DNA from: Bacteroidales bacterium
Lineage (GTDB): Bacteria; Bacteroidota; Bacteroidia; Bacteroidales; UBA1402
Length of the DNA stretch: 64,000 nt
Direction: 5' to 3'
Assembly: GCA_017468435.1 (NCBI GenBank)
Contig: JAFUIP010000004.1
Coordinates: 18,668 to 82,667, forward strand
A program made the position numbers and the translations under genes. Below, piece after piece: positions 1 to 64,000 of this stretch (position 1 is the stretch's first letter; every line of letters starts with the position of its first letter). The notes under the pieces are model-generated. The model saw only the letters and a list, made by a program, of their open reading frames with translations, was not told the DNA's origin and ran no database searches.

Positions 1-195
1 TGCGTTTCCTTCGACATCAAGAACTGCGATGAGGCCAGCCTGCGCGATTACATGGAAAGCGTGCTCCCCATTTACGACAAAGACCGCGTACGCGTTTCTG
101 ACATGAGAAAATTGTTCACTTGGTACAACCTCTTGATTTCTACCGGAAACGATGATTTCTCAGCGCCCGAAGAAGAAAAGACCGAACAGGAATAA
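1..195 (+). CDS. 3' end of a DUF5606-like protein (partial; runs off the window start)
   Basis: Frame 1 is open from base 1 to TAA at 193-195. The tail ...VLPIYDKDRVRVSDMRKLFTWYNLL... resembles the conserved C-terminal block of Bacteroidota DUF5606 proteins as I remember it. It is absent from the ORF track because there is no in-window start. Confidence 0.5.
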   Translation, partial: CVSFDIKNCDEASLRDYMESVLPIYDKDRVRVSDMRKLFTWYNLLISTGNDDFSAPEEEKTEQE

Positions 196-230
196 GTCCC
201 GATACAGACGGACATCACACCACATAAAAG

Positions 231-270
231 GAGCGGCCGAAAAGAATGATCTTCTCAGCCGCTCTTCTTT
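231..270. terminator. Putative bidirectional intrinsic terminator between convergent genes
   Basis: Inverted repeat gagcggc (231-237) / gccgctc (258-264), T-rich on both sides. The 20-nt loop is long, so confidence is moderate. Confidence 0.4.
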
Positions 271-296
271 TATTCGCTCAAAAACCTAAAAGCGCA

Positions 297-617
297 TCAT
301 TCGAAAATACCCAAACTGTCGCAATAGGCAATCTCCGCATCGACAATAAAGCCGACTTCGTCTTTTTCGATTTTCATTTTTTCCTTTTTGGCAGCCTTGA
401 ACACAAATTCACTCAATTCATCAAGGTCGATTTCAACCATATCGTCATCATCTTTAAGGTAACCCTTCTGCTCGTAATAATCATAAATGGTATCCAAAAG
501 ATAATACAATTCGTCATCGTCGAACTTGGTTTTCATTTCTTGAGGAATCTGATTGCGGATGAAAGCAATAGCCGCTTCGTCATCGTATTCCAGAGGATCT
601 TTTACGTCTTTAGCCAT
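297..617 (-). CDS. Small, extremely acidic hypothetical protein, 4 nt downstream of recA
   Basis: ATG-initiated 106-aa ORF. About one third of residues are Asp/Glu (runs DDDE, DDDD) and there is a single Arg. The recA stop is at 622-624 and this start is at 617. Confidence 0.7.
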   Translation of the reverse strand: MAKDVKDPLEYDDEAAIAFIRNQIPQEMKTKFDDDELYYLLDTIYDYYEQKGYLKDDDDMVEIDLDELSEFVFKAAKKEKMKIEKDEVGFIVDAEIAYCDSLGIFE

Positions 618-621
618 AGTC

Positions 622-1650
622 TTATTTTTTCATTGATTCATATACCTTGTTTTCGATTTCTTCGGCCAATTCAGGATTGTCGCGCAAGCAATTCTTGGCA
701 GCCTCTCTACCTTGAGCCAGACGAGTTTCGTTGTAAGAATACCAAGAACCGCTCTTCTTAAGAATACCCAATTCCGAGGCAATGTCCACAATTTCACCCA
801 CTTTGGAAACACCTTCGCCATACATGATATCGAATTCAGCCTTGCGGAATGGAGGCGCCACCTTGTTCTTCACCACCTTCACACGAGTTTGGTTACCCAA
901 GACTTCTTCACCATCCTTAATCTGACCCACGCGACGGATATCCAGACGTACAGAAGCATAGAATTTCAAGGCGTTACCACCGGTGGTCGTTTCAGGATTG
1001 CCAAACATCACACCAATCTTTTCACGCAATTGGTTGATAAAAATACAAGTCGTGTTGGTTTTGCTGATGGTAGCCGTAAGTTTACGCAGCGCTTGCGACA
1101 TGAGACGAGCCTGAAGCCCCACCTTATTATCGCCCATATCTCCTTCCAACTCAGCCTTCGGCGTCAGAGCAGCCACAGAGTCGATAACCACGATATCCAC
1201 CGCCGACGAACGAATCAGCTGATCGGCAATTTCCAAAGCCTGCTCGCCATTGTCCGGTTGAGAGATCCAAAGATTTTCGATGTCAACACCCAACTTTTCT
1301 GCATAAAAACGGTCAAAAGCATGTTCCGCATCGATGAAAGCTGCGATACCGCCTGCCTTCTGCGCTTCCGCAATGGCATGAATAGCCAAAGTTGTCTTAC
1401 CAGAAGATTCCGGACCATAGATTTCGATGATTCTACCACGAGGATAACCGCCCACACCCAAAGCCAGGTTCAAACCGACCGAGCCGCTGGGAATAACGGG
1501 AACATCTTCAATTTTGTCATCGCCCATCTTCATGATGGAACCCTTTCCGTAATTCTTTTCAATTTTTTCCATTGCCATCTGCAAAGCTTTCAACTTTTCT
1601 GCAGAAGGTCCATTTTGAGCCTGAACGCTCTGTTCTGTTTCTTTAGCCAT
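622..1650 (-). CDS. recA: Recombinase RecA
   Basis: Walker [10 protein letters not shown], RecA signature [15 protein letters not shown]2-type [20 protein letters not shown]. The ORF-track start (1683) is a GTG overlapping a TATATTTG -7 box, so the ATG at 1648-1650 (MAKETEQ) is preferred. Confidence 0.97.
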
Positions 1651-1682
1651 AATTCTTATTTTATTGTTCTTATTTTCGTTCA

Positions 1683-1690
1683 CAAATATA
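1683..1690 (-). promoter_or_regulatory. Bacteroidota -7 promoter box (TATATTTG) for recA
   Basis: Exact match to TAnnTTTG on the minus strand, about 33 nt upstream of the preferred recA ATG. Confidence 0.4.
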
Positions 1691-1896
1691 CAACAAGGAG
1701 ACGTCGTTTGTCAAGTATTTTTATGTTAAATATTAAATAATTGTTTACAAAAGTGCATATTATTCTATTTATCAATAAAATGCAAAATACCTCAAAAACA
1801 ATCGAAACCTTATCATTTGCTTTTGACAAAAATACAATTTCAATCGGAAATACGAAATAAGTTTTTATTACTTTTACAGCAAAATTATCGAATACA

Positions 1897-2604
1897 ATGA
1901 AAAGACTGCTTATACTCTCCGGCGCAGGTGTGAGCGCAGAAAGCGGCATCAAAACCTTTCGCGATTCCGATGGACTTTGGGAAAACTATCCTGTGGAAGA
2001 CGTCGCCTGCATAGAAGCTTGGTATAGAAACCCTTCCCTGGTGCTACAATTCTACAACGAACGACGCGCGCAGCTGGAGCATGCCAAACCCAACAAGGCA
2101 CACCTTATTATAGCATCTCTCGAAAAACACTTTGAGGTATGTGTGGTAACGCAGAACATCGACAATCTGCACGAAAGAGCCGGCAGCAGCCATGTCATCC
2201 ACTTGCATGGAGAATCCACCAAAGTGCGTCCCGAAAATACACCGGCCAACGGGAAAGGCGTCATTGACATCGGCTACAAGGCTATTCATCTGGGCGACAC
2301 CGACGAACACGGCATACAACTGCGCCCGCATATTGTGTGGTTCGGCGAGGAAGTTCCCATGATGACACAAGCCATAGAAGAGGTGGAAAAAGCCGACATC
2401 ATGCTGATTATCGGCACTTCGTTGGCGGTTTATCCTGCCGCCGGTCTTATTCATTACGCCAAGCCGGGGACCAAAATTTTTCTGATCGACCCGAAACCCA
2501 TTCACGTGAGCGGCATACATATCACTCAAATACAGAAAGTTGCCACAGAAGGCATGCAAGAATTCCAAAAACTGATGATGGATGAAGATTTTTTTGAAAA
2601 ATAA
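1897..2604 (+). CDS. cobB: NAD-dependent protein deacylase (Sir2/CobB family, short form)
   Basis: Sirtuin motifs GAGVSAESGIKTFRD, QNIDNLHERAG, catalytic HG, and IVWFGEEV. Confidence 0.9.
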   Translation: MKRLLILSGAGVSAESGIKTFRDSDGLWENYPVEDVACIEAWYRNPSLVLQFYNERRAQLEHAKPNKAHLIIASLEKHFEVCVVTQNIDNLHERAGSSHVIHLHGESTKVRPENTPANGKGVIDIGYKAIHLGDTDEHGIQLRPHIVWFGEEVPMMTQAIEEVEKADIMLIIGTSLAVYPAAGLIHYAKPGTKIFLIDPKPIHVSGIHITQIQKVATEGMQEFQKLMMDEDFFEK

Positions 2605-2639
2605 TACCTGTAAGATTTTTTCATTTCAAAATTATTCTC

Positions 2640-2647
2640 TACTTTTG
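2640..2647 (+). promoter_or_regulatory. -7 promoter box (TACTTTTG) for rpsP
   Basis: Exact TAnnTTTG match 36 nt upstream of the rpsP ATG. The same CTACTTTTGCACCC string recurs at 54288-54301. Confidence 0.5.
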
Positions 2648-2682
2648 CACCCGCTAATGCAAAACAACTAAACAATAAAACT

Positions 2683-3225
2683 ATGGCAACAAAATTGAGA
2701 TTACAAAGACATGGTCGTAAGAGCTATGCTTTCTATTACATTGTTGCAGCCGACAGCAGGGCGCCACGTGATGGTAAATTTATTGAAAGATTGGGTTCGT
2801 ACAATCCGAACACTAATCCTGCTACAGTAGATTTGAACTTCGAACGTGCTTTGTATTGGCTCAACAGCGGTGCTCAACCCACCGACACTGTTCGTAACAT
2901 TCTTTCTAAGGAAGGCGTATTGTTGAAAAAACACCTTTTGGGTGGTGTAGCCAAGGGCGCTTTCAACGAAGAAGAAGCAGAAAAGAGATTTAACGCTTGG
3001 AAGCAAGGCAAGGATGCCGCTTTGAATGCTACTATCGCTAGCTTGAAGAGCGCACAACAAGCCGAAGCTAAAGCTCGCAAAGAAGCCGAAGAAGCTGCTC
3101 ACAAGGCAAAAGCCGAAGCAGTAGCTAAGAAATTGGCCGAATTGAAAGCTGCTGAAGAAGAAGCCGCTGCTGCTGAAGCAGTTGCAGAAGAAGCTCCCGC
3201 AGCCGAAGAAGCACAAGCTGAGTAA
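2683..3225 (+). CDS. rpsP: 30S ribosomal protein bS16 with a long Ala/Glu/Lys-rich C-terminal tail
   Basis: N-terminus [42 protein letters not shown] is the bS16 core. The C-terminal roughly 90 aa are low-complexity A/E/K. Confidence 0.95.
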
Positions 3226-3273
3226 ATAACTGAAAAACGAGTCGGTTTCTCTCAATAACGACCGATTCGATTT

Positions 3274-3358
3274 GGAGGGATGGCAGAGTGGTCGATTGCG
3301 GCGGTCTTGAAAACCGTTGACCTGAGAGGGTCCGGGGGTTCGAATCCCTCTTCCTCCG
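3274..3358 (+). tRNA. tRNA-Ser (anticodon UGA), class II with long variable arm
   Basis: Acceptor GGAGGGA/TTCCTCC, anticodon stem GCGGT/ACCGT with loop CTTGAAA (TGA), long variable arm, T-arm GGGGG-TTCGAAT-CCCTC, discriminator G. CCA is not encoded. Confidence 0.9.
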
Positions 3359-3377
3359 CAAAGCCCGAATGGGTGTT

Positions 3378-3416
3378 AAACTGAGTCAAATGAATGTTTG
3401 GCTCAGTTTTTATTTT
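3378..3416 (+). terminator. Intrinsic terminator after tRNA-Ser
   Basis: Stem aaactgag (3378-3385) / ctcagttt (3402-3409), followed by TTTTTATTTT. Confidence 0.6.
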
Positions 3417-3431
3417 GCTCGATAATCTTAT

Positions 3432-4931
3432 ATGCAATTCAACTCATTGGCATATGCCGTCTTTTTGCCACTCGTATTTATCCTATATTGGTTTCTTTTC
3501 CAACGAGAGGTCAAGCAACAGAATCTACTTATTCTGGTAGCTTCTTACTACTTTTATGGCTGCTGGGATTTTCGTTTCCTATTTTTAATCGCCCTCACGT
3601 CCTTTTGCAGCTGGGGAAGCGGATTGCTGATTGAAAAACAGAGAGAAAAACACTCGGCAGTTATTTCCGGCAAAAGCATACTCCTATGCAACCTGATTCT
3701 CAACCTTTTAATATTAGCTTTCTTCAAATATTACCACTTCTTTGTCGATAGCTTCATTGATTTCTTCTCGCTCTTCGGTTTGAAGATGCACAAGAGCAGC
3801 CTGCAAATCATTTTACCGGTGGGCATCAGTTTTTACACATTCCAAGCCCTGAGTTACAGCATAGATGTTTATAGACAACGCATGGCGGCCACCAAAGACA
3901 TCGTTGCATTTTTTACTTACGTCAGTTTTTTCCCACAGTTGGTAGCCGGCCCCATTGAAAGAGCCACACATCTTTTACCACAATTTGAGCAAGTCCGCCG
4001 CTTCAACGCAAACATGGCAACAGATGGTTTACGCCAAATCTTGTGGGGATTATTCAAAAAAATCATTGTAGCCGACCATTGCGCCATTTTCGTGAACGAA
4101 GTATTTAGCCATTATCATCAAGAAAGCGGCAGCAGCTTAGTATTGGCAGCAGTCTTCTTTGCCTTTCAAATATACGGTGATTTCTCGGGCTACTCCGACA
4201 TTGCCATAGGAAGCGCCAAATTATTCGGTATAGAACTAACACGCAACTTCAAACTCCCCTATTTCAGCCGAGATGTGGCAGAATTCTGGAGACGATGGCA
4301 TATTTCTTTGAACACCTGGTTTGTTGATTATCTGTATATTCCGCTGGGAGGCAGCCGCCCGAAAGTGAAAGCCGGCTGTAAAAATCCTCAAGGTTACGTA
4401 AAGAGCATCATCATCCGCAACACCTTGATTATTTTTTTATGCAGCGGATTATGGCACGGAGCCAATTGGACCTATATAGCATGGGGCGCCTATCACGCAG
4501 CCTTGTTTATTCCCTTGATTATCACTGGTAAAAACAAAAGGTTCGTATCGGATATTGCCAAGGGGAAACACTTTCCATCTTTCAAAGAAAGCCTGCAAAT
4601 GCTCGGCACCTTCGTTCTTGTACTTATCGGCTGGGTTATTTTCCGCTCCGATAGCATTTTGGATGCAGGTCATTATCTCATCAACATGATACAATGGGAA
4701 AGCCTGCGTGCCGTTTATTTATTCTTCAGCTGGGAGAAAATTTATAAAACATCTTTCGCCATCTTGCTGATGCTCTTCATGGAATGGACGCAGCGACATG
4801 AGGAACATCCGCTAAACATGAAGCACGTCAAAAGCAGAGCGATGAGATGGATCATTTACCTTGCCCTCATACTTGCCTTTTTTGCCTTTCAGGTAGAGGA
4901 AGACATTCAGTTTATTTACTTTCAATTTTAA
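3432..4931 (+). CDS. MBOAT-family membrane O-acyltransferase (AlgI/DltB/PatA-like)
   Basis: Multi-pass membrane protein with the hallmark [23 protein letters not shown] block and a second conserved His in GLWHGANW. Confidence 0.9.
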
Positions 4932-4934
4932 ACC

Positions 4935-5849
4935 ATGAAATCATTCTTACTGAAGATAAGCGGATTCTTCCTTTTGCTCGCTCTCCTTTTTGGAGGTATT
5001 GAATATACCATACGCCTCATTCCCAACGATTACAATTACAAGGCGGATTATTATCGGCAACATGCCCACGAAATAAAAACATGGTGCCTGGGCAGTTCGC
5101 ATGCTTACTACGGCATAGATCCGGATCAATTTGAGGCTCCATGTTTTAACGGCGCCCATGTATCCCAAAGTATCAACTTCGATTGGAAATTGTTTCATCG
5201 ATATATACGGCAAATGGACTCGCTGGAGGTACTGATTCTACCGGCTTCATATTTTAGCTTGTTCAGCCGATTAGAAAATAGCGCAGAGCATTGGAGGATT
5301 GTCAACTACACTGAGTATCAGATTTATACCCCAAACATCAGACATTTGCTTCGAATTTTTGGCGATACCCGGGCATTCGACCGCGCCAAGGATGGTATTC
5401 GAGGAAAGGCAAACGACAGGACCTGCCTGGACAATGGCATGGGATCTTTATTCCGTTACGAGAACAGATACACAGAGTTGGACAGCCTTGCCCAGGCATC
5501 GGCCGACAGACATAGAAAGAAACTACATCCGGCCATACTCAAACAAAGCGAAAAGTACCTGCATAACATCTGCCAGACTTGCCAGAAACGACAGATTCAG
5601 GTAATATTGCTGAGCAGCCCTGTTCATGAGAGCTATTATCGCCTATTGGATTCCACGCAACTATCCCTCAAGATAAACCATTACCGAAATTTGGCCGAAA
5701 AATATCCTCATGTAGAATATTTGAATTGGATGCAACATCCTGATTTTAGGCAAGAAGATTTCTTTGACGCCGATCATCTTAACCATTTGGGAGCCATTAA
5801 ACTGAGTCGGTATTTAAATGACTTCATCGAGGGTGAAAAAAATCATTAA
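4935..5849 (+). CDS. Membrane-anchored SGNH/DltD/AlgJ-like partner of the MBOAT protein
   Basis: Lies 3 nt after the MBOAT stop. It has an N-terminal TM helix, a GSSH block (candidate Ser nucleophile) and a C-terminal DADHLNHLG block (Asp-x-x-His). Confidence 0.55.
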   Translation: MKSFLLKISGFFLLLALLFGGIEYTIRLIPNDYNYKADYYRQHAHEIKTWCLGSSHAYYGIDPDQFEAPCFNGAHVSQSINFDWKLFHRYIRQMDSLEVLILPASYFSLFSRLENSAEHWRIVNYTEYQIYTPNIRHLLRIFGDTRAFDRAKDGIRGKANDRTCLDNGMGSLFRYENRYTELDSLAQASADRHRKKLHPAILKQSEKYLHNICQTCQKRQIQVILLSSPVHESYYRLLDSTQLSLKINHYRNLAEKYPHVEYLNWMQHPDFRQEDFFDADHLNHLGAIKLSRYLNDFIEGEKNH

Positions 5850-5986
5850 ACAATTATTTGTGTAAGTCGTAACTCTGTTGTACCTTTGAAAATCTCCGAA
5901 ACATGCTCGGATAACATTATATAACAAACTGAATTACAACTTTTTATGAACAGGCCTCAGGGTCGGTTCGACATAGAAAATAGCAT

Positions 5987-6355
5987 ATGGAAATTCAAGG
6001 AAAAATTATCAAGAAATTGCCTTTGGCAAGTGGTGAAGGTCGCAATGGCACCTGGAGACGTCAGGAATATGTACTCGAATACGGAGATCGTTTCCCTAAG
6101 CAGGTTTGTTTCAGTCTGATGAATGCCCGCATCGACCAATATCCCATGGAAATTGACGAAGAAGTGATTGTATCGTTCGACATTGAAAGCCGCGAATATA
6201 ATGGTCGTTATTATACCAGTGTATCTGCATGGAAAGTCGACAAGGTGCAAGCCGGTGCTCAGGCCCCCCAAGCTCCCGTAACCAATGCAACGCCTGTTGC
6301 CACACCCGATTTCAGCAGCAACGACGATAACGGAAGCGACGATCTGCCCTTCTAA
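5987..6355 (+). CDS. DUF3127-family protein (OB-fold-like) with SSB-type acidic C-terminal tip
   Basis: MEIQGKIIKKLPLASGEGRNGTWRRQEYVLEY... matches the DUF3127 N-terminus as I remember it. A Pro/Ala/Gln linker follows, and the protein ends ...NDDNGSDDLPF. Confidence 0.8.
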   Translation: MEIQGKIIKKLPLASGEGRNGTWRRQEYVLEYGDRFPKQVCFSLMNARIDQYPMEIDEEVIVSFDIESREYNGRYYTSVSAWKVDKVQAGAQAPQAPVTNATPVATPDFSSNDDNGSDDLPF

Positions 6356-6432
6356 CGACTTGCCACAAGAGAGCCGACAAGAGCAAACGAACGGCAAAGC
6401 AAGACGCTAAGAAGACAAAACATCTAAAAACC

Positions 6433-6470
6433 AAGAGGTTGCGCCAAATTTATTTTTGACACAACCTCTT
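6433..6470. terminator. Putative bidirectional terminator between DUF3127 and rng
   Basis: 9-bp inverted repeat aagaggttg / caacctctt with T-rich flanks on both strands. The loop is 20 nt. Confidence 0.45.
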
Positions 6471-6503
6471 CTTCTTTTACAGAGTCTTCCCTCTTTTTAG
6501 GAC

Positions 6504-8084
6504 TCACTTGGTATCCACTTCTTCTTTCATATCGATTTCCAGACCCTTGCGGTCGTAGAAGGCATACTGCAAGTAACCCATTGCTTGCGAAGGAATAATC
6601 TTCAGGCCCATCGCATAACGACGACGCCATTGCCATTTCAAGGAGTTCAAACCTCCTTTTTCGATAAATGCTGCCACATAAGGATGTACCATCAAGGTAA
6701 ATCGCTTGATTTTCTGTTTGTGGGCTAAAAACTCAATTTTACCGGCCAACATATCGGTGAACAGAATGGAAGGACGAATCTCACCTTTTCCGAAACAGGT
6801 AGGACACACTTCGTTCGTTTGAATAAAGGTTTGCGGGCGCACCCTTTGACGCGTGATCTGCATCAGACAGAACTTACTCAGCGGCAAGATGTTGTGCTTG
6901 GCTCTGTCGTTAGCCATGTTTTCACGCAGTCTATCAAACAGTTTCTGACGATTCTCACCTTCCACCATATCGATAAAATCGACCACGATAATACCACCCA
7001 TATCGCGCAAACGAAGCTGACGCGCAATCTCATCGGCTGCTGCAATGTTCACTTCGTAAGCATTGGCTTCTTGTCCGTCTTTCGAACGCGTACGGTTGCC
7101 GCTGTTCACATCGATGACGTGCATGGCTTCCGTATGTTCAATGACAAGATATGCGCCACTCTTAATTGACACCACCTTACCCAATCCCGACTTAATCTGC
7201 TTGGTCACAGCAAAATGATCGAAAATCGGAATTTCCTTGTTGTAAAGCTGCACAATGTCGGCTTTTTCCGGCATAATCAGTGTCACATAGTCCTTTATCT
7301 CATCATACACTTCGGGCGCATTCACATGTATTGCCCCGTAAGATGCATTGAGCAAGTCGCGCAAAAGAACCACGGTACGGCTGGTTTCTTCAAAAATAAG
7401 TTGAGGCGCTTTGGCTTTCTGCAGCAGGAGTTTTTGAACGATATCATCCCAGCGTTTAAGCAAAACCTTCAACTCATTGTCCAGTTCTTCCACCTTTTTG
7501 TTTTCGGCCACCGTTCTGACGATAACGCCGAAACCCTTAGGTGTAATGCTGAGCAACAATTGTTTAAGACGCGCACGTTCGTCTTGCGACTTAATTTTGG
7601 TAGAGATGGAAACCTTGTCGGAGAAAGGCATCAAGATAAGGAAACGTCCGGCAATGGAAATTTCCGAAGTCAATCGAGGTCCTTTGGTTGAAATAGGTTC
7701 CTTGGCAATCTGCACCAACAATTCCTGTCCGGGCTCAAGAATGTCTGCGATGAGTCCATCCTTGGCAATGTCGGGTTGCATCTTAAACTTGCTCAGAGGC
7801 ATGGCTTTCTTCTTTCTCTGCTTGATATGCTCCAGATAAGCCTTTTGCGACAAATACTGAGGCCCCAGGTCGAGATAATGAAGGAAAGCATCCTTTTCAT
7901 AGCCCACATCCACGAAAACAGCATTCAGACCGGGCATCACCTTGTGAACCCGACCCAAGAAGATATCACCCACCGAGAAGGACAGATTGCGGCTTTCTTT
8001 CTGAAACTCAACCAGTCGGCTGTTTTCCAGAACAGCCAGCGAAACCTCCTGCGGCTGGACATCTACAATCAATTCTGTTGTCAT
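6504..8084 (-). CDS. rng: Ribonuclease G/E family endoribonuclease
   Basis: S1-like N-terminus, catalytic core blocks (GGIIVVDFIDM) and Zn-link CPTCFGKGE. The start is taken at ATG 8082-8084 (MTTELIVDV), because the 17 upstream codons on the ORF track are encoded by a perfect hairpin. Confidence 0.9.
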   Translation of the reverse strand: MTTELIVDVQPQEVSLAVLENSRLVEFQKESRNLSFSVGDIFLGRVHKVMPGLNAVFVDVGYEKDAFLHYLDLGPQYLSQKAYLEHIKQRKKKAMPLSKFKMQPDIAKDGLIADILEPGQELLVQIAKEPISTKGPRLTSEISIAGRFLILMPFSDKVSISTKIKSQDERARLKQLLLSITPKGFGVIVRTVAENKKVEELDNELKVLLKRWDDIVQKLLLQKAKAPQLIFEETSRTVVLLRDLLNASYGAIHVNAPEVYDEIKDYVTLIMPEKADIVQLYNKEIPIFDHFAVTKQIKSGLGKVVSIKSGAYLVIEHTEAMHVIDVNSGNRTRSKDGQEANAYEVNIAAADEIARQLRLRDMGGIIVVDFIDMVEGENRQKLFDRLRENMANDRAKHNILPLSKFCLMQITRQRVRPQTFIQTNEVCPTCFGKGEIRPSILFTDMLAGKIEFLAHKQKIKRFTLMVHPYVAAFIEKGGLNSLKWQWRRRYAMGLKIIPSQAMGYLQYAFYDRKGLEIDMKEEVDTK

Positions 8085-8104
8085 AGCATGTTCAATTATA
8101 ACAC

Positions 8105-8133
8105 GAAGAACAAACCGTAACAGTTTGTTCTTC
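8105..8133 (-). promoter_or_regulatory. Perfect 11-bp stem-loop in the rng leader
   Basis: gaagaacaaac (8105-8115) / gtttgttcttc (8123-8133) with a 7-nt loop and no U-tract. It sits 21 nt upstream of the rng ATG. Confidence 0.5.
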
Positions 8134-8154
8134 ATGCATTAAGTATAGAAAGAA

Positions 8155-8244
8155 TTATTTCTTTTTATGTCTATTCTTTCTCAGTCTTTTTTTACGCTTG
8201 TGCGTAGCCATCTTGTGGCCTTTTTTCTTCTTTCCGTTAGGCAT
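8155..8244 (-). CDS. 29-aa highly basic protein, bS22-like (AURKAIP1/COX24-type)
   Basis: Hand translation gives ATG...TAA = MPNGKKKKGHKMATHKRKKRLRKNRHKKK. It is below the ORF-track size cut-off. The pattern [KR]M[AS]x[HK]K[RH][KR]K[RL]LR[KR]xR resembles mycobacterial bS22 ([25 protein letters not shown]...). It lies between hup and rng. Confidence 0.55.
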   Translation of the reverse strand: MPNGKKKKGHKMATHKRKKRLRKNRHKKK

Positions 8245-8262
8245 AACTCAAACTATTAAAAT

Positions 8263-8538
8263 TTATTTCTTAACTTCGGTCATGAAGCTCTTAGCGGGCT
8301 TGAATGAAGGAATGTTGTGAGCAGGAATGATGATAGTAGTGTTCTTAGAAATGTTACGAGCAGTCTTCTGAGCTCTTTTCTTAACTACGAAACTACCGAA
8401 ACCGCGCAAATAAACATTTTCTTCCTTTACCAATGAAGCCTTGATGGTTTCCATCATAGCCTCAACAACGTTCAACACTGTTGCTTTTTCTACACCGGTA
8501 GTTTTGGCGATTTCGTTTACGATATCAGCTTTAGTCAT
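8263..8538 (-). CDS. hup: HU-family DNA-binding protein
   Basis: 91 aa. MTKADIVNEIAKTTG... plus the beta-arm RNISKNTTIIIPAHNIPSFKPAKSF. Confidence 0.95.
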   Translation of the reverse strand: MTKADIVNEIAKTTGVEKATVLNVVEAMMETIKASLVKEENVYLRGFGSFVVKKRAQKTARNISKNTTIIIPAHNIPSFKPAKSFMTEVKK

Positions 8539-8596
8539 TTTGATTGAATTTTAAGATTATACAATATATATTCTATTCATTTCCATTTTGGGCTTG

Positions 8597-8604
8597 CAAA
8601 TATA
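8597..8604 (-). promoter_or_regulatory. -7 promoter box (TATATTTG) for hup
   Basis: Exact TAnnTTTG match on the minus strand, about 58 nt upstream of the hup ATG. Confidence 0.5.
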
Positions 8605-8789
8605 GAGGAAAAATCCCACAAAAAATAATTATCCTTATCATTTTTTTACAAAAAAACTTCTTTTCTAACTATACTGAATATCAATACATTACAAATCAAG
8701 CAAAGTATTTTGAAGTCTTTTTGAATGAATACTCAAAGAAAAAACCTTATTTTGCATACTGAAAAGATAAGTCAATAGATATCAGATAT

Positions 8790-9839
8790 ATGGACATTCA
8801 CCAAAAACTCTGTGCCTGGTACCGCGAAAACAAAAGGGATTTACCTTGGAGAAAAACCAAAGATCCGTACAAGATCTGGCTCTCGGAAATCATCCTTCAA
8901 CAGACGCGTGTGCAACAGGGTTTACCTTATTATATAGATTTCATCGAAACTTTTCCCACGGTGAAGGCGCTTGCTGAGGCCACGGAAGACGAAGTGCTTC
9001 GACATTGGCAGGGACTGGGCTATTACAGCCGGGCAAGAAACCTGCATGCAACGGCCAAAATGATTGCATCGCAATACAAGGGCAAATTTCCGCAAAGCCA
9101 CGAAGGATTGCTTTCGTTGAAAGGAATCGGACCTTACACGGCGGCCGCCATCGCTTCGTTTGCTTTCGGACTGCCCCACGCTGTGGTAGATGGCAATGTC
9201 TATCGCGTATTGGCCAGGTTGTACGACATAGATTTGAACATTCTCGATAACGCTTCGCGAAAGCATTTTCAGGAAGTGGCCGAAAACACCATGCACAAAG
9301 AAGAAGCGGACCTTTTCAACCAGGCCATCATGGAATTCGGCGCACTACATTGTACGGCGCAATTGCCCCACTGCGAAGATTGCCCGCTCAGCGAACACTG
9401 CTTAGCTTTGGCGCATGGCAAGGTGGACGAACGTCCGGTGCGCATCAAGCACTTAGAAAGAAGGCAACGCTTTCTGCATTATTTATTTTTACACGACGGG
9501 GATCATGTCTGGATAAGACAACGAAGCGAAAAAGATATTTGGCAAGGACTTTGGGAATTTCCTCTGTTTGAAGAAGATAAAGCCTGCGATTGGGCGGAGC
9601 TCCTGCAACGTCATCCGGAAATAAAGACATGGATTGGCCTTGGCGCCGAAATTGCAGCAGAACGTTCTTTCCGACATCAATTGACGCATCAGGAATTATT
9701 CGCTACTTTCTTTCCAGTGATCAAATTGGGCGAAAAGGCTTGTGTTCCAAAAGATTTTCTAAAGATTCGTATGGAAGAGCTGGACAATTATGCGCTTTCC
9801 CGTCTCAGTTTGAAATATCTGGAAAAATTCAATTTTTAG
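8790..9839 (+). CDS. mutY: A/G-specific adenine DNA glycosylase MutY
   Basis: HhH-GPD (LKGIGPYTAAAIASFAF), 4Fe-4S loop CTAQLPHCEDCPLSEHC and a C-terminal NUDIX-like domain. Confidence 0.93.
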   Translation: MDIHQKLCAWYRENKRDLPWRKTKDPYKIWLSEIILQQTRVQQGLPYYIDFIETFPTVKALAEATEDEVLRHWQGLGYYSRARNLHATAKMIASQYKGKFPQSHEGLLSLKGIGPYTAAAIASFAFGLPHAVVDGNVYRVLARLYDIDLNILDNASRKHFQEVAENTMHKEEADLFNQAIMEFGALHCTAQLPHCEDCPLSEHCLALAHGKVDERPVRIKHLERRQRFLHYLFLHDGDHVWIRQRSEKDIWQGLWEFPLFEEDKACDWAELLQRHPEIKTWIGLGAEIAAERSFRHQLTHQELFATFFPVIKLGEKACVPKDFLKIRMEELDNYALSRLSLKYLEKFNF

Positions 9840-9856
9840 TTATTGTTAATTTTTTA

Positions 9857-9888
9857 TTTGCTTTTCTATAAAATCGATTGTATATTTG
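9857..9888 (+). promoter_or_regulatory. Promoter for ssb (TTTG-N20-TATATTTG)
   Basis: -33 TTTG at 9857-9860, a 20-nt spacer, and a -7 box at 9881-9888. This fits the Bacteroides TTTG-N19-21-TAnnTTTG architecture. Confidence 0.55.
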
Positions 9889-9955
9889 AGGCCTAAAAAG
9901 TCATCTTTCTTCATTCGAAAATGACAATTACATTAACACTTTAAAAACTATTATT

Positions 9956-10393
9956 ATGATTAACAAAGTTATCCTTGTGGGCAATGTGGGAAAGGATCCC
10001 GAAATCCGTTACATCGACAAAAACCTTGCCGTTGCCCGATTCTCGTTGGCTACCAGCGAAAGAGCTTACACCAACTCGAAAGGCGTACTGGTACCTGAAA
10101 AAACCGAATGGCACAACATCGTGGTTTGGAGAGGCCTGGCCGAAGTGGCCGAAAAACATGTCAGGAAAGGCACTCAGCTCTATATCGAGGGCAAAATCAC
10201 CTACAACCAATGGGTGGACAAATCGAAAGTGAGCCATGTAGCCACCGAAATCATCGCAGACACCATGCAACTTTTAGGCAAAAAACCGGACGAACTGCCT
10301 GCTCCCTTAAAAATCGAATATGTGGAAAGTGCCGGTGAAATGGATAATTTGCCCATGGCCGGAGCCGAAGACATCAACGACAACGGCATCTGA
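9956..10393 (+). CDS. ssb: Single-stranded DNA-binding protein
   Basis: OB-fold core MINKVILVGNVGKDPEIRY...WHNIVVWRGLAEVAEKHVRKGTQLYIEGKI. The C-terminus is ...EMDNLPMAGAEDINDNGI, with no terminal DDIPF/DDLPF. Confidence 0.92.
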   Translation: MINKVILVGNVGKDPEIRYIDKNLAVARFSLATSERAYTNSKGVLVPEKTEWHNIVVWRGLAEVAEKHVRKGTQLYIEGKITYNQWVDKSKVSHVATEIIADTMQLLGKKPDELPAPLKIEYVESAGEMDNLPMAGAEDINDNGI

Positions 10394-10394
10394 C

Positions 10395-11066
10395 ATGGCA
10401 CTGCACAGCATTGAACATCACGAGCATTATAGCTTGGCTATCTGGAAAATGGAGGAAAGCGCCGAAGTGCTTTCCTCGCTTCTGGATGCAGCCTTGCCCG
10501 GCGTACCTACCTCTTGCCCGCACATGACTTGCCCGCACATAGTTTGCCCTCACACGGCAGAAAAAAGGCGTCAGGAGTTTTACGCTTGCCGATTGGCCGC
10601 CTTGCAACTGGGCATCAATCCCCTATCCATCGAGAAACATCCCGACGGACATCCCGTTTTGAACGATGGTTCCGGATTCATCAGTTTTTCGCATAGCCGA
10701 GACTTTGCTGCTGTATTGTTCAGTTCCCAAAAAGATCATATAGGCATCGACATAGAGACAGCGAGTCCTCGTTTGCTGAAGGCCGCACAGAAATACATGA
10801 ATGGCAAGGAATTGGCTCACATCGAAGCATTTTTCCCCGATGAAAAGGCAACAATCGAAGCACTCACACTATATTGGTGCATTAAGGAAGCCTTGTTCAA
10901 AGCAGTGCAGAGCGGCAAGATCGATTTTCAGCAGTCGTTCCAAATAGAACTCGTAGAGACAGTAAAGTCAGAAGGCTCTCTGAAAGCTAGTTACAAGGAT
11001 TCGCATTTCCGTCTTGACTATCGTTTCGACGGGGAAAGCATGCTTTGCGTTTGCATGGAAGATTAG
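10395..11066 (+). CDS. 4'-phosphopantetheinyl transferase superfamily protein
   Basis: HIGIDIE and WCIKEALFKA motifs. The start is taken at ATG 10395, 1 nt after the ssb stop; the ORF-track extension overlaps ssb. Confidence 0.8.
   Translation: MALHSIEHHEHYSLAIWKMEESAEVLSSLLDAALPGVPTSCPHMTCPHIVCPHTAEKRRQEFYACRLAALQLGINPLSIEKHPDGHPVLNDGSGFISFSHSRDFAAVLFSSQKDHIGIDIETASPRLLKAAQKYMNGKELAHIEAFFPDEKATIEALTLYWCIKEALFKAVQSGKIDFQQSFQIELVETVKSEGSLKASYKDSHFRLDYRFDGESMLCVCMED
10513..10557 (+). repeat. Three imperfect copies of a 15-bp in-frame tandem repeat (encodes CPHM-TCPHI-VCPHT)
   Basis: cttgcccgcacatga / cttgcccgcacatag / tttgccctcacacgg, read directly. Confidence 0.85.
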
Positions 11067-11100
11067 TTTGCCTCTATGAGTTGGATTCTTCGAAGTGTAC

Positions 11101-12105
11101 TCACTTCCTGTTCTTCAGCATTATCCAGATAATGATGGGCGCGCCCACCAAAGAAGTGATGGAGTTGATGGGAAAACTTGCGTTGAAAACGGGCATCTGA
11201 GAAATAATGTCGCAAATAATCAGCAAACAGGAACCGCACAACATACATAGCGGTATCAATTGCCTGTGCGACCAGGTTTTCACAAGTCCTCTGGCAATAT
11301 GCGGAACGGTGATGCCAATAAAGGAAATAGGACCGGCAAAGGCTGTCACGCCACCACTTAACAGGGCAGTCGCCATAATCAGACAAAAGCGGGTTCTTGG
11401 CACTGAAACGCCCAAAGTTTTGGCATAAGAATCACCCAAAAGCATCACATCCAGAAGCTTGACCATCATAAAAGCGAGAAAGACGCCAAAAAGAAATATC
11501 GCCAACAGGGCCGGCATCATTTTCCAGGAGACAGAGCTTAGGCTACCAAAGGTCCACACCACAAAAAGCTTCAGGGAATCGGGATTGGTCATACTTTGCA
11601 GGAGACTGACCACAGAGGATGCAATGTAACCGAACATCATTCCCACAATGAGCAAGGACACGATATTGGGCATTTTTCTTGAAACAAAGAGCACAAGCAT
11701 CAATACCAGGAAAGCGCCGAGTACGGCTGCCAGGATAATGGTCCAAGGGCCGCTTTTCATCAAGAAACTACCGCCTACAGAGCTGAGCATGAGCAACAAG
11801 GCAACGCCGAGACTAGCACCGGAATTCACTCCCAGGACGTCGGGACCAGCCAATGGATTGCGAAACATGGACTGCATCATCAAGCCGGAAAGCGACAAGG
11901 CCGAACCTGCGATAATGGCGGTGAGCAACTTGGGCAAACGGAAATTGCGCACGATTTCGGTGTAAATGCTTTCTTCCTGACCCGAAGCAAACAAGGCACT
12001 CCAAACCTCAGAAAGCGGAATACGAATATTTCCCAAGCACAAATCTGCCATGGCCAAAAAGGCAAAAAGCAGCAGCAATAAGGCAATTGTCCAATGTTTC
12101 TTCAT
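11101..12105 (-). CDS. FecCD/BtuC-family ABC importer permease
   Basis: 334-aa polytopic membrane protein with the typical FecCD layout (...GPISFIGITVPHIARGL...). Confidence 0.9.
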   Translation of the reverse strand: MKKHWTIALLLLLFAFLAMADLCLGNIRIPLSEVWSALFASGQEESIYTEIVRNFRLPKLLTAIIAGSALSLSGLMMQSMFRNPLAGPDVLGVNSGASLGVALLLMLSSVGGSFLMKSGPWTIILAAVLGAFLVLMLVLFVSRKMPNIVSLLIVGMMFGYIASSVVSLLQSMTNPDSLKLFVVWTFGSLSSVSWKMMPALLAIFLFGVFLAFMMVKLLDVMLLGDSYAKTLGVSVPRTRFCLIMATALLSGGVTAFAGPISFIGITVPHIARGLVKTWSHRQLIPLCMLCGSCLLIICDIISQMPVFNASFPINSITSLVGAPIIIWIMLKNRK

Positions 12106-12127
12106 ATCAAGTAGAGGTTTCCTTGTG

Positions 12128-13468
12128 TCAATGTAATTTACGGAGATAATACCATTGCTGCTCAGGCAAGAGTTGCGGATGCAGCAATTTCACGAAATCC
12201 GAGAGCAGATATTCAGGATGCACCACGGCCGTTTCCCAAAAATCGTTGCCACCTTCGGGGGTAATTGCTCTGTCGTAAGCATAGACTTCACCTTGCTTAA
12301 AGGCTGAAAACAAAGCATAACGTGGATCTTTAGAAGCCAAATCCTGCTTATCGGCCGCACTGACACCCACCCAGACATCCGACTGACTCATGTCACGGAG
12401 CACTCTTTCCACATTCAAAGAAAGGCTGCCGGAGGTGCTGTCCGAAGCATAAAGATAATCGCCACCGGCATCGCGAAACAGCTGGGCCATATAACTGCGG
12501 CCACCGGGCACGTACCAAGTTCCTCTGAAATTCTCGCCGGGAAGAATACTCTTCTTATTCGAATCATCGCCTGCGGCCAAATCTTTCAAAGCATGATACG
12601 AGCGCATCGTTTCGCAGTAGATACTATCGGCCTGAGCTTCTTTATCGAAAAAAGCTGCCACGAAACGAATCCATTCGGCACGAGCCAGAAGATCTGCCTC
12701 CATCCACTCGTTCACTTCAACAACCGGGAGGCCTGACTCCTGCAAAAAAGCGGTCTTGTTATCGAATTGTCCGTAAGAAGTCTTGAAGAAGGCTTGTGAG
12801 CGCAAGGCCAGCACTTTTTCGGCATTCAAGGAGAAATTATCTCCTAAATCTTGCACGAAACCCTGTAGCCTCATTTCTTGAATCTGCTGATTATAAACCA
12901 AATGCGGATTACAAACACCTTTCACGACAGACAAAAGACTGAGTGCATCGAGCATAGCCACATGCGAACAGGAAGAAAGCGCCACAGATTGAAGAGGAAT
13001 TCTCACCGCAAGCGCTCCTGGTTCACGGGCCACAGCCCGTTCTACGGATTGTGCTACAGTTTGTTCTACGGATTGTGCTACAGCCCGTTCTACGGATTGT
13101 GCTACAGTTTGTTCTACGGCTTGGTTCGCAGCGGAGCAAGCCGAACACTCAGTCGCAGAAGCCGCGCTCTCAGCAGAAGCCGCGTTCTCAGCAGTGTGAT
13201 ATAGATAATAGACAGCCGATTTTCCACCCCAAGGATTGAAAACCTCGACGCGCTTGTAGGAAGGATAATAAGAAATGCTAAATCCCTTTGCATGATATAA
13301 TTGCATGATAGAATCGGGCTGCAGTTCCTGCAAAGAGAGATTTTGCCGATGCTGATGCTGCGAACGACGACAAGATGACATCGACACAGATAGAATCGAC
13401 AAAAAAATACATAAAAAAAGGCGTCTTGTAAAAGACGCCCACTGTCTGTTGTAAATCTTATTCAGCAT
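12128..13468 (-). CDS. Lipoprotein ABC substrate-binding protein (BtuF/FhuD-type) with a repeat insertion
   Basis: Lipobox SVSMSSC. The periplasmic-binding fold is recognisable after residue ~150. The ORF-track start is TTG, so ATG 13466-13468 is preferred; it overlaps the secG end by 11 nt. Confidence 0.8.
   Translation of the reverse strand: MLNKIYNRQWASFTRRLFLCIFLSILSVSMSSCRRSQHQHRQNLSLQELQPDSIMQLYHAKGFSISYYPSYKRVEVFNPWGGKSAVYYLYHTAENAASAESAASATECSACSAANQAVEQTVAQSVERAVAQSVEQTVAQSVERAVAREPGALAVRIPLQSVALSSCSHVAMLDALSLLSVVKGVCNPHLVYNQQIQEMRLQGFVQDLGDNFSLNAEKVLALRSQAFFKTSYGQFDNKTAFLQESGLPVVEVNEWMEADLLARAEWIRFVAAFFDKEAQADSIYCETMRSYHALKDLAAGDDSNKKSILPGENFRGTWYVPGGRSYMAQLFRDAGGDYLYASDSTSGSLSLNVERVLRDMSQSDVWVGVSAADKQDLASKDPRYALFSAFKQGEVYAYDRAITPEGGNDFWETAVVHPEYLLSDFVKLLHPQLLPEQQWYYLRKLH
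13033..13128 (-). repeat. Four copies of a 24-bp in-frame tandem repeat (2 x 48 bp), encoding (VEQTVAQS/VERAVAQS)n
   Basis: cagcccgttctacggattgtgcta / cagtttgttctacggattgtgcta / cagcccgttctacggattgtgcta / cagtttgttctacggcttggttcg. Confidence 0.9.
13157..13192 (-). repeat. Two copies of an 18-bp in-frame tandem repeat, encoding AENAAS-AESAAS
   Basis: agaagccgcgctctcagc / agaagccgcgttctcagc (1 mismatch). Confidence 0.9.
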
Positions 13469-13781
13469 CTTCAAAGTTAGGAGCTGTCAGGTTGGGATCT
13501 ACTGCAACGGCATTTTCAACTTGTTCCTTGATAACTGAATCTCTTTCTCCCACTTGAGCCTTAGGAATGAAAGCAGTTGACAAGATGCAACCCAAGAGAA
13601 CAAAGCCAGCCAAAGCCCAAGTAGCTTTTTCCAGAAAATCGGTGGTCTTACGCACACCCATAATCTGATTTGACGAAGCAAAACCAGAAGCCAAGCCACC
13701 ACCCTTAGAGTTTTGAACCAAAACAATAAGAACGAGAACCACAGCGACAATGAAGACTAAAATCGTGATTAGCAAATACAT
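13458..13781 (-). CDS. secG: Preprotein translocase subunit SecG
   Basis: 107 aa, two TM helices, and the LVQNSKGGGLASGF motif. Confidence 0.9.
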   Translation of the reverse strand: MYLLITILVFIVAVVLVLIVLVQNSKGGGLASGFASSNQIMGVRKTTDFLEKATWALAGFVLLGCILSTAFIPKAQVGERDSVIKEQVENAVAVDPNLTAPNFEDAE

Positions 13782-13787
13782 AGCTGC

Positions 13788-14576
13788 TTATTTATTTAAA
13801 TGAGTTAATAATTTTTCCAAGAATCTGATTTGGTCGGCAAAGTAAACACTTTTTTCTGGATTATTCAAGGACAAAGACTTTAATATTTCCAATGCACGTG
13901 CATATTTTTTCTGTTGGAGATAAATCTTCACCAAAGTCAGTGTCAATGAATCATTTGGCAGCGATTCCCAAGCCGACTGAACCTCTGTTTCAAAATCTGT
14001 CGAAGACGAAATGACAGGCGTATCTTCCGCGTCTTCCTGCGGTATTTCTTCTTGCGGATGATCCAAAAACATTTGAATTTCAGGCGAAGCAAAAGAGACA
14101 TCTTCCAGCGGTTCTGATTCTGAAGCGGGCGTCAGAGAAGCCTCCACATCATAAGTCGCATAGAATTGTTCCAAGCTCTCAATCGATTGTTTTTCAGTCG
14201 ATTCCGAAGACGATTCTGAAGACGATTCGGGAAGCGATTCGCCACTTTGCTCCAAGAAAGAATCAATCAAATCGAAAGCATCACTTGGCAAGGAATCCGG
14301 CGCAAGACCCTCAGACGAAAGCAGTTGCTCATTCTCCTGCATGTCCTTATCCTGAACAAAATAAAACAGACGCGAACGATTGGGCGAAGCCAAAGAAGTC
14401 TGAAATAGCTGCGACTCGTAAGTAAGATCCTTATTCTGATACAAAGTCCTCAGATACAGTTCTTTCGCAGCCGCAAAACAAGGATATTGCCTCAGAATCT
14501 CTTCCAAACGAGGCAAATCCTTTTCCGTCAGATGTTGAGGATGTTGCAAAAAATGTATGAAAGTTTCCGGAGTCAT
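13788..14576 (-). CDS. Hypothetical acidic protein with helical-repeat ends
   Basis: ATG 14574-14576 overlaps the lptE stop by 1 nt (TGATG); the ORF-track start is TTG. The central region is Ser/Glu-rich. The gene is syntenic with the LptE/SecG block. Confidence 0.7.
   Translation of the reverse strand: MTPETFIHFLQHPQHLTEKDLPRLEEILRQYPCFAAAKELYLRTLYQNKDLTYESQLFQTSLASPNRSRLFYFVQDKDMQENEQLLSSEGLAPDSLPSDAFDLIDSFLEQSGESLPESSSESSSESTEKQSIESLEQFYATYDVEASLTPASESEPLEDVSFASPEIQMFLDHPQEEIPQEDAEDTPVISSSTDFETEVQSAWESLPNDSLTLTLVKIYLQQKKYARALEILKSLSLNNPEKSVYFADQIRFLEKLLTHLNK
14199..14240 (-). repeat. About 3.5 copies of a 12-bp in-frame tandem repeat, encoding (SESS)n
   Basis: cgattccgaaga / cgattctgaaga / cgattcgggaag / cgattc. 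Confidence 0.8.
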
Positions 14577-15085
14577 CACCAATTGGCCACTGTGCGGTTA
14601 AAGATACTTTCCGTGATTTCCTTGATAATTTCTTCCAAAAGGCTATCCTGCACATCGTCAAGCATTTGCGTAGAAGAAAAAGTCTGATAAGCGCTGAAAC
14701 GCTGCTCGAAATCTTCCTTTTCGTTCTTGGTGTTGACAAAACGCACGTTCACCGTCATGGTCAATTTGGTTTCGGAAGCATAACCATCGGCCTGGGCAGC
14801 CAAAGGTGTCAAGTCGTAACCGACAATTTCGCCTTCCACCTGCAAATCTCCATCGCTATTGATCACTTTCAGTTTGGTCTGACGGGTATAAATATCCTTC
14901 AACGCTTCGGTAAAAGTCTGCGAAAGAGGAGGATACACCAACAAAGCCTGGTTAGGAAAATCCTTCACCGAAATCGTTTTGGTGGCATTATAGTCGATGG
15001 AGGCTCCATTGAATTTGTAACTGATGGTGCAAGCCGCCAGGAACAGACAGAGAATCAAGGAGAAAGCAATTAGAATCCTTTTCAT
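14576..15085 (-). CDS. lptE: LptE-family LPS-assembly lipoprotein
   Basis: Lipobox LFLAAC, then TISYKFNGASIDYNATKTISVKDFPNQALLVYPPLSQTFTEAL, which is typical of Bacteroidota LptE. ATG 15083-15085 is preferred over the track's TTG. Confidence 0.75.
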   Translation of the reverse strand: MKRILIAFSLILCLFLAACTISYKFNGASIDYNATKTISVKDFPNQALLVYPPLSQTFTEALKDIYTRQTKLKVINSDGDLQVEGEIVGYDLTPLAAQADGYASETKLTMTVNVRFVNTKNEKEDFEQRFSAYQTFSSTQMLDDVQDSLLEEIIKEITESIFNRTVANW

Positions 15086-15086
15086 G

Positions 15087-16340
15087 TCAATCAAGGTGAT
15101 ATAATTTTATCTTTCTATACAAGGTACGCTCGGAAATATTCAAATCGTCGGCAGCATTTTTTCTGCGTCCGCCATTGCGTTCCAAGGCCTTGCGAATGGC
15201 TTCTTTTTCCATGTCTTCCAAAGAAACAGCCGCTTCTACATATTCGGTAGCATCCTGAACGTCAGAGACTTCCTTCACAGGAACGTTCACCGGCATCTGC
15301 ACAGGCACCGACACAGAAGGGTCTTCTTCGAAAATGGGATAAATATGCGAATCCATCTGAGCAGCATCCACCGGATGATTCTGCATCAAATCGTGCACCA
15401 AGGCCTTCAAGTCGCTCATATCCTTCTTCATATCAAAGAGCACCTGATAGAGAAATTCTCTCTCGTTAGAAGAGAAGCTATCGCGTTGAGAATGAGAGCG
15501 AGAATTATTCTGTTCGCTATATAGCACGGGCATGGTATTGATGGAAGCGTCTATGTATTCCTTTATATCGTCCGCCGTAATTTCCTGTTGTTTGGCCAAA
15601 ACGGCCACGCGCTCTGCCAGATTCTTGAGCTCGCGTATATTTCCCGGCCAACGATAACTGAGCATCAGCTGTTTAGCTTCTTCGTTGAGTTGTACGTTGG
15701 GCATGCGATACTGTTCGGTCACATCGGAAGTGAACTTGCGGAACAAGCGCAAAATATCGTCGGGACGTTCACGCAAAGGAGGCACGATGATGGAAATGGC
15801 ATTCAGTCGATAATACAAATCGGCACGGAAACGTCCGCTACGAATGGCTTCCGACATGTCTTGATTGGTGGCAGCCACTACTCTCACATTGGTTTTCATC
15901 ACCTTGGAAGCACCCACACGGATAAATTCGCCTGACTCCAACACACGAAGCAAACGAGCCTGCGTAGGCAAAGGCAATTCTGCCACCTCATCAAGAAAAA
16001 TCGTACCACCATCGGCCACTTCGAAATAACCCTTTCTGTCGGCTATAGCACCGGTAAATGCACCTTTCTCGTGTCCGAAAAGCTCTGAATCTATGGTTCC
16101 TTCGGGAATGGCCGCACAGTTGATGGGATGATAGGGACCGAATTTTCGCTTGCTGAATTGATGTATGATATTGGGAAAGAATTCCTTACCCGAACCGCTT
16201 TCACCTGTCACCAAAACAGAAAGATCGGTGGGCGCCACCTGCACTGCGATGTCGATGGCCCTGTTCAAAGCCGGCGTATCACCGATAATACGGAAACGCT
16301 GTTTGATTGCAATAAGTTCTTCTTTGGTCATGCTTTGCAT
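15087..16340 (-). CDS. Sigma-54-dependent transcriptional activator (AAA+ plus Fis HTH, no receiver or sensor domain)
   Basis: Walker A GESGSGKE, sigma-54 contact loop GAFTGA, Walker B IFLDEV and a C-terminal HTH (ISERTLYRKIK). The AAA+ domain begins about 20 aa from the N-terminus. Confidence 0.9.
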   Translation of the reverse strand: MQSMTKEELIAIKQRFRIIGDTPALNRAIDIAVQVAPTDLSVLVTGESGSGKEFFPNIIHQFSKRKFGPYHPINCAAIPEGTIDSELFGHEKGAFTGAIADRKGYFEVADGGTIFLDEVAELPLPTQARLLRVLESGEFIRVGASKVMKTNVRVVAATNQDMSEAIRSGRFRADLYYRLNAISIIVPPLRERPDDILRLFRKFTSDVTEQYRMPNVQLNEEAKQLMLSYRWPGNIRELKNLAERVAVLAKQQEITADDIKEYIDASINTMPVLYSEQNNSRSHSQRDSFSSNEREFLYQVLFDMKKDMSDLKALVHDLMQNHPVDAAQMDSHIYPIFEEDPSVSVPVQMPVNVPVKEVSDVQDATEYVEAAVSLEDMEKEAIRKALERNGGRRKNAADDLNISERTLYRKIKLYHLD

Positions 16341-16359
16341 CTATTAATCTTCCTGAACC

Positions 16360-17445
16360 TCAATCTTCCTGAACCGGAGGCAGATCGTTCAAATCGCCCA
16401 CTTGTTCAATATGTTGTTTGCGCAAAGGATTGCGGTACATTTCTTCGTAACGTTCTCTGTTTTTGTACACATCGATGGCCAAGTAAAAAGCCTCACGGAA
16501 AGAAGCTTCGTCTGCTTTCTGCTGACCCACGAGACCATAGGCCGTACCATGCGCCGGAGAAGTTCTGACAATGGGCAATCCTGTGGTAAAGTTCACACCT
16601 CTTCCCTCGCTCATCGCCTTGAAAGGAATCAAACCCTGATCGTGATACATGGCCAGCACGCCGTCGAACATGGTGTATTGCTCGCTGCCGAAGAAACCAT
16701 CTGCAGGATAAGGTCCATAACAATAAATACCCTCGTTCTGCAAGGCTTCGATGGCAGGCATCAACACTTCCTGTTCTTGTTTTCCGATAAGACCTTCGTC
16801 TCCGGCATGCGGATTCAAAGCCAAAATGGCAATGCGGGGTTTCTGAATGGCGAAATCATATACCAAGCTATCGTTGAGCAATTTAGCCTTCGTCATCACC
16901 AGGTCCTGCGTCAGTTGCGAAGCAATCTGATCTACGGCAATATGTCCGGTGGCCACCGCCACACGCATCCTATCACAAACCATCAGCATCAAACCGGGCT
17001 TCCCGTTGGCAAATACTTGTTCAAGATATTCCGTATGTCCGGGAAATTTGAAAACATCCGACTGAATGCAGCTTTTATTGATGGGACCAGTCACCAGCAC
17101 ATCGATGAGACCTTCTTTCATATCCTGACAAGCGCGTTCCAAGGCCTGAAAAGCAGCCAGGCCGGCCGTCTTGGTAGCCTGACCCAGATCCACCTTCACT
17201 TCTTCGTCGTTGCAATTAATCACGCTTACTGCGCCGTAAGCAGCGTCTTTGGCAGAAGCCACCGTGTTCATGGGCACATTCAAGTCGAGATTCTTTTTAT
17301 GATAAGCGGCCACCTTGGGCGAACCGTAAAGCACCACGGCATGAGGCTCGTACATTTCAGGAATAGCCAAATTTTTGAGAATCACCTCGTAAGAGATACT
17401 ATTGATATCACCTTGCGTAATACCTATCTTCAATTTTTCTTTCAT
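16360..17445 (-). CDS. pdxA: 4-hydroxythreonine-4-phosphate dehydrogenase
   Basis: PdxA blocks: GITQGDINSISYEV, FPGHTEYL, LNPHAGD, RTSPAHGTA. Confidence 0.95.
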   Translation of the reverse strand: MKEKLKIGITQGDINSISYEVILKNLAIPEMYEPHAVVLYGSPKVAAYHKKNLDLNVPMNTVASAKDAAYGAVSVINCNDEEVKVDLGQATKTAGLAAFQALERACQDMKEGLIDVLVTGPINKSCIQSDVFKFPGHTEYLEQVFANGKPGLMLMVCDRMRVAVATGHIAVDQIASQLTQDLVMTKAKLLNDSLVYDFAIQKPRIAILALNPHAGDEGLIGKQEQEVLMPAIEALQNEGIYCYGPYPADGFFGSEQYTMFDGVLAMYHDQGLIPFKAMSEGRGVNFTTGLPIVRTSPAHGTAYGLVGQQKADEASFREAFYLAIDVYKNRERYEEMYRNPLRKQHIEQVGDLNDLPPVQED

Positions 17446-17450
17446 CTGAA

Positions 17451-18470
17451 TTACTGTTTATTGTCAAACTCGCCGGGCAACTTCAACGTATAGAGAGAAG
17501 CCTCGTTATGTTTGAGTATGTTTCTTTTGTCATCGTCGGGAGCATAAATAAAGATTTCGGCCGTCACAACACGCTGATTCACTTCGTCCAAGCGGGTGAT
17601 GCTCACGTAAGGGCCGCCCATCATATCGCCTTTCATTTCCCAAAGACCTCTGATTTCCACGGCATATTTTCCATTGAAATTGATTTCCTGGAAGGTTTCC
17701 GGACACTTTTCCTCACGTCCCATGAAAGAGCCTTCCGGACCTCCGGGAATATTCACCTGCATCACAGAATCGCGCTTGGCATTCAGATAATCAAGGGTAA
17801 ACGTATTCTTATCGGTATAAGGATAACTGTAAATCACCATAGACTGATAACGTCTTTGACGATCGTTAGACAACCAAATAAAATTCTCGCCGATTTTGAA
17901 ACGATCCATGCCCTTGGGCACCTGCACTTCGTAACCCAGCTTCAAATTGACCAAACGCGACATTTCTCTATCGTGAGTACGCCTGATATATTGCAAGTTA
18001 CGTTTACGTTCCGCCAACTCGAAATACTGATATATCAAATCTTTCTTTTCCGTTACAAAGGATGCGAAGGTCATCTCGTCGGGTGCCACGATCTTAATGA
18101 CAGACTGGCTGTTAGCCCAAAGATCTTCCGAAAAATGCATTTTCGGTTTCGAATAGATATGCGAGATTTCCACAATGAGAATATTGCGCACAGGTTTCAA
18201 AAGTCCATCAAAATCGGCCTCGTCACAGCGCGAAATCTTGAAGCGGGGCTCCGACTGCGGCAATGCAGGCACATCGGCATCGAGCACATCGAAAAGCACG
18301 CGACCATGATCGGCTTCCCAATCGGCTTTATCCATCACCACCAACAGTTCCCAAGGAGATCCCACCGAATTGACCGACAATGGATTATTGATTGCTTTTT
18401 TACGACACGAACTCATCGTCAGTGCGAGGAGTAAGGCTATGGTACAATAGATTATCTGCTTTGTTTTCAT
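17451..18470 (-). CDS. DUF4837-family lipoprotein
   Basis: Lipobox LTMSSC. Size and sequence character match the Bacteroidota DUF4837 family that is commonly adjacent to pdxA. Confidence 0.7.
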   Translation of the reverse strand: MKTKQIIYCTIALLLALTMSSCRKKAINNPLSVNSVGSPWELLVVMDKADWEADHGRVLFDVLDADVPALPQSEPRFKISRCDEADFDGLLKPVRNILIVEISHIYSKPKMHFSEDLWANSQSVIKIVAPDEMTFASFVTEKKDLIYQYFELAERKRNLQYIRRTHDREMSRLVNLKLGYEVQVPKGMDRFKIGENFIWLSNDRQRRYQSMVIYSYPYTDKNTFTLDYLNAKRDSVMQVNIPGGPEGSFMGREEKCPETFQEINFNGKYAVEIRGLWEMKGDMMGGPYVSITRLDEVNQRVVTAEIFIYAPDDDKRNILKHNEASLYTLKLPGEFDNKQ

Positions 18471-18499
18471 CCTGTTTTTGATTTAATTTTCTTGCAGTG

Positions 18500-18507
18500 C
18501 AAATGTA
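18500..18507 (-). promoter_or_regulatory. -7 promoter box (TACATTTG) for the DUF4837-pdxA unit
   Basis: Exact TAnnTTTG match, about 30 nt upstream of ATG 18470. Confidence 0.45.
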
Positions 18508-18558
18508 ATGAAAGCCGATGGCTATGACAAGAGACGACCCAATTTTTATGACTTTTTG

Positions 18559-19593
18559 TCAGTTTTTATCTTTTTCTATGGTCGAGAGCAGTCCACAGGC
18601 CGCCTGAATATCTTCGCCTCGGGAAGCACGCACCGTGGTTTGTAAACCCTTGGCATTGAGAAAATCGGCAAAGGCTTGAATCTTTTCTTCGGGAGAAGGA
18701 GAAAAAGGCGTATCGGGAATGCGGTGGAAACGAATCAGGTTCATGCGACATTTCAGGCCATTCAAAAGAGAAAGTAATTTGCGCGCATGAGCCATTTCAT
18801 CGTTCAAGCCATCGAACATGATGTATTCGAACGACAAGCGTCGCTGATGCGAGAAATCGTAGTTTTTCAAAGCCTGCAAGGTCTCATTCACCGGATAAGC
18901 CTTCTGTGCCGGAATCCACTCACGACGCTGGATGGCATCGGGTGTGTGCAGGCTCAAGGCAATATGTACGGAGGTTTCATCCAAAACGCGCTTCAAACCA
19001 GGCCAAAGTCCAATGGTAGATAAGGTGATGCGCTTCGGGCTCCATGCAAATGCCTTTTCGTCTGTCAAAGTATGTATAGCTCGCAAGACCGCCTCGATAT
19101 TGTCGCAAGGCTCGCCCATGCCCATGAACACGAGATTGGTCAAGGAAAGGGAATCCTCTATGGACAAAACCTGGTTCAAGATTTCGTGAGCGGCCAATGA
19201 AGCCTTGTAGCCCATACGTCCGGTCATGCAGAAAGCACAATGCATCTTGCATCCCACCTGTGAGGAAACGCAAAGCGTGGCACGGTCGTGGTCGGGAATA
19301 TACACAGCCTCTATGCCTATGCCGGTAGAAGTGGCAAAAAGGTATTTTTTGGTTCCGTCCTTGGAGCAGGCGCAGGCCATGGGAGCCGCCAAGCCAAGCG
19401 TAGCATTTTCTTTCAGAAACTCTCTGTGCTTCAAAGAGATATTCGTCATTTCATCGAAAGAACGAACCCGCTTCTTGTATATCCAGTCCATCAATTGGGA
19501 GGCCATGAATCCGGGCATGGCATTTTCTTGCAACCAGGTTTTCAATTCTGCCTGCGTCTTTCCCAACAAAACAAAACGATTTTCTGCTTCCAT
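18559..19593 (-). CDS. rlmN: 23S rRNA/tRNA (adenine-C2)-methyltransferase RlmN (radical SAM)
   Basis: Radical SAM motif CKMHCAFC and conserved C-terminal Cys (IQAACGLL). The start is taken at ATG 19591-19593, because the upstream 18 codons are a terminator hairpin. Confidence 0.93.
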   Translation of the reverse strand: MEAENRFVLLGKTQAELKTWLQENAMPGFMASQLMDWIYKKRVRSFDEMTNISLKHREFLKENATLGLAAPMACACSKDGTKKYLFATSTGIGIEAVYIPDHDRATLCVSSQVGCKMHCAFCMTGRMGYKASLAAHEILNQVLSIEDSLSLTNLVFMGMGEPCDNIEAVLRAIHTLTDEKAFAWSPKRITLSTIGLWPGLKRVLDETSVHIALSLHTPDAIQRREWIPAQKAYPVNETLQALKNYDFSHQRRLSFEYIMFDGLNDEMAHARKLLSLLNGLKCRMNLIRFHRIPDTPFSPSPEEKIQAFADFLNAKGLQTTVRASRGEDIQAACGLLSTIEKDKN

Positions 19594-19609
19594 CACTGAA
19601 TTATTTTGG

Positions 19610-19642
19610 AAAAAAGAGGCTGTGTCAAAAATACACAGCCTC
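19610..19642 (-). terminator. Intrinsic terminator after the PPIase gene, with a -7 promoter box in its loop
   Basis: Minus strand reads GAGGCTGTG-TATTTTTGA-CACAGCCTC-TTTTTT: a perfect 9-bp stem followed by a U6 tract. The loop contains TATTTTTG (TAnnTTTG). Confidence 0.65.
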
Positions 19643-19683
19643 CCCAATTATATATCGAGCAGAGATTATCTGCCTGAAATCGA

Positions 19684-21819
19684 TTAATAGAATCTGATAC
19701 GAGAATCTTCCACATCAGCAGCGTCTCTGACAGCCTGCATAGCCTGATACATCACGCGATATGAATCATTAGCCGTCATAGCCAACTTTTCGGTGGTTTC
19801 GTCGAAAGAAGCGGTACCATTCACATCTGAGAATACAGTGAATACATACACACCATTGTTGCCGGCAACAGGCTTTGACACTTCGTTCATAGGAGCAGAC
19901 AAAACTGCGGCCAACAAAGCAGGTTCGTCACCCAAACCAGCAATACGACGAGCAGAGAATGAAAGCAAGTCGATGGTATCGTTACGCATACCGTTTTCAG
20001 CAGCGATGGTCTTCACGTCGGCAGCATCCTTCAAGCCTGAGATGATGGCGGCAGCCTTCTGCTTGTTGATAAGTTCGCGAGCCAATTGAGACTGAACGCT
20101 TTCGAAACTTCTATATTCACCATCGTTGGCAGCTTCGATAGCCACTACCATATATTGATTGTTAGAATTCTCGAAAATGGTAGAAACATCGCCCACTTTG
20201 TTGTTGTGAACAAAACGAACAGCCTGACGCATAGAAGCCACATTACCAATGGTATAATCGGTCTTGCGAATCACGGGAGCATATTGTACGGTATAACCGG
20301 CTTCACGAGCAGCCTTCACGAATGATTCTGTTTCCTGATTAGCGGCCACTACTTGGTTCAATTTATTGTAAGCAGCGCTGAAAGTCTTTGAAGAAGGAGT
20401 AACGGGCATTACCAACTGAGCAATCTTAGACTTCTTCACAGCCTTGGTCATGTCGGTCACCTTGATGATGTGCAAACCATAGTTTGAAGCCACTTTAACA
20501 TAAGCATTCTTCTTGGCAGAGAAACAAGCATCGGTAAATTCTTTACCCATGCCAGAGAAAGCATCCACTTCGCGGAACCAACCCATATCACCACCTTGGG
20601 CAGCGGTTTGGTCTTGAGAATATTGAGCAGCCAAAGCAGCGAAATCGGCTTTCTTATTGGTCTTCAATACATTCAACAAGCTATCGGCCAAATGGTTGCC
20701 TGATTCACCCTTATCGGCGATGTAAATCTGGCTAACCTTAACAGAGTCGGGCTTGCTTACTTCGGCCATCTTGCGCAACATAATCCAGTTGTTGTCTTCG
20801 AAGAAAGGACCTTTTACTTCGCCCACCTTGGCATTTGAAGCAAATTCACCCAAAGTTCCGGTGTAAACGCTGTTGGCCAAGAAACAATCCAAATACTTGT
20901 TGTCCGAGTTGGCATTCACTACTGCGGTAGGATCTTCGTCCGTGCTGAACTTCTGAGCCAAAGCTTCGATATCAGCCTTTACTGCATCATTGTCTTCCTG
21001 GCTGGGAAGCACGTCAACCACTACATAACGAGCGGCACGAGAAGGCTCCTGACGAAATTCTTCGATGCTGGACTTATACAATTTCTTGGCATCGGCAGTG
21101 CTTACCTTGAAAGTTGAATCGGGCAATTCTGAATAAGGCTTGAAAGCATAGGCAACATTTACAGAACGCTGACGGGCATCAAAATTAGCCTTGGCATCGA
21201 GAGAGTTGGCGGTAACAGCCTTCAAAAGGATATTGGAAATCTTTTCTTCCAAACGAGCATACTTCAAATTGTTTTCCCAGAACAACCAGAAATTCTTCAT
21301 CTGAGCAATTTGAGCCTGAACTTCTGCAGGATATGAAGACAAATCGTCAGATTGGATGGTGCGGAGGAAATTCATCATCACGCTGCGGTCGAAAGCGCCG
21401 GTTTCAGGATTCTGGAAGAAAGGCATCTGCTGAACCAAATAATGCACGTTTTCACCATTGATCATATCGAACAATTCTTCGCTGGTAACGCTAATACCCA
21501 AAGCCTTAGCCTGTTCGTCCAACAAAGTTTCACGAACGATGGTTTCGTACACTGATTCGCGAATCTGATTCACCAATTCTTCGTCCAAAGAAGATTGACC
21601 GGTTTGAATTTTGTAAACATCTTCCATTTCCTGGATTCGACGTTCGTACTCTCTGAAATTCAATTTCTTACCATTGATTGAAGCAATGTTTTCCTGAGAT
21701 TGTTGAAACAAAGTCGAACCAGAGGTAAGGAAGTCGCCGATAATGAAGGCGAACAAAGCCACACCAATGGCAATCAGCAGGACAATTGAATGTTTTCTAA
21801 TGTTTTGTAATGCTGCCAT
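19684..21819 (-). CDS. PpiD/SurA-like periplasmic chaperone-peptidylprolyl isomerase
   Basis: N-terminal TM anchor, a long chaperone region and the parvulin motif GGDMGWF. Confidence 0.85.
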   Translation of the reverse strand: MAALQNIRKHSIVLLIAIGVALFAFIIGDFLTSGSTLFQQSQENIASINGKKLNFREYERRIQEMEDVYKIQTGQSSLDEELVNQIRESVYETIVRETLLDEQAKALGISVTSEELFDMINGENVHYLVQQMPFFQNPETGAFDRSVMMNFLRTIQSDDLSSYPAEVQAQIAQMKNFWLFWENNLKYARLEEKISNILLKAVTANSLDAKANFDARQRSVNVAYAFKPYSELPDSTFKVSTADAKKLYKSSIEEFRQEPSRAARYVVVDVLPSQEDNDAVKADIEALAQKFSTDEDPTAVVNANSDNKYLDCFLANSVYTGTLGEFASNAKVGEVKGPFFEDNNWIMLRKMAEVSKPDSVKVSQIYIADKGESGNHLADSLLNVLKTNKKADFAALAAQYSQDQTAAQGGDMGWFREVDAFSGMGKEFTDACFSAKKNAYVKVASNYGLHIIKVTDMTKAVKKSKIAQLVMPVTPSSKTFSAAYNKLNQVVAANQETESFVKAAREAGYTVQYAPVIRKTDYTIGNVASMRQAVRFVHNNKVGDVSTIFENSNNQYMVVAIEAANDGEYRSFESVQSQLARELINKQKAAAIISGLKDAADVKTIAAENGMRNDTIDLLSFSARRIAGLGDEPALLAAVLSAPMNEVSKPVAGNNGVYVFTVFSDVNGTASFDETTEKLAMTANDSYRVMYQAMQAVRDAADVEDSRIRFY

Positions 21820-21862
21820 TTTTTTAAATATTATTTGATTATTATTTTTTCAAAAAATTGCG

Positions 21863-21870
21863 CAAATGTA
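21863..21870 (-). promoter_or_regulatory. -7 promoter box (TACATTTG) for the PPIase gene
   Basis: Exact TAnnTTTG match, about 44 nt upstream of ATG 21819. Confidence 0.45.
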
Positions 21871-21875
21871 GTGAA

Positions 21876-22478
21876 TTATTCTTGATTATTCAAGCCTTCT
21901 TCCTCGCTATCCATAGGAAAAACACCTTTAATCTTAAAAATTTTATACTTGGTAAGCGATTCGTTCGACTCGAAGCCGTAACCCGTCAAAATCTGGTCTT
22001 CCTGTTGAATGCGGATAAAGGAATCGGAATACACCCGGTGTTGATCTTGATTCCAATACAACAGGTTGGTTTCAAACTGTTCCCCGCTCATATTCTTTAC
22101 CAGCACATTATTCTTCAACTCCCAGAGTTTCAGCTCGGTAAAGTAACGAGCCGTATCGCCTTCCACCACAGATTCCACCTCTAAACTGTCGTTAAAGCGT
22201 TCGAAATAGACCTTGTCAGGAAAGAACCAATAAGGTTCGTCGGCCTGATCGTACACTTTCCACGTCTGTGCCAAGACCTTGTAGCGAATGCGACCCGAAT
22301 CGGAAATGAGCGTGGTCACCGAATCGACTAACATGCCCGGCACCACCTTACGATTCTCGAAATTGGCAATGGTATCGGTCTTTTCTTTTTTGCAAGACGG
22401 ACATACCATAAACAACATAACAGTCGCACTAAAAAGCGCAACTGTTATGGAAGGTTTTTTATGTCTTTTGAAAAACAT
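21876..22478 (-). CDS. lptC: LPS export periplasmic protein LptC
   Basis: 200 aa with an N-terminal anchor, an LptC-like beta-jellyroll pattern (...LLYWNQDQHRVYSDSFIRIQQEDQILTGYGFESN...) and the conserved synteny. Confidence 0.75.
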   Translation of the reverse strand: MFFKRHKKPSITVALFSATVMLFMVCPSCKKEKTDTIANFENRKVVPGMLVDSVTTLISDSGRIRYKVLAQTWKVYDQADEPYWFFPDKVYFERFNDSLEVESVVEGDTARYFTELKLWELKNNVLVKNMSGEQFETNLLYWNQDQHRVYSDSFIRIQQEDQILTGYGFESNESLTKYKIFKIKGVFPMDSEEEGLNNQE

Positions 22479-22479
22479 A

Positions 22480-23838
22480 TTATTTCTTTACGCGCACAAT
22501 GGTTCTTTCGTTGATCCAACCACCCAAAAGATAAGGCTTACCTTCGTCCACGTTAGGATTCATGAAAACATCTTCTGAACGGGGATATTGTTCCATGTAC
22601 TTAGAAATCAAATCGCTGCATTCTGCATCAACAGCGGGATCAACAGACTTGGCCTTGAGCAATTTGTCAACAGCTGCACAATATACCAAACGACGGATAA
22701 CGGGATCTTCGAATTGATCTACACTGTTGGCATACATTTTGGCAATCAGGATGTAAGGATCAGCATAACCTTCTTTGTAAGAAGCGGCATTCAAAGCATG
22801 CTTGCGAGCTTCCTTGTATTCCTTACCGGCGAACAATGCAGTAGCAGACAAATATTCGTATTCAGCCTTTTTATTGTTATCTTCGGTCATTGCGATAGCC
22901 TGATCCAGATATTCAGCAGCCTTGGCATATTCTTCCTTCTTGATACACATGTAAGCGCAACCTTCGGCAGATTCAGCAGTGGGCTGCAAGTTGTGAGCAT
23001 ACTGAGAAGCAGCAAAATAAACCTCGGTATCGGTACACTTTACGCGCTTGAACAAATCTACCACCTTCTTCAACCATTCCAAGTTTTCCTTGTTGGCTTC
23101 CAAATCGGCTGCGAAAAGTTCTTGCAAAGTAGTGCAATCGGCCACACCTGAAGACACAAATACATCGTTGATATCTTGTTCGTAAGCAGCAATTTTATCC
23201 TTTTCAGCATCGGTTTTGGCAAGAGCCAACTTTTGGTCGAGAATATCCATCACCTTCAGATAATCGTTGATAAACTGGGTCTTGTGAGCGGGATCTTCCA
23301 ACATAGCCTTAGAAGCCAAGATAAAATAAGGAGCATAAGCAGCATTGAACTGTCTTACAGAACATTCGTTGATACAGATGGTCAACCATTCGTAAGCGGG
23401 CTTCTTGTCGCTGTTTTCACCATCGGGATGCAAAGTGAAATAGTCAACAGCCTTTCTACCATACACGAAAGGACGGGGAGCTCTTACATAATCGCCAAAG
23501 TATTGAATACGCTGATCATAAACCTGCATCAAAGCGTTGAAGTATTCCATTTTCTTGGCAGGATTGGTTTCGCGCTTCAATTGCCAGGTACGAATCTTTG
23601 CACCTTCAATATAAAGGTTGATACTTGCTGCAGGACATTCAGTGTAAGCGATGGTCCAGAATTCCAATGCAGTCGCATAGTCGCCTTGCTTGGCGTAGGT
23701 CTGATAAAGACTCAGGTTTTGGATACAACGAATACTATCTTCTCCGTGACCGTACTTAGAACCGTCTTCTACACCCTTCTGGGCGAAGGCAGAAACACTA
23801 AGCATCATCACACTGATAGCGATAATAAATCTTTTCAT
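22480..23838 (-). CDS. Secreted TPR-like repeat protein
   Basis: Signal peptide, then repeated helical pairs rich in A/Y/K (EYAKAAEYLDQAIAM, EYKEARKHALNAASY). Confidence 0.7.
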   Translation of the reverse strand: MKRFIIAISVMMLSVSAFAQKGVEDGSKYGHGEDSIRCIQNLSLYQTYAKQGDYATALEFWTIAYTECPAASINLYIEGAKIRTWQLKRETNPAKKMEYFNALMQVYDQRIQYFGDYVRAPRPFVYGRKAVDYFTLHPDGENSDKKPAYEWLTICINECSVRQFNAAYAPYFILASKAMLEDPAHKTQFINDYLKVMDILDQKLALAKTDAEKDKIAAYEQDINDVFVSSGVADCTTLQELFAADLEANKENLEWLKKVVDLFKRVKCTDTEVYFAASQYAHNLQPTAESAEGCAYMCIKKEEYAKAAEYLDQAIAMTEDNNKKAEYEYLSATALFAGKEYKEARKHALNAASYKEGYADPYILIAKMYANSVDQFEDPVIRRLVYCAAVDKLLKAKSVDPAVDAECSDLISKYMEQYPRSEDVFMNPNVDEGKPYLLGGWINERTIVRVKK

Positions 23839-23862
23839 AATACTTCTTTTCTATTAATAGTT

Positions 23863-25128
23863 TTAGTTAAATCTACGTTTCATGAACCAAGTTTCGCTAA
23901 AGGCCACACTGACAGACAACTTGTAATAATTCTCCTTGATCAGCGTCTTTTCAGGCGTAAGCGTCTTACCTATTTCAAAAGCAACATTCAGCACAGAACG
24001 CTGTCCTTTCAAAGGAAGTCCTGCACCAAAAGTTAAAGCTATATCCTTAAGATTTCCGGCCGCGAAATTAATATATGAATCGGAATATTGCAAACCCATA
24101 CGATATTTAATCACCTGATAATAATAGTCGGCAGCCTTTGCAGGAAGATATTCCAAGCCCACTGCGAATCGTTGGGTAGAAGCCAAGGTATCGGTTTTTC
24201 CATAATAATCGGCATCAGCCCAAGCCTGATAAGCATAGTCAAAAGCAAGCGTCAAACGGTCGTCGAAAGTGTAACTCAGTCCGGCGCCGAAAGATTGAGG
24301 CGTGCTGAAAGAATAATCTGCATCGGGCGACAAAGTCAAGGTATCGAGCACGATATGCGTTGAAGACAATTCCGACTTAAATGCCTGAGGCAGAGTATAA
24401 GTAGCGCCCAATACTAAATGATGTTTTTCGCCGAAATCACGGAAAAACTGCAGCCCAAAATCGAAATTGGATTGGCTCAGATAGAGCAAATCGTTTTGAG
24501 CATAACCCTTATACAAAGAGTTGGAATAAGTCAATGTATTCGTATAAATAAGGTTACCGAACTTGTAATTCCAATTGACTCCCAAAGACAAACAATCGAA
24601 AAGCGATACCGAGGTTCCGATGAAAAGATTGTTCAAACCGCCTGTGGCTGAGTAAGATTCGATGTATGTAACATCTTCCTCGCCCTGCATGCCAGCCAAA
24701 GAACCGGAAGCGCCATATTGATAACCTACTTTTGAATATTCATACAGACCCATGGCCATGCCCCAATGTTTGGTCAACGGAAACTTCATGGCAAAATGAT
24801 CCAAAGAATAACCAAGATTCGTGCCCCTCTTGTCGTTCTCGCGGTATTGAGACAGATTGCCGGAGAAAGAAAAATCGAACAAGAAAGTAAGTGAATCTAT
24901 CGCCGAATAGGTAGCCGGGTTCATCGGATTGATATACGAAGAACTGCGCAATCCGTAGGAAGTTCCACCCATGGAAACAGATTGTCCCATGATGGGTTCT
25001 TGCAGGATTCCGTAAGCATAACGACTGTAGGGAGAATATGTATTTCTCTGAGCATCAAGACCAAAGCAAGAGCAAAGCAAGAGGCCCAACAGTATTAGAA
25101 ATTTACCTTTACAATGATTTTTGAACAT
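23863..25128 (-). CDS. Outer-membrane beta-barrel protein (porin/FadL-like), uncharacterised
   Basis: Signal peptide, alternating beta-strand pattern and aromatic-rich girdle. The start overlaps the coaX end by 20 nt. Confidence 0.65.
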   Translation of the reverse strand: MFKNHCKGKFLILLGLLLCSCFGLDAQRNTYSPYSRYAYGILQEPIMGQSVSMGGTSYGLRSSSYINPMNPATYSAIDSLTFLFDFSFSGNLSQYRENDKRGTNLGYSLDHFAMKFPLTKHWGMAMGLYEYSKVGYQYGASGSLAGMQGEEDVTYIESYSATGGLNNLFIGTSVSLFDCLSLGVNWNYKFGNLIYTNTLTYSNSLYKGYAQNDLLYLSQSNFDFGLQFFRDFGEKHHLVLGATYTLPQAFKSELSSTHIVLDTLTLSPDADYSFSTPQSFGAGLSYTFDDRLTLAFDYAYQAWADADYYGKTDTLASTQRFAVGLEYLPAKAADYYYQVIKYRMGLQYSDSYINFAAGNLKDIALTFGAGLPLKGQRSVLNVAFEIGKTLTPEKTLIKENYYKLSVSVAFSETWFMKRRFN

Positions 25129-25867
25129 TGTCGTATAATATTCTGTTTAATCCGATTAACACTAAATTTTTGCGCGCAAAGATAGGCTTTTTTATGCGGC
25201 TTTCAAAATAGGATATATCGCCTCCTGTCAAAAAACATGTTAAATTCTCTTCAGATTGTTGATATTGACGAAGATATCCCTCCACTTCGTGCCAAATTCC
25301 TTGCATCACGCCGGCACGGATGGCGCTTTGCGTATCGACGCCCATGGGCAGAAAATCGGCCTGGGCCTCTACCAGGGGAAGTGCAGAGGTTTCTTCATGC
25401 AAGACTTTCAGTCTGAGCCAAATACCGGGAGCTATATTGCCACCTTGGTACACGCCGTCGGCACTCATAAAATCGTAGGTAATGGCCGTTCCCATGTCTA
25501 TAATCAAAGATGCCTTGCCCGGTGCCAAGGTCCATGCTCCCACGGCAGCCGCCAATCGGTCGAGACCAAGCGTGGCCGGACTCTGATAAGCATTGCGGAT
25601 GGGCATCTTCATGTGAAGACCATACGCGAAGAAATGAGGAATGCGCTGACGCAAGGCATCGACAAAAGCCGCATCGGCAGGACCTACAGATGCGTAGATT
25701 CCTGCCTGAGGCTGATATATTTCGAAATATTTGTCGGGAAGCATATCTCCCGAAACCGTCGTTATGACTTCCAAAGGCTCCGCCGTAACATCGGGATGCG
25801 TTTCATCGAGTTCGAAGAAGGCCCATTTACAGGCAGAATTTCCCCTATCTATGACCAAATGTATCAT
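25109..25867 (-). CDS. coaX: Type III pantothenate kinase
   Basis: MIHLVIDRGNSACKWAFF (phosphate-1 loop), GLDRLAAAVGA and LIIDMGTAITYD. The ATG overlaps the upstream GH2 stop (ATGA). Confidence 0.92.
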   Translation of the reverse strand: MIHLVIDRGNSACKWAFFELDETHPDVTAEPLEVITTVSGDMLPDKYFEIYQPQAGIYASVGPADAAFVDALRQRIPHFFAYGLHMKMPIRNAYQSPATLGLDRLAAAVGAWTLAPGKASLIIDMGTAITYDFMSADGVYQGGNIAPGIWLRLKVLHEETSALPLVEAQADFLPMGVDTQSAIRAGVMQGIWHEVEGYLRQYQQSEENLTCFLTGGDISYFESRIKKPIFARKNLVLIGLNRILYDNVQKSL

Positions 25868-28461
25868 TTCTTTTCTCCGAAATCGGCTTGTTGTTGAACC
25901 ACTTCTTCCAAAATTTGGTTACGGTCGAGCGAAGACATGGATGAAGCATTGGCTGTGCCGGAAGCGCTTGAAGCCGAGGCCTCTGAACTTTCGTGCATGT
26001 AGCAGGCCTTCATCGTGGCCGGGATGCTTTCAAATTCCATTTCCGTGGCGGCGGGCGCCATCTGACCTTCCCACAAAACGCGGGCTTTCACCTTGATTTT
26101 TCCGGGCGTGGTGGTAGAACGAATCAGCACGGGAGCCGAACCGAATTCCACGGCACGAGGATTGGCACCGATAGAAGCGTCACCAATGATGACACCCTCG
26201 CCTTCCACTTCGAAGAGAATATTGTCTTTGGCCATGCGACGGACATTTCCGTTGTCGTCGGTCACTTCGGCCACCACCACGATAAAGTCGCTACCATCGG
26301 CAATGAGTTGTTGGTCGGCATGCTCGATATGCAAAGAGAGTTTGGTAGAACGACGGGCTGGCATTTTCTTTTCGCTGCACACCACTTTACCATCTATGAT
26401 ACCTTCGGCCACCACGGTAACGCCTTGCCAATTTTTCTGGAAATAACTCATCTGGCGGTTTTTCCAGAAATCGTAAGCATCTTCGAAGATGACAGGCTCG
26501 TTAGGCAGATAATGCTCGTTGTGCTTCACGGCTTGCACCAAAGTATCGGTGCCGCGCAAAATCAGACGCACCGAGTCGCAGTTGCTGAACACCATGATAT
26601 CGTTGCCGAAATATGGCATGATTTCGTGCGCAATGAATACCATGGGACCGGTCTGCACCAAAGGATGCGTCGCATGGGCCGACACTTGGCTCTTGAACAT
26701 CTGATACACATATTTCTGCTGACGGAAGGCATCGCATTGTCCGCCCCAATAAGGATCGGGATGATAACCGCGCTGATGGTCGAAGGCATGCCATTGGGCA
26801 CCGCCGATGAACTGTTTCTGTCCGTAGAACATTTCTCCATACGAATGAGCCAAAGACATGGCCTGCACACGCATAGGACCTTCGCCCCAGCTACGCGACA
26901 CGCGGTTGTTGTTGTTCTGAGCGTACCAGTCGTCCACCATTTCGCCAAACTCGCGGGTAAAGATACATTGTTCCACTTTTCCCGTATCGGTGGGCCAACC
27001 ATACACCACGCCATAATGTTCGCTCACACCGGCAGAGTGCATATCGGCAACGGCCAGAGGCGCACCGGGATAAGGGAATTCATCCTTGGTGATCTGCAAA
27101 GCATTCAATGAAAAATCTTCCGGGAAACGGGTTTCGTTCAAGATAGGTTCCCACAGCAGAACGGAAGTATGGTTACGGTCGCGACGAATCATTTGCGTCA
27201 CATCGTCCAAGACATATTCGGCAAACTTGGGCGACTTATTCCAATATTGCCAACCAGGCGTGGGCACGATCATGAAAATACCCAATTCGTCGCAAGCGTC
27301 CATCCAGGCAGGGTCCTGAGGATAATGAGCCGAGCGCACGATGGTACAGCCGCCTTCGCGCAGAATCTTGGCATCGCGCCAGTGCTGAGAGTTGGGAAGC
27401 GCATTGCCCACGTAAGCGAAATCCTGATGACGATTGACACCGATAAGCTGCTGATAGGGCTTTCCGTTCAACCAGAAACCGTCTTTGCCTTTGAATTCCA
27501 CCTTGCGGATACCGGCACGCAACATACCACCGTCCAAAGCCTTCTTACCTTGCTTCAAGACCATTTTCACCTGATACAAATAAGGAGATTCGGGCGACCA
27601 CAACTGCGGATTTTTTACGGTAAACGATTGTTTTACTGTCTGATAATGACCGGCTTGCACTTTCACAGCGCTACGCAAAGTCTTGATAGCCTTGCCATCT
27701 TTGTCGCATAGAGAAGTTTCCAGCACCAAGGAACCTGCTTTGGCTGCCTTGTTGGCGATTTCCGTATCCACATAAATGGTAGCTTTCTGTTCTGAAATAT
27801 TGTCGTAATGCAAGAAAACACCGCCACCGGCCACTTCGTGACGTTCCACCACGGCATCGGTGATATATTGTTCGCCTTTGGCAATCATCCAAACATCACG
27901 ATAAATACCGCCATGATACGTGAAATCGAGGGTATATTGAGGCTTTCCGGGAGGATATGTCTTATCGTTAGAATTGTCGGCGCAAAGTGCAATGACACAG
28001 GTATCTCCGGCTTGTACGCCATAATCGTTCAAGCAAACGGCAAATGGAAGATAACCACCGAAATGTTGCAGAATGCTGTCGCCATTGAGATAGAGCGTTG
28101 CCTTTCCCATCACGGCTTCGAAATACACTTGCACGCGTTTTCCTTTCAGAGAAGGATCCACCACAAAATGTTTGCGATACCAGGCCTTTCCCTGATAATT
28201 GCGGCTACCGCTACCTTCGGCGGGAATCAATTGTACGGTATGAGGCACGCTCACCACTTCCCAGGAAGCATCGTCGAAGTCTTTGGCCTGGGCACCGGGC
28301 ACATCGCCGCGGAAGTAATGCCATCCCAAATTGAAATTGTACACATCACGTCCGCTTTCTTCGAGCGGAAACATACCGGCCACCGAATGCTTGGGCTGAT
28401 ACGCCCAGACATTGGCCATGGTCAGAAGCGCCATGAAGGCGAGAGTGAAAATTCTTTTCAT
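25864..28461 (-). CDS. Glycoside hydrolase family 2 (secreted)
   Basis: Signal peptide, GH2 sugar-binding, Ig and TIM-barrel order, acid/base WEPILNETRF and nucleophile-type FTREFGE. An atypical Ser/Ala-rich C-terminal tail (SSEASASSASGTANASSMSS) is present. Confidence 0.85.
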   Translation of the reverse strand: MKRIFTLAFMALLTMANVWAYQPKHSVAGMFPLEESGRDVYNFNLGWHYFRGDVPGAQAKDFDDASWEVVSVPHTVQLIPAEGSGSRNYQGKAWYRKHFVVDPSLKGKRVQVYFEAVMGKATLYLNGDSILQHFGGYLPFAVCLNDYGVQAGDTCVIALCADNSNDKTYPPGKPQYTLDFTYHGGIYRDVWMIAKGEQYITDAVVERHEVAGGGVFLHYDNISEQKATIYVDTEIANKAAKAGSLVLETSLCDKDGKAIKTLRSAVKVQAGHYQTVKQSFTVKNPQLWSPESPYLYQVKMVLKQGKKALDGGMLRAGIRKVEFKGKDGFWLNGKPYQQLIGVNRHQDFAYVGNALPNSQHWRDAKILREGGCTIVRSAHYPQDPAWMDACDELGIFMIVPTPGWQYWNKSPKFAEYVLDDVTQMIRRDRNHTSVLLWEPILNETRFPEDFSLNALQITKDEFPYPGAPLAVADMHSAGVSEHYGVVYGWPTDTGKVEQCIFTREFGEMVDDWYAQNNNNRVSRSWGEGPMRVQAMSLAHSYGEMFYGQKQFIGGAQWHAFDHQRGYHPDPYWGGQCDAFRQQKYVYQMFKSQVSAHATHPLVQTGPMVFIAHEIMPYFGNDIMVFSNCDSVRLILRGTDTLVQAVKHNEHYLPNEPVIFEDAYDFWKNRQMSYFQKNWQGVTVVAEGIIDGKVVCSEKKMPARRSTKLSLHIEHADQQLIADGSDFIVVVAEVTDDNGNVRRMAKDNILFEVEGEGVIIGDASIGANPRAVEFGSAPVLIRSTTTPGKIKVKARVLWEGQMAPAATEMEFESIPATMKACYMHESSEASASSASGTANASSMSSLDRNQILEEVVQQQADFGEKK

Positions 28462-28464
28462 GCT

Positions 28465-30798
28465 TTATTTCTTTTTTGTTTTCGTAATACTTTGTAATTG
28501 ACCCTGATACCACTGGGCTTCCACTACCGTTTGTCCGGGCGCGTGCAGTTTGAAATGCACATCCCAATCCTTGGGCCAAGAAGGACAAATGGCCAAACTG
28601 CCATCGAATTTTTCTTGCAACAACATTTCCTGCAAACCAATCATGGCAGAACCGCCCCAATTATGGTCGGGAGTCCAGTCGAAACCAGGGCCCCAGAAAC
28701 TCGGGAAACGATGCTGCGAATCTTGGAATTTCAAAAGCGTCAGATGCTTGGCATCGTCCGTCAAGCCCAAACAAGCGGCGAAAATATTGTACTGCTTCCA
28801 GCCCACATAAGTGCGGAATTGCTGCACATCCTCGTCGTAAAGATAGGTATTGACAGCTCTGTTTTTATCGGCCGCGGGAGAATCCATGCGATACATGCGC
28901 CAAGGCCAAACAGCGTACAATTGAGGTGCTTCGGTATTGTTGATGCGTTCCCAGGATTCGGCAGGAGCCAACATTTCTTTTCCCTTCTGTGTACGCAACG
29001 GCAAGTCCGGCAACTTCGCCTTGAATGCCTGCCAATGCGCCTTGGCCTCTTCGCTGATGTTTTCCTTGGCAAAGGCTTCGCTCAAGACGTGCAAGGCAGC
29101 CAAGGTAGAAGAAGCGTTTTTTGCCATCTTGTATGTTTCACAAGCCGAACCCGGATAGAAATTCATTTTTCCATTTTCATCGAGTACAGGTTCGCCACGT
29201 TGAAGAGCCAAGTATTCGTAATGTTCTTCGAAGAATCGCAAAGAGCTCTCTATCAAGGGATAATATGCTTCGACATCAATGCCCGCATAACGTTTGGCTT
29301 CCAATATCATAAAGCAGAATTCGAGAACGGTATCCCATTGATATTCAAGCCATTTATTATATTCCATACCAGGATCGAAACCTTCCGGACGCTTCCAGCT
29401 GTATTCACTGGGATTGGGCAAACCGAAATTTTCCATCTGTTCCGTGAAACAAGCTCCTCCATGATGCCAGTAATGACGGCTGCGCCACTCGGTATTATTC
29501 AGCAGATTCTTGTAATAATCGAACTGTGAACGCATCATGTCCACATCGCCGCTCTTCAGCATGGGAAAATAGACAAGACGTTGGTTCTGAGCCGTAAAGG
29601 TTCCCCCGCCCCAATTCCTGAAATCGGGAGAGAAATCGCGTTTATCATTGACAAAACCCGGATCGAAAGTAAACAATCCGCCATTGAACTTGGTGGGATA
29701 AGTGCCATAGGCATTGCAAGCCAGCTGATAGCGGAAAAGTTGATAATTGCGACCCACTTTCCAAGCTTCGTAAGCAGCGGAATCCATCTGATGCACAGGC
29801 GTATAGGGATTAATACAAATATAGCTTCTGTTCCAGAAATCCAACCACCAAGCCAGGTTCTTCTCTTCGTCGGCCTTTTCTTTGACAGAGGATTTCAACT
29901 TTCTGAGCGAACGCTTCCATGATTTTTCTATCTGCTTATCGGAGAGCGAGGTATCGTACTGTTGCGTATGCAAAGCCACATGCAGACGATGATGACGACG
30001 TTTGCGACAAGATTGCAATTGCCATGACTTGTAAGGACTTTGCTGATATTGGCCGCTCAAAGTATCCTTGAAACAGAAACCGCGTCCGTATAGCATCCCT
30101 CCGAAAGTCAGGCCGGCCAAAGGATTATCCAAAGAATCCTTCAGGGATTCCATGCCCTGTTGGGCCACTGTCACATCGAAAATGGTCTCGGCAGGATTCT
30201 GATGACGGAAGAAGACCTTGCCACCACGAGCTTCTATTTGGTCGGCTTTCATTTGCAAACCCTTGGGAGGCGCCCATTTGTAGGAATTGCCGAAGCTCTC
30301 GTTCTTGCGCAAAGTTCGGTCTTCGTGACGCCAAGATTCGTAAGACACTTGCAGTTTGCGGGCCTTTGAAGAATAGGTATCTATGTGAATGACAGGCTTG
30401 AAGACATCGGCCCAAATCAATACTTCCACATAATTGTCGCCCAAACCGGCCTGTACCTGCACGCGACCTTCGGGCAAATGCAAGACTTGCATAAAATCCA
30501 CACTGTCTATGGGCTGATCCAGTTGCAGACGCAGACGTCCCAATTTGAGCATGGTGTTGTTTTCGTCGAAAGTGCCGCTGCGTGAAAAATACACGAGCAA
30601 ATCGCCCTTTTCCACCCAGACATTCATTCCTATATCGCCACCTCCGCAAGGCATTGACTCACTTGAATTTTGACTTTGGGTGTTCCAGACAATATTATAG
30701 CTATCGCCGAAAACGGGTTGCGAATACTCCTCATTTGCTTGCAAAACAAAGGCCGTCAGCAAGAGAAACAAGAGGCTGATATTATTCTTATTTATCAT
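28465..30798 (-). CDS. DUF5703-like / six-hairpin (GH95-like) putative glycoside hydrolase, uncharacterised
   Basis: Signal peptide. The N-terminal block YNIVWNTQSQNSSESMPCGGGDIGMNVWVEKGDLLVYFSRSGTFDENNTMLKLGRLRL matches my memory of DUF5703_N proteins. Confidence 0.65.
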   Translation of the reverse strand: MINKNNISLLFLLLTAFVLQANEEYSQPVFGDSYNIVWNTQSQNSSESMPCGGGDIGMNVWVEKGDLLVYFSRSGTFDENNTMLKLGRLRLQLDQPIDSVDFMQVLHLPEGRVQVQAGLGDNYVEVLIWADVFKPVIHIDTYSSKARKLQVSYESWRHEDRTLRKNESFGNSYKWAPPKGLQMKADQIEARGGKVFFRHQNPAETIFDVTVAQQGMESLKDSLDNPLAGLTFGGMLYGRGFCFKDTLSGQYQQSPYKSWQLQSCRKRRHHRLHVALHTQQYDTSLSDKQIEKSWKRSLRKLKSSVKEKADEEKNLAWWLDFWNRSYICINPYTPVHQMDSAAYEAWKVGRNYQLFRYQLACNAYGTYPTKFNGGLFTFDPGFVNDKRDFSPDFRNWGGGTFTAQNQRLVYFPMLKSGDVDMMRSQFDYYKNLLNNTEWRSRHYWHHGGACFTEQMENFGLPNPSEYSWKRPEGFDPGMEYNKWLEYQWDTVLEFCFMILEAKRYAGIDVEAYYPLIESSLRFFEEHYEYLALQRGEPVLDENGKMNFYPGSACETYKMAKNASSTLAALHVLSEAFAKENISEEAKAHWQAFKAKLPDLPLRTQKGKEMLAPAESWERINNTEAPQLYAVWPWRMYRMDSPAADKNRAVNTYLYDEDVQQFRTYVGWKQYNIFAACLGLTDDAKHLTLLKFQDSQHRFPSFWGPGFDWTPDHNWGGSAMIGLQEMLLQEKFDGSLAICPSWPKDWDVHFKLHAPGQTVVEAQWYQGQLQSITKTKKK

Positions 30799-30810
30799 AA
30801 AAACAAGCTA

Positions 30811-32226
30811 TTAGAAATTTGTTCTGAAAGATGACACCGGCATACCGTTCTGTCCGAAAAGCGAAGCTTCCACGCAATTGCCGAAGGCATAACGTACAGC
30901 CACGGGCTTTTTTACCTCAGGCGCAGAGACTTCCACCAAATTGGTATTCCAACGAATATGTGCCTTGGCTGGATAGAACACACTGTCGGGACCGGCTATT
31001 TCGAAACCCGAAGGAGCGCCCAATGTCGCATCCAGGCCGCGCGGAGAACGATTGAACTTCACAATGGCCATGCTGTCTTGGAATTCCACCGATTCGTATC
31101 GCGGACTCTGCACATTGACCTTGCCATGTCCGTAGGTATTGGCCAAAGCCTGCATGGCCAAGCGTTCACCGGGAGTCTGTTTGTCGGAGGGATGAATGCC
31201 GCTGAGCATGCCAGCATCCAGAAGCACCACCATAGCTGCGTTGGGAATCATATCTTCCGCCTTCATCTGAGCCTCTCGCAACAAGGCAGAGTTAATGGGA
31301 TCCTGTCCTTTGGGCGTGATGATGGCATAATCGTAAGGCGCAATCTGACAATAATAGAAAGGAAATTCGCCGATGTTCCAATGTTGACGCCAAGAAGCCA
31401 CCATTGCCTGCATCATATCTGCGTATGTATGAGCACGATCGTAGTTGGATTCGCCCTGGTACCAAATGACACCTCTCATGGCCATTCCGAAGAAGGGATT
31501 CACCATAGCGTTATATAAAGCGGTGGGGATATTGCTGTGCATCTTGGTTTCGGGCGTCGGCATCTTCACTTCCTTGAAATTGGCCAAGGAAGCATCGTCC
31601 ATCCAGGCCTCGATGCAGGTACCGCCCCAGGCGCTGACAACCAAACCCACCGGGCAGTCCAAAGTCTGACGCAAGAAACGACCGAAATAGTAAGCCGTGG
31701 CCGAAAAATCGTGTACCGTAGCGGGCTGAGCTTCAGCCCAAGTACCCACCACATCGTCCATAGGCGTGTAAGAAACCTTGCGCTTCACCGTCATCAGACG
31801 AAGCTGGTCGTCGGCAGAAAGCATGATGTCGCGCGTGCCGTTGGTGATGGATTGTGCGGGATAACCCTTCATGGGTTGCTCCATGTTCGACTGTCCGGAA
31901 CAGAACCAGACTTCACCAATCAAAACATTGTCGAGTGTTATATTTTCTTTACCGGCTGACAGGGTGATGCTGTAAGGGCCACCGGCCACAGGCGTTTCGA
32001 GTTTTACCTTCCAAGCACCGTGTTCGTCGGCTTGCACCTTATAGGTGGCATTGTTCCAGGAGGTCTTTATTTTCAGCGCTTGATTCGCATCGGCCCATCC
32101 CCAGAAAGAAGCCTGGGTCTGTTGCTGCAAAACCATGTTATCTGAGAAAAAAGCCGGCAAGCGAATTTCGGCCTGCATGGCACAAACGATGGACAAACAG
32201 CCCATCAATGAAATGAGTTTTTTCAT
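30811..32226 (-). CDS. SASA-type (sialate O-acetylesterase-like) carbohydrate esterase
   Basis: IRLPAFFSDNMVLQQ...FWGWA...GPYSITL...VLIGEVWFCSGQSNME (GQSN Ser nucleophile block). The start overlaps the upstream stop (TAATG). Confidence 0.85.
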   Translation of the reverse strand: MKKLISLMGCLSIVCAMQAEIRLPAFFSDNMVLQQQTQASFWGWADANQALKIKTSWNNATYKVQADEHGAWKVKLETPVAGGPYSITLSAGKENITLDNVLIGEVWFCSGQSNMEQPMKGYPAQSITNGTRDIMLSADDQLRLMTVKRKVSYTPMDDVVGTWAEAQPATVHDFSATAYYFGRFLRQTLDCPVGLVVSAWGGTCIEAWMDDASLANFKEVKMPTPETKMHSNIPTALYNAMVNPFFGMAMRGVIWYQGESNYDRAHTYADMMQAMVASWRQHWNIGEFPFYYCQIAPYDYAIITPKGQDPINSALLREAQMKAEDMIPNAAMVVLLDAGMLSGIHPSDKQTPGERLAMQALANTYGHGKVNVQSPRYESVEFQDSMAIVKFNRSPRGLDATLGAPSGFEIAGPDSVFYPAKAHIRWNTNLVEVSAPEVKKPVAVRYAFGNCVEASLFGQNGMPVSSFRTNF

Positions 32227-35200
32227 TATTCTGCAATCAATTGAATATTACCAAATAGGCCCGAAGGCTGTAAATCTTCCGTTTTCAGTACTTTTCCTTC
32301 CTTATGATCCCAAAGACGACCATTGGTCCAATAATTCTCATCCTTGATGATGCCGTAGTTCACCGCCTGAGAATAATTGTACCAAGTATTGGCCAATGAG
32401 ATTTCCAAGGTATTTTTACCCTTTTTCAAAGCGTCGGTCACATCAATCAGATACGGCGATGCCCAAACAATACCGCAGTCTTTGCCATTCACCTTCACAT
32501 CGGCAATGACATTGACGTCTTCTAGTTTCAGGTAAATACGCTTGGCATTCTTCGGAGCCTTACAAGTGAAAGTGGTTTTATAATCGGCTTCGCCTGAATA
32601 ATATTTGATAGAAGCATCTTCGCTGGTACGCCAATCGAAAAGTTCCGTTTTTTTCAGTGTCTTGTCCAAGCGGGCAAAATGGATATTCCAAGGTTTGAAC
32701 TGAGACTTGAGGACCTTGGTTTCCACTTTCCAAGGAGCGGGCTCCATTGCCAAATCCTCTTGAGAGGCCACAATAAAACCAGAACCATTGACGGCCAATT
32801 CCACATGCGTTTGCAGACGGCCGTCTTTCTTTTCGGCGTCCAAACGATAGAAACGACAAGTCTGTGCATCCCAATAAGATAAAGCGGGGTAATCGCTACG
32901 CAAAAGCACATCCAAAGACTTTGCCTGACCCGACTGGTTGGAAACAAACCAAACTTGTGCATCCTTCAAATCGCGCTGCGACCAGGCAATTCTGTCTTGT
33001 ACTCGGTTTTGGGCATCGTAGAAACGAATGGCGGGTTCCAATCCATAGGCACTGAGGGTTTCTGCCTTCAAGGGAAGAATGCAGTTCTTTTCGGCTGCCG
33101 TTTGCCATACCTGACGTACCAAACTCTGATAACGAAGGTCGTAGGTAGCGCTTTCACGATGAGAAGTGAGCGCTGTAGGTTGTTGCTCGGGCAAGAACAC
33201 CGTCACACCGGCGGCTTGCAATTCGGCGATTTTTTCCAAGACTTCACGACTCATGTATGACACATCGGGCGACATGGCATGCGCCTGGGGCAGCATCAGC
33301 ACCTTGTAAGAAGCGCCGCCGGGCAAGACCATACGACCATTTTCGGCCTTGGCCAAACGAATGAGCGCATCGCGATTGATACAATCGTATTGATAACCAC
33401 GAAGCGGATCTACCCACAAATCGGCAGTCACCATATTTTTGGAAGCCACCACACCCACCGAAGTCTTATGCGTCGGCTGTTTTTTATTGGCTTGACGCTC
33501 AGCTTCCGAGGCCACTCTTTCCGAACCGAACAGACCGGGCAAAGAAGCCACCAACTGATGCGGAAGCACACTACGCGAAGGCAGATTCTCACCGGTGAAC
33601 ACCGCAATGTCTCGCATGGATTGTCCGGCCTGCAACATGGTCTGACAACGTTCTATATAATCCACCCATTCCTTGGCATAGGGCCACCAGGTTTGTGAAC
33701 CGTGCATATACAAGCCGATACCGTCCAAAGTCATGCCGGGATATTTGTCGGGGAAAGGATGCAGACAGAACACGTGGAAGAACAATTTATTCATACCAAA
33801 AGCCAAATTATAATCGCCCAAGGTTTTGAGCATGCCGGGATATTCCTTCCACAAGGCGCGAAGTTGTGTAAAACCTTCAGCCTGAACGATATTCTTTCCA
33901 TAAATATGCGCACCCGACACAGCATCGAACATATCGTTGGGTTTATCGTGCGTGGGGCTGTCGAGCCAGAATTCACCCATAGGCAGATCGGAGATGGCAT
34001 AATGACGCAAACCGTCGCTCATCATGGTAGGCGCCACACATTCCGTACTGAGCAGGCAACCATTTTCGGCTGCAAGCGCATGCAAGGTGCCAAAGAAAGC
34101 CTCGTTGGTCAAATCGCTGATAGTCTGACGAACATCGTAAAGCACGGCTTCCGAAAGCGCTGCATTTTCCAAAGGAATTCCCGCAAACAAAGGCATATAG
34201 GGCATCAGATCGTAGCCACGGCGTTTCTTGAATTCTTCGGGAAAGTTTTTGGACCAGTTCTGACTTCCGCATTCCCAACTATCGATATGCATGCGTTTCA
34301 GCACCCTATGCAACAAATCGTTGTCTATATGCTTAAATGCCGCTCCGAACCAGTTTTCGTATTGCCAACGCACGGCTTCAGGATTGAACTTATCGCATTC
34401 CAAACCTTTTCCGCCACCTGCCGTTTCGTTACGATGTCCCGTAGAAGTGTGTCCCATGCGCAAAATCAACCAATCACCCTTGGGCAATTCCAAAGATGGA
34501 ATATGGCCGTAAGGATTCATTCGGTCGGAAATATTGATAACATCCTTCAGGGCCACGCAAGCTTCGTTGGGCAAGGTCTGCTCGTCCTGACGCGGACTCA
34601 AGCGCCATACCAAAGCCGATTTTCCCTCGAAATTTTCGATGAGAGGCAAACGATTCAAAACAATTTTTTTAATAGCCAAAGTTGCTTTCCACTTGGCAGC
34701 ATCCAAATCTTCTGCACCGGGCTCGGTTCCCTCCGGCGTCCAATAAAAGCGGAAGAATTTAGCTGTCGTTTCTGGCAAAGTGTAAGTATTGGGCGCATCG
34801 GTATCCTGCCAACCTCGACGCGCCGGCTGGCATTGCTTGATATATTTAAAATGCTCTCCATCATCGCTCACGGCCACGCGCCAACGCAAAGACTGGAAGT
34901 TGGTTCCGCTGGGAAAAACCGTCATGGAAGCTGCCGTGAAAGGCTCGTCGAATTCGTACTGAACCCAAGCATCGGTGGTGCTGCGAAACTTCATGCTGCC
35001 ATCTACCAGGCCCTGCATGTCTTCGCCCGTGGAAACCGTCACCTTAGGACGAATGATTTCCGAAGTGACAGCCGACAAAGGCAATGCAAAAGCAGCGATA
35101 TCGCGATAGTAGAATTCATTGGTTTCGGGTCGGGGCAACTGCAGGTTTTTCAACAAGCCACCTTTTACCTGCGTCATGGAGTACACCACTTTCTGCATGG

Positions 35201-35612
35201 ATTGTTCGGGCTTGATCCAGGGGCCGCCGGCCAAGGCAAAGCCATCGCATATATGCATACCCATCTTCAGACCAAGACGATCGGCTTCCTGCATGGAGAA
35301 TTCCACCATTTCCCACCAGCGAGGTGTTCCCTGCAACACGCAATTATCCATGAACTGCACGCGCGAAGAGTCGCGGATGGGCATCAGATAAGTACCTTCC
35401 AAACCGATTTCTTTCATAGCTTCGAGGTCGGCGGTGATGCCTTCTTTGGTAACGGCACCATTCATCCAATACCAGAAAATCCAAGGAGAGGCTTCCTCGG
35501 TGGGCTGCTGAAAACGCTGTGCCAATTCTTTTACGTCATTAACCCTTGCTTGCAATGAAATGGACGGCAGCAAGAGCGCACACAGACATGCGAGGGAAAG
35601 TATTCTTTTCAT
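32226..35612 (-). CDS. GH106-like alpha-L-rhamnosidase family protein
   Basis: 1128 aa with a signal peptide. The N-terminal PWIFWYWMNGAVTKEGITADLEAMKEIGLEG block and the C-terminal galactose-binding-like domain (VKVNGKDCGIVWASPYLIDVTDALKKGKNTLEISLANTW) are typical of Bacteroides GH106-type enzymes. Confidence 0.7.
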   Translation of the reverse strand: MKRILSLACLCALLLPSISLQARVNDVKELAQRFQQPTEEASPWIFWYWMNGAVTKEGITADLEAMKEIGLEGTYLMPIRDSSRVQFMDNCVLQGTPRWWEMVEFSMQEADRLGLKMGMHICDGFALAGGPWIKPEQSMQKVVYSMTQVKGGLLKNLQLPRPETNEFYYRDIAAFALPLSAVTSEIIRPKVTVSTGEDMQGLVDGSMKFRSTTDAWVQYEFDEPFTAASMTVFPSGTNFQSLRWRVAVSDDGEHFKYIKQCQPARRGWQDTDAPNTYTLPETTAKFFRFYWTPEGTEPGAEDLDAAKWKATLAIKKIVLNRLPLIENFEGKSALVWRLSPRQDEQTLPNEACVALKDVINISDRMNPYGHIPSLELPKGDWLILRMGHTSTGHRNETAGGGKGLECDKFNPEAVRWQYENWFGAAFKHIDNDLLHRVLKRMHIDSWECGSQNWSKNFPEEFKKRRGYDLMPYMPLFAGIPLENAALSEAVLYDVRQTISDLTNEAFFGTLHALAAENGCLLSTECVAPTMMSDGLRHYAISDLPMGEFWLDSPTHDKPNDMFDAVSGAHIYGKNIVQAEGFTQLRALWKEYPGMLKTLGDYNLAFGMNKLFFHVFCLHPFPDKYPGMTLDGIGLYMHGSQTWWPYAKEWVDYIERCQTMLQAGQSMRDIAVFTGENLPSRSVLPHQLVASLPGLFGSERVASEAERQANKKQPTHKTSVGVVASKNMVTADLWVDPLRGYQYDCINRDALIRLAKAENGRMVLPGGASYKVLMLPQAHAMSPDVSYMSREVLEKIAELQAAGVTVFLPEQQPTALTSHRESATYDLRYQSLVRQVWQTAAEKNCILPLKAETLSAYGLEPAIRFYDAQNRVQDRIAWSQRDLKDAQVWFVSNQSGQAKSLDVLLRSDYPALSYWDAQTCRFYRLDAEKKDGRLQTHVELAVNGSGFIVASQEDLAMEPAPWKVETKVLKSQFKPWNIHFARLDKTLKKTELFDWRTSEDASIKYYSGEADYKTTFTCKAPKNAKRIYLKLEDVNVIADVKVNGKDCGIVWASPYLIDVTDALKKGKNTLEISLANTWYNYSQAVNYGIIKDENYWTNGRLWDHKEGKVLKTEDLQPSGLFGNIQLIAE

Positions 35613-35618
35613 ACGATA

Positions 35619-40036
<4,418 letters not shown>

Positions 40037-40045
40037 ATATTTACA

Positions 40046-42115
40046 TTATCTGTCGATAGGCATCCATACGGTCATTTCGCTGTGACCACGGTTGCCGAAT
40101 GCATAATAAGGAATCAAAGTAATCTGCACTTTCTGCTTGCCGCTTTGAAGTTCACGATACAGTTCGTCGCCACCCCAAGCGTCTTCGGTAGAGTAATTGG
40201 CCACACCGGTGAGCGCCATCATAGGAGCGCCATCGATTTCCACTTCCTTGGGTTCCAGCTTGATATTGGCAGGAATCATCACGTTGTCGATCTTCTTGCC
40301 TTCCAAGTCGGTAGATTCCAAGCAATATACCACCGGACCACGCATCACGGCCACCTGGTTGCGGGTTTCTTCCAAAAGAGGATTGGAAGCCATCAATTTC
40401 ACCTTCATTTCAAGGTTCAATTGCAGGATGTCGCCCTTCTTCCAAACGCGACGAACTTCGGCATATCCATTATTATTGCTGGTTTCAACAGCTTCTCCAT
40501 TCACCAAGATGCTGTAATTATCGCACCAGCCGGGAATATGCATGAACATTGACATTTCCTTCTTACGAGGAGCTTTCTGTACTTCGATGGTCACATCGCC
40601 GTTCCAAGGATATGCGGAGATTTGGTTCAACTGGATGACAGAACCGTCTTTCAGCTTGGTATTCAAGGTGCTACCTCCGTAGATATTGCACCAAACGCCT
40701 TCGTCAGACAAAGCATAAGCATAGTTCTGGATTTCACAAATGGTACGAACCGTGTTGGGAGGACAGCAGAAGCAGCTGATATAATGGGTTCTTTCCTTGG
40801 GCCAACGAAGCACATAAGGAAATTCATCAGACAAACGCAAAGGATTGGTATAGAAATACTTGGTACCATCCAATGAAATACCTGACAGCAAACTGTTGTA
40901 AGCCACTTTTTCTACGATGTCGTTGTACTTGCCATCGCCGGTAATTTGGAACATACGCCAGTTGAACAACAAGTTACCAATGTTGGCACAGGTTTCGTTG
41001 TGGGCAGTTGAGTTGGGCAATTGGAAAGAACGTCCGTAAGATTGATGAACCTTCTGGATAGAATCGGGCGTGTAGTTGGTTCCGTCGGGAGAAGTTCCAT
41101 CGTACAAAGCGCCGCAACCACCGGTGATGTACATCTTGTGGTTCACGATGTCAGACCAGATAGATTCCAGGTTGGGCCAGAGTGTCATATCGCCGGTTTC
41201 AGCAAATACGTCGGCCACGCCGGCATACAGATAATTGGCGCGCACGGCATGACCCATGGCATTCATTTGTTCGCGGAAAGGATCACGGTCTTGGTTGTCG
41301 TCGGTACCGTTTTCCACCATACCGCGAATATCGATGAGGTTCTTGGCCAATTCCAAATAGCGAGGATCGCCTGTGGTACGGTACATTTCCACTACGCCCA
41401 TATAGTGTGAAGGGCAGATGGCGTTACGAGCCAATTCAGCGGTAGCGGTCTTGTAGAAATTGTACAAGAAGTCGGTAGCCTTGATAGCAACGTCCAAAAG
41501 CGTACGCTTGCCGGTAGCGCGATAATGCACACAGGCAGCCATCATCAGGTGACCGTGGTTGTAGGTTTCGAAATTCAGACGATTGTTGAAAGCGCCGCCT
41601 TCGGCCGTACCGGTGGCCGTTCCCACCAAGCCTTGGTTGTTGCTCAAAGTGGCTTGCTTATTACGTTCGGGAATGATAACCTGCGTATGCATATAACCAT
41701 CTTCGCGCTGAGCTTTGGTAATGGTTTCGATGATTTCGTCCATCAAGGCATCGAGCTTGGGATCTTTGGTAACGGCATACACAGCAGCCATACTTTCAAA
41801 CCATTTGAAAAAGTCGCCATCGTGGAAAGCCGGACCATGATGTTCGCCTTCGCATTTACCGGCAGCGATTTCCAAGTTTCTGTAAGCATGACACAAATCG
41901 GGATTATCCATGATATGCCACATATTCATGACCATGGTATCCTTACATACTTCAAATCGATCGCCCCAAAATCCGTCGGTCCAAGCCACAGAAGAGACAT
42001 TGGCATTCCAGATTTTAGCATGTTTACTGTTGTAGGTATTCACCATACCTTTGTCTTGCGCCGAGGCAGTCAGAGCTGCGCAAACAAGCGAGAGAATCAA
42101 TACACTTTTCTTCAT
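40046..42115 (-). CDS. GH127 family (beta-L-arabinofuranosidase / aceric-acid hydrolase type; DUF1680)
   Basis: HGHLMMAACVHYRATGK and the Cys-rich catalytic/Zn block YISCFCCPPNTVRT. The start is taken at MKKSVLIL (ATG 42113-42115). Confidence 0.85.
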   Translation of the reverse strand: MKKSVLILSLVCAALTASAQDKGMVNTYNSKHAKIWNANVSSVAWTDGFWGDRFEVCKDTMVMNMWHIMDNPDLCHAYRNLEIAAGKCEGEHHGPAFHDGDFFKWFESMAAVYAVTKDPKLDALMDEIIETITKAQREDGYMHTQVIIPERNKQATLSNNQGLVGTATGTAEGGAFNNRLNFETYNHGHLMMAACVHYRATGKRTLLDVAIKATDFLYNFYKTATAELARNAICPSHYMGVVEMYRTTGDPRYLELAKNLIDIRGMVENGTDDNQDRDPFREQMNAMGHAVRANYLYAGVADVFAETGDMTLWPNLESIWSDIVNHKMYITGGCGALYDGTSPDGTNYTPDSIQKVHQSYGRSFQLPNSTAHNETCANIGNLLFNWRMFQITGDGKYNDIVEKVAYNSLLSGISLDGTKYFYTNPLRLSDEFPYVLRWPKERTHYISCFCCPPNTVRTICEIQNYAYALSDEGVWCNIYGGSTLNTKLKDGSVIQLNQISAYPWNGDVTIEVQKAPRKKEMSMFMHIPGWCDNYSILVNGEAVETSNNNGYAEVRRVWKKGDILQLNLEMKVKLMASNPLLEETRNQVAVMRGPVVYCLESTDLEGKKIDNVMIPANIKLEPKEVEIDGAPMMALTGVANYSTEDAWGGDELYRELQSGKQKVQITLIPYYAFGNRGHSEMTVWMPIDR

Positions 42116-42138
42116 ATTCAATATATAGTTTATATTAT

Positions 42139-44913
42139 TTACCATTCAATTACATACTTACCTGAAGGAACAGATATAAGGCTTTGGCCGGCACTCTTTT
42201 TCAAACACTCAGCCCCTGCCCTTGCGTAATTCTTACCATTGATGGTGAGCGCGTTCAGTTGAGAAGTAGGCAGATATATCTCGGCAGAAGTATTGGCAGG
42301 GATGGTGATACTCCATGTGAAATGTTCAGCCTGTTTTTTCCAAGAACTTTCTACCTTGCCGTAAGGCGTCTGATAATCGGCTTCCACAAAATCCAGATCC
42401 TTGATATCGAAAGCCGGCTTCATGATAATCTTCTTGAAAGCCACCTCTTTTTCGTCGGTCTTGATACCGGCCAGGTCTTCGTAACACCAAATGAGCAAGT
42501 CGCCCAACTGCATCACATGATTGCGAGAATTCATCTTAGGATTGGCCTTGTCACCATTCCAAAGTTCCCAAATGGTGGTAGCGCCCTGGCTTACCATATA
42601 ACCGAAGCTGGGATAATCGGTGGTGGTAGCCAAAAGATAAGCAATGTCGCCATAACCACGATGCGTCAATTCGCGCCACAACCATTGGTTTCCGATGATA
42701 CCGCTGGCCATGGTGCCCTTGTATTCATCCATAATCTTGGCGCGCACACTTTCACAAACCGCAGGAACGTATTGCTCAGGCACGAAGTCCATGGCAAGCG
42801 CCAAAATATTGGCAGTGACAGTATTATTGCTGTAGTTCTTGCTTTCTTCATTGAAGAAATTACGATGGAAGGCCGCCTTCAGACCGGCGGCATATTCCGC
42901 ATAGCCTTCGGCCCATTGAGGCTCGTTCAACAAATCGGAGAACTTTATCATCAACTGATACAAAGCATAGAAATAAGCCGTGGCAATAAGATGCTTGTCG
43001 GTGATTCTGTCGGGAGCTGTCGAGTGGATGATTTCCAAAGATTCGGTAGGCATACACCAGTCGCCATATTTATCGGCCGTCATCAAGCCGGTGTTTTCGT
43101 CGTAATAATAATCGCGCATATAGTCCATGAACTTCTTCAGACCCTCTATATGCTTGGCAATGGGAGCGATATCTCCGTACTGACGATACAACATATCGCA
43201 AGTGGTAAACATGGCTGCCGGCCAGGTGATATCGTCTGAATAATAGTTCCAATAGGCAGGAGCCACATCGGGAATGGCACCGTCCCAACGTTGAGCATCG
43301 CGGATATCGTCCATCCATTTGGCGTAGAAAGCAGCATTATTGAAGAGGAAGCTTTCACCGTAAGAGCCCATCACGCGGTCGCCCAACCAAGGCATACGTT
43401 CGTTACGCTGCGGACAATCCACCGGCATTCCTTTGTAGTTGCCACGAATTCCCCAATAAGCATTCGTATAGGTTGCATTCAGAATATCGGAAGAAGACTT
43501 GAAGTGACCCATGTCTTCCATTTCGTCGCAAACAAACTCACCCACAAAGTCTTCCAACTGAGGCACACCGGGATAATTGGTAATTTCCACGAATTGGAAA
43601 CCATGCGTCACAAAACGGGGAGCCCAGGTTTCGCCTTCGGCAGCGCCCTTCAAGGTGTATTTGTCGGTAACCAAAGCATCGCGCAAGTTAGCCATGCTCA
43701 GGCTTCCGTCGGGCAGGATAGCTTCGGCAAAACGCAATTTTACTTCGTGTCCGCGCTTACCCTTCACATTCATTTTGATCCAACCAGTCATGTTCAAGCC
43801 CATGTCCATGATGTAGGTATTGGCATTGAGTTTGGTGATGGATTTAGGCTTGATTTGCGTCATCACCTTCATATTGGCACAGGGTTGAGCCACCAGCGGT
43901 GCAATGGGAATGGTGACACGCTGAGCCGGCATCCAAGAAGCATCGGCCTTGAAACCGGGCAATGTCCAGCCTTCGAATTCCTTGCGGGCATCGTATTCTT
44001 CACCGTCAAATTCATTGTTGGAAATAATGGGACCACGGGCGCTCAACTGCCAGGTCTGATCGCTCTGCAAGGACTGGGTTCTGCCGTCGGCATAAGTGAT
44101 ATTGAGACGCATACGCAATTTCGGATAGCCGAAGCGATTCCACTTATACGTCTTGTAATTCTGACGCATGGCATAATAACGACCATTACCCAAAATTACA
44201 CCTACGGCATTAGCGCCTTCTTGCAGATAATCCGTTACATCGAAAGTATTGTACATGATATGACGACGATAATCGGTAGGAACAGGTGCCATCACCTGGT
44301 CGCCTACCTTTTCGCCATTCAGCCAAAGTTCGTACAAACCCAAACCGGCAATGTGAAGCACGGCTTGCTTTATTTCAGCCTGACGACAAACAAAATCCTT
44401 GCGCAGATAACGGGCCGACAAACGGGCATGCGTAGATTCATCGTCCCAAGGGAAAGGATTGTCGTAACCGATCCAACGCGATGAGCCCCAATCTTTTTCG
44501 GTTCTCAAAGCTGTCAAAAAATATGCCATCGGACTTTCGATATATTCTTGGCACTTGTTGGTCCAAACTTGCACCTTCCAATAATAGTAGGTGCCTGTTT
44601 CCAAGTCGGGACCGGCGTAAGGCACCAAAACCGATTGAGAGGAAGCCCGTTTTCCGGAATCCCAGATATCGGCTTCGCCCTTGGCTAATTTTTCTTCAGA
44701 ACTTGCCACCAAAATACGATAGGCCTCTTGCTTGACATCCTGCAAATCGCTCTGCAACTGCCAGCTCAGACGTTGTTGTTCCAAGCCCACACCAATGGGA
44801 TTCACACGATGTTCGCAGGTGAGTTGCTGCACCTTAAAAGCATCTGTTGAAGCTTGTTTGCCACACGAAAAAAGCAAAAGCGTCAATGCTACCAATGAAA
44901 AAAATTTCTTCAT
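42139..44913 (-). CDS. GH78 alpha-L-rhamnosidase (lipoprotein)
   Basis: Lipobox LLFSC and the GH78 six-hairpin block VDCPQRNERMPWLGD. Confidence 0.85.
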   Translation of the reverse strand: MKKFFSLVALTLLLFSCGKQASTDAFKVQQLTCEHRVNPIGVGLEQQRLSWQLQSDLQDVKQEAYRILVASSEEKLAKGEADIWDSGKRASSQSVLVPYAGPDLETGTYYYWKVQVWTNKCQEYIESPMAYFLTALRTEKDWGSSRWIGYDNPFPWDDESTHARLSARYLRKDFVCRQAEIKQAVLHIAGLGLYELWLNGEKVGDQVMAPVPTDYRRHIMYNTFDVTDYLQEGANAVGVILGNGRYYAMRQNYKTYKWNRFGYPKLRMRLNITYADGRTQSLQSDQTWQLSARGPIISNNEFDGEEYDARKEFEGWTLPGFKADASWMPAQRVTIPIAPLVAQPCANMKVMTQIKPKSITKLNANTYIMDMGLNMTGWIKMNVKGKRGHEVKLRFAEAILPDGSLSMANLRDALVTDKYTLKGAAEGETWAPRFVTHGFQFVEITNYPGVPQLEDFVGEFVCDEMEDMGHFKSSSDILNATYTNAYWGIRGNYKGMPVDCPQRNERMPWLGDRVMGSYGESFLFNNAAFYAKWMDDIRDAQRWDGAIPDVAPAYWNYYSDDITWPAAMFTTCDMLYRQYGDIAPIAKHIEGLKKFMDYMRDYYYDENTGLMTADKYGDWCMPTESLEIIHSTAPDRITDKHLIATAYFYALYQLMIKFSDLLNEPQWAEGYAEYAAGLKAAFHRNFFNEESKNYSNNTVTANILALAMDFVPEQYVPAVCESVRAKIMDEYKGTMASGIIGNQWLWRELTHRGYGDIAYLLATTTDYPSFGYMVSQGATTIWELWNGDKANPKMNSRNHVMQLGDLLIWCYEDLAGIKTDEKEVAFKKIIMKPAFDIKDLDFVEADYQTPYGKVESSWKKQAEHFTWSITIPANTSAEIYLPTSQLNALTINGKNYARAGAECLKKSAGQSLISVPSGKYVIEW

Positions 44914-44931
44914 AATTCTGATATGAGGTTA

Positions 44932-46350
44932 TTATTTACTTCTGATTACCAATACTCTGTCATCGTTTTCACGGGCGGGCGTATATGAGAAATCAGCCTT
45001 ATCGCCTTGGTATTCACCGATGTAAGTATATTCACCATTGGTAGTGTCGTACCACCAGGCCTTTTTGGTCTTACCTTTTATTTTTGTCAAATCTATAGAC
45101 ATGGGAACAGCAGCGTAATTATACACGAGAATGTAATCTTCGCCACGACAAGCACGCAAATGCTGATGATGCGTACCGTTTTCGCCCAAAATAACCGACT
45201 GATCGGGAACTCTTTCATAATAAGGGAAATCCAGGATAAGCTTCTTCAGATATTGCATCTGCTGGAAACCGGGATCGTTCAAAGCATCCTTCCAGAATTT
45301 CAGACAACCGTAAGCACCGCGTTTTTCGCCACCGGGATGCATCTGCATGATGGCAGAATTACCGTAGGTATGACCGAAAGCACCGGCAAATACCGACCAA
45401 TAAGCGTAACGACGCACTTCGTGAGCCTGCCAGAGCGGCAAGGTATAATCGTGCAAACCATAAGGAATGCCTTCATAACTGGGTTCACCATCGATAACGG
45501 GTTTCATGGGCTTATAGCTGCGAGCCAATTCCACATAACGCCAGTTGTCTTCTTCGCAAGAGTCGGGAAGCAACTCCGGACGTTGAGGATTCTTCTTGCT
45601 CAGACTCATGCCATAATTGCGGTGTCCGCTCTGGAACATATTGAAATCCAGCCATTCAGCATCGTGAAACCAAGTAGCCGACAAGGTACGTCCGAAGGGA
45701 TGGAAAGTCATCAGGTGATTCTTATCGACAGCTTTGATGCTGCGGGCCAGGGTTTCCCATTCTTCAGTCTTCACGTCGCCGTACATATCGCCACCTATGA
45801 ACCAAATGATATTGGGATGATCTTTATAACGTTCGCCAAGGAAGGTTCCATAGGCCTTAGCCTCTTCAACCGACATCAAACCTTTCTTCACCAAACCGCC
45901 CCAAATGCAGACCATACCGATATAGATACCTTTTTCGGCAGCTGTTTCGATGATATAATCCATATGATCCCAATAACCGTACGAACTGTCGCGGTTGATC
46001 TTCGTAAAGTCGTAGCCTTCAGGCATGGACAATTGTCCGTAGTAATTGCGGGCAGGAACACCATTGATGGTTTGCACTTGTACCACATTGAATCCGGCCT
46101 GACGACAAGCTTCCAAATAGAATTCTGCATCTTCACGGTTCAAGCGTTCGGGCAGGAGCCAACCGGTTTCTCCCAACCAGAAGAAAGGCTCACCGTTTTC
46201 GTGCTGCAAGAAACAGCCCGTTTCGTCCACTTGCAATTTTCCATTGTCCCAAGGATATTTCGCTTCCTTTTGCGTGCAGGCCGTCAGCATCATCAGCGAC
46301 AGCAGCAAGGCTGAAATAAATCTCATATAACTATTATTTAAATTTTGCAT
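44932..46350 (-). CDS. GH140-like (DUF4038, apiosidase-type) glycoside hydrolase (lipoprotein)
   Basis: GEPFFWLGETGWLLPERLNREDAEFYLEACRQAGFNVVQVQ is the DUF4038/GH140 N-terminal TIM-barrel block. Lipobox MLTAC. An alternative start at MRFISALL (46326) would remove the 13-nt overlap. Confidence 0.8.
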   Translation of the reverse strand: MQNLNNSYMRFISALLLSLMMLTACTQKEAKYPWDNGKLQVDETGCFLQHENGEPFFWLGETGWLLPERLNREDAEFYLEACRQAGFNVVQVQTINGVPARNYYGQLSMPEGYDFTKINRDSSYGYWDHMDYIIETAAEKGIYIGMVCIWGGLVKKGLMSVEEAKAYGTFLGERYKDHPNIIWFIGGDMYGDVKTEEWETLARSIKAVDKNHLMTFHPFGRTLSATWFHDAEWLDFNMFQSGHRNYGMSLSKKNPQRPELLPDSCEEDNWRYVELARSYKPMKPVIDGEPSYEGIPYGLHDYTLPLWQAHEVRRYAYWSVFAGAFGHTYGNSAIMQMHPGGEKRGAYGCLKFWKDALNDPGFQQMQYLKKLILDFPYYERVPDQSVILGENGTHHQHLRACRGEDYILVYNYAAVPMSIDLTKIKGKTKKAWWYDTTNGEYTYIGEYQGDKADFSYTPARENDDRVLVIRSK

Positions 46351-49076
46351 TTGAAAGTATATTTACCCGATTTCACTTCGTACTGAGGTTTGCATTGTCC
46401 GGGCATATAGATCTTGGCTTCGCTGTTGACGGGAATTTCCACCTTCAGCACAAATTCGTCATCCTTCACTTCCCATTGCACGGACACTTCTCCGTACAAG
46501 GTTTTGGTGGCACAATTCACATAAGTCATGTCGCCCAAAACTTCAGGACGGATAATCAAGTATTTACCGCCGGGACGATTATCATCGATCTGGATACCGC
46601 CCAAGCTGCGGAAGAACCATTCGTCGATGGCACCCAACATGAAGTGATTCCATGAAGCTCCCTGACGAGGATCCCATTGTTCGGTCAGCGTGGTGGCGCC
46701 AAACTTTTTCTGGAAGCCGTAGCCGGGCACTTCTTCGTGATTGTGCATCTTATACATATAGTCGTTGTAGCCATTCTGGGCCAGAAATTGGAACATATAG
46801 CGATTGCCCACCTCGCCGGTACTCAGGCGGAAACCCTTGTTTTCGATACCGGCCAACAAATGAGCTATGGCCGTGTCCCTATGTTCGGGAGCCACCATAT
46901 TCATGTACAAAGGCATGGCATACGAAGCCTGACTTCCTGTACCGTAAATGCAACTATCTTCTTTGAAATAAGTATCGTGGAATGCCTTGTTCACTTCCTC
47001 GCCCAAACGCGTATAATAGGCTGCATCTTCCTCATAACCAAGCATCTTGGCAGCACGAACCATCAATTGTGTATTCTGGTAGAGATGAGCCGTTCCAGAA
47101 AGAGGCACGGGCGTGTTCTGCGCAAATCCCGGACGTTTCGGACCGAAATCGTACCAATCGCCCAGACCTTGCATCACAATATGGTTTTCAGAGGTTTTTT
47201 CCAAATAATCCGTGTAAGCCTTCATCATGGGATAATGCTTGCGGATCATACTGTCGTCGCCGTAGTAATGGTAATACATGAAGGGCAAAATGACAGAGGC
47301 GCTACCCCATTCCGGACAATCGCTCCACAAACGAGAAAATTCCACAAAAGTAGGCGCCGTGGAGGGAACCATGCCTTCTGCCGTCTGGCTGTCGTTCATA
47401 TCTTGCAAAATTTTAGGCCAGAAGCGCGTCATGTCGTAATTGTAGAGAATACCGGGGCCATTCAAGTGATCTTGCTCCAGCCAACCCAATTTTTCACGAT
47501 GCGGACAATCGGTGAAAACAGCCTGCATATTGCTTCGGATGGCCATCTGAATAAGCTGATGCGTATTGTTGAAGATTTCGTTGGACGATTCGAAAACGCC
47601 GTAATTTTCTACCGAGTTGTGTACAAAACAAGATTTCAAATCCTTGATAACAGGAAGATCTTCCGGATTGGGTTCGCCCTTGACCACGGCACCTTCCACG
47701 CGGATATAACGGAAACCATAATAGGCAAAACGCGGGCGATAGGTCTCAGGCTTGTCGCTCTTGAGTGTATAATCGTAGTAATGAGGCTTTCCACTTTGGT
47801 TCTGACTCACCACGCTGTCCTTGCCCAAAGATTCGCCCACCCAGATACGCACCTTGTCACCGGCTTTTCCTTTCAAGGTAATTTCGGGGAAACCGGCCAG
47901 ATTTTGTCCCATATCGAAGATATAAGCCATGGTTTCGGGGAACTTCTTATCGGCAGGCACTTTCTTATACCAATAATCCTGAACATCATAGGTGCGCATC
48001 ACTTTTACAGCCGGTGCCCATTGAGCCTGCAATTCACCCTTGGGAGCTTCTTGCAAAACCACCGGATGCCAAGCGCTTTCGTCAAATCCGTAAGTATTCC
48101 AGCCTTCCTGTTCCAAATTGGCATCGTAATCTTCGCCACCATACAAACTATTGAAAGTGAGCGGGCTGAAATCGTATTTCCAAGAAGCATCCGAACGAAT
48201 GTCTTCCTGAGAGCCATCGGCATACACCAAATGAAGCTTAAAAAACAAAGTAGGAGGTCCGAAGCTCAACAACAACTTACGATAGCGACCGCCTTGTTCG
48301 TTGAAGAAACCATTGCCCAAAAGTACGCCCACGGCATTATTCTTCTTGATAGCCTTGGTAACATCGTACACATTGTAGTAAACAGTTTTGTCATAATCGC
48401 TCCAAAGCGGTGCAAACTCGCTGTCACCAATTTTCTTTCCGTTGATGGAAAGTTCGTAATGACCCAGACCCACCACATAAGCAGTGGCTTCCACCACATT
48501 TTTGTCTGTTGTGAAATCCTTGCGCAGATAAATGCTCTTTTTCGACAGCGGATGGGTGTTGTTCCAAGCATCTTTCATGGCTTGGTTGCGGTTGACCGTG
48601 TTACCTTCGTAATGACGGCCTTCGGGCAAACGGCTCTCGCTTCGGGTAATGGCGCCAATCCATTGTGCATCCAACCAGTCCTTATCAGGTGCCACGGCAA
48701 ATGAAGACTCTTTCCAAGGCGATTTTTTGCCTTTCTGATTCCATACGCGCAAACGCCAATAATACTTTTGCGCAGGCTGTAAAGCAGGGCCCGTATAGTC
48801 CAGCAACTGACTTTGGTTGCTCTGCACTTCGGATGTTTCCCAAATACGCTTGTTGCGACTATCGTACAACTCGATCTGATAAGCCGATTGCATACAGGCT
48901 TGCTTATGCGAAGACAATTGCCATGAGAAGCGAATCTGATCGGGATCGACGGCCAGCGCTTCTTCTTCGTAGTTACAGGTCATCTTTTCCACCTTGATAG
49001 GCGCACAAGAAAAGAAGGACAAAGTCATCAACAAGCAGGCTGCTCTAAGCCAAAACGCAAAATTTTTCATAATCAT
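46338..49076 (-). CDS. GH78 alpha-L-rhamnosidase (lipoprotein), second paralogue
   Basis: Lipobox SFFSC and the block FTDCPHREKLGWLEQDHLNGPG. Confidence 0.85.
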   Translation of the reverse strand: MIMKNFAFWLRAACLLMTLSFFSCAPIKVEKMTCNYEEEALAVDPDQIRFSWQLSSHKQACMQSAYQIELYDSRNKRIWETSEVQSNQSQLLDYTGPALQPAQKYYWRLRVWNQKGKKSPWKESSFAVAPDKDWLDAQWIGAITRSESRLPEGRHYEGNTVNRNQAMKDAWNNTHPLSKKSIYLRKDFTTDKNVVEATAYVVGLGHYELSINGKKIGDSEFAPLWSDYDKTVYYNVYDVTKAIKKNNAVGVLLGNGFFNEQGGRYRKLLLSFGPPTLFFKLHLVYADGSQEDIRSDASWKYDFSPLTFNSLYGGEDYDANLEQEGWNTYGFDESAWHPVVLQEAPKGELQAQWAPAVKVMRTYDVQDYWYKKVPADKKFPETMAYIFDMGQNLAGFPEITLKGKAGDKVRIWVGESLGKDSVVSQNQSGKPHYYDYTLKSDKPETYRPRFAYYGFRYIRVEGAVVKGEPNPEDLPVIKDLKSCFVHNSVENYGVFESSNEIFNNTHQLIQMAIRSNMQAVFTDCPHREKLGWLEQDHLNGPGILYNYDMTRFWPKILQDMNDSQTAEGMVPSTAPTFVEFSRLWSDCPEWGSASVILPFMYYHYYGDDSMIRKHYPMMKAYTDYLEKTSENHIVMQGLGDWYDFGPKRPGFAQNTPVPLSGTAHLYQNTQLMVRAAKMLGYEEDAAYYTRLGEEVNKAFHDTYFKEDSCIYGTGSQASYAMPLYMNMVAPEHRDTAIAHLLAGIENKGFRLSTGEVGNRYMFQFLAQNGYNDYMYKMHNHEEVPGYGFQKKFGATTLTEQWDPRQGASWNHFMLGAIDEWFFRSLGGIQIDDNRPGGKYLIIRPEVLGDMTYVNCATKTLYGEVSVQWEVKDDEFVLKVEIPVNSEAKIYMPGQCKPQYEVKSGKYTFKCKI

Positions 49077-49111
49077 ATACTACAGTATGGGTTAGTTTTC
49101 AATAAAATTTC

Positions 49112-49119
49112 CAAAGATA
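49112..49119 (-). promoter_or_regulatory. -7 promoter box (TATCTTTG) heading the GH operon
   Basis: Exact TAnnTTTG match immediately after the terminator U-tract, about 36 nt upstream of ATG 49076. Confidence 0.4.
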
Positions 49120-49121
49120 AT

Positions 49122-49153
49122 AAAAAAGCGGCTGACAATTACTTGTCAGCCGC
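49122..49153 (-). terminator. Strong intrinsic terminator after the fasciclin gene
   Basis: Minus strand reads GCGGCTGACAA-GTAA-TTGTCAGCCGC-TTTTTTATT: a perfect 11-bp stem, a tetraloop and a U-tract. Confidence 0.8.
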
Positions 49154-49178
49154 CTAAATTTTGGATGTTTATTTATTT

Positions 49179-51200
49179 TTAATAAATATCTTCTCCTTCG
49201 AGCATAGAAGTAGGCATAAATTCCAAGTAGTCATATACGAAGGGGTGAGTACCCGTACCCATGGTACCAACCGATTTGATACGCAAGGTATGATTGATAC
49301 CGGGGCCGAAATCATATCTACCCAAAATACTACGCATAGAACCGATATCGTCGCGAGCCGTACCACCGGCATCACCACCCACCGAGTGGAATGAGTCAGG
49401 AGCCTTCATCCAACCGCGGTTACGCAAATCCTTATCATTTTCATTGGGTTTTCCCTTCAATATTTCTTCACGATACATTTTTGCCTTATCGCCATTGGCT
49501 CCCGTATACCCATATTCATCGGCATAGGTGTAGTCCATAATGGCGCCAATATCAGGATGTTCTGCACGTTTGGTCAAATCGAGAGGAATTCCATTGGGAA
49601 GACCGTCCACATAAATCTGCACGATGTAAGGAATATCCGTACGCAATTTGGTTCCCACGCGGAATTCCCAGGTACCTTCGGGCAGAGCCGGCAGTTTTTG
49701 GGTAAAGTCAAAGTTGCCACTGATATAGAATGAACCGCCCTGATACTGCACACTACCGCCATTAAACTTTCTGTTTTCAACCACGGTGGCATCCTTGTAC
49801 TGCAAATTCTCGAAGAATCCGGCAGGATATTTGACATCCTTATTGGCCGCAGCGCTAGACGACTGAGGACGCAGGTTCACATTCATCATTTCGGGCAGAG
49901 TAGAAAATACATCGATACGCAAACGCTTAGTGAACACTTCATTCTGAACCTCTTGGTCGAATACCAAGATATTGTCGATTTCGTGCATGATACCATTGGT
50001 AGCCGTAGCCATATCTCCCATGGCCACTTGCTTCACCCAACGCACACATGATCCATCTGGTTTCTTATTGAAGACAGGCACAATGTCATAAATTTCTCTG
50101 TCCAATTCTTCCTTCACTTCGATCATCGTATTTTCAGCCATGGGGAAAAGATATTCCACAACACCTTCACCTTTCTGAGATTCAGGCCAATACACATAAT
50201 CGTAAGAACCCACTTTATACATGAAACCACCTTCCCAAATCCAATAATCGAGCAAGTGATAAGCAATGAAACGATTCAGAGGATGGTTACGATCGGTCAC
50301 ATCCGTCAGATGAGCATATTGAGGATACAAGGGGTCGTACACTTTCTTGGCATAAGCCAACATACTATGTTCATAATCACCATTTTCACCTGAAACAGAG
50401 GTAATACCGGCGGCTTCATACACTTCGTTGGGTTCCACGAAAGCCGTGTAATTATACAATCTTTCATCGGGATAATCCTTGTTGGTCTGCTTATAGGTTT
50501 CATCTCTTTCCCTCAACAAGAGTTCACTCAAACCCGTCCAATACAAGGCTTCGGCAAACATAGAATAGCGAGAGTCCGTCTTAATGAATTCGGGCAACAT
50601 AAAGTTCGAAGGAACCAACACGCGATCCACACCATGAACCACACCATTGTGCACATCCTGGTCTTTCAACACGATTTTCGAAGAACCATTGACGATAATT
50701 TCCAATTGACCGGTCTCATTTCTATACGTAATACTGATGTAACGGTCCATCATGTTCTTATGGTCGAAACGTCCGCTTTCAGGGAATTCGCTTTCCATAT
50801 AGGTTTTAGTCGAAATCAACTGGAAGAAAACCATTTGCTTCAATGCATTGAAACGAGCAGAATCGCCATAAGTCTTATCAGCCAAAAATTCCTCCATAGA
50901 AGTTACATTGGAATCGGCGTAATAAGCCTTCATTGCATCGTTGGTAGGCGCAAACACCGTGAAAGTACCATAGGTCGAAAGCAAATCGTCAACACCGGTA
51001 GTATCGAGCGCTTTGTAAAATTCCCCGAAAATTCCCGGATTATCTTCCAAGAATTTCGTAACCGTCATTCCGGTAAATGTGTAGTACGCATCGCCTACAT
51101 CATCACTGTCAAGACAGGAGGCAAAGCCACCCACACACAGCATTAAAGCCGTAGCAATCAAAGCATTACTACAAAGTTTTTGAAACTTGTTCATTTTCAT
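49179..51200 (-). CDS. Fasciclin (FAS1)-domain lipoprotein with a large uncharacterised C-terminal region
   Basis: Lipobox GFASC. FAS1 hallmarks TVFAPTNDAM and NGVVHGVDRVLVP. About 470 further residues have no family I recognise. Confidence 0.8.
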   Translation of the reverse strand: MKMNKFQKLCSNALIATALMLCVGGFASCLDSDDVGDAYYTFTGMTVTKFLEDNPGIFGEFYKALDTTGVDDLLSTYGTFTVFAPTNDAMKAYYADSNVTSMEEFLADKTYGDSARFNALKQMVFFQLISTKTYMESEFPESGRFDHKNMMDRYISITYRNETGQLEIIVNGSSKIVLKDQDVHNGVVHGVDRVLVPSNFMLPEFIKTDSRYSMFAEALYWTGLSELLLRERDETYKQTNKDYPDERLYNYTAFVEPNEVYEAAGITSVSGENGDYEHSMLAYAKKVYDPLYPQYAHLTDVTDRNHPLNRFIAYHLLDYWIWEGGFMYKVGSYDYVYWPESQKGEGVVEYLFPMAENTMIEVKEELDREIYDIVPVFNKKPDGSCVRWVKQVAMGDMATATNGIMHEIDNILVFDQEVQNEVFTKRLRIDVFSTLPEMMNVNLRPQSSSAAANKDVKYPAGFFENLQYKDATVVENRKFNGGSVQYQGGSFYISGNFDFTQKLPALPEGTWEFRVGTKLRTDIPYIVQIYVDGLPNGIPLDLTKRAEHPDIGAIMDYTYADEYGYTGANGDKAKMYREEILKGKPNENDKDLRNRGWMKAPDSFHSVGGDAGGTARDDIGSMRSILGRYDFGPGINHTLRIKSVGTMGTGTHPFVYDYLEFMPTSMLEGEDIY

Positions 51201-51258
51201 ATTGTTGATATTTATAAAATTCTCACAATTGGGTGCAAGTTTACAAAGATTTATCCAA

Positions 51259-51281
51259 TAAAAAAAGCCTCCGAAGAGACT
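51259..51281 (-). terminator. Short intrinsic terminator after the beta-helix lipoprotein gene
   Basis: Minus strand reads AGTCTC-TTCG-GAGGCT (6 bp including one G-U; UUCG loop), followed by TTTTTTATT. Confidence 0.45.
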
Positions 51282-51314
51282 TTTTAAAAAAAATGATACG
51301 AACGTTAAAATTCA

Positions 51315-52754
51315 TCAAAAATCGCCTTTAACATACTCGAAAGCACCAAGATCGGGCGCCTCATCGGATAGACGCGAAACGCCAGCCGCATCAAGGGGAA
51401 TATCAGCCGAATAACGAGCATCGGCCTTATCGATGGCAGGTGACAGGGAATCGATGCGAAAATCGTAATGATAATTCTTGTTGACAGCCTTGAAATGCGG
51501 ATCTTCGTTGTAGATAATATTGATGGCAACGTCCTCAGGCATAGGAGATTTACTCCGAATCAAACAAGATTCAAAAGAAACCTGGTGTGCATAATCTTCC
51601 AGCAAGCCAAAACCAATTTCTTCCTCGCGCGAACCATAGACGATGCAATTGCGAAAAGCGGCTTGCACAAGCGGATAGGGCTGAATGCTTTTGTCTTCTC
51701 CCTGAGTAAAATTCACCAGCACCAAAGAAGGCGTATTCTCCTCTCTCGACACCAATACCTGATAATTCGCAATGGTACAATGAGTAAACAGAGCATCGCC
51801 ACCGATGATAGCCAGCGAGTAAGAACCGCTATTGGCAAAGACCGTATTCGACACTTCCATTTTGGTACTGATGGCATACAGATTGGTATATGCCATGTTG
51901 AAAATGTACGAATCGGAGAGGCTCAACTTCAATTTATCCACAGCTGACGAATCGGAAATAATACCGTAGTAGGCGCCTCGTATCTGCGTATGTTTGAAAA
52001 CATTGTCGTAACTTTCCGTACCAAGATAAACGCCCGTCCATTGTCCGGGATACCATTCGTAGGGAAAATCGTCGAAGGCCCAATCCAGACGGTCACCACG
52101 AAGCGTCACCGGCTGCTCGGCCGAACCTTCGGCTTGCACAGAGCCATACACCATCAGGGCTGCCCCGTCGTGAAAATGCAGTTTTACACCGGGTTCTATG
52201 CGCAACGTCGCACCTTCGGCCACCACCAGACTATCGTAGATAACATAGGGCGAAACTGCCGTCAGAACGGTGTCGGAGGTGATGTGTTTACCTTTCCACA
52301 TGATGGCATCCCATGCGCAGGCTTCGAGCGTCACCGACAAAGAAGATTCTCCGTAATAAAAACTCAATTCATCCACAACAGACTGTGGCACATCGCTTTG
52401 CTGCCGGGGCGGCGTCAATTCCACAAAGACAAAAAGACTATCGCCGGCGGGCAAGTTCAAATGCTTGCTTTCCGACAAGGACAAGGCATCCACGCTGACA
52501 CGGTAACCACTTTTTCCCGCCGAAGCCAAAGCCACCGAGTCTATAGTCAAATCTTTGTCCGAAGCATTGTAGATGCGCATCCAGGCCGTGGTGGAAGAAA
52601 CGGTAGAAAACAAAGTATCGAAGCGCAAAGTATCCTGCGAACAGCGCAAAGCACCATCGCCGGGAGGAAAAACGCCTGATTGCCGCTCTTTACAGGAAAC
52701 GGCAACCAGGGCAATACTTATCACAAGGATACAAATCCTACAGAATACTCGCAT
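51315..52754 (-). CDS. Lipoprotein with an Ig-like N-domain and right-handed beta-helix-like repeats, uncharacterised
   Basis: Start at ATG 52752-52754 (MRVFCRICILVISIALVAVSC, lipobox), overlapping the pepD stop (TAATG). It has periodic hydrophobic/Gly/Asn repeats (NTVFANSGSYSLAIIGGDALFTHCTIANY, FRNCIVYGS). Confidence 0.65.
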   Translation of the reverse strand: MRVFCRICILVISIALVAVSCKERQSGVFPPGDGALRCSQDTLRFDTLFSTVSSTTAWMRIYNASDKDLTIDSVALASAGKSGYRVSVDALSLSESKHLNLPAGDSLFVFVELTPPRQQSDVPQSVVDELSFYYGESSLSVTLEACAWDAIMWKGKHITSDTVLTAVSPYVIYDSLVVAEGATLRIEPGVKLHFHDGAALMVYGSVQAEGSAEQPVTLRGDRLDWAFDDFPYEWYPGQWTGVYLGTESYDNVFKHTQIRGAYYGIISDSSAVDKLKLSLSDSYIFNMAYTNLYAISTKMEVSNTVFANSGSYSLAIIGGDALFTHCTIANYQVLVSREENTPSLVLVNFTQGEDKSIQPYPLVQAAFRNCIVYGSREEEIGFGLLEDYAHQVSFESCLIRSKSPMPEDVAINIIYNEDPHFKAVNKNYHYDFRIDSLSPAIDKADARYSADIPLDAAGVSRLSDEAPDLGAFEYVKGDF

Positions 52755-54202
52755 TAAAGTCTTTCCAAAATAGCCAAAAGGTAATTCCAAACGCTCTCTA
52801 CCGAAGGAACATACAAGCATTCGTCGGGAGAGTGAACACCGCGCATGGTCGGACCGATGGAAACCATATCCCAATCGGGATACTTCTGCAAGAACAAACC
52901 ACATTCCAAACCGGCGTGAATAGCGTAAACCACAGGTTCTTCACCGTACATTTCCTTATGAACATCCACCATCACTTTCAACAAGGGAGATTCGGTATTG
53001 GGCGCCCAACCGGGATAACCTTCGGTATGCGTTGTGGTCATGCCAGCCAATTCAAAAATGGCACGAATACGATTTACCACATCAATCTTGCTGCTTTCGA
53101 TAGAACTACGCTGAGAAGTAACAATGGTCCATTCGTTTTCCTTGCCGGCCGTAGGCTTGACAGAAGCCAGGTTGGTAGAGGTATCCACTTGTTCGGGCAT
53201 ATCCTTGTTCATACGGATAACACCATTGGGACAAGCATACATAGATTGCAAGAAACGAGTTGAATATTCGGGTTTCAGCACGGTAGCAGGTGCATCGACA
53301 GAATCCAGAGTCAACTTCAGATCGGGTTCATTCTTGCCGAATTCGGCCTGCAAAGCAGCTTCGAACAAATTCAGACGCACGCGCAACTGTTCTTTGCTTG
53401 CAAAAGGAACGGCAGCCACACAAGAGGCTTCGCGAGGAATGGCATTGCTCAGATTACCACCCACAAAAGTACTGATATACAAATCGTTCTGACGAGATTC
53501 TTCGTAGAGGAAACGCACCAGCAATTGGTTGGCATTACCACGACCGGCATTGATATCCGTACCGGAGTGACCACCCTTCAAGCCGGTGATGCCCACTTTG
53601 AAATAATACATACCGGCAGGAGTTTCCTGAGTTTCAAAAGCGAACTGAGCCAAAGTATTGATACCGCCGGCACAACCGATGCACACCCAATGATCGTCTT
53701 CGCTATCGAGGTTAATCAAGGTTTTTCCTTGCAACAGACCGGGTTCAATGCCGGAAGCACCAACCAGACCCACTTCTTCGTCGACGGTGAACAGACATTC
53801 GATAGGGCCATGCTTAATGTCGTCGGAAGCCAAAACAGCCAAAGCCATAGCCACGGCAATACCATTATCGGCACCCAGGGTTGTACCGCGGGCACGCATC
53901 CAATCGTCTTCCACATAATAATCGATGGGGTCTTTTTCAAAATCGTGCTGTACATCGTTGTTCTTTTCGCAAACCATATCGATGTGACCTTGCAAAATAA
54001 CAGGCTTGGCATTTTCGCGACCGGGAGTGGCAGGCTTGCGGATAATCACGTTACCTACTTTGTCGTGCAGACTTTCCAATCCGTGTTCTTTGGCGAAATC
54101 GAGCAGCCATTGCTGCGCTTTCTGGGTTTTGAACGAGGGACGAGGAACCTTACAGAGTTCCTGAAAATAATGCCATACAGAGGCGGGATTCAAATTACTC
54201 AT
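52754..54202 (-). CDS. pepD: Aminoacyl-histidine dipeptidase (M20C)
   Basis: VWHYFQELCKVPRPS...GNVIIRKPATPGRENAKPVILQGHIDMVCEKN is typical of PepD. Confidence 0.92.
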   Translation of the reverse strand: MSNLNPASVWHYFQELCKVPRPSFKTQKAQQWLLDFAKEHGLESLHDKVGNVIIRKPATPGRENAKPVILQGHIDMVCEKNNDVQHDFEKDPIDYYVEDDWMRARGTTLGADNGIAVAMALAVLASDDIKHGPIECLFTVDEEVGLVGASGIEPGLLQGKTLINLDSEDDHWVCIGCAGGINTLAQFAFETQETPAGMYYFKVGITGLKGGHSGTDINAGRGNANQLLVRFLYEESRQNDLYISTFVGGNLSNAIPREASCVAAVPFASKEQLRVRLNLFEAALQAEFGKNEPDLKLTLDSVDAPATVLKPEYSTRFLQSMYACPNGVIRMNKDMPEQVDTSTNLASVKPTAGKENEWTIVTSQRSSIESSKIDVVNRIRAIFELAGMTTTHTEGYPGWAPNTESPLLKVMVDVHKEMYGEEPVVYAIHAGLECGLFLQKYPDWDMVSIGPTMRGVHSPDECLYVPSVESVWNYLLAILERL

Positions 54203-54289
54203 AGTGTCAATATTTTAAGTTGTTATCATTGTAAAACTCGGATTTCCGCAAAAATAGGCAAAGGCATGGGAAATACCAAAAAAATACAC

Positions 54290-54297
54290 TACTTTTG
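54290..54297 (+). promoter_or_regulatory. -7 promoter box (TACTTTTG) for the small-membrane-protein/ompH/lon unit
   Basis: Exact TAnnTTTG match 23 nt upstream of ATG 54320. The context is identical to the rpsP promoter. Confidence 0.5.
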
Positions 54298-54319
54298 CAC
54301 CCTATTTTGCGCAAAGATT

Positions 54320-54529
54320 ATGCTGAAAGTTTTGATTCTCACTCTCGGAATTGTATTCATCGCCGTGCTGATGTTGGGCGTAAGGGTGTTCTTCGTCAAA
54401 GGAGGACGTTTTCCCAATATCCATATAGAAGGCAACAAAGCTTTGAGAAAGAAAGGCATACATTGTGCCAAAAGCATGGACAAATTAGAAAGAAAACAAA
54501 TAACAAGTTCACATTATGAAAAAGATTAA
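54320..54529 (+). CDS. Small (69 aa) single-pass membrane protein
   Basis: ATG-initiated: MLKVLILTLGIVFIAVLMLGVRVFFVKGGRFPNIHIEGNKALRKKGIHCAKS... It is hidden inside a long spurious antisense ORF on the track, lies right after a -7 box, and overlaps the ompH start by 14 nt. Confidence 0.55.
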   Translation: MLKVLILTLGIVFIAVLMLGVRVFFVKGGRFPNIHIEGNKALRKKGIHCAKSMDKLERKQITSSHYEKD

Positions 54530-55139
54530 CATCATCCTCGAAATCGTGCTGCTCGTAGCCCTTGCAGCGCTTTACATCATTCATTTCACATGTCAACCCA
54601 AGAGCGAAGATTGCACGCAGAGCTGTCCTACGGAAGCTGCTGCCGAAGCCAATCTTCCCATTGCCTACATCAACGTAGATTCATTGCTTTTGCAATACCA
54701 GTATTCTATCGACTTGAACGATCAGTTGTTGCGCAAACGCGAAAATTCTCAGGCCAGCTACAACCAAAAAGCTCGTCAATTTGAAGAGGAAGCTGCTGAA
54801 TTTCAACGCAAACTCGAAAACAATGCTTTCCTTTCGGAACAACGCGCCCGCAGCGAACAAGAACGCCTTATCAAGAAACAACAAGATTTGCAGGAACTCG
54901 ACCAACGTTTGTCTAACGAACTGGCCACCGAAATGCAAAACATGAACATGCGTCTGCAAGATTCTATCTACAATTATCTGCACGAATACAATAAGGTAAA
55001 GAATTATCACCTTATCATCAGCAACTCGGCCAACGACAACATTCTCATTGGCGCACCCGCCTACAACATCACCGACGAAGTGCTGGAAGCCCTGAATGCC
55101 CGTTATGCCGCCAAGCCTGCCAAGAAATCAAAGAAATAA
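54516..55139 (+). CDS. OmpH/Skp-family periplasmic chaperone
   Basis: N-terminal hydrophobic segment followed by a long coiled-coil rich in Q/E/R/L. The size and the C-terminal ...YNITDEVLEALN... fit the OmpH family. Confidence 0.8.
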   Translation: MKKINIILEIVLLVALAALYIIHFTCQPKSEDCTQSCPTEAAAEANLPIAYINVDSLLLQYQYSIDLNDQLLRKRENSQASYNQKARQFEEEAAEFQRKLENNAFLSEQRARSEQERLIKKQQDLQELDQRLSNELATEMQNMNMRLQDSIYNYLHEYNKVKNYHLIISNSANDNILIGAPAYNITDEVLEALNARYAAKPAKKSKK

Positions 55140-55145
55140 TCCAAG

Positions 55146-57575
55146 ATGAACATTTACAGCCAAATATCTCTTTCACAAGACGAGGAACCAACGGAAGGCA
55201 ACTTCATTCCGATGATTTCGGATGATGACGAACCCTATCTCGAACAAACCGACCTGCCCGACACTTTGCCCATCCTGCCACTGCGCAACATGGTGCTGTT
55301 TCCGGGTGTGGCCATGCCTGTGAGCGTAGGTCGTCAGAAATCGCTGCGTTTAGTGAGAGAAGCATACCAGCAAAACACCATCATTGCAGCCTTTACGCAA
55401 AAGGATGCCAAAGTGGAAGATCCGCTCCAGGAAGATTTGGTCGAAGTGGGCGTGGTGGCTCGCATCATCCGTATTCTGGAAATGCCCGACAACTCCACCA
55501 CCATCATTTTGCAAACCATCAACCGTTGCGAGTTGGACGAACTCACCGGCAGCGAACCTTACCTGAAAGGCCGCATCATTCTGCGCGAAGACATCATTCC
55601 CGAAAAACCTTCACGCAAATTCGAAGCCTTGATTCAAGCCATCAAAGACCTGTCTATCAAGATCATCAAGAACTCGGCCAGCAATTTGCCGGCGGAAGCT
55701 GTTTTCGCCATCCGCAATATTGAAAAGCCTTTTGCATTGGTCAATTTCATCTGTGCCAATTTTGCCATCAAGATGCAAGAAAAGCTGGAATTGCTCTTTA
55801 TCGACGATTTCCAGAGCCGTTGCTATAGACTGATGGAAATCATGAACCGGGAGTCGCAATTGCTCGATTTGAAAATGTCTATCCAGTCGAAAACGAAAGA
55901 AGGCATCTCTCAGCAGCAACGCGAATTTTTCCTGCAACAGCAGATCAAGACCATTCAGAACGAATTGGGCGGCACCGCGCAAGAGCAGGAATGCCAGGAA
56001 ATGCGCAACAAGGCCAAACAGAAAAAATGGAGCAAGGACATTGCTGACAGTTTCGAAAAAGAGATGCAGAAACTCGAAGCCATGAGCCCCTACTCGCCCG
56101 ATTATTCTACGCAAACCAATTACCTGCATACCTTGCTCGACCTGCCTTGGGGTGAATACAGCAAGGACAATTTCAGTTTGACTCGCGCCAAGAAGGTGCT
56201 GAACCAAGATCATTTCGGCATGGAAAAAGTGAAGGAACGCATCTTGGAACACTTGGCCGTGCTGAAGTTGAAAGGCGACCTGAAATCGCCCATTCTTTGT
56301 TTGTACGGCCCTCCCGGAGTGGGAAAAACCTCGCTCGGACGTTCCATTGCCGAATCTTTAGGCCGTCAGTATCAGCGTATTTCTTTGGGAGGCTTGCACG
56401 ACGAATCGGAAATCAGAGGACATCGCCGCACTTATATCGGTGCCATGCCCGGCCGCATCATCAAAGGTTTGATGAAAGCCGGCACGTCCAACCCTGTTTT
56501 CATTCTCGACGAAATTGACAAAGTTACCCGCGACGGAGCCCACGGCGACCCCTCGTATGCCTTGCTCGAAGTGCTCGATCCCGAACAGAACCACGCCTTC
56601 CACGACAACTTTGTCGATTTGGATTACGATTTGTCAAAGGTAATGTTCATTGCCACGGCCAACTCGCTGAATACCATTCCCCAGCCCCTGCTCGACCGCA
56701 TGGAACTGATCGATGTTTCGGGTTACTTGGCCGAAGAAAAGGTGGAAATAGCCTGGCGTCATCTTTTGCCCAAGCAGTTGAACAATCACGGATTGGAAGC
56801 TTCTCAGATTCAGATAGAAAAAAGCGATTTGCGCTACATCATCGAAGCCTATACCCGCGAATCGGGCGTGCGCGAGCTCGACAAGAAAATTGCTCAGATT
56901 TGCCGTCGCAGCGCTCACCTCATTGCCGGAAAGAAGACGCAACAGGTGGTGATTGACCAAGAAAGAATAAAGGATTTCTTAGGCGTGCCGCGTTTCAAGA
57001 AAGAACTCTACGAAGGCAACGACAACATCGGCGTGGTGACCGGCCTTGCCTGGACCGCGGTGGGCGGCGAAATTCTTTACATAGAATCGTCCATCAACAA
57101 AAGCAAGAACGGTGGAAAACTCAGCCTTACCGGAAACTTAGGCGATGTAATGAAGGAATCGGCCATTTTGGCGCTCGAATTCTTGAAAGCACATCACGAG
57201 AGTCTGAAGCTCGGATTAGATAACAATGTTTTCGAAGAATACAACGTGCATATCCACGTACCCGAAGGCGCGGTTCCTAAAGACGGACCTTCTGCAGGCA
57301 TCACCTTGCTTACTTCATTGGTATCGAGCTTCACGCAAAGGAAAGTGCGCAAAAACATTGCCATGACCGGAGAAATCACCCTGCGCGGACGCGTCATGCC
57401 CGTGGGTGGCATCAAGGAAAAAATCCTGGCCGCCAAACGTGCCGGCATCAAGGAAATCATTCTGTCGGAAGAGAATCGCAAGGACATAGAGGAAATCCAA
57501 GCCGTTTACATCAAGGGCTTGACCTTCCATTTTGTTCGAGATGCCAAGGAGGTCATTGCCTTGGCCATCATCTAA
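55146..57575 (+). CDS. lon: ATP-dependent Lon protease (endopeptidase La)
   Basis: LON N-domain, Walker [10 protein letters not shown] and catalytic Ser in [10 protein letters not shown]. Confidence 0.96.
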
Positions 57576-57590
57576 TTGTGGTGTAAATTA

Positions 57591-58682
57591 TTATTTCGGA
57601 GCTGTTCGATACAAGACAGCTGCAATGACGGTGTACAATATATTGGGAATCCACACTGCCAACATGGGCGTCGTTTTCCCCGATAGTGCCAAGGAGCCGG
57701 ACAAAGTATCGAACAAAATGTAAGAGAAGGCTATCAGCAGGCCCAGTCCGAGATGAAGTCCCATACCGCCACGCACTTTTCGAGAACAGAGCGAAACACC
57801 TATCACCGTCAGAATCAGGATGGAGAAGGGAAATGAGAATCGGCGGTGATACTCAATTTCGTACTCTTTGATATTGGCCACCCCGCGACGCTTTTGTCTG
57901 TCCAAATACTGACGAAGCTCGGTGGTGGTCATTTGTTCGCTATAGCCTTTCACAATAAAGAATTCCGAAGGATTCATCACAATGGTGGTGTCCATGCTGC
58001 GGCCGTGGGAGATATGTTCCACCAAGCCATCGAAATCGCGCGTCAGGTAGTCTTGCATGGTCCATTTGTTTTCTTCTTTCATCGTGAGGCGCTGCGCCGT
58101 GGTTTTCGACACTAAGCGTTGTCCTTCGTATTTTTCGATAAAGAAGCGGTAGCCGATTTTGCGTTTGTCGTCGAAGCGTTCTATATAAATGATGACGCCC
58201 GGCTCAATTTCCATCTGCACATTGCGCACATAGTCCTTGGTCACTTTCCGGACGTATTTATCCTCGAAAGCCAAACGTTCCTTGTTGGAAGGCGGTATGA
58301 CAAATGAAGAAAGATAAAACACCAACACCGCCAACAATGTTGCCGAAAACAGATAGGGCCGCATCAGGCGCGAAAAGCTCATTCCCCCCGAAAGCATGGC
58401 CACGATTTCCGTATCACCCGCCAACTTGGAGGTAAAATATACCACCGCTATAAAAATGAAAAAAGGACTGAATTTCACGCTGAAATACGGAATGAAATTC
58501 ATGAAATAGTGAAAGATAGCCTCAGCCGGAGCTTCGTTGCGCTGAAATTTATCGAACTTCTCGTTGTAGTCGAACACCACCACGATTGCCATCACCAATA
58601 CGAGGCAAAAGAAAAAGGTACCCATATATTTTCCAATGATATAGGTATCTAAACGTTTGAAAGGTGATGGCCATTTTTTCAT
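57591..58682 (-). CDS. LptF/LptG-family LPS export permease
   Basis: 363 aa with the YjgP/YjgQ topology: 3 TM, a periplasmic beta-jellyroll, then 3 TM. Confidence 0.85.
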   Translation of the reverse strand: MKKWPSPFKRLDTYIIGKYMGTFFFCLVLVMAIVVVFDYNEKFDKFQRNEAPAEAIFHYFMNFIPYFSVKFSPFFIFIAVVYFTSKLAGDTEIVAMLSGGMSFSRLMRPYLFSATLLAVLVFYLSSFVIPPSNKERLAFEDKYVRKVTKDYVRNVQMEIEPGVIIYIERFDDKRKIGYRFFIEKYEGQRLVSKTTAQRLTMKEENKWTMQDYLTRDFDGLVEHISHGRSMDTTIVMNPSEFFIVKGYSEQMTTTELRQYLDRQKRRGVANIKEYEIEYHRRFSFPFSILILTVIGVSLCSRKVRGGMGLHLGLGLLIAFSYILFDTLSGSLALSGKTTPMLAVWIPNILYTVIAAVLYRTAPK

Positions 58683-59812
58683 TGTTTTCCGCCCTCCATA
58701 TCGCTAAGAATCTGACGTTTCCACTCGGAATAATCGCCAGCCAGAATATGTTTGCGAGCTTCTCCCACCAACCAAAGATAGAATGCCAGGTTGTGGATGG
58801 AAGCAATTTCCAATGCCAACAATTCGTCGGCCATAAACAAATGACGCAGATATGCCTTAGAATACATACGGTCCACTTCGGCAGCGCCATCGGCCTCTAT
58901 GGGAGAAAAATCCTTGGCCCACTTCAGGTTGCGGAAGTTCAGACGACCATGTTTGGTGTACAATCGGGCATTGCGTCCGTCGCGCGTAGGCATGACACAA
59001 TCGAACATATCCACACCGCGTTCTATGGCTTCGAGCAGGTTCTGCGGTGTACCCACTCCCATGAGGTAACGAGGCTTGTCTTTGGGCAGGATTTCGTTCA
59101 CCACCTCAATCATTTCGTACATTTTCTCGGCCGGTTCGCCCACCGCCAAGCCACCGATGGCATAGCCTTCGCAATCTTTCTGTATCACATATTCAGCCGA
59201 ACGACGACGCAAGTCGGGATAGACACAACCCTGAACAATAGGAAAATAGCTCTGATGATGTCCGTACAAAGGTTCGGTTTCCTTGTAATGCTTATAACCA
59301 CGATCCAACCAACGCATGGTCAGTTCGAGAGATTCCTTGGCATAGCGATAATCGGCCGTTCCCGGCGTACATTCGTCCAATTGCATCATGATATCGGAGC
59401 CAATGATGCGCTGCGTATCTACCACATTCTCAGGCGTAAACAAATGACGCGAACCATCGATATGCGATTGGAAGGTAACGCCTTCTTCCTTCATCTTGCG
59501 GCACTTGGACAAGGAGAACACCTGAAAACCGCCGCTGTCGGTAAGAATAGGACGATCCCAATTGATGAAACGATGCAAACCTCCTGCTTGCTGCAAGACC
59601 TCACGGCCCGGACGCAGGTACAGATGATAAGTATTTCCCAAGATAATCTGGGCCTTCACATCTTCTTTCAATTGCGTCTGGCTCACCGCCTTCACCGAGC
59701 CGCAGGTACCCACGGGCATAAAAATGGGCGTCATGATATCACCATGATCGGTATGCAGAATACCGGCACGGGCATTGGTCTTTGGGTCTTGTGCTAAGAG
59801 TTCAAATGTCAT
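58679..59812 (-). CDS. tgt: tRNA-guanosine(34) transglycosylase
   Basis: TPIFMPVGT, ILTDSGGFQVFS, MQLDECTP and FDCVMPTR. Confidence 0.96.
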   Translation of the reverse strand: MTFELLAQDPKTNARAGILHTDHGDIMTPIFMPVGTCGSVKAVSQTQLKEDVKAQIILGNTYHLYLRPGREVLQQAGGLHRFINWDRPILTDSGGFQVFSLSKCRKMKEEGVTFQSHIDGSRHLFTPENVVDTQRIIGSDIMMQLDECTPGTADYRYAKESLELTMRWLDRGYKHYKETEPLYGHHQSYFPIVQGCVYPDLRRRSAEYVIQKDCEGYAIGGLAVGEPAEKMYEMIEVVNEILPKDKPRYLMGVGTPQNLLEAIERGVDMFDCVMPTRDGRNARLYTKHGRLNFRNLKWAKDFSPIEADGAAEVDRMYSKAYLRHLFMADELLALEIASIHNLAFYLWLVGEARKHILAGDYSEWKRQILSDMEGGKQ

Positions 59813-59856
59813 CGCGAAGAAATTTGGCGCGAAGGTAGTATTTTTTTACAAGACTT

Positions 59857-60630
59857 TCACTGAATCTTACGACGAATATCTGTCAAGAAAGCTTTCATTG
59901 CCTCAGCATCCTTATTGGAGATTATTTCCAACAAACGTTTCAGCTCCAGACGAATGTTTTCCACCTGGCCCGGCGTGCGCGGATTGAAGAGAATTTCCTG
60001 CAATAGATAATCGTCTTCGCTAAGCAAACCTTTGGCAATGCCCATGTGCTTTTTGAAAGTGGTTCCCGGCGCCTCCTGATGCTTCATCACCGCCGAAAAC
60101 ACCAAGGTGGAAACAAAAGGGATAGACAAGGAATAGGCCACGGTTTCGTCGTGCTCGTCGAAGGTATATTCAAAGATATTCAGGTGCATACTCTGGTAGA
60201 AATCCTTGAAAAACACCTTGCCCAGATGGTCGCCCTCGCTGATGATGATGGCATTTTCGCTGCTCAGATTGTTGAGCGAAGCAAAGGTCGGGCCAAACAT
60301 GGGGTGCGTCGAAACAAAGCGGAATCCACTCTTCTCGTAAAAATCTTTCAAACCCGTTTTCACAGAAGCAATATCGCTGATAATGCAATCTTTAGGAAGA
60401 TATGGCAAAACTTTTTCGAAGGCCTCCAAGGTATATTTCACCGTCACCGCATTGATAAGCAATTCAGGACGGAAATCGCGAATTTCTTCGAGCGTGGTAA
60501 AACGATAGGTATTGTACACAAAACGAAGGCGTTGCGCATCCACATCATAAACGGCGGTCTCGTGCTGAAAGCTCAAGGCATCGCAAAGGAAAGAGCCCAT
60601 TTTGCCGGCACCCATAATCAGAATTCTCAT
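59857..60630 (-). CDS. tyrA: Prephenate dehydrogenase
   Basis: Rossmann GAGKMGSF, SVK...HPMFGP. Confidence 0.88.
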   Translation of the reverse strand: MRILIMGAGKMGSFLCDALSFQHETAVYDVDAQRLRFVYNTYRFTTLEEIRDFRPELLINAVTVKYTLEAFEKVLPYLPKDCIISDIASVKTGLKDFYEKSGFRFVSTHPMFGPTFASLNNLSSENAIIISEGDHLGKVFFKDFYQSMHLNIFEYTFDEHDETVAYSLSIPFVSTLVFSAVMKHQEAPGTTFKKHMGIAKGLLSEDDYLLQEILFNPRTPGQVENIRLELKRLLEIISNKDAEAMKAFLTDIRRKIQ

Positions 60631-60642
60631 GACAAAACTTGT

Positions 60643-61704
60643 TTATTGGTTAATGATTTCCATTTGTTGACGCACACTTTCTTCGTGGATAGCCTCGAAA
60701 ACTTTTTTGATAAACGCCTGATCCATACCGCAAAGCGCACCCTGAGCACCACGTTTGTCAAGAATTTCGTTGTAACGGCCGGTTTGCAGAATGTTCACGC
60801 CATGTTCCTTTTTGTAGGTACCGATTTCGCGGCACACGCGCATACGCTTGGCCAAGAGCTGGATCAGATCGTTGTCGCATTCGTCGATTTGCTTGCGCAG
60901 TTCGTTCAGACTCTCGGTAGTGTGAGTATCTTTTCTGATAACCAAAAGGTTGAGAATGTAGTCGAGCACGTCGGGCGTGATTTGTTGCGAAGCATCGCTC
61001 CAGGCGGCATCCGGGTTGCAATGGCTCTCGATGATCAATCCATCAAAGCCAAGGTCCATAGCCTGCTGACTGAGCGAAGCAATGAGTTCGCGCTTGCCGC
61101 CAATATGGCTGGGATCGCAGAAAATAGGCAAGTTAGGAATACGACGACGCAATTCGATGGGAATATGCCATTGCGGCAGATTGCGGTACAGTTTCTTGTC
61201 GAAAGAGCTAAAGCCACGATGAATGGCGGCGATGCGCTTCAAACCCGCATTGTTGATACGTTCCATGGCGCCTATCCAAAGTTCCAAGTCGGGATTCACG
61301 GGATTTTTCACCAAGACGGGAATATCCACGCCCTTCAAAGCATCGGCAATTTCCTGCATGGCAAATGGATTGGCCGTGGTACGCGCCCCTATCCACATGA
61401 TATCGATGCCCGCCTTCAGACATTCATAGACATGCTTGGCCGTTGCCACTTCGGTAGCCACATACATACCGGTTTCCTTCTTGACATTCTTCAGCCAGGG
61501 CAAAGCATCCACCCCCACACCTTCGAATCCGCCGGGCTTGGTTCTCGGCTTCCACACGCCGGCGCGGAAAATCTTCACTCCTCTTTCGGCCAATTGCTTG
61601 GCTGTATTCATCACCTGTTCTTCTGTTTCTGCGCTGCAAGGTCCGGCAATCACCAAAGGACGCTTATCTTCCATTTCGGGCAGCAAAATTGATTCGAGTT
61701 CCAT
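60643..61704 (-). CDS. aroF: Bifunctional 3-deoxy-7-phosphoheptulonate (DAHP) synthase / chorismate mutase type II
   Basis: Class I-beta DAHPS/KDO8PS-like barrel (IAGPCSAE, GARTT, DPSH) fused to a C-terminal CM2 helix bundle (LRKQIDECDNDLIQLLAKRMRV). Confidence 0.9.
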   Translation of the reverse strand: MELESILLPEMEDKRPLVIAGPCSAETEEQVMNTAKQLAERGVKIFRAGVWKPRTKPGGFEGVGVDALPWLKNVKKETGMYVATEVATAKHVYECLKAGIDIMWIGARTTANPFAMQEIADALKGVDIPVLVKNPVNPDLELWIGAMERINNAGLKRIAAIHRGFSSFDKKLYRNLPQWHIPIELRRRIPNLPIFCDPSHIGGKRELIASLSQQAMDLGFDGLIIESHCNPDAAWSDASQQITPDVLDYILNLLVIRKDTHTTESLNELRKQIDECDNDLIQLLAKRMRVCREIGTYKKEHGVNILQTGRYNEILDKRGAQGALCGMDQAFIKKVFEAIHEESVRQQMEIINQ

Positions 61705-61764
61705 ATTCTTATTATATTGTTTTAATTACTATTGACATTTCATTTCCTATTGTCCTGTATCCCT

Positions 61765-62946
61765 TTATCGGCTTGCCAGCATTTTGATTCGTTCCAATGC
61801 CTGCTTGAGTTTTTCGGTTTTGCAACAAAGGGAAATGCGGATATAACGCGCGCCATTGCTACCAAAGATAAAGCCGGGAACGATAAACACGCGGGCTTCG
61901 TGCAAGACCTTTTCCGTCAGTTCTTCCACATTTTCATAGCTTTCGGGAATTCGGCCCCAGAGGAACATGCCCGCCTGCGAAGCATCGAAACGGCAACCCA
62001 GTACCTGCATGATTTCTTCCGCAATGAGGCGACGTTCGCGATAATTGGCATTGTTGCCGTCGTACCAATCTTTTTCGGCTTCGAGCGCCGTGACGGCAGC
62101 CAACTGAGTGGCACGGAACATTCCGCTGTCTATATTGCTTTTCACTTTCAGAATCCATTGCACAAACTCCGCATTGGAGGCCAACATTCCGATACGCCAA
62201 CCGGGCATGTTGTGGCTCTTGCTCATGGAGTTAAATTCAATGCAACAATCTTTAGCTCCGGGCACGCTCAAAATACTCAGCGGATGGTCGTTCAAAATAA
62301 AACTGTAAGGATTATCGTTGACGATGACGATGTTTTTGCGACGGGCCAAAGCCACCAATTTCTCGTACACTTCCATAGAAGCCTGAGCGCCCGTGGGCAT
62401 ATTGGGATAATTCGTCCACATCAGTTTGACGCGGCTCATGTCCATGGCTTCGAGCGCTTCAAAATCGGGCATCCAGCCATTTTCTTCCTTCAAATCGTAA
62501 TAGACAACCTCGGCGCCCAAAATCTTGCTCAAAGAGGTGTAAGTAGGATAACCCGGATTGGGTACCAAAACTTGTTCGCCCGGATTGACAAAAGCCAGCG
62601 TCACGTGCAGAATACCTTCCTTAGAACCGATGAGCGGCTGAATTTCCTTGGCCGCATCCAGCTCCACGCCATACCATTTTTTATACCAGGAAGCAAAGGC
62701 TTCACGCAACTGAGGAATGCCCACATAAGGCATATAACCGTGTCCGTCAGGATTCTGCGCCTCTCGACAAAGCGTCTCTATGGTAGCTTGCGAGGGCGGC
62801 ATGTCCGGGCTTCCTATACCCAGGCTGATCACATCTTTTCCGGCGGCGTTCATGGCTGCCACTTCCTTCAACTTACGCGAAAAATAATATTCGCTCACGG
62901 CCGACAATCGTTCTGCCGGCATCATCTTATAAACCTGATTTTGCAT
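61765..62946 (-). CDS. Class I/II PLP aminotransferase (aromatic/prephenate aminotransferase candidate)
   Basis: NPGYPTY and SMSKSHNMPGWRIG (PLP Lys). Alternative starts at 62925 or 62922 would remove the overlap with pheA. Confidence 0.85.
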   Translation of the reverse strand: MQNQVYKMMPAERLSAVSEYYFSRKLKEVAAMNAAGKDVISLGIGSPDMPPSQATIETLCREAQNPDGHGYMPYVGIPQLREAFASWYKKWYGVELDAAKEIQPLIGSKEGILHVTLAFVNPGEQVLVPNPGYPTYTSLSKILGAEVVYYDLKEENGWMPDFEALEAMDMSRVKLMWTNYPNMPTGAQASMEVYEKLVALARRKNIVIVNDNPYSFILNDHPLSILSVPGAKDCCIEFNSMSKSHNMPGWRIGMLASNAEFVQWILKVKSNIDSGMFRATQLAAVTALEAEKDWYDGNNANYRERRLIAEEIMQVLGCRFDASQAGMFLWGRIPESYENVEELTEKVLHEARVFIVPGFIFGSNGARYIRISLCCKTEKLKQALERIKMLASR

Positions 62947-63775
62947 CTTCGTATTCTCCTAAAATTTTCAACTCCTTGGTTAATGGGCCAATGGCCACGA
63001 TAGACTGTTTATATCTCAACAAATCATCAAAAACGACATCCACATAAAACTGATATTCCCATTCGCGGCCTATGATAGGCAATGACTGGATTTTGGTCAG
63101 ATTGATGCGATAGAACGACAAGATGGAAAGCACTTGTGAAAGGCTGCCTTCTTCGTGAGGCAAAGTAAACACCATGCTCGACTTATCTACCTCGGTGCGA
63201 CGTTGACGGCGGATATCATCGGCTTGCCAGGCATCGGCCACCACCAAAAATCGGGTGAAATTATGTTTGTTGGTTTCAATGCCTTCTTGCAAAACTTTCA
63301 TGCCATACATCTTGGCTGCGGCTGCCGAACAGATGGCCGCATGGCCCCTCAAAACCTGTTTGCTTATCATCTCCGCACTGAGGGCCGTATCCTCGGCTTC
63401 CACCACCTTTATCTGCGCGTGCTGCGAGAGAAACTGACGACACTGCATCAGGGCAATGGGATGCGAATGTACTTCCTTGATATCTTGCCAATCGTCCTGA
63501 GGCAAACACACCATGCAATGCGAAATGCGCAACTTATGTTCGCCCACAATCTCCACCCCGCTCTGACGCAAGAGTTCGTAATTGTGCAACAAGCTGCCCG
63601 CAATGGTGTTCTCGATGGCCAACATGCCTATAACCGAACTGTCTTCGGCCATTGCCCTGAAAACATCTTCGAAGGTGCTGCAACAAATCAGTTCAATATC
63701 TTCGTTCTCGAAAAATTCGTGGGCGGCAATATCGTGGTACGAGCCCAACACGCCTTGTATCGCTATTTTTTTCAT
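62927..63775 (-). CDS. pheA: Prephenate dehydratase
   Basis: MKKIAIQGVLGSYHD, the TRF motif (NFTRFLVV) and a C-terminal ACT domain. The start is at ATG 63773-63775; the 27 upstream codons on the track encode a terminator hairpin and U-tract. Confidence 0.9.
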   Translation of the reverse strand: MKKIAIQGVLGSYHDIAAHEFFENEDIELICCSTFEDVFRAMAEDSSVIGMLAIENTIAGSLLHNYELLRQSGVEIVGEHKLRISHCMVCLPQDDWQDIKEVHSHPIALMQCRQFLSQHAQIKVVEAEDTALSAEMISKQVLRGHAAICSAAAAKMYGMKVLQEGIETNKHNFTRFLVVADAWQADDIRRQRRTEVDKSSMVFTLPHEEGSLSQVLSILSFYRINLTKIQSLPIIGREWEYQFYVDVVFDDLLRYKQSIVAIGPLTKELKILGEYEDAKSGL

Positions 63776-63786
63776 CCCAATGACTA

Positions 63787-63821
63787 ATAAAAAAACCCGC
63801 TTGCCAATATCGGAGCGGGTT
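63787..63821 (-). terminator. Intrinsic terminator (attenuator) 12-18 nt upstream of the pheA start codon
   Basis: Minus strand reads AACCCGCT-CCGATATTGGCA-AGCGGGTT-TTTTTATT: an 8-bp stem with 6 GC pairs, followed by a U-tract. Confidence 0.7.
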
Positions 63822-63874
63822 TCATATAAAACTATACAAAAATAATCATCAATCATTGCATACCAAAACTCGCT

Positions 63875-63919
63875 CTACTTTACGGCTAAAGTAAAAGTAA
63901 AAAAAGAAATAATATGCAT
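63875..63919 (-). CDS. Candidate 14-aa Phe-rich leader peptide MHIISFFTFTLAVK
   Basis: Hand translation: ATG CAT ATT ATT TCT TTT TTT ACT TTT ACT TTA GCC GTA AAG TAG. The stop codon abuts a segment able to pair with the terminator 5' arm. Confidence 0.45.
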   Translation of the reverse strand: MHIISFFTFTLAVK

Positions 63920-64000
63920 AAGTAAATACGTTCATCGCTTCAATGTCGTTTTTTAGACAATGCCTTTTGTTTCGACGCCGCAAATCTTTTCGAGACCGCA

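Follow-up and report, generated by a model that had tools for sequence, protein, structure and literature searches.

The window, meaning the whole 64-kb stretch of DNA that was analysed, comes from an uncultured gut Bacteroidales bacterium and contains ten consecutive minus-strand ORFs at 25864-49076, where the sequence-only reading had placed a ten-gene glycoside hydrolase operon. The block and its neighbours, in the order in which the minus strand is read, are as follows.

51315-52754, beta-helix lipoprotein gene, which sits between pepD and the operon
49179..51200, minus strand, fasciclin-domain lipoprotein, with an acidic stretch (C-LDSDD) behind the lipobox Cys
49126..49155, minus strand, intrinsic-terminator hairpin that ends the fasciclin gene, a 13-bp stem followed by a T-run
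49112..49119, minus strand, TATCTTTG, Bacteroidetes-type -7 promoter box (TAnnTTTG); the first ATG follows after 43 nt
46338..49076, minus strand, GH78a, Rha78A-type alpha-L-rhamnosidase, lipoprotein (Pfam; PDB 6I60/3W5M)
44932..46350, minus strand, GH140 beta-D-apiosidase, BT1012-type, lipoprotein (Pfam Apiosidase E 2e-113; PDB 3KZS/5MSY E 1e-192)
42139..44913, minus strand, GH78b, second Rha78A-type rhamnosidase, lipoprotein (Pfam)
40046..42145, minus strand, GH127, BT1003-type (aceric-acid hydrolase type; Pfam E 1e-114; PDB 5MQO E 3e-300)
38873..40036, minus strand, stand-alone GH137 beta-L-arabinofuranosidase, five-bladed propeller, lipoprotein (PDB 5MT2/5MUJ E 2e-157)
35619..38864, minus strand, LacZ-type GH2, by position and sequence the counterpart of BT0993, the chain-B beta-galactosidase (Pfam, NCBIfam)
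32226..35612, minus strand, GH106 alpha-L-rhamnosidase, BT0986-type (Pfam E 6e-151; PDB 5MQM/5MWK 1152 bits)
30811..32226, minus strand, SASA-fold acetylesterase, positioned like BT0985 (CE20) (Pfam SASA; PDB 9H4U E 1e-88 and 7KMM E 2e-71, the latter presumably a CE20 member)
28465..30798, minus strand, GH139 2-O-methyl-alpha-L-fucosidase, BT0984-type (Pfam DUF5703_N E 2e-103; PDB 9HYQ)
25864..28461, minus strand, GH2b, a GH2 with a C5 domain, positioned like BT0983 (GH2_6 alpha-L-arabinopyranosidase) (Pfam)
25109..25867, minus strand, coaX, type III pantothenate kinase (Pfam), with a 4-nt overlap (ATGA) with the GH2b stop
21876..25128, minus strand, bamG, a TPR protein gene and lptC, a housekeeping envelope string (NCBIfam BamG E 1e-98; Pfam LptC)

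With the longest-ORF starts, the intergenic gaps are -13, +18, -7, +9, +8, +6, -1, +12 and +3 nt. The true start of the GH127 gene is probably at 42115 (689 aa); using this gene-caller start, one gap becomes +23, and the announced spacing of -13 to +23 nt is reproduced. A scan of the block and of its junction with coaX detected no terminator signal above chance level, and the tight spacing and lack of internal terminator signals are consistent with a single operon. As judged by eye, all ten products carry a signal-peptide-like hydrophobic N-terminus, and four of them show a lipobox Cys (GH78a, FFSC; GH140, LTAC; GH78b, LFSC; GH137, LSSC), so that a signal peptide or lipobox is indeed present on every gene. 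The term 'secreted', however, is better replaced by 'exported to the periplasm'.

Pfam gives the operon order as GH78, GH140, GH78, GH127, a weak GH130-like beta-propeller, LacZ-type GH2, GH106, SASA, DUF5703_N and GH2. The family calls made earlier thus hold, and several are sharpened by solved structures: for five proteins, the best match is an enzyme of Bacteroides thetaiotaomicron for RG-II (the plant pectin rhamnogalacturonan-II), namely BT1012, BT1003, the N-terminus of BT0996, BT0986 and BT0984. What had been called a beta-propeller hydrolase is one, and its match to the BT0996 N-terminus (5MT2/5MUJ) makes it a GH137. It covers only positions 14-367 of 1400 in the BT0996-type NCBIfam model NF049877, and is separate here from the chain-A glucuronidase to which it is fused in most other Bacteroidales. 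Likewise, 'DUF5703-like' was correct and can be narrowed to GH139, by the close match to BT0984, the founding enzyme with which this family was described (PMC12282258). The GH139 protein matches 9HYQ with E 2e-256 over residues 33-769 and 9HMB with E 1.5e-69; judging from chain length and score, 9HYQ rather than 9HMB should be BT0984. The LacZ-type GH2 is 57% identical to a B. faecis GH2 (locus L020) encoded three genes from the BT0996 orthologue. Homologues of GH2b (53-60%) lie amid RG-II genes in every metagenome locus with sufficient flanking sequence (67 of 80), the other 13 showing the GH2b match alone. Position and family suggest that GH2b is the BT0983 orthologue and the esterase that of BT0985. 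For GH127, a HypBA1-type identity was rejected (E 1e-75, versus 3e-300 for 5MQO).

The two GH78 enzymes are 30% identical. GH78a carries five Rha78A domains (Pfam), is found beside chain-B genes in loci L154 and L166, and is a candidate counterpart of BT1019. Downstream of GH140, GH78b is the conserved neighbour: the two are adjacent in 56 of 80 metagenome loci, and fused in some relatives into a single ORF (1371 aa in L008, 1403 aa in L174). Neither GH78 matches BT1001 (3CIH) at E<=1e-10, and the 736-aa GH78 encoded at the BT1001 position in the B. faecis locus has no counterpart in the operon. The absence of a BT1001-type GH78 leaves the Rha-alpha1,3-Api step uncovered, a step that might fall to either of the Rha78A-type enzymes. 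BT1013 starts chain C and, since GH78b next to GH140 resembles BT1012-BT1013, the set is possibly not purely chain B.

In B. thetaiotaomicron, the enzymes acting on chain B are BT0996-GH137, BT1019-GH78, BT0986-GH106, BT0985-CE20, BT0983-GH2_6, BT0984-GH139, BT0993-GH2, BT1003-GH127, BT1001-GH78 and BT1012-GH140 (bioRxiv 10.64898/2026.03.13.711244). The operon has counterparts for nine of these ten activities, and its remaining gene is the extra Rha78A-type GH78; the chain-B set is incomplete by the BT1001-type enzyme. The RG-II-specific GH137, GH139 and GH140 are all present, together with a BT1003-type GH127 and a BT0986-type GH106, whereas enzymes for chain A, chain D and the backbone (GH95, GH138, GH141, GH2 glucuronidase, GH143/GH142, GH28, PL1) are absent within the 64-kb window. 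The RG-II side-chain signature perceived by the sequence-only reading is therefore upheld by these BT1012-, BT1003-, BT0986-, GH137 and GH139 matches, and narrowed by them. The operon would essentially encode the chain-B pathway, rather than a general stripping of RG-II side chains.

A strong terminator and a TAnnTTTG box had been proposed to bound the block upstream, and both were recovered, the hairpin with its T-run coming first and then TATCTTTG. The hairpin is kept in relatives, with compensatory changes in the stem, and the box is kept in relatives at 85-90%; TAnnTTTG motifs across the region are at chance level (15 found versus 12.4 expected). The block had also been placed between pepD and coaX-lptC. 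This is right on the coaX-lptC side and wrong on the pepD side, where two lipoprotein genes intervene. One of them, the fasciclin gene, is the conserved upstream neighbour in the clade (L007, L008, L010 and L172, the order in L172 being pepD, beta-helix, fasciclin, GH78a) and is missing from the RG-II loci of other lineages. Two alleles of it exist inside the species.

Downstream, the block lies directly upstream of coaX-bamG-lptC in relatives at 81, 75, 67 and 61% CoaX identity, and both block and junctions are likewise kept in relatives at 90, 85, 69 and 65% GH137 identity. A 59% relative retains only esterase-GH139-GH2b beside coaX. The 4-nt GH2b-coaX overlap is shared with L167, and other relatives have a gap of 14-65 nt. 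The 3.9 kb that precede coaX contain no TAnnTTTG box, and the junction shows no terminator-like site. A 50% relative has coaX at a comparably short distance behind maf and other housekeeping genes, which indicates that it is normally an internal operon gene. From this arrangement, coaX probably shares a transcript with the glycosidase operon. The bamG-TPR-lptC string, whose order is kept in L167-L171, is context that lies outside the glycan function.

Outside the block, the window has no ORF of at least 900 aa, and Pfam assigns the flanking genes to housekeeping families only, without any TonB-dependent transporter, SusD or regulator domain. It follows that SusC/SusD, HTCS, ECF/anti-sigma, AraC/GntR, GH28 and PL1 genes are absent from the 64 kb, just as had been claimed. 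With ten co-located genes on one strand, all of RG-II-associated families, the block has the enzyme part of a Sus-like PUL; the susC/susD pair of a canonical one is found neither in the window nor in the loci of relatives, and no linked regulator (HTCS, ECF/anti-sigma, SusR or AraC/GntR) is encoded by the Pfam-scanned flanking ORFs. Among relatives, the sole regulator nearby is a sigma-54 activator, whose gene lies within the housekeeping string, some 9.5 kb beyond coaX in the downstream direction. By synteny, its counterpart in the window should be 15087-16340, outside the Pfam-scanned ORFs. An adjacent SusC/SusD pair and sensor could in principle have been lost or mis-joined during assembly or binning, and the relatives' loci had been designated as the place to look for them: they are absent there too, and the layout is conserved. 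We give virtually no credence to such an artefact, which is ruled out by the recurrence of identical junctions in independent assemblies (from ENA, JGI, NCBI and Logan), in lineages down to 61% CoaX identity.

PUL1, the RG-II locus of B. thetaiotaomicron, corresponds to BT0977-BT1030 (Martens 2011, PMC3243724; Ndeh 2017; bioRxiv 10.64898/2026.03.13.711244). The operon matches it in enzyme families and in its GH106-esterase-GH139-GH2 order, which is that of BT0986-0985-0984-0983; the gene order, where it can be checked, follows descending BT numbers except for the GH140/GH78b pair, with the GH78 genes in their presumed places. Moreover, all products have export signals, which fits periplasmic exo-degradation of imported RG-II; B. 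thetaiotaomicron imports RG-II intact and keeps its RG-II enzymes in the periplasm. Unlike PUL1, the operon holds the chain-B part only, possibly with a chain-C rhamnosidase, and its GH137 is not fused to a GH2. It lacks SusC/SusD pairs, a BT0981-type HTCS and BT1030-type beta-helix surface glycan-binding proteins, as well as PL1, GH28, GH95, GH138, GH141, GH143/142 and a BT1001-type GH78, and it is a single tight same-strand operon that runs into coaX. The RG-II PULs of flavobacteria (Flavobacterium johnsoniae Fjoh_4106 region) are similarly uninterrupted on one strand and devoid of HTCS. However, an AraC-like regulator gene heads these loci, which also carry SusC/SusD and nearly all RG-II families, without GH2_6, whereas the operon has neither such a regulator nor SusC/SusD, and its enzyme set is narrower.

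Dispersed RG-II loci that lack a transporter or a regulator have already been described in B. thetaiotaomicron (the orphan susCD BT1682/83 and regulator-less RG-II PULs) and in Phocaeicola vulgatus (the RG-II-co-regulated, CAZyme-only clusters BVU_2642-2648 and BVU_1983-1985). These cases show that RG-II genes can be scattered, with enzymes lacking a transporter, a transporter lacking enzymes and loci lacking a local regulator, yet cooperating in trans; those clusters, however, are small, and have not been described as covering a whole side chain or as fused to a housekeeping operon. With this precedent, the 'trans-served enzyme battery' that the sequence-only reading had offered as one alternative is the one we favour: the ten-gene operon is probably a periplasmic chain-B enzyme module that relies on import and regulation encoded at other places in the genome. 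The exported exo-glycosidases and the acetylesterase, periplasmic or anchored as periplasm-facing lipoproteins, would jointly dismantle RG-II side chain B, removing beta-L-Araf, two alpha-L-Rha, alpha-L-Arap, 2-O-Me-alpha-L-Fuc, beta-D-Gal, aceric acid and acetyl groups, and cutting the apiose bond that ties the chain to the backbone. Whole RG-II or large fragments would enter through a SusC/SusD-type system encoded elsewhere, and induction, if any, would depend on a regulator also encoded elsewhere. Transcription would start at the TAnnTTTG-type promoter just past the fasciclin-gene terminator, and probably cross the GH2-coaX overlap into coaX. The locus would then be a rearrangement of a known RG-II system rather than a new system.

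The question arises as to whether expression needs a regulator at all; the sequence-only reading had called the operon possibly constitutive, an idea to which the 4-nt overlap with coaX lends some indirect support. The block may have taken the place of what once lay upstream in the coaX operon, with coaX now dependent on transcription initiated at the glycosidase operon or inside it, and such dependence would ensure a steady basal, essentially constitutive enzyme level without a dedicated sensor. The 4-nt overlap in the window and L167, the absence of a promoter box and of a terminator-like site before coaX, the lack of a regulator gene in the window and the position of coaX behind maf in the 50% relative all agree with this. 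However, the motif scans are at chance level, so that the 3' end of GH2b might contain a non-consensus promoter; a trans-acting regulator could also act on the operon promoter, and the genome may hold pantothenate kinases besides coaX; we consider this scenario unlikely. It agrees with the trans-served module on function, and departs from it on regulation. A bolder proposal is that the clade sorted its RG-II degradome into side-chain operons and welded the chain-B one to the essential coaX-bamG-lptC genes, with constitutive, sensorless enzymes. We regard it as improbable; if true, it would describe a cross-feeding specialist on chain-B fragments from primary RG-II degraders, with a glycan module driven by housekeeping expression.

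Two further scenarios concern the substrate. A bacterium without a full RG-II system might consume chain-B oligosaccharides freed by other gut bacteria, and a donor is on record, namely B. cellulosilyticus WH2 with its secreted chain-B octasaccharide CDRO_B2 (bioRxiv 10.64898/2026.03.13.711244). A gene set limited to chain B and shared steps, a GH137 unfused from the chain-A glucuronidase and the 59% relative that keeps just three genes next to coaX would all suit such scavenging. Uptake through the outer membrane would nevertheless still require a transporter, none of which is in the window, and B. thetaiotaomicron takes up detached side chains poorly and without induction of its system; GH140, moreover, cleaves the apiose-GalA link, which implies a backbone-attached substrate. 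Scavenging is thus distinctly unlikely. Finally, the target could be a different apiose- or rhamnose-rich glycan, as the sequence-only reading also envisaged, for instance apiogalacturonan or an algal or bacterial polysaccharide. The window has no backbone enzymes, the two GH78 may have other linkage specificities, and a soil Verrucomicrobium has a GH139 homologue that does not act on RG-II (PMC12282258). This is very improbable, since the sugars targeted by GH139, BT1003-type GH127 and GH137 are reported only for RG-II chain B. The GH139 of the operon is far nearer to the active BT0984 than to the inactive homologue (E 2e-256 and 1.5e-69, respectively), the best solved-structure match of GH137, GH140 and GH106 is in each case a B. 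thetaiotaomicron RG-II enzyme, and the four-gene order is the same as BT0986-BT0983.

Ten ORFs follow one another on the minus strand at 25864-49076, in the order GH78a, GH140, GH78b, GH127, GH137, LacZ-type GH2, GH106, SASA esterase, GH139 and GH2b. With longest-ORF starts, the intergenic gaps are -13, +18, -7, +9, +8, +6, -1, +12 and +3 nt. Gene callers chose the second ATG of the GH127 gene on identical metagenome contigs (689 aa); one gap then becomes +23 nt, which reproduces the range of -13 to +23 nt given for ten minus-strand ORFs by an earlier, sequence-only reading of this DNA. The same reading placed a signal peptide or lipobox on every protein, and by eye all ten N-termini indeed resemble signal peptides, with a lipobox cysteine in GH78a, GH140, GH78b and the GH137 beta-propeller protein. 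Its family calls are each backed by Pfam, and matches to solved structures, several of them enzymes of rhamnogalacturonan-II (RG-II) degradation from Bacteroides thetaiotaomicron (BT numbers), make them more specific:

38873-40036, minus strand: beta-propeller hydrolase; best solved structure, the GH137 module of BT0996 (5MT2/5MUJ), E 2e-157
Minus strand: DUF5703 protein; GH139 (9HYQ), E 2e-256, versus E 1.5e-69 for the RG-II-inactive soil homologue 9HMB
Minus strand: GH140; best solved structure, BT1012 (3KZS/5MSY), E 1e-192
Minus strand: GH127; BT1003 (5MQO), E 3e-300, versus E 1e-75 for HypBA1-type arabinofuranosidases
Minus strand: GH106; best solved structure, BT0986 (5MQM), 1152 bits

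For the SASA esterase, the solved structures matched are large carbohydrate esterases (9H4U, 7KMM), and both GH78 proteins, just 30% identical to each other, are of the Rha78A type (6I60, 3W5M); neither matches BT1001 (3CIH) at E<=1e-10. The GH139 family is described in PMC12282258, and from chain length and score we infer that 9HYQ, not 9HMB, is BT0984.

For the pathway we relied on a 2026 preprint and a 2025 JBC paper. The preprint (bioRxiv 10.64898/2026.03.13.711244) lists ten enzymes of B. thetaiotaomicron for chain B of RG-II: BT0996 (GH137 arabinofuranosidase), BT1019 (GH78), BT0986 (GH106), BT0985 (CE20 esterase), BT0983 (GH2_6 arabinopyranosidase), BT0984 (GH139), BT0993 (GH2), BT1003 (GH127), BT1001 (GH78) and BT1012 (GH140). 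Nine of the ten have counterparts in the operon, whose last four genes stand in the exact order BT0986-0985-0984-0983. A ten-for-ten match is excluded, neither GH78 being of the BT1001 type; that enzyme, a 736-aa ORF in the Bacteroides faecis locus, has no counterpart in the operon. Absent from both the operon and the 64-kb window are the chain-A enzymes GH95, GH138, GH141 and the GH2 glucuronidase half of BT0996, the chain-D enzymes GH143 and GH142, and the backbone enzymes PL1 and GH28. The earlier interpretation of the block as an RG-II side-chain operon is supported, and the observation behind it confirmed.

The GH137 protein of this clade is an unfused lipoprotein of 387 aa, matching no more of the 1400-position BT0996-type model than positions 14-367, whereas in nearly all other Bacteroidales loci fetched (L011-L086 were compared) GH137 forms the N-terminal part of a larger GH137-GH2 protein (1270-1550 aa).

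GH78b is an extra gene. In 56 of 80 metagenome loci and in several genome loci it lies next to GH140 on the downstream side, an adjacency that corresponds to BT1012-BT1013 of B. thetaiotaomicron, where BT1013 initiates chain C; the relation of GH78a and GH78b to BT1019 and BT1013 was approached through synteny. The two genes are separate in the window, 18 nt apart, and fused in two relatives into one protein of about 1370-1400 aa (L008/L009, 3793-7908; L174, 2174-6385), both domain sets being present in the called gene of L174. Cleavage of the Rha-Api disaccharide must come after apiosidase action, according to the same preprint. Given this order and the fusion, GH78b may be the enzyme of the Rha-Api step; the fusions and the absence of a BT1001-type enzyme point to a candidate non-orthologous enzyme for it.

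Nothing in the 64-kb window resembles SusC, SusD, a hybrid two-component sensor (HTCS) or another PUL regulator, as the sequence-only reading had stated, and outside the block there is no ORF of at least 900 aa. The flanking genes are housekeeping ones: pepD, Lon, LptF/G, TGT, DAHP synthase, RNase G, MutY, an ABC iron-type transporter, RlmN, a SurA-like chaperone, LptC, a TPR protein, BamG and CoaX. Downstream, the operon runs into an envelope/cofactor string:

19684-25867 in the window, and L167-L171: coaX, bamG (NCBIfam NF053685, E 1e-98), a gene for a 452-aa TPR protein, lptC, SurA-like PPIase, rlmN, DUF4837, pdxA, and a sigma-54 activator seen in relatives, with a counterpart in the window predicted from synteny

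The GH2b stop overlaps the coaX start by 4 nt, an overlap shared by the relative with 81% CoaX identity, and neither the interior of the block nor its 3' end shows a terminator-like signal above chance. Ahead of the first gene, the expected terminator and TAnnTTTG box were both recovered, as a hairpin with a 13-bp stem and a T-run (49155-49126) followed by TATCTTTG, 43 nt ahead of the ATG. No TAnnTTTG box occurs from 29823 to the coaX start, and one with a -33 TTTG lies 56 nt ahead of bamG; such boxes are at chance level overall, which makes this line of evidence weak, and scanning for sigma-70-type promoters tells nothing in Bacteroidota. Most simply, coaX would be transcribed from the promoter of the glycosidase operon, which would imply at least basal constitutive transcription of the operon. 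The junction makes it possible to test whether a glycan operon passes its transcription on to essential genes.

The layout is real, and a clade of uncultured Bacteroidales from animal guts keeps it stably. MAGs with the locus include GCA_045545695.1 (contig JAZQBK010000021.1), GCA_963604475.1 and the RGIG371 assembly (JAFODP01). The collection indexes the identical GH137 protein in 140 blocks, with the same order on six representative contigs (ENA, JGI, NCBI), and gene order is kept at GH137 identities of 90, 85, 69 and 65%; in the 65% relative (L174, 8574-9965) a Peptidase_C1_2 gene lies between GH127 and GH137. All matches in genome contigs were relatives at <=90%, and a metagenome search with GH2b gave one short close relative and otherwise 53-60% homologues. 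In relatives with CoaX identities of 81, 75, 67 and 61%, GH106, esterase, GH139 and GH2b lead straight into coaX-bamG-TPR-lptC-surA-rlmN-DUF4837-pdxA. At 59% (L171, 2631-10207), only esterase-GH139-GH2b precede coaX, after a divergent LPP20-domain gene; either these three genes may be what is oldest in the junction, or the remaining ones may have been lost. The order of the string holds down to that identity (L167-L171); at 50%, most of it is kept, minus the TPR and DUF4837 genes, with maf and other housekeeping genes in place of the glycosidases. On the upstream side, a relative at 67-70% has pepD, beta-helix, fasciclin and GH78a, and the hairpin after the fasciclin gene is kept in relatives with compensatory changes. 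Adjacent SusC/SusD and a sensor, which might merely have been lost from this assembly, are not carried by the relatives.

An RG-II enzyme cluster devoid of transporter or regulator is not new in principle, given the cases of B. thetaiotaomicron and P. vulgatus. The former has PUL1 (BT0977-BT1030, with the HTCS BT0981), two further RG-II-induced PULs lacking a regulator, and an orphan susCD pair (BT1682/83) able to import RG-II, which is taken up whole and degraded by periplasmic enzymes; the latter has CAZyme-only clusters co-regulated by RG-II. The operon described here differs from both in being confined to one side chain, in its unfused GH137 and in its conserved junction with an essential-gene string. 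Most likely it is an enzyme battery served in trans, one of the alternatives raised by the sequence-only reading, with a partner transporter locus presumably elsewhere in the genome. The known model of RG-II degradation is left unchanged. No plant glycan is known to be more complex than RG-II, whose degradation has been elucidated in essentially a single organism. The locus indicates that a chain-B pathway can be a compact, self-contained transcription unit, separate from transport and sensing and from the pathways for the remaining side chains; PUL predictors that need a SusC/SusD pair will miss such loci.

Two lipoprotein genes, beta-helix and fasciclin, lie between pepD and the operon. The beta-helix protein (51315-52754), with a C-terminal choice-of-anchor Q domain, was considered as an RG-II surface binder of the BT1030/BT1026 kind and rejected: the family is uniformly about 475 aa across Bacteroidales, and in Dysgonomonas the gene adjoins pepD among housekeeping genes only, glycan genes being absent from the vicinity, so it belongs with pepD. 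Its longest ORF (51315-52904) overlaps pepD (52754-54202) by 151 nt and takes in the terminator of pepD (52710-52675); translation almost certainly begins at an internal Met (52754), followed by the lipoprotein signal MRVFCRICILVISIALVAVSC.

The fasciclin lipoprotein (49179-51200) is unsupported as a general RG-II component, its homologues being found in this clade's loci alone (0 of about 150 RG-II loci of other lineages); a clade-specific role is conceivable. Its gene occurs in two divergent forms, one in L001, L005 and L006 and the other in L002-L004 (first ~860 nt per locus): identity to the window over the C-terminal 286 aa is about 70% versus 99-100%, and the ten glycosidase genes on those contigs are 98-100% identical. 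Going by what is established for lipoprotein export in Bacteroides, lipoproteins bound for the surface would carry an acidic stretch behind the lipobox Cys. The fasciclin protein has one (C-LDSDD), whereas by eye all four operon lipoproteins lack it. The C-LDSDD stretch and the two forms suggest surface exposure of the fasciclin protein and either diversifying selection or allele exchange.

In human-gut metagenome contigs (L088-L165; for example L117, 57-12514), the closest homologues of GH2b (55-60%) often lie in another compact RG-II sub-cluster of five genes: a 430-aa protein, a ~818-aa protein (putatively GH95-like by its N-terminal motif), GH140, a ~1280-aa GH78 and GH2. Unrelated restriction-modification or housekeeping genes follow, with no adjacent SusC/SusD on the downstream side. 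Finally, Bacteroidales-type RG-II loci with GH127, GH137-GH2, GH2 and GH106 genes also occur in public MAGs (L016, L056, L084) that are labelled 'Staphylococcus sp.', in one case with a 2.6-Mb scaffold, or 'Acutalibacteraceae bacterium'; probably the taxonomic labels are wrong or the bins contaminated.

Follow-up and report, generated by a model that had tools for sequence, protein, structure and literature searches.

What controls the Bacteroides-type operon for phenylalanine and tyrosine synthesis is the question raised by the end of the window, the 64,000-nucleotide stretch of Bacteroidales DNA analysed here. A first-pass annotation had read the leader of this operon as an attenuator like that of E. 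coli pheL-pheA, with a 14-codon, Phe-rich ORF as the sensor. Every sequence feature that it listed is present where it was placed, and the idea of a leader-peptide attenuator ahead of the operon stands, but the sensor ORF, its codons and the placement of its stop do not. Based on comparison of related leaders, we believe, with a probability of roughly 85%, that a ribosome-mediated leader-peptide transcription attenuator controls pheA-aminotransferase-aroF/CM-tyrA via charged tRNA-Phe and tRNA-Tyr.

The operon content given in the first-pass annotation agrees with the Pfam matches (Table 1), and the encoded enzymes make both Phe and Tyr. The true start of pheA is the ATG at 63775, which begins MKKIAIQG; in tblastn, the matches of pheA from relatives begin at residue 1, in agreement with this start.

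Table 1. Positions of the leader features and operon genes in the window
Feature	Position	Strand	Evidence or remark
Probable -7 box AAGATTTG	63981-63988	-	5/6 specified positions of Bacteroides TAnnTTTG
Leader ORF, 28 codons + TGA, encoding MNVFTYAYYFFFYFYFSRKVERVLVCND	63849-63935	-	ATG in 71/71 aligned Bacteroidaceae leaders
Regulatory codon run, codons 6-16 (Y A Y Y F F F Y F Y F)	63888-63920	-	10/11 Phe or Tyr
14-codon ORF MHIISFFTFTLAVK	63875-63919	-	Judged a by-product of the conserved ORF, out of frame with it
5' domain of the nascent leader, outer helix enclosing 1:2	63857-63918	-	ViennaRNA, whole-leader MFE
Segment 1, UUUUACUUUUACUUU (codons 12-16), anti-antiterminator 5' strand	63888-63902	-	RNAalifold hairpin
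Segment 2, AAAGUAGAGCGAGUUUU	63865-63881	-	5' part pairs with segment 1; 63875-63865 pairs with segment 3
Internal promoter-like motif TTTG-N19-TATTTTTG	63837-63867	-	Judged probably fortuitous
Segment 3, GAAACCCGCUCC, terminator 5' arm and antiterminator partner	63812-63823	-	
Segment 4, GGCAAGCGGGUUU, terminator 3' arm into the U7 tract (63795-63789)	63789-63805	-	
pheA (prephenate dehydratase)	62927-63775	-	PF00800, E = 1.2e-56
Remainder of the regulated operon after pheA	59857-62946	-	
Aminotransferase class I/II	61765-62946	-	Pfam
DAHP synthase fused to chorismate mutase	60643-61704	-	Pfam
Prephenate dehydrogenase TyrA	59857-60630	-	Pfam

The conserved ORF of the leader is not the one first proposed but lies in another frame, from the AUG at 63935 to the UGA at 63851-63849, with 6 codons for Phe and 5 for Tyr. 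Both kinds of codon are regulatory, not those for Phe alone as had been suggested, and they match the output of the operon because it encodes prephenate dehydratase, the aminotransferase, DAHP synthase/chorismate mutase and TyrA. Across all six frames of the whole window, this run is the sole site with at least 8 Phe or Tyr codons out of 12, and when the leader was shuffled 20000 times at matched composition, 10 out of 12 was never reached.

Among the Bacteroidaceae, a homologous Phe/Tyr-rich ORF was found before pheA in 73 of the 80 loci with upstream sequence; in six of the other seven the contig ends within the leader, and the last (L055) starts with GTG. The homologous leader is also carried by the window's own lineage, including its closest relatives with a different sequence (L083 and L085), and by 3 of 7 more distant PheA lineages. 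The Dysgonomonadaceae ORF has 18 codons, with its start at one position (ATG in 41 leaders, GTG in 17, TTG in 3) and its stop at one position as TAA, TAG or TGA, and 25 of the 61 leaders from this family contain one Trp codon. Variation within the regulatory run of relatives consists of TTT/TTC, TAT/TAC and TTT/TAT changes, all of them synonymous or swaps between Phe and Tyr, and these codons are preserved while adjacent codons drift. Every indel in the ORF among the 71 aligned Bacteroidaceae leaders is a multiple of 3. Variability in that family is highest at third codon positions (0.121, vs 0.064 at first and 0.059 at second positions), and the Dysgonomonadaceae ORF has a weak periodicity (0.129, 0.189 and 0.200 by codon position). 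The sequence 5' of the start codon is A-rich and has no Shine-Dalgarno sequence. Taken together, the conserved start, the ATG/GTG/TTG swaps, the indels in multiples of three, the third-position excess and the A-rich upstream sequence favour translation of the leader ORF.

The terminator proposed in the first-pass annotation is confirmed: a hairpin formed by AAACCCGCTCC/GGCAAGCGGGTTT and followed by a T7 run spans 63823-63789 on the minus strand (-15.7 kcal/mol) and ends 13 nt before the pheA ATG. A simple consensus terminator scan missed this hairpin because of a 2-nt bulge. The proposed antiterminator, GAGCGAGTTTT (63875-63865) with GAAACCCGCTC (63823-63813), likewise pairs in 10 of 11 positions, with 9 Watson-Crick pairs, one G-U pair and one A.C mismatch that is conserved. 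When the complement of the terminator arm was searched for with no more than 1 mismatch, segment 2 was not recovered, owing to its one mismatch plus one G-U; single-sequence pairing statistics are therefore weak, and the support for this helix is comparative.

That support comes from 71 Bacteroidaceae and 61 Dysgonomonadaceae leaders, in both of which the 2:3 antiterminator and the 3:4 terminator are conserved and covary. In the Bacteroidaceae set, pairing of the antiterminator reaches 99.5%; G-C changes to A-U by compensation in 13 sequences, and two further pairs are compensated, a level matched by 0 of 500 shuffles. Pairing of the terminator in this set is 96.2%, and 5 of its pairs have changed on both sides. 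The corresponding figures for the Dysgonomonadaceae are 94.6% for the antiterminator, where A-U changes to G-C by compensation in 8 sequences, and 98.4% for the terminator. Between the two families, the core stem differs as CGGGA/UCCCG vs CAGGA/UCCUG in all three segments, and within the window's lineage T/C at 63868 changes together with A/G in the terminator arm, which is a three-way covariation. The terminator and antiterminator are far beyond chance; the 14-codon ORF is not. Aligning related leaders thus brought out the compensatory stem changes that the first-pass annotation had named as a check, though not its ORF, whose ATG is kept in only 19 of the 71.

The 1:2 helix, for which either repeat of UUUUACUUUUACUUU is able to pair with AAAGUAGAG, is 99.5% paired in the 71 sequences and is without covariation because segment 1 is invariant. 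RNAalifold independently yields the 1:2 hairpin together with the terminator. In isolation this hairpin is weak in the window (-6.9 kcal/mol), and a predicted outer helix of UGCAUAUUA (63918-63910) with UGGUAUGCA (63865-63857) encloses it in a nascent 5' domain of -18.2 kcal/mol (ViennaRNA) that sequesters all of segment 2, within which GAGCGAGUUUU and GAGCGGGA lie, before segment 3 exists. The minimum free energy fold of the whole leader contains the same 5' domain (z = -4.9). Two other candidate helices were set aside. A hairpin at the stop codon in Bacteroides, GUAUC-loop-GAUGC, covaries but is missing in the window and in Phocaeicola; it lies outside the core mechanism. A helix around the terminator (63858-63847 with 63790-63779) is specific to the window and kept in neither L083 nor L085.

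Of 151 related loci, 150 have a TAnnTTTG box ahead of the leader ORF. The box sits at a modal distance of 28 nt from the start codon, so that the 5' UTR would be about 23 nt long, as is the modal 5' UTR reported for B. thetaiotaomicron (PMC7366714). The probable promoter of the window itself is assigned by homology: its AAGATTTG is positionally homologous to TAATTTTG in L083, which has a TTTG 19 nt upstream, while the corresponding -33 TTTG of the window would fall past the window edge. Between the terminator and pheA, where the median gap is 21 nt, a TAnnTTTG box was found in 0 of 146 loci, as the first-pass annotation had surmised in saying that no promoter fits there, so all transcription of pheA must pass the terminator. 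The leader thus combines an ORF with codons matched to the operon, a terminator with no later promoter, and a compensated antiterminator that excludes it, which are the marks of an attenuator.

We propose that transcription would begin close to the window edge, at the Bacteroides-type promoter that precedes the leader, and that in the nascent 5' domain segment 1, UUUUACUUUUACUUU, would pair with AAAGUAGAG and so sequester segment 2. A ribosome would initiate at the AUG at 63935. When Phe and Tyr are plentiful, it would cross segment 2 to reach the UGA, leaving segment 2 either covered by the ribosome or paired again with segment 1, so that segment 3 would pair with segment 4 and the 3:4 hairpin with its U7 tract would end transcription ahead of pheA. 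When Phe or Tyr is scarce, a stall in codons 6-16 would melt the 5' domain and leave GAGCGAGUUUU free to pair with GAAACCCGCUC once it is transcribed; no terminator would then form and the polymerase would enter the operon. The stop was thought to be fused to segment 2, but in the window's lineage the conserved ORF crosses segment 2 and ends 14 nt past it. It counts against the scheme that a ribosome parked at the UGA, with a standard footprint, would cover only the last bases of segment 2. The comparison shows the anatomy of the leader, its conservation and reading frame, how the alternative helices covary and where the promoter motif sits; from these we infer that the ORF is probably translated, that ribosomes may stall on it, that transcription and translation may be coupled over the leader and that the switch would respond to amino acid supply.

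Folding calculations are consistent with this scheme in part. For the B. xylanisolvens leader and one Dysgonomonadaceae leader, the fold without a ribosome has the 1:2 helix with segment 3 free, and a ribosome-sized mask on the Phe/Tyr codons changes it to the 2:3 fold. In the transcript of the window without segment 4, equilibrium folding prefers 2:3 with no ribosome present (-22.8 vs -19.4 kcal/mol), so default termination in this lineage would depend on kinetic co-transcriptional folding or on a ribosome crossing segment 2. Equilibrium folding thus does not reproduce the switch in the window's lineage, and a co-transcriptional argument is needed there.

We considered whether the 14-codon ORF could instead be a Phe-only sensor whose stop parks the ribosome on segment 2. 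The ORF exists, from the ATG at 63919-63917 to a TAG at 63877-63875 that adjoins GAGCGAGUUUU, and a stop adjoining segment 2 is the geometry of the conserved-frame ORF in the Dysgonomonadaceae. However, the complete set of ATG, FFTF and stop occurs in only 17 of the 71 Bacteroidaceae leaders; in L083 and L085 the start triplet is TTG and FF is changed to LF or SF; and in the Dysgonomonadaceae the frame is open but has no start codon, so that the ORF is absent from that family. In addition, T/C changes that are synonymous in the Phe/Tyr frame turn Phe into Ser in the 14-codon frame. We regard this explanation as very improbable. A promoter inside the leader that drives pheA, making the upstream ORF irrelevant or secondary, is the least improbable of the alternatives, although still very unlikely. 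The TTTG-N19-TATTTTTG motif that the first-pass annotation had pointed out is indeed there, and it is a full match to the Bacteroides promoter consensus, of which the 64-kb window holds 5 vs 1.49 expected from shuffles. Yet the T-rich region around it favours chance matches, 70 Bacteroidaceae leaders lack the motif at this position, and among the closest relatives its spacer is 24 nt in L083 and the motif is missing in L085. A transcript starting near 63831 would, moreover, mostly end at 63789, because it would contain the complete terminator and no antiterminator.

Two alternatives remain. Many Gram-positive bacteria use trans-acting systems (TRAP, T-box) for aromatic amino acid genes, and if an RNA-binding protein, an uncharged tRNA or a small ligand set the switch here, the ORF would be incidental. 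Weak sub-threshold Rfam matches to PyrR and other leaders could be taken in this sense, but none comes near its gathering score and all stem from the terminator, the leader has no T-box or riboswitch-like conserved core, and the features that are conserved are those of a translated ORF, namely start swaps, a fixed stop, indels of 3n and Phe/Tyr codons. We consider such a factor quite improbable. Conversely, the ORF could encode a functional hydrophobic micro-protein, in which case the hairpin would do no more than terminate leakily or influence RNA stability. In favour of this, the peptide is conserved, and the KVEREFVC of its C-terminal part hardly varies across the Bacteroidaceae. In that part, however, all three codon positions are equally invariant, indicating a constraint on RNA and not on protein. 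The C-terminal part is missing in the Dysgonomonadaceae, the N-terminus and the length of the ORF vary, and what relatives retain are the Phe/Tyr codons themselves and the ability to pair with the terminator arm. A micro-protein as the reason for this ORF is hardly credible.

At gathering thresholds, Rfam detects only one tRNA in the whole window, and no family matches the leader. The best Rfam match of the window is Trp_leader (RF00513), at 23.2 bits vs a gathering score of 41 and in an alignment to the terminator only; Phe_leader (RF01859) reaches 20.8 bits in the window and 16.6 on the leader strand of B. xylanisolvens (L046), vs a gathering score of 55. The likeness to E. coli pheL-pheA is one of design, without detectable homology: both leaders precede pheA, and the present one has, or is predicted to have, the same parts, a short ORF crowded with Phe codons, helices 1:2, 2:3 and 3:4 that exclude one another and an intrinsic terminator directly ahead of the gene. 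Unlike pheL, the present leader mixes Phe and Tyr codons ahead of an operon that also makes Tyr, its ORF, 28 codons long, continues across the antiterminator strand, and it has a promoter of the Bacteroides TAnnTTTG type and an A-rich leader with no Shine-Dalgarno sequence. In E. coli, tyrA-aroF is controlled separately by TyrR. The E. coli trp leader is the textbook four-segment attenuator to which this one corresponds, but it has two Trp codons instead of a Phe/Tyr run, a stop before segment 2 and a 1:2 helix much stronger relative to 2:3, and it is not homologous. Neshat and colleagues are said to have described in 2014 a Corynebacterium glutamicum leader-peptide attenuator, aroR, upstream of aroF, reportedly with codons for more than one aromatic amino acid; it belongs to another phylum and another gene and has no sequence relationship to this leader.

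To our knowledge, the predicted Bacteroid-trp motif is the only catalogued case in the Bacteroidetes. It is, like the present leader, a predicted cis-regulatory leader of an aromatic amino acid operon in this phylum (Weinberg et al. 2010, PMC2864571) and sets a precedent for leader-peptide attenuation there, although it is itself only predicted; it belongs to the trp operon and differs in sequence. Its Rfam model (RF01692) gave no match at E values up to 10 to the leader of the window or to that of L046. Leader-peptide attenuation has been established chiefly in Proteobacteria and Actinobacteria, and a 2010 survey noted that no case had been shown elsewhere (PMC2965389). Our searches of full-text literature found no paper on this leader or with FFFYFYF, although older in-silico surveys (Vitreschak 2004; Lopatovskaya 2010) may list one, and the supplements of the B. 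thetaiotaomicron transcriptome paper hold no match for the leader peptide or for prephenate dehydratase.

Given the two families and the more distant lineages, it is possible, at somewhat less than even odds, that the leader of the Bacteroidales pheA-tyrA operon is an uncatalogued attenuator of several families that reads Phe and Tyr everywhere and sometimes Trp. The stop codon adjoins segment 2 only in the Dysgonomonadaceae and two more distant lineages. According to this tentative view, the Bacteroidaceae ORF was extended by 10 codons through the antiterminator strand, and there a translating ribosome, rather than one parked at the stop, would keep the antiterminator from forming. With the stop preceding the antiterminator strand in one geometry and following it in the other, the two would offer a natural experiment on how the switch depends on where the ribosome is.

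The leader is a candidate for a new Rfam family, and recognizing it would mend annotations in which pheA is extended through the terminator. A single leader would explain the control of one operon that serves two amino acids. If the attenuator works, then a phylum that lacks Shine-Dalgarno-led initiation and has a promoter type of its own nevertheless couples its first ribosome to the polymerase tightly enough for attenuation. A conserved Phe/Tyr attenuator would give a natural read-out of transcription-translation coupling in dominant gut bacteria, and would also report their aromatic amino acid status.

We read the sequence 5' of pheA in the 80 best genome loci by PheA homology. Named Bacteroides and Mediterranea matches are 77-81% identical to the window PheA, and these homologues place the window in the Bacteroidaceae. 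The same leader lies upstream of pheA in all 80 of these Bacteroidaceae loci, with a complete leader ORF of 26-31 codons in 73 (consensus MKSFTYAYYFFFYFYFSHKVEREFVCIK); in six of the remaining seven a contig end truncates the leader, and the seventh, L055, starts with GTG. The frame common to these leaders is, in the window, the one that opens at ATG 63935. The first-pass annotation had proposed a 14-codon ORF in another frame as the leader peptide. That ORF is present in the window, as is the 10 of 11 pairing described for the segment at its stop codon, and in an alignment of 71 Bacteroidaceae leaders (A2) its ATG occurs in 19 and the whole combination of ATG, FFTF and stop in 17, whereas the ATG of the longer frame is kept in 71/71. 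We therefore discard the 14-codon ORF as the sensor.

Coordinates of the pheA leader region and of neighbouring features in the window
Feature	Position	Strand	Remarks
Probable -7 box AAGATTTG	63988-63981	minus	near the window end at 64000; positional homologue of the L083 promoter
Leader ORF, 28 codons	ATG 63935 to TGA 63851-63849	minus	encodes MNVFTYAYYFFFYFYFSRKVERVLVCND
14-codon ORF	63919-63875	minus	
Segments pairing in 10 of 11 positions	63875-63865 with 63823-63813	minus	
12-bp helix AAUGAUUGAUGA/UUAUUAGUCAUU	63847-63858 with 63779-63790	minus	encloses the terminator; covers bases just 5' of the pheA AUG
Terminator hairpin AAACCCGCUCC-GAUAUU-GGCAAGCGGGUUU	U7 tract 63795-63789	minus	3' of the leader ORF
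pheA start ATG	63775	minus	MKKIAIQG; 13 bases past the U7 tract
Extended pheA ORF, 309 aa	62927-63856	minus	frame open through the terminator to ATG 63856
tgt	58679-59812	minus	queuine tRNA-ribosyltransferase (PF01702); after tyrA
tRNA, 85 nt	3274-3358	plus	only Rfam match above gathering score in the whole window

Gaps within the leader ORF span 3, 6 or 9 columns of A2 and no others, variability at codon positions 1, 2 and 3 is 0.064, 0.059 and 0.121, and substitutions in the aromatic run are limited to TTT/TTC, TAT/TAC or TTT/TAT. Leader codons 19-26 vary at none of the three codon positions, which points to constraint on them as RNA rather than as peptide. In the window the ORF reads ATG AAC GTA TTT ACT TAT GCA TAT TAT TTC TTT TTT TAC TTT TAC TTT AGC CGT AAA GTA GAG CGA GTT TTG GTA TGC AAT GAT TGA. 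Its 10 Phe/Tyr codons in 12 were reached by 0/20000 shuffles of the leader, and over six frames it is the sole place in the window with at least 8 in 12. The Phe sensing first proposed would hold, but not as specificity for Phe alone, since the conserved ORF runs Phe and Tyr codons. After the leader come prephenate dehydratase, a class I/II aminotransferase, DAHP synthase fused to chorismate mutase, and prephenate dehydrogenase, and therefore the operon makes Phe and Tyr. Across a 44-nt gap without a recognisable terminator, the operon, whose leader abounds in Tyr codons, adjoins tgt; queuosine modifies tRNA-Tyr among other tRNAs. Extended pheA starts also appear in public gene calls (309 aa in P0001, 300 aa in P0003, 299 aa in many). 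Because the conserved start is MKKIAIQG, these N-terminal extensions of PheA are very likely annotation errors.

Pairing is conserved in each helix of A2: 96.2% of cells in the terminator, with five pairs changed on both sides; 99.5% in the antiterminator (GAGCGGGA:UCCCGCUC), with G-C to A-U in 13 sequences and two further compensated pairs; and 99.5% in the 1:2 helix (UUUUACUUU:AAAGUAGAG), with no compensatory change and an invariant 5' strand. The antiterminator values were matched by 0/500 shuffles, slid controls being 26-51% paired, and RNAalifold without any hint returned exactly the 1:2 hairpin and the terminator. Aligning leaders, a check put forward with the 14-codon ORF, thus yielded a conserved short ORF with clustered Phe codons and compensatory stem change, though in the other frame. 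Among L001-L063, most Bacteroides leaders carry their stop codon in the loop of an extra hairpin, GUAUC-AAGUGACAGU-GAUGC (A2 columns 86-93 with 105-112). Its stem covaries, G-C replacing A-U in 12-13 sequences, but neither Phocaeicola-type leaders nor the window have this hairpin.

The window lineage was sampled from contigs whose PheA is 99% (L081), 85% (L083) and 87% (L085) identical to that of the window. The 28-codon ORF recurs as MNVFSFAYYFSFYFYFSHKVERALVCIE in L083 and MNVFSFAYYFFFYFYFGHKVERALVCIN in L085, and substitutions in the antiterminator go with substitutions in both terminator arms: antiterminator GAGCGAGUUU, 5' arm AAACCCGCUC and 3' arm AGCGGGUUU in the window, GAGCGAGCUU, AGGCCCGCUC and GCGGGCUU in L083, and antiterminator GAGCGAGCUU with 5' arm AAGCCCGCUC in L085. 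An A.C mismatch in the antiterminator is kept throughout. In L081 a G-to-A change replaces one G-U pair of the 12-bp helix enclosing the terminator by A-U, and L083 and L085 lack this helix; it may act as an added translational lock, or be due to chance. L081, an independent metagenome contig of 1361 bp, starts at the exact base of the window end, which suggests a break common to both assemblies just upstream of the promoter, perhaps caused by a repeat.

A TAnnTTTG box lies 5' of the leader ORF in 150/151 loci. Its modal distance to the start codon is 28 nt, and a TTTG precedes it by a further 18-22 nt; L083 has the full promoter, TTTG-N19-TAATTTTG, 48 nt upstream of the leader ATG. The -7 box region is locally duplicated in L085 (262-306), where two tandem copies of the promoter-proximal TTTTGCCGCGT precede the leader (TAATTTTGCCGCGTTGAAACAGTTTTGCCGCGTCG). 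The 16 nt preceding the start codon are 60-76% A, which fits SD-independent initiation in this phylum. A box at the modal position implies that the 5' UTR is about 23 nt long, which is also the mode reported for B. thetaiotaomicron mRNAs (PMC7366714). The first-pass annotation saw no room for a promoter after the terminator, and 0/146 loci have a -7 box between it and pheA, the median gap being 21 nt. In an alternative that we consider unlikely, transcription would start at an internal motif, TTTG-N19-TATTTTTG, which is present in the window as a full consensus match, one of 5 in the window against 1.49 expected. This motif is not conserved among relatives, however, and a transcript from it would carry the terminator without the antiterminator.

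ViennaRNA was used for all energies. For the window it gives -15.7 kcal/mol for the terminator hairpin, -12.5 for the 2:3 duplex, -6.9 for the minimal 1:2 hairpin and -41.9 for the whole leader (z = -4.9 against shuffles). Until segment 3 is made, segment 2 is predicted to be wholly sequestered in a 5' domain of the nascent RNA (-18.2 kcal/mol), and with segment 3 the 2:3 state is favoured (-22.8 vs -19.4 kcal/mol). Because 2:3 is the more stable once segment 3 exists, default termination in the window lineage must, as modelled, be kinetic or depend on a ribosome crossing segment 2. The B. xylanisolvens leader and one Dysgonomonadaceae leader adopt the 1:2 fold with segment 3 free when no ribosome is present, and the 2:3 fold when a mask the size of a ribosome covers the Phe/Tyr codons, so that textbook attenuator behaviour appears directly in these predicted folds.

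A second family was collected with P0121, a PheA 58% identical to that of the window, giving 80 metagenome loci (L086-L165); its named relatives are Fermentimonas, Proteiniphilum and Petrimonas (Dysgonomonadaceae). Their leader ORF has 18 codons (consensus [M/V]NNSVFAFSF[W/G/Y/F]FYFYFSR), starts with ATG (41), GTG (17) or TTG (3), and ends in TAA, TAG or TGA always at the same position. In 25 of 61 leaders a single TGG interrupts the Phe/Tyr run, where others have Gly, Tyr, Phe or Arg, and this hints that some lineages may sense Trp too. The stop codon adjoins the antiterminator, GGCAGGAUUUU, whose partner is the terminator arm AAARUCCUGYC. In all three segments the stem core is not the one seen in Bacteroidaceae (CAGGA/UCCUG vs CGGGA/UCCCG). 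In the alignment of the 61 leaders (A3), the antiterminator is 94.6% paired, with A-U to G-C in 8 sequences, and the terminator 98.4%, with three pairs changed on both sides. Among seven more distant PheA representatives, one locus each, L171 (53% identity, MTRFSGSYFYYFYFNHIDD) and L173 (47%, MLASNYNFYFFAFYYFFGVPERGD) have a Phe/Tyr-codon-rich leader with a terminator, L172 (47%) has a weaker version, and L170, L166 (a Rikenellaceae MAG), L168 and L174 have no leader. The stop fused to segment 2 in the original proposal has a counterpart in Dysgonomonadaceae, L171 and L172, where the ORF stops before segment 2, but not in Bacteroidaceae, the window and L173, where it passes through.

With anatomy, frame, conservation, covariation and promoter position as observed, classical attenuation is the best explanation of these sequences. 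A ribosome stalled at Phe or Tyr codons would leave segment 2 free and the antiterminator would form; unimpeded translation, or none, would leave the terminator to form. We infer translation of the leader ORF, stalling, coupling and a physiological response. The comparisons strongly support a real attenuator, with the ORF and amino-acid specificity corrected. The functional design matches that of E. coli pheL-pheA, but the window leader is not a member of Rfam Phe_leader (20.8 bits vs a threshold of 55) or Trp_leader (23.2 vs 41), and has no match to Bacteroid-trp, the catalogued precedent in Bacteroidetes (PMC2864571). For B. thetaiotaomicron it is stated only in general terms that short ORFs resembling leader peptides occur in some long 5' UTRs (PMC7366714). 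Our literature search found no description of the present leader, which two older in-silico surveys may list. The pheA leader would be an uncatalogued, widely conserved regulatory RNA, and a sign, open to testing, that transcription and translation are coupled in Bacteroidota.
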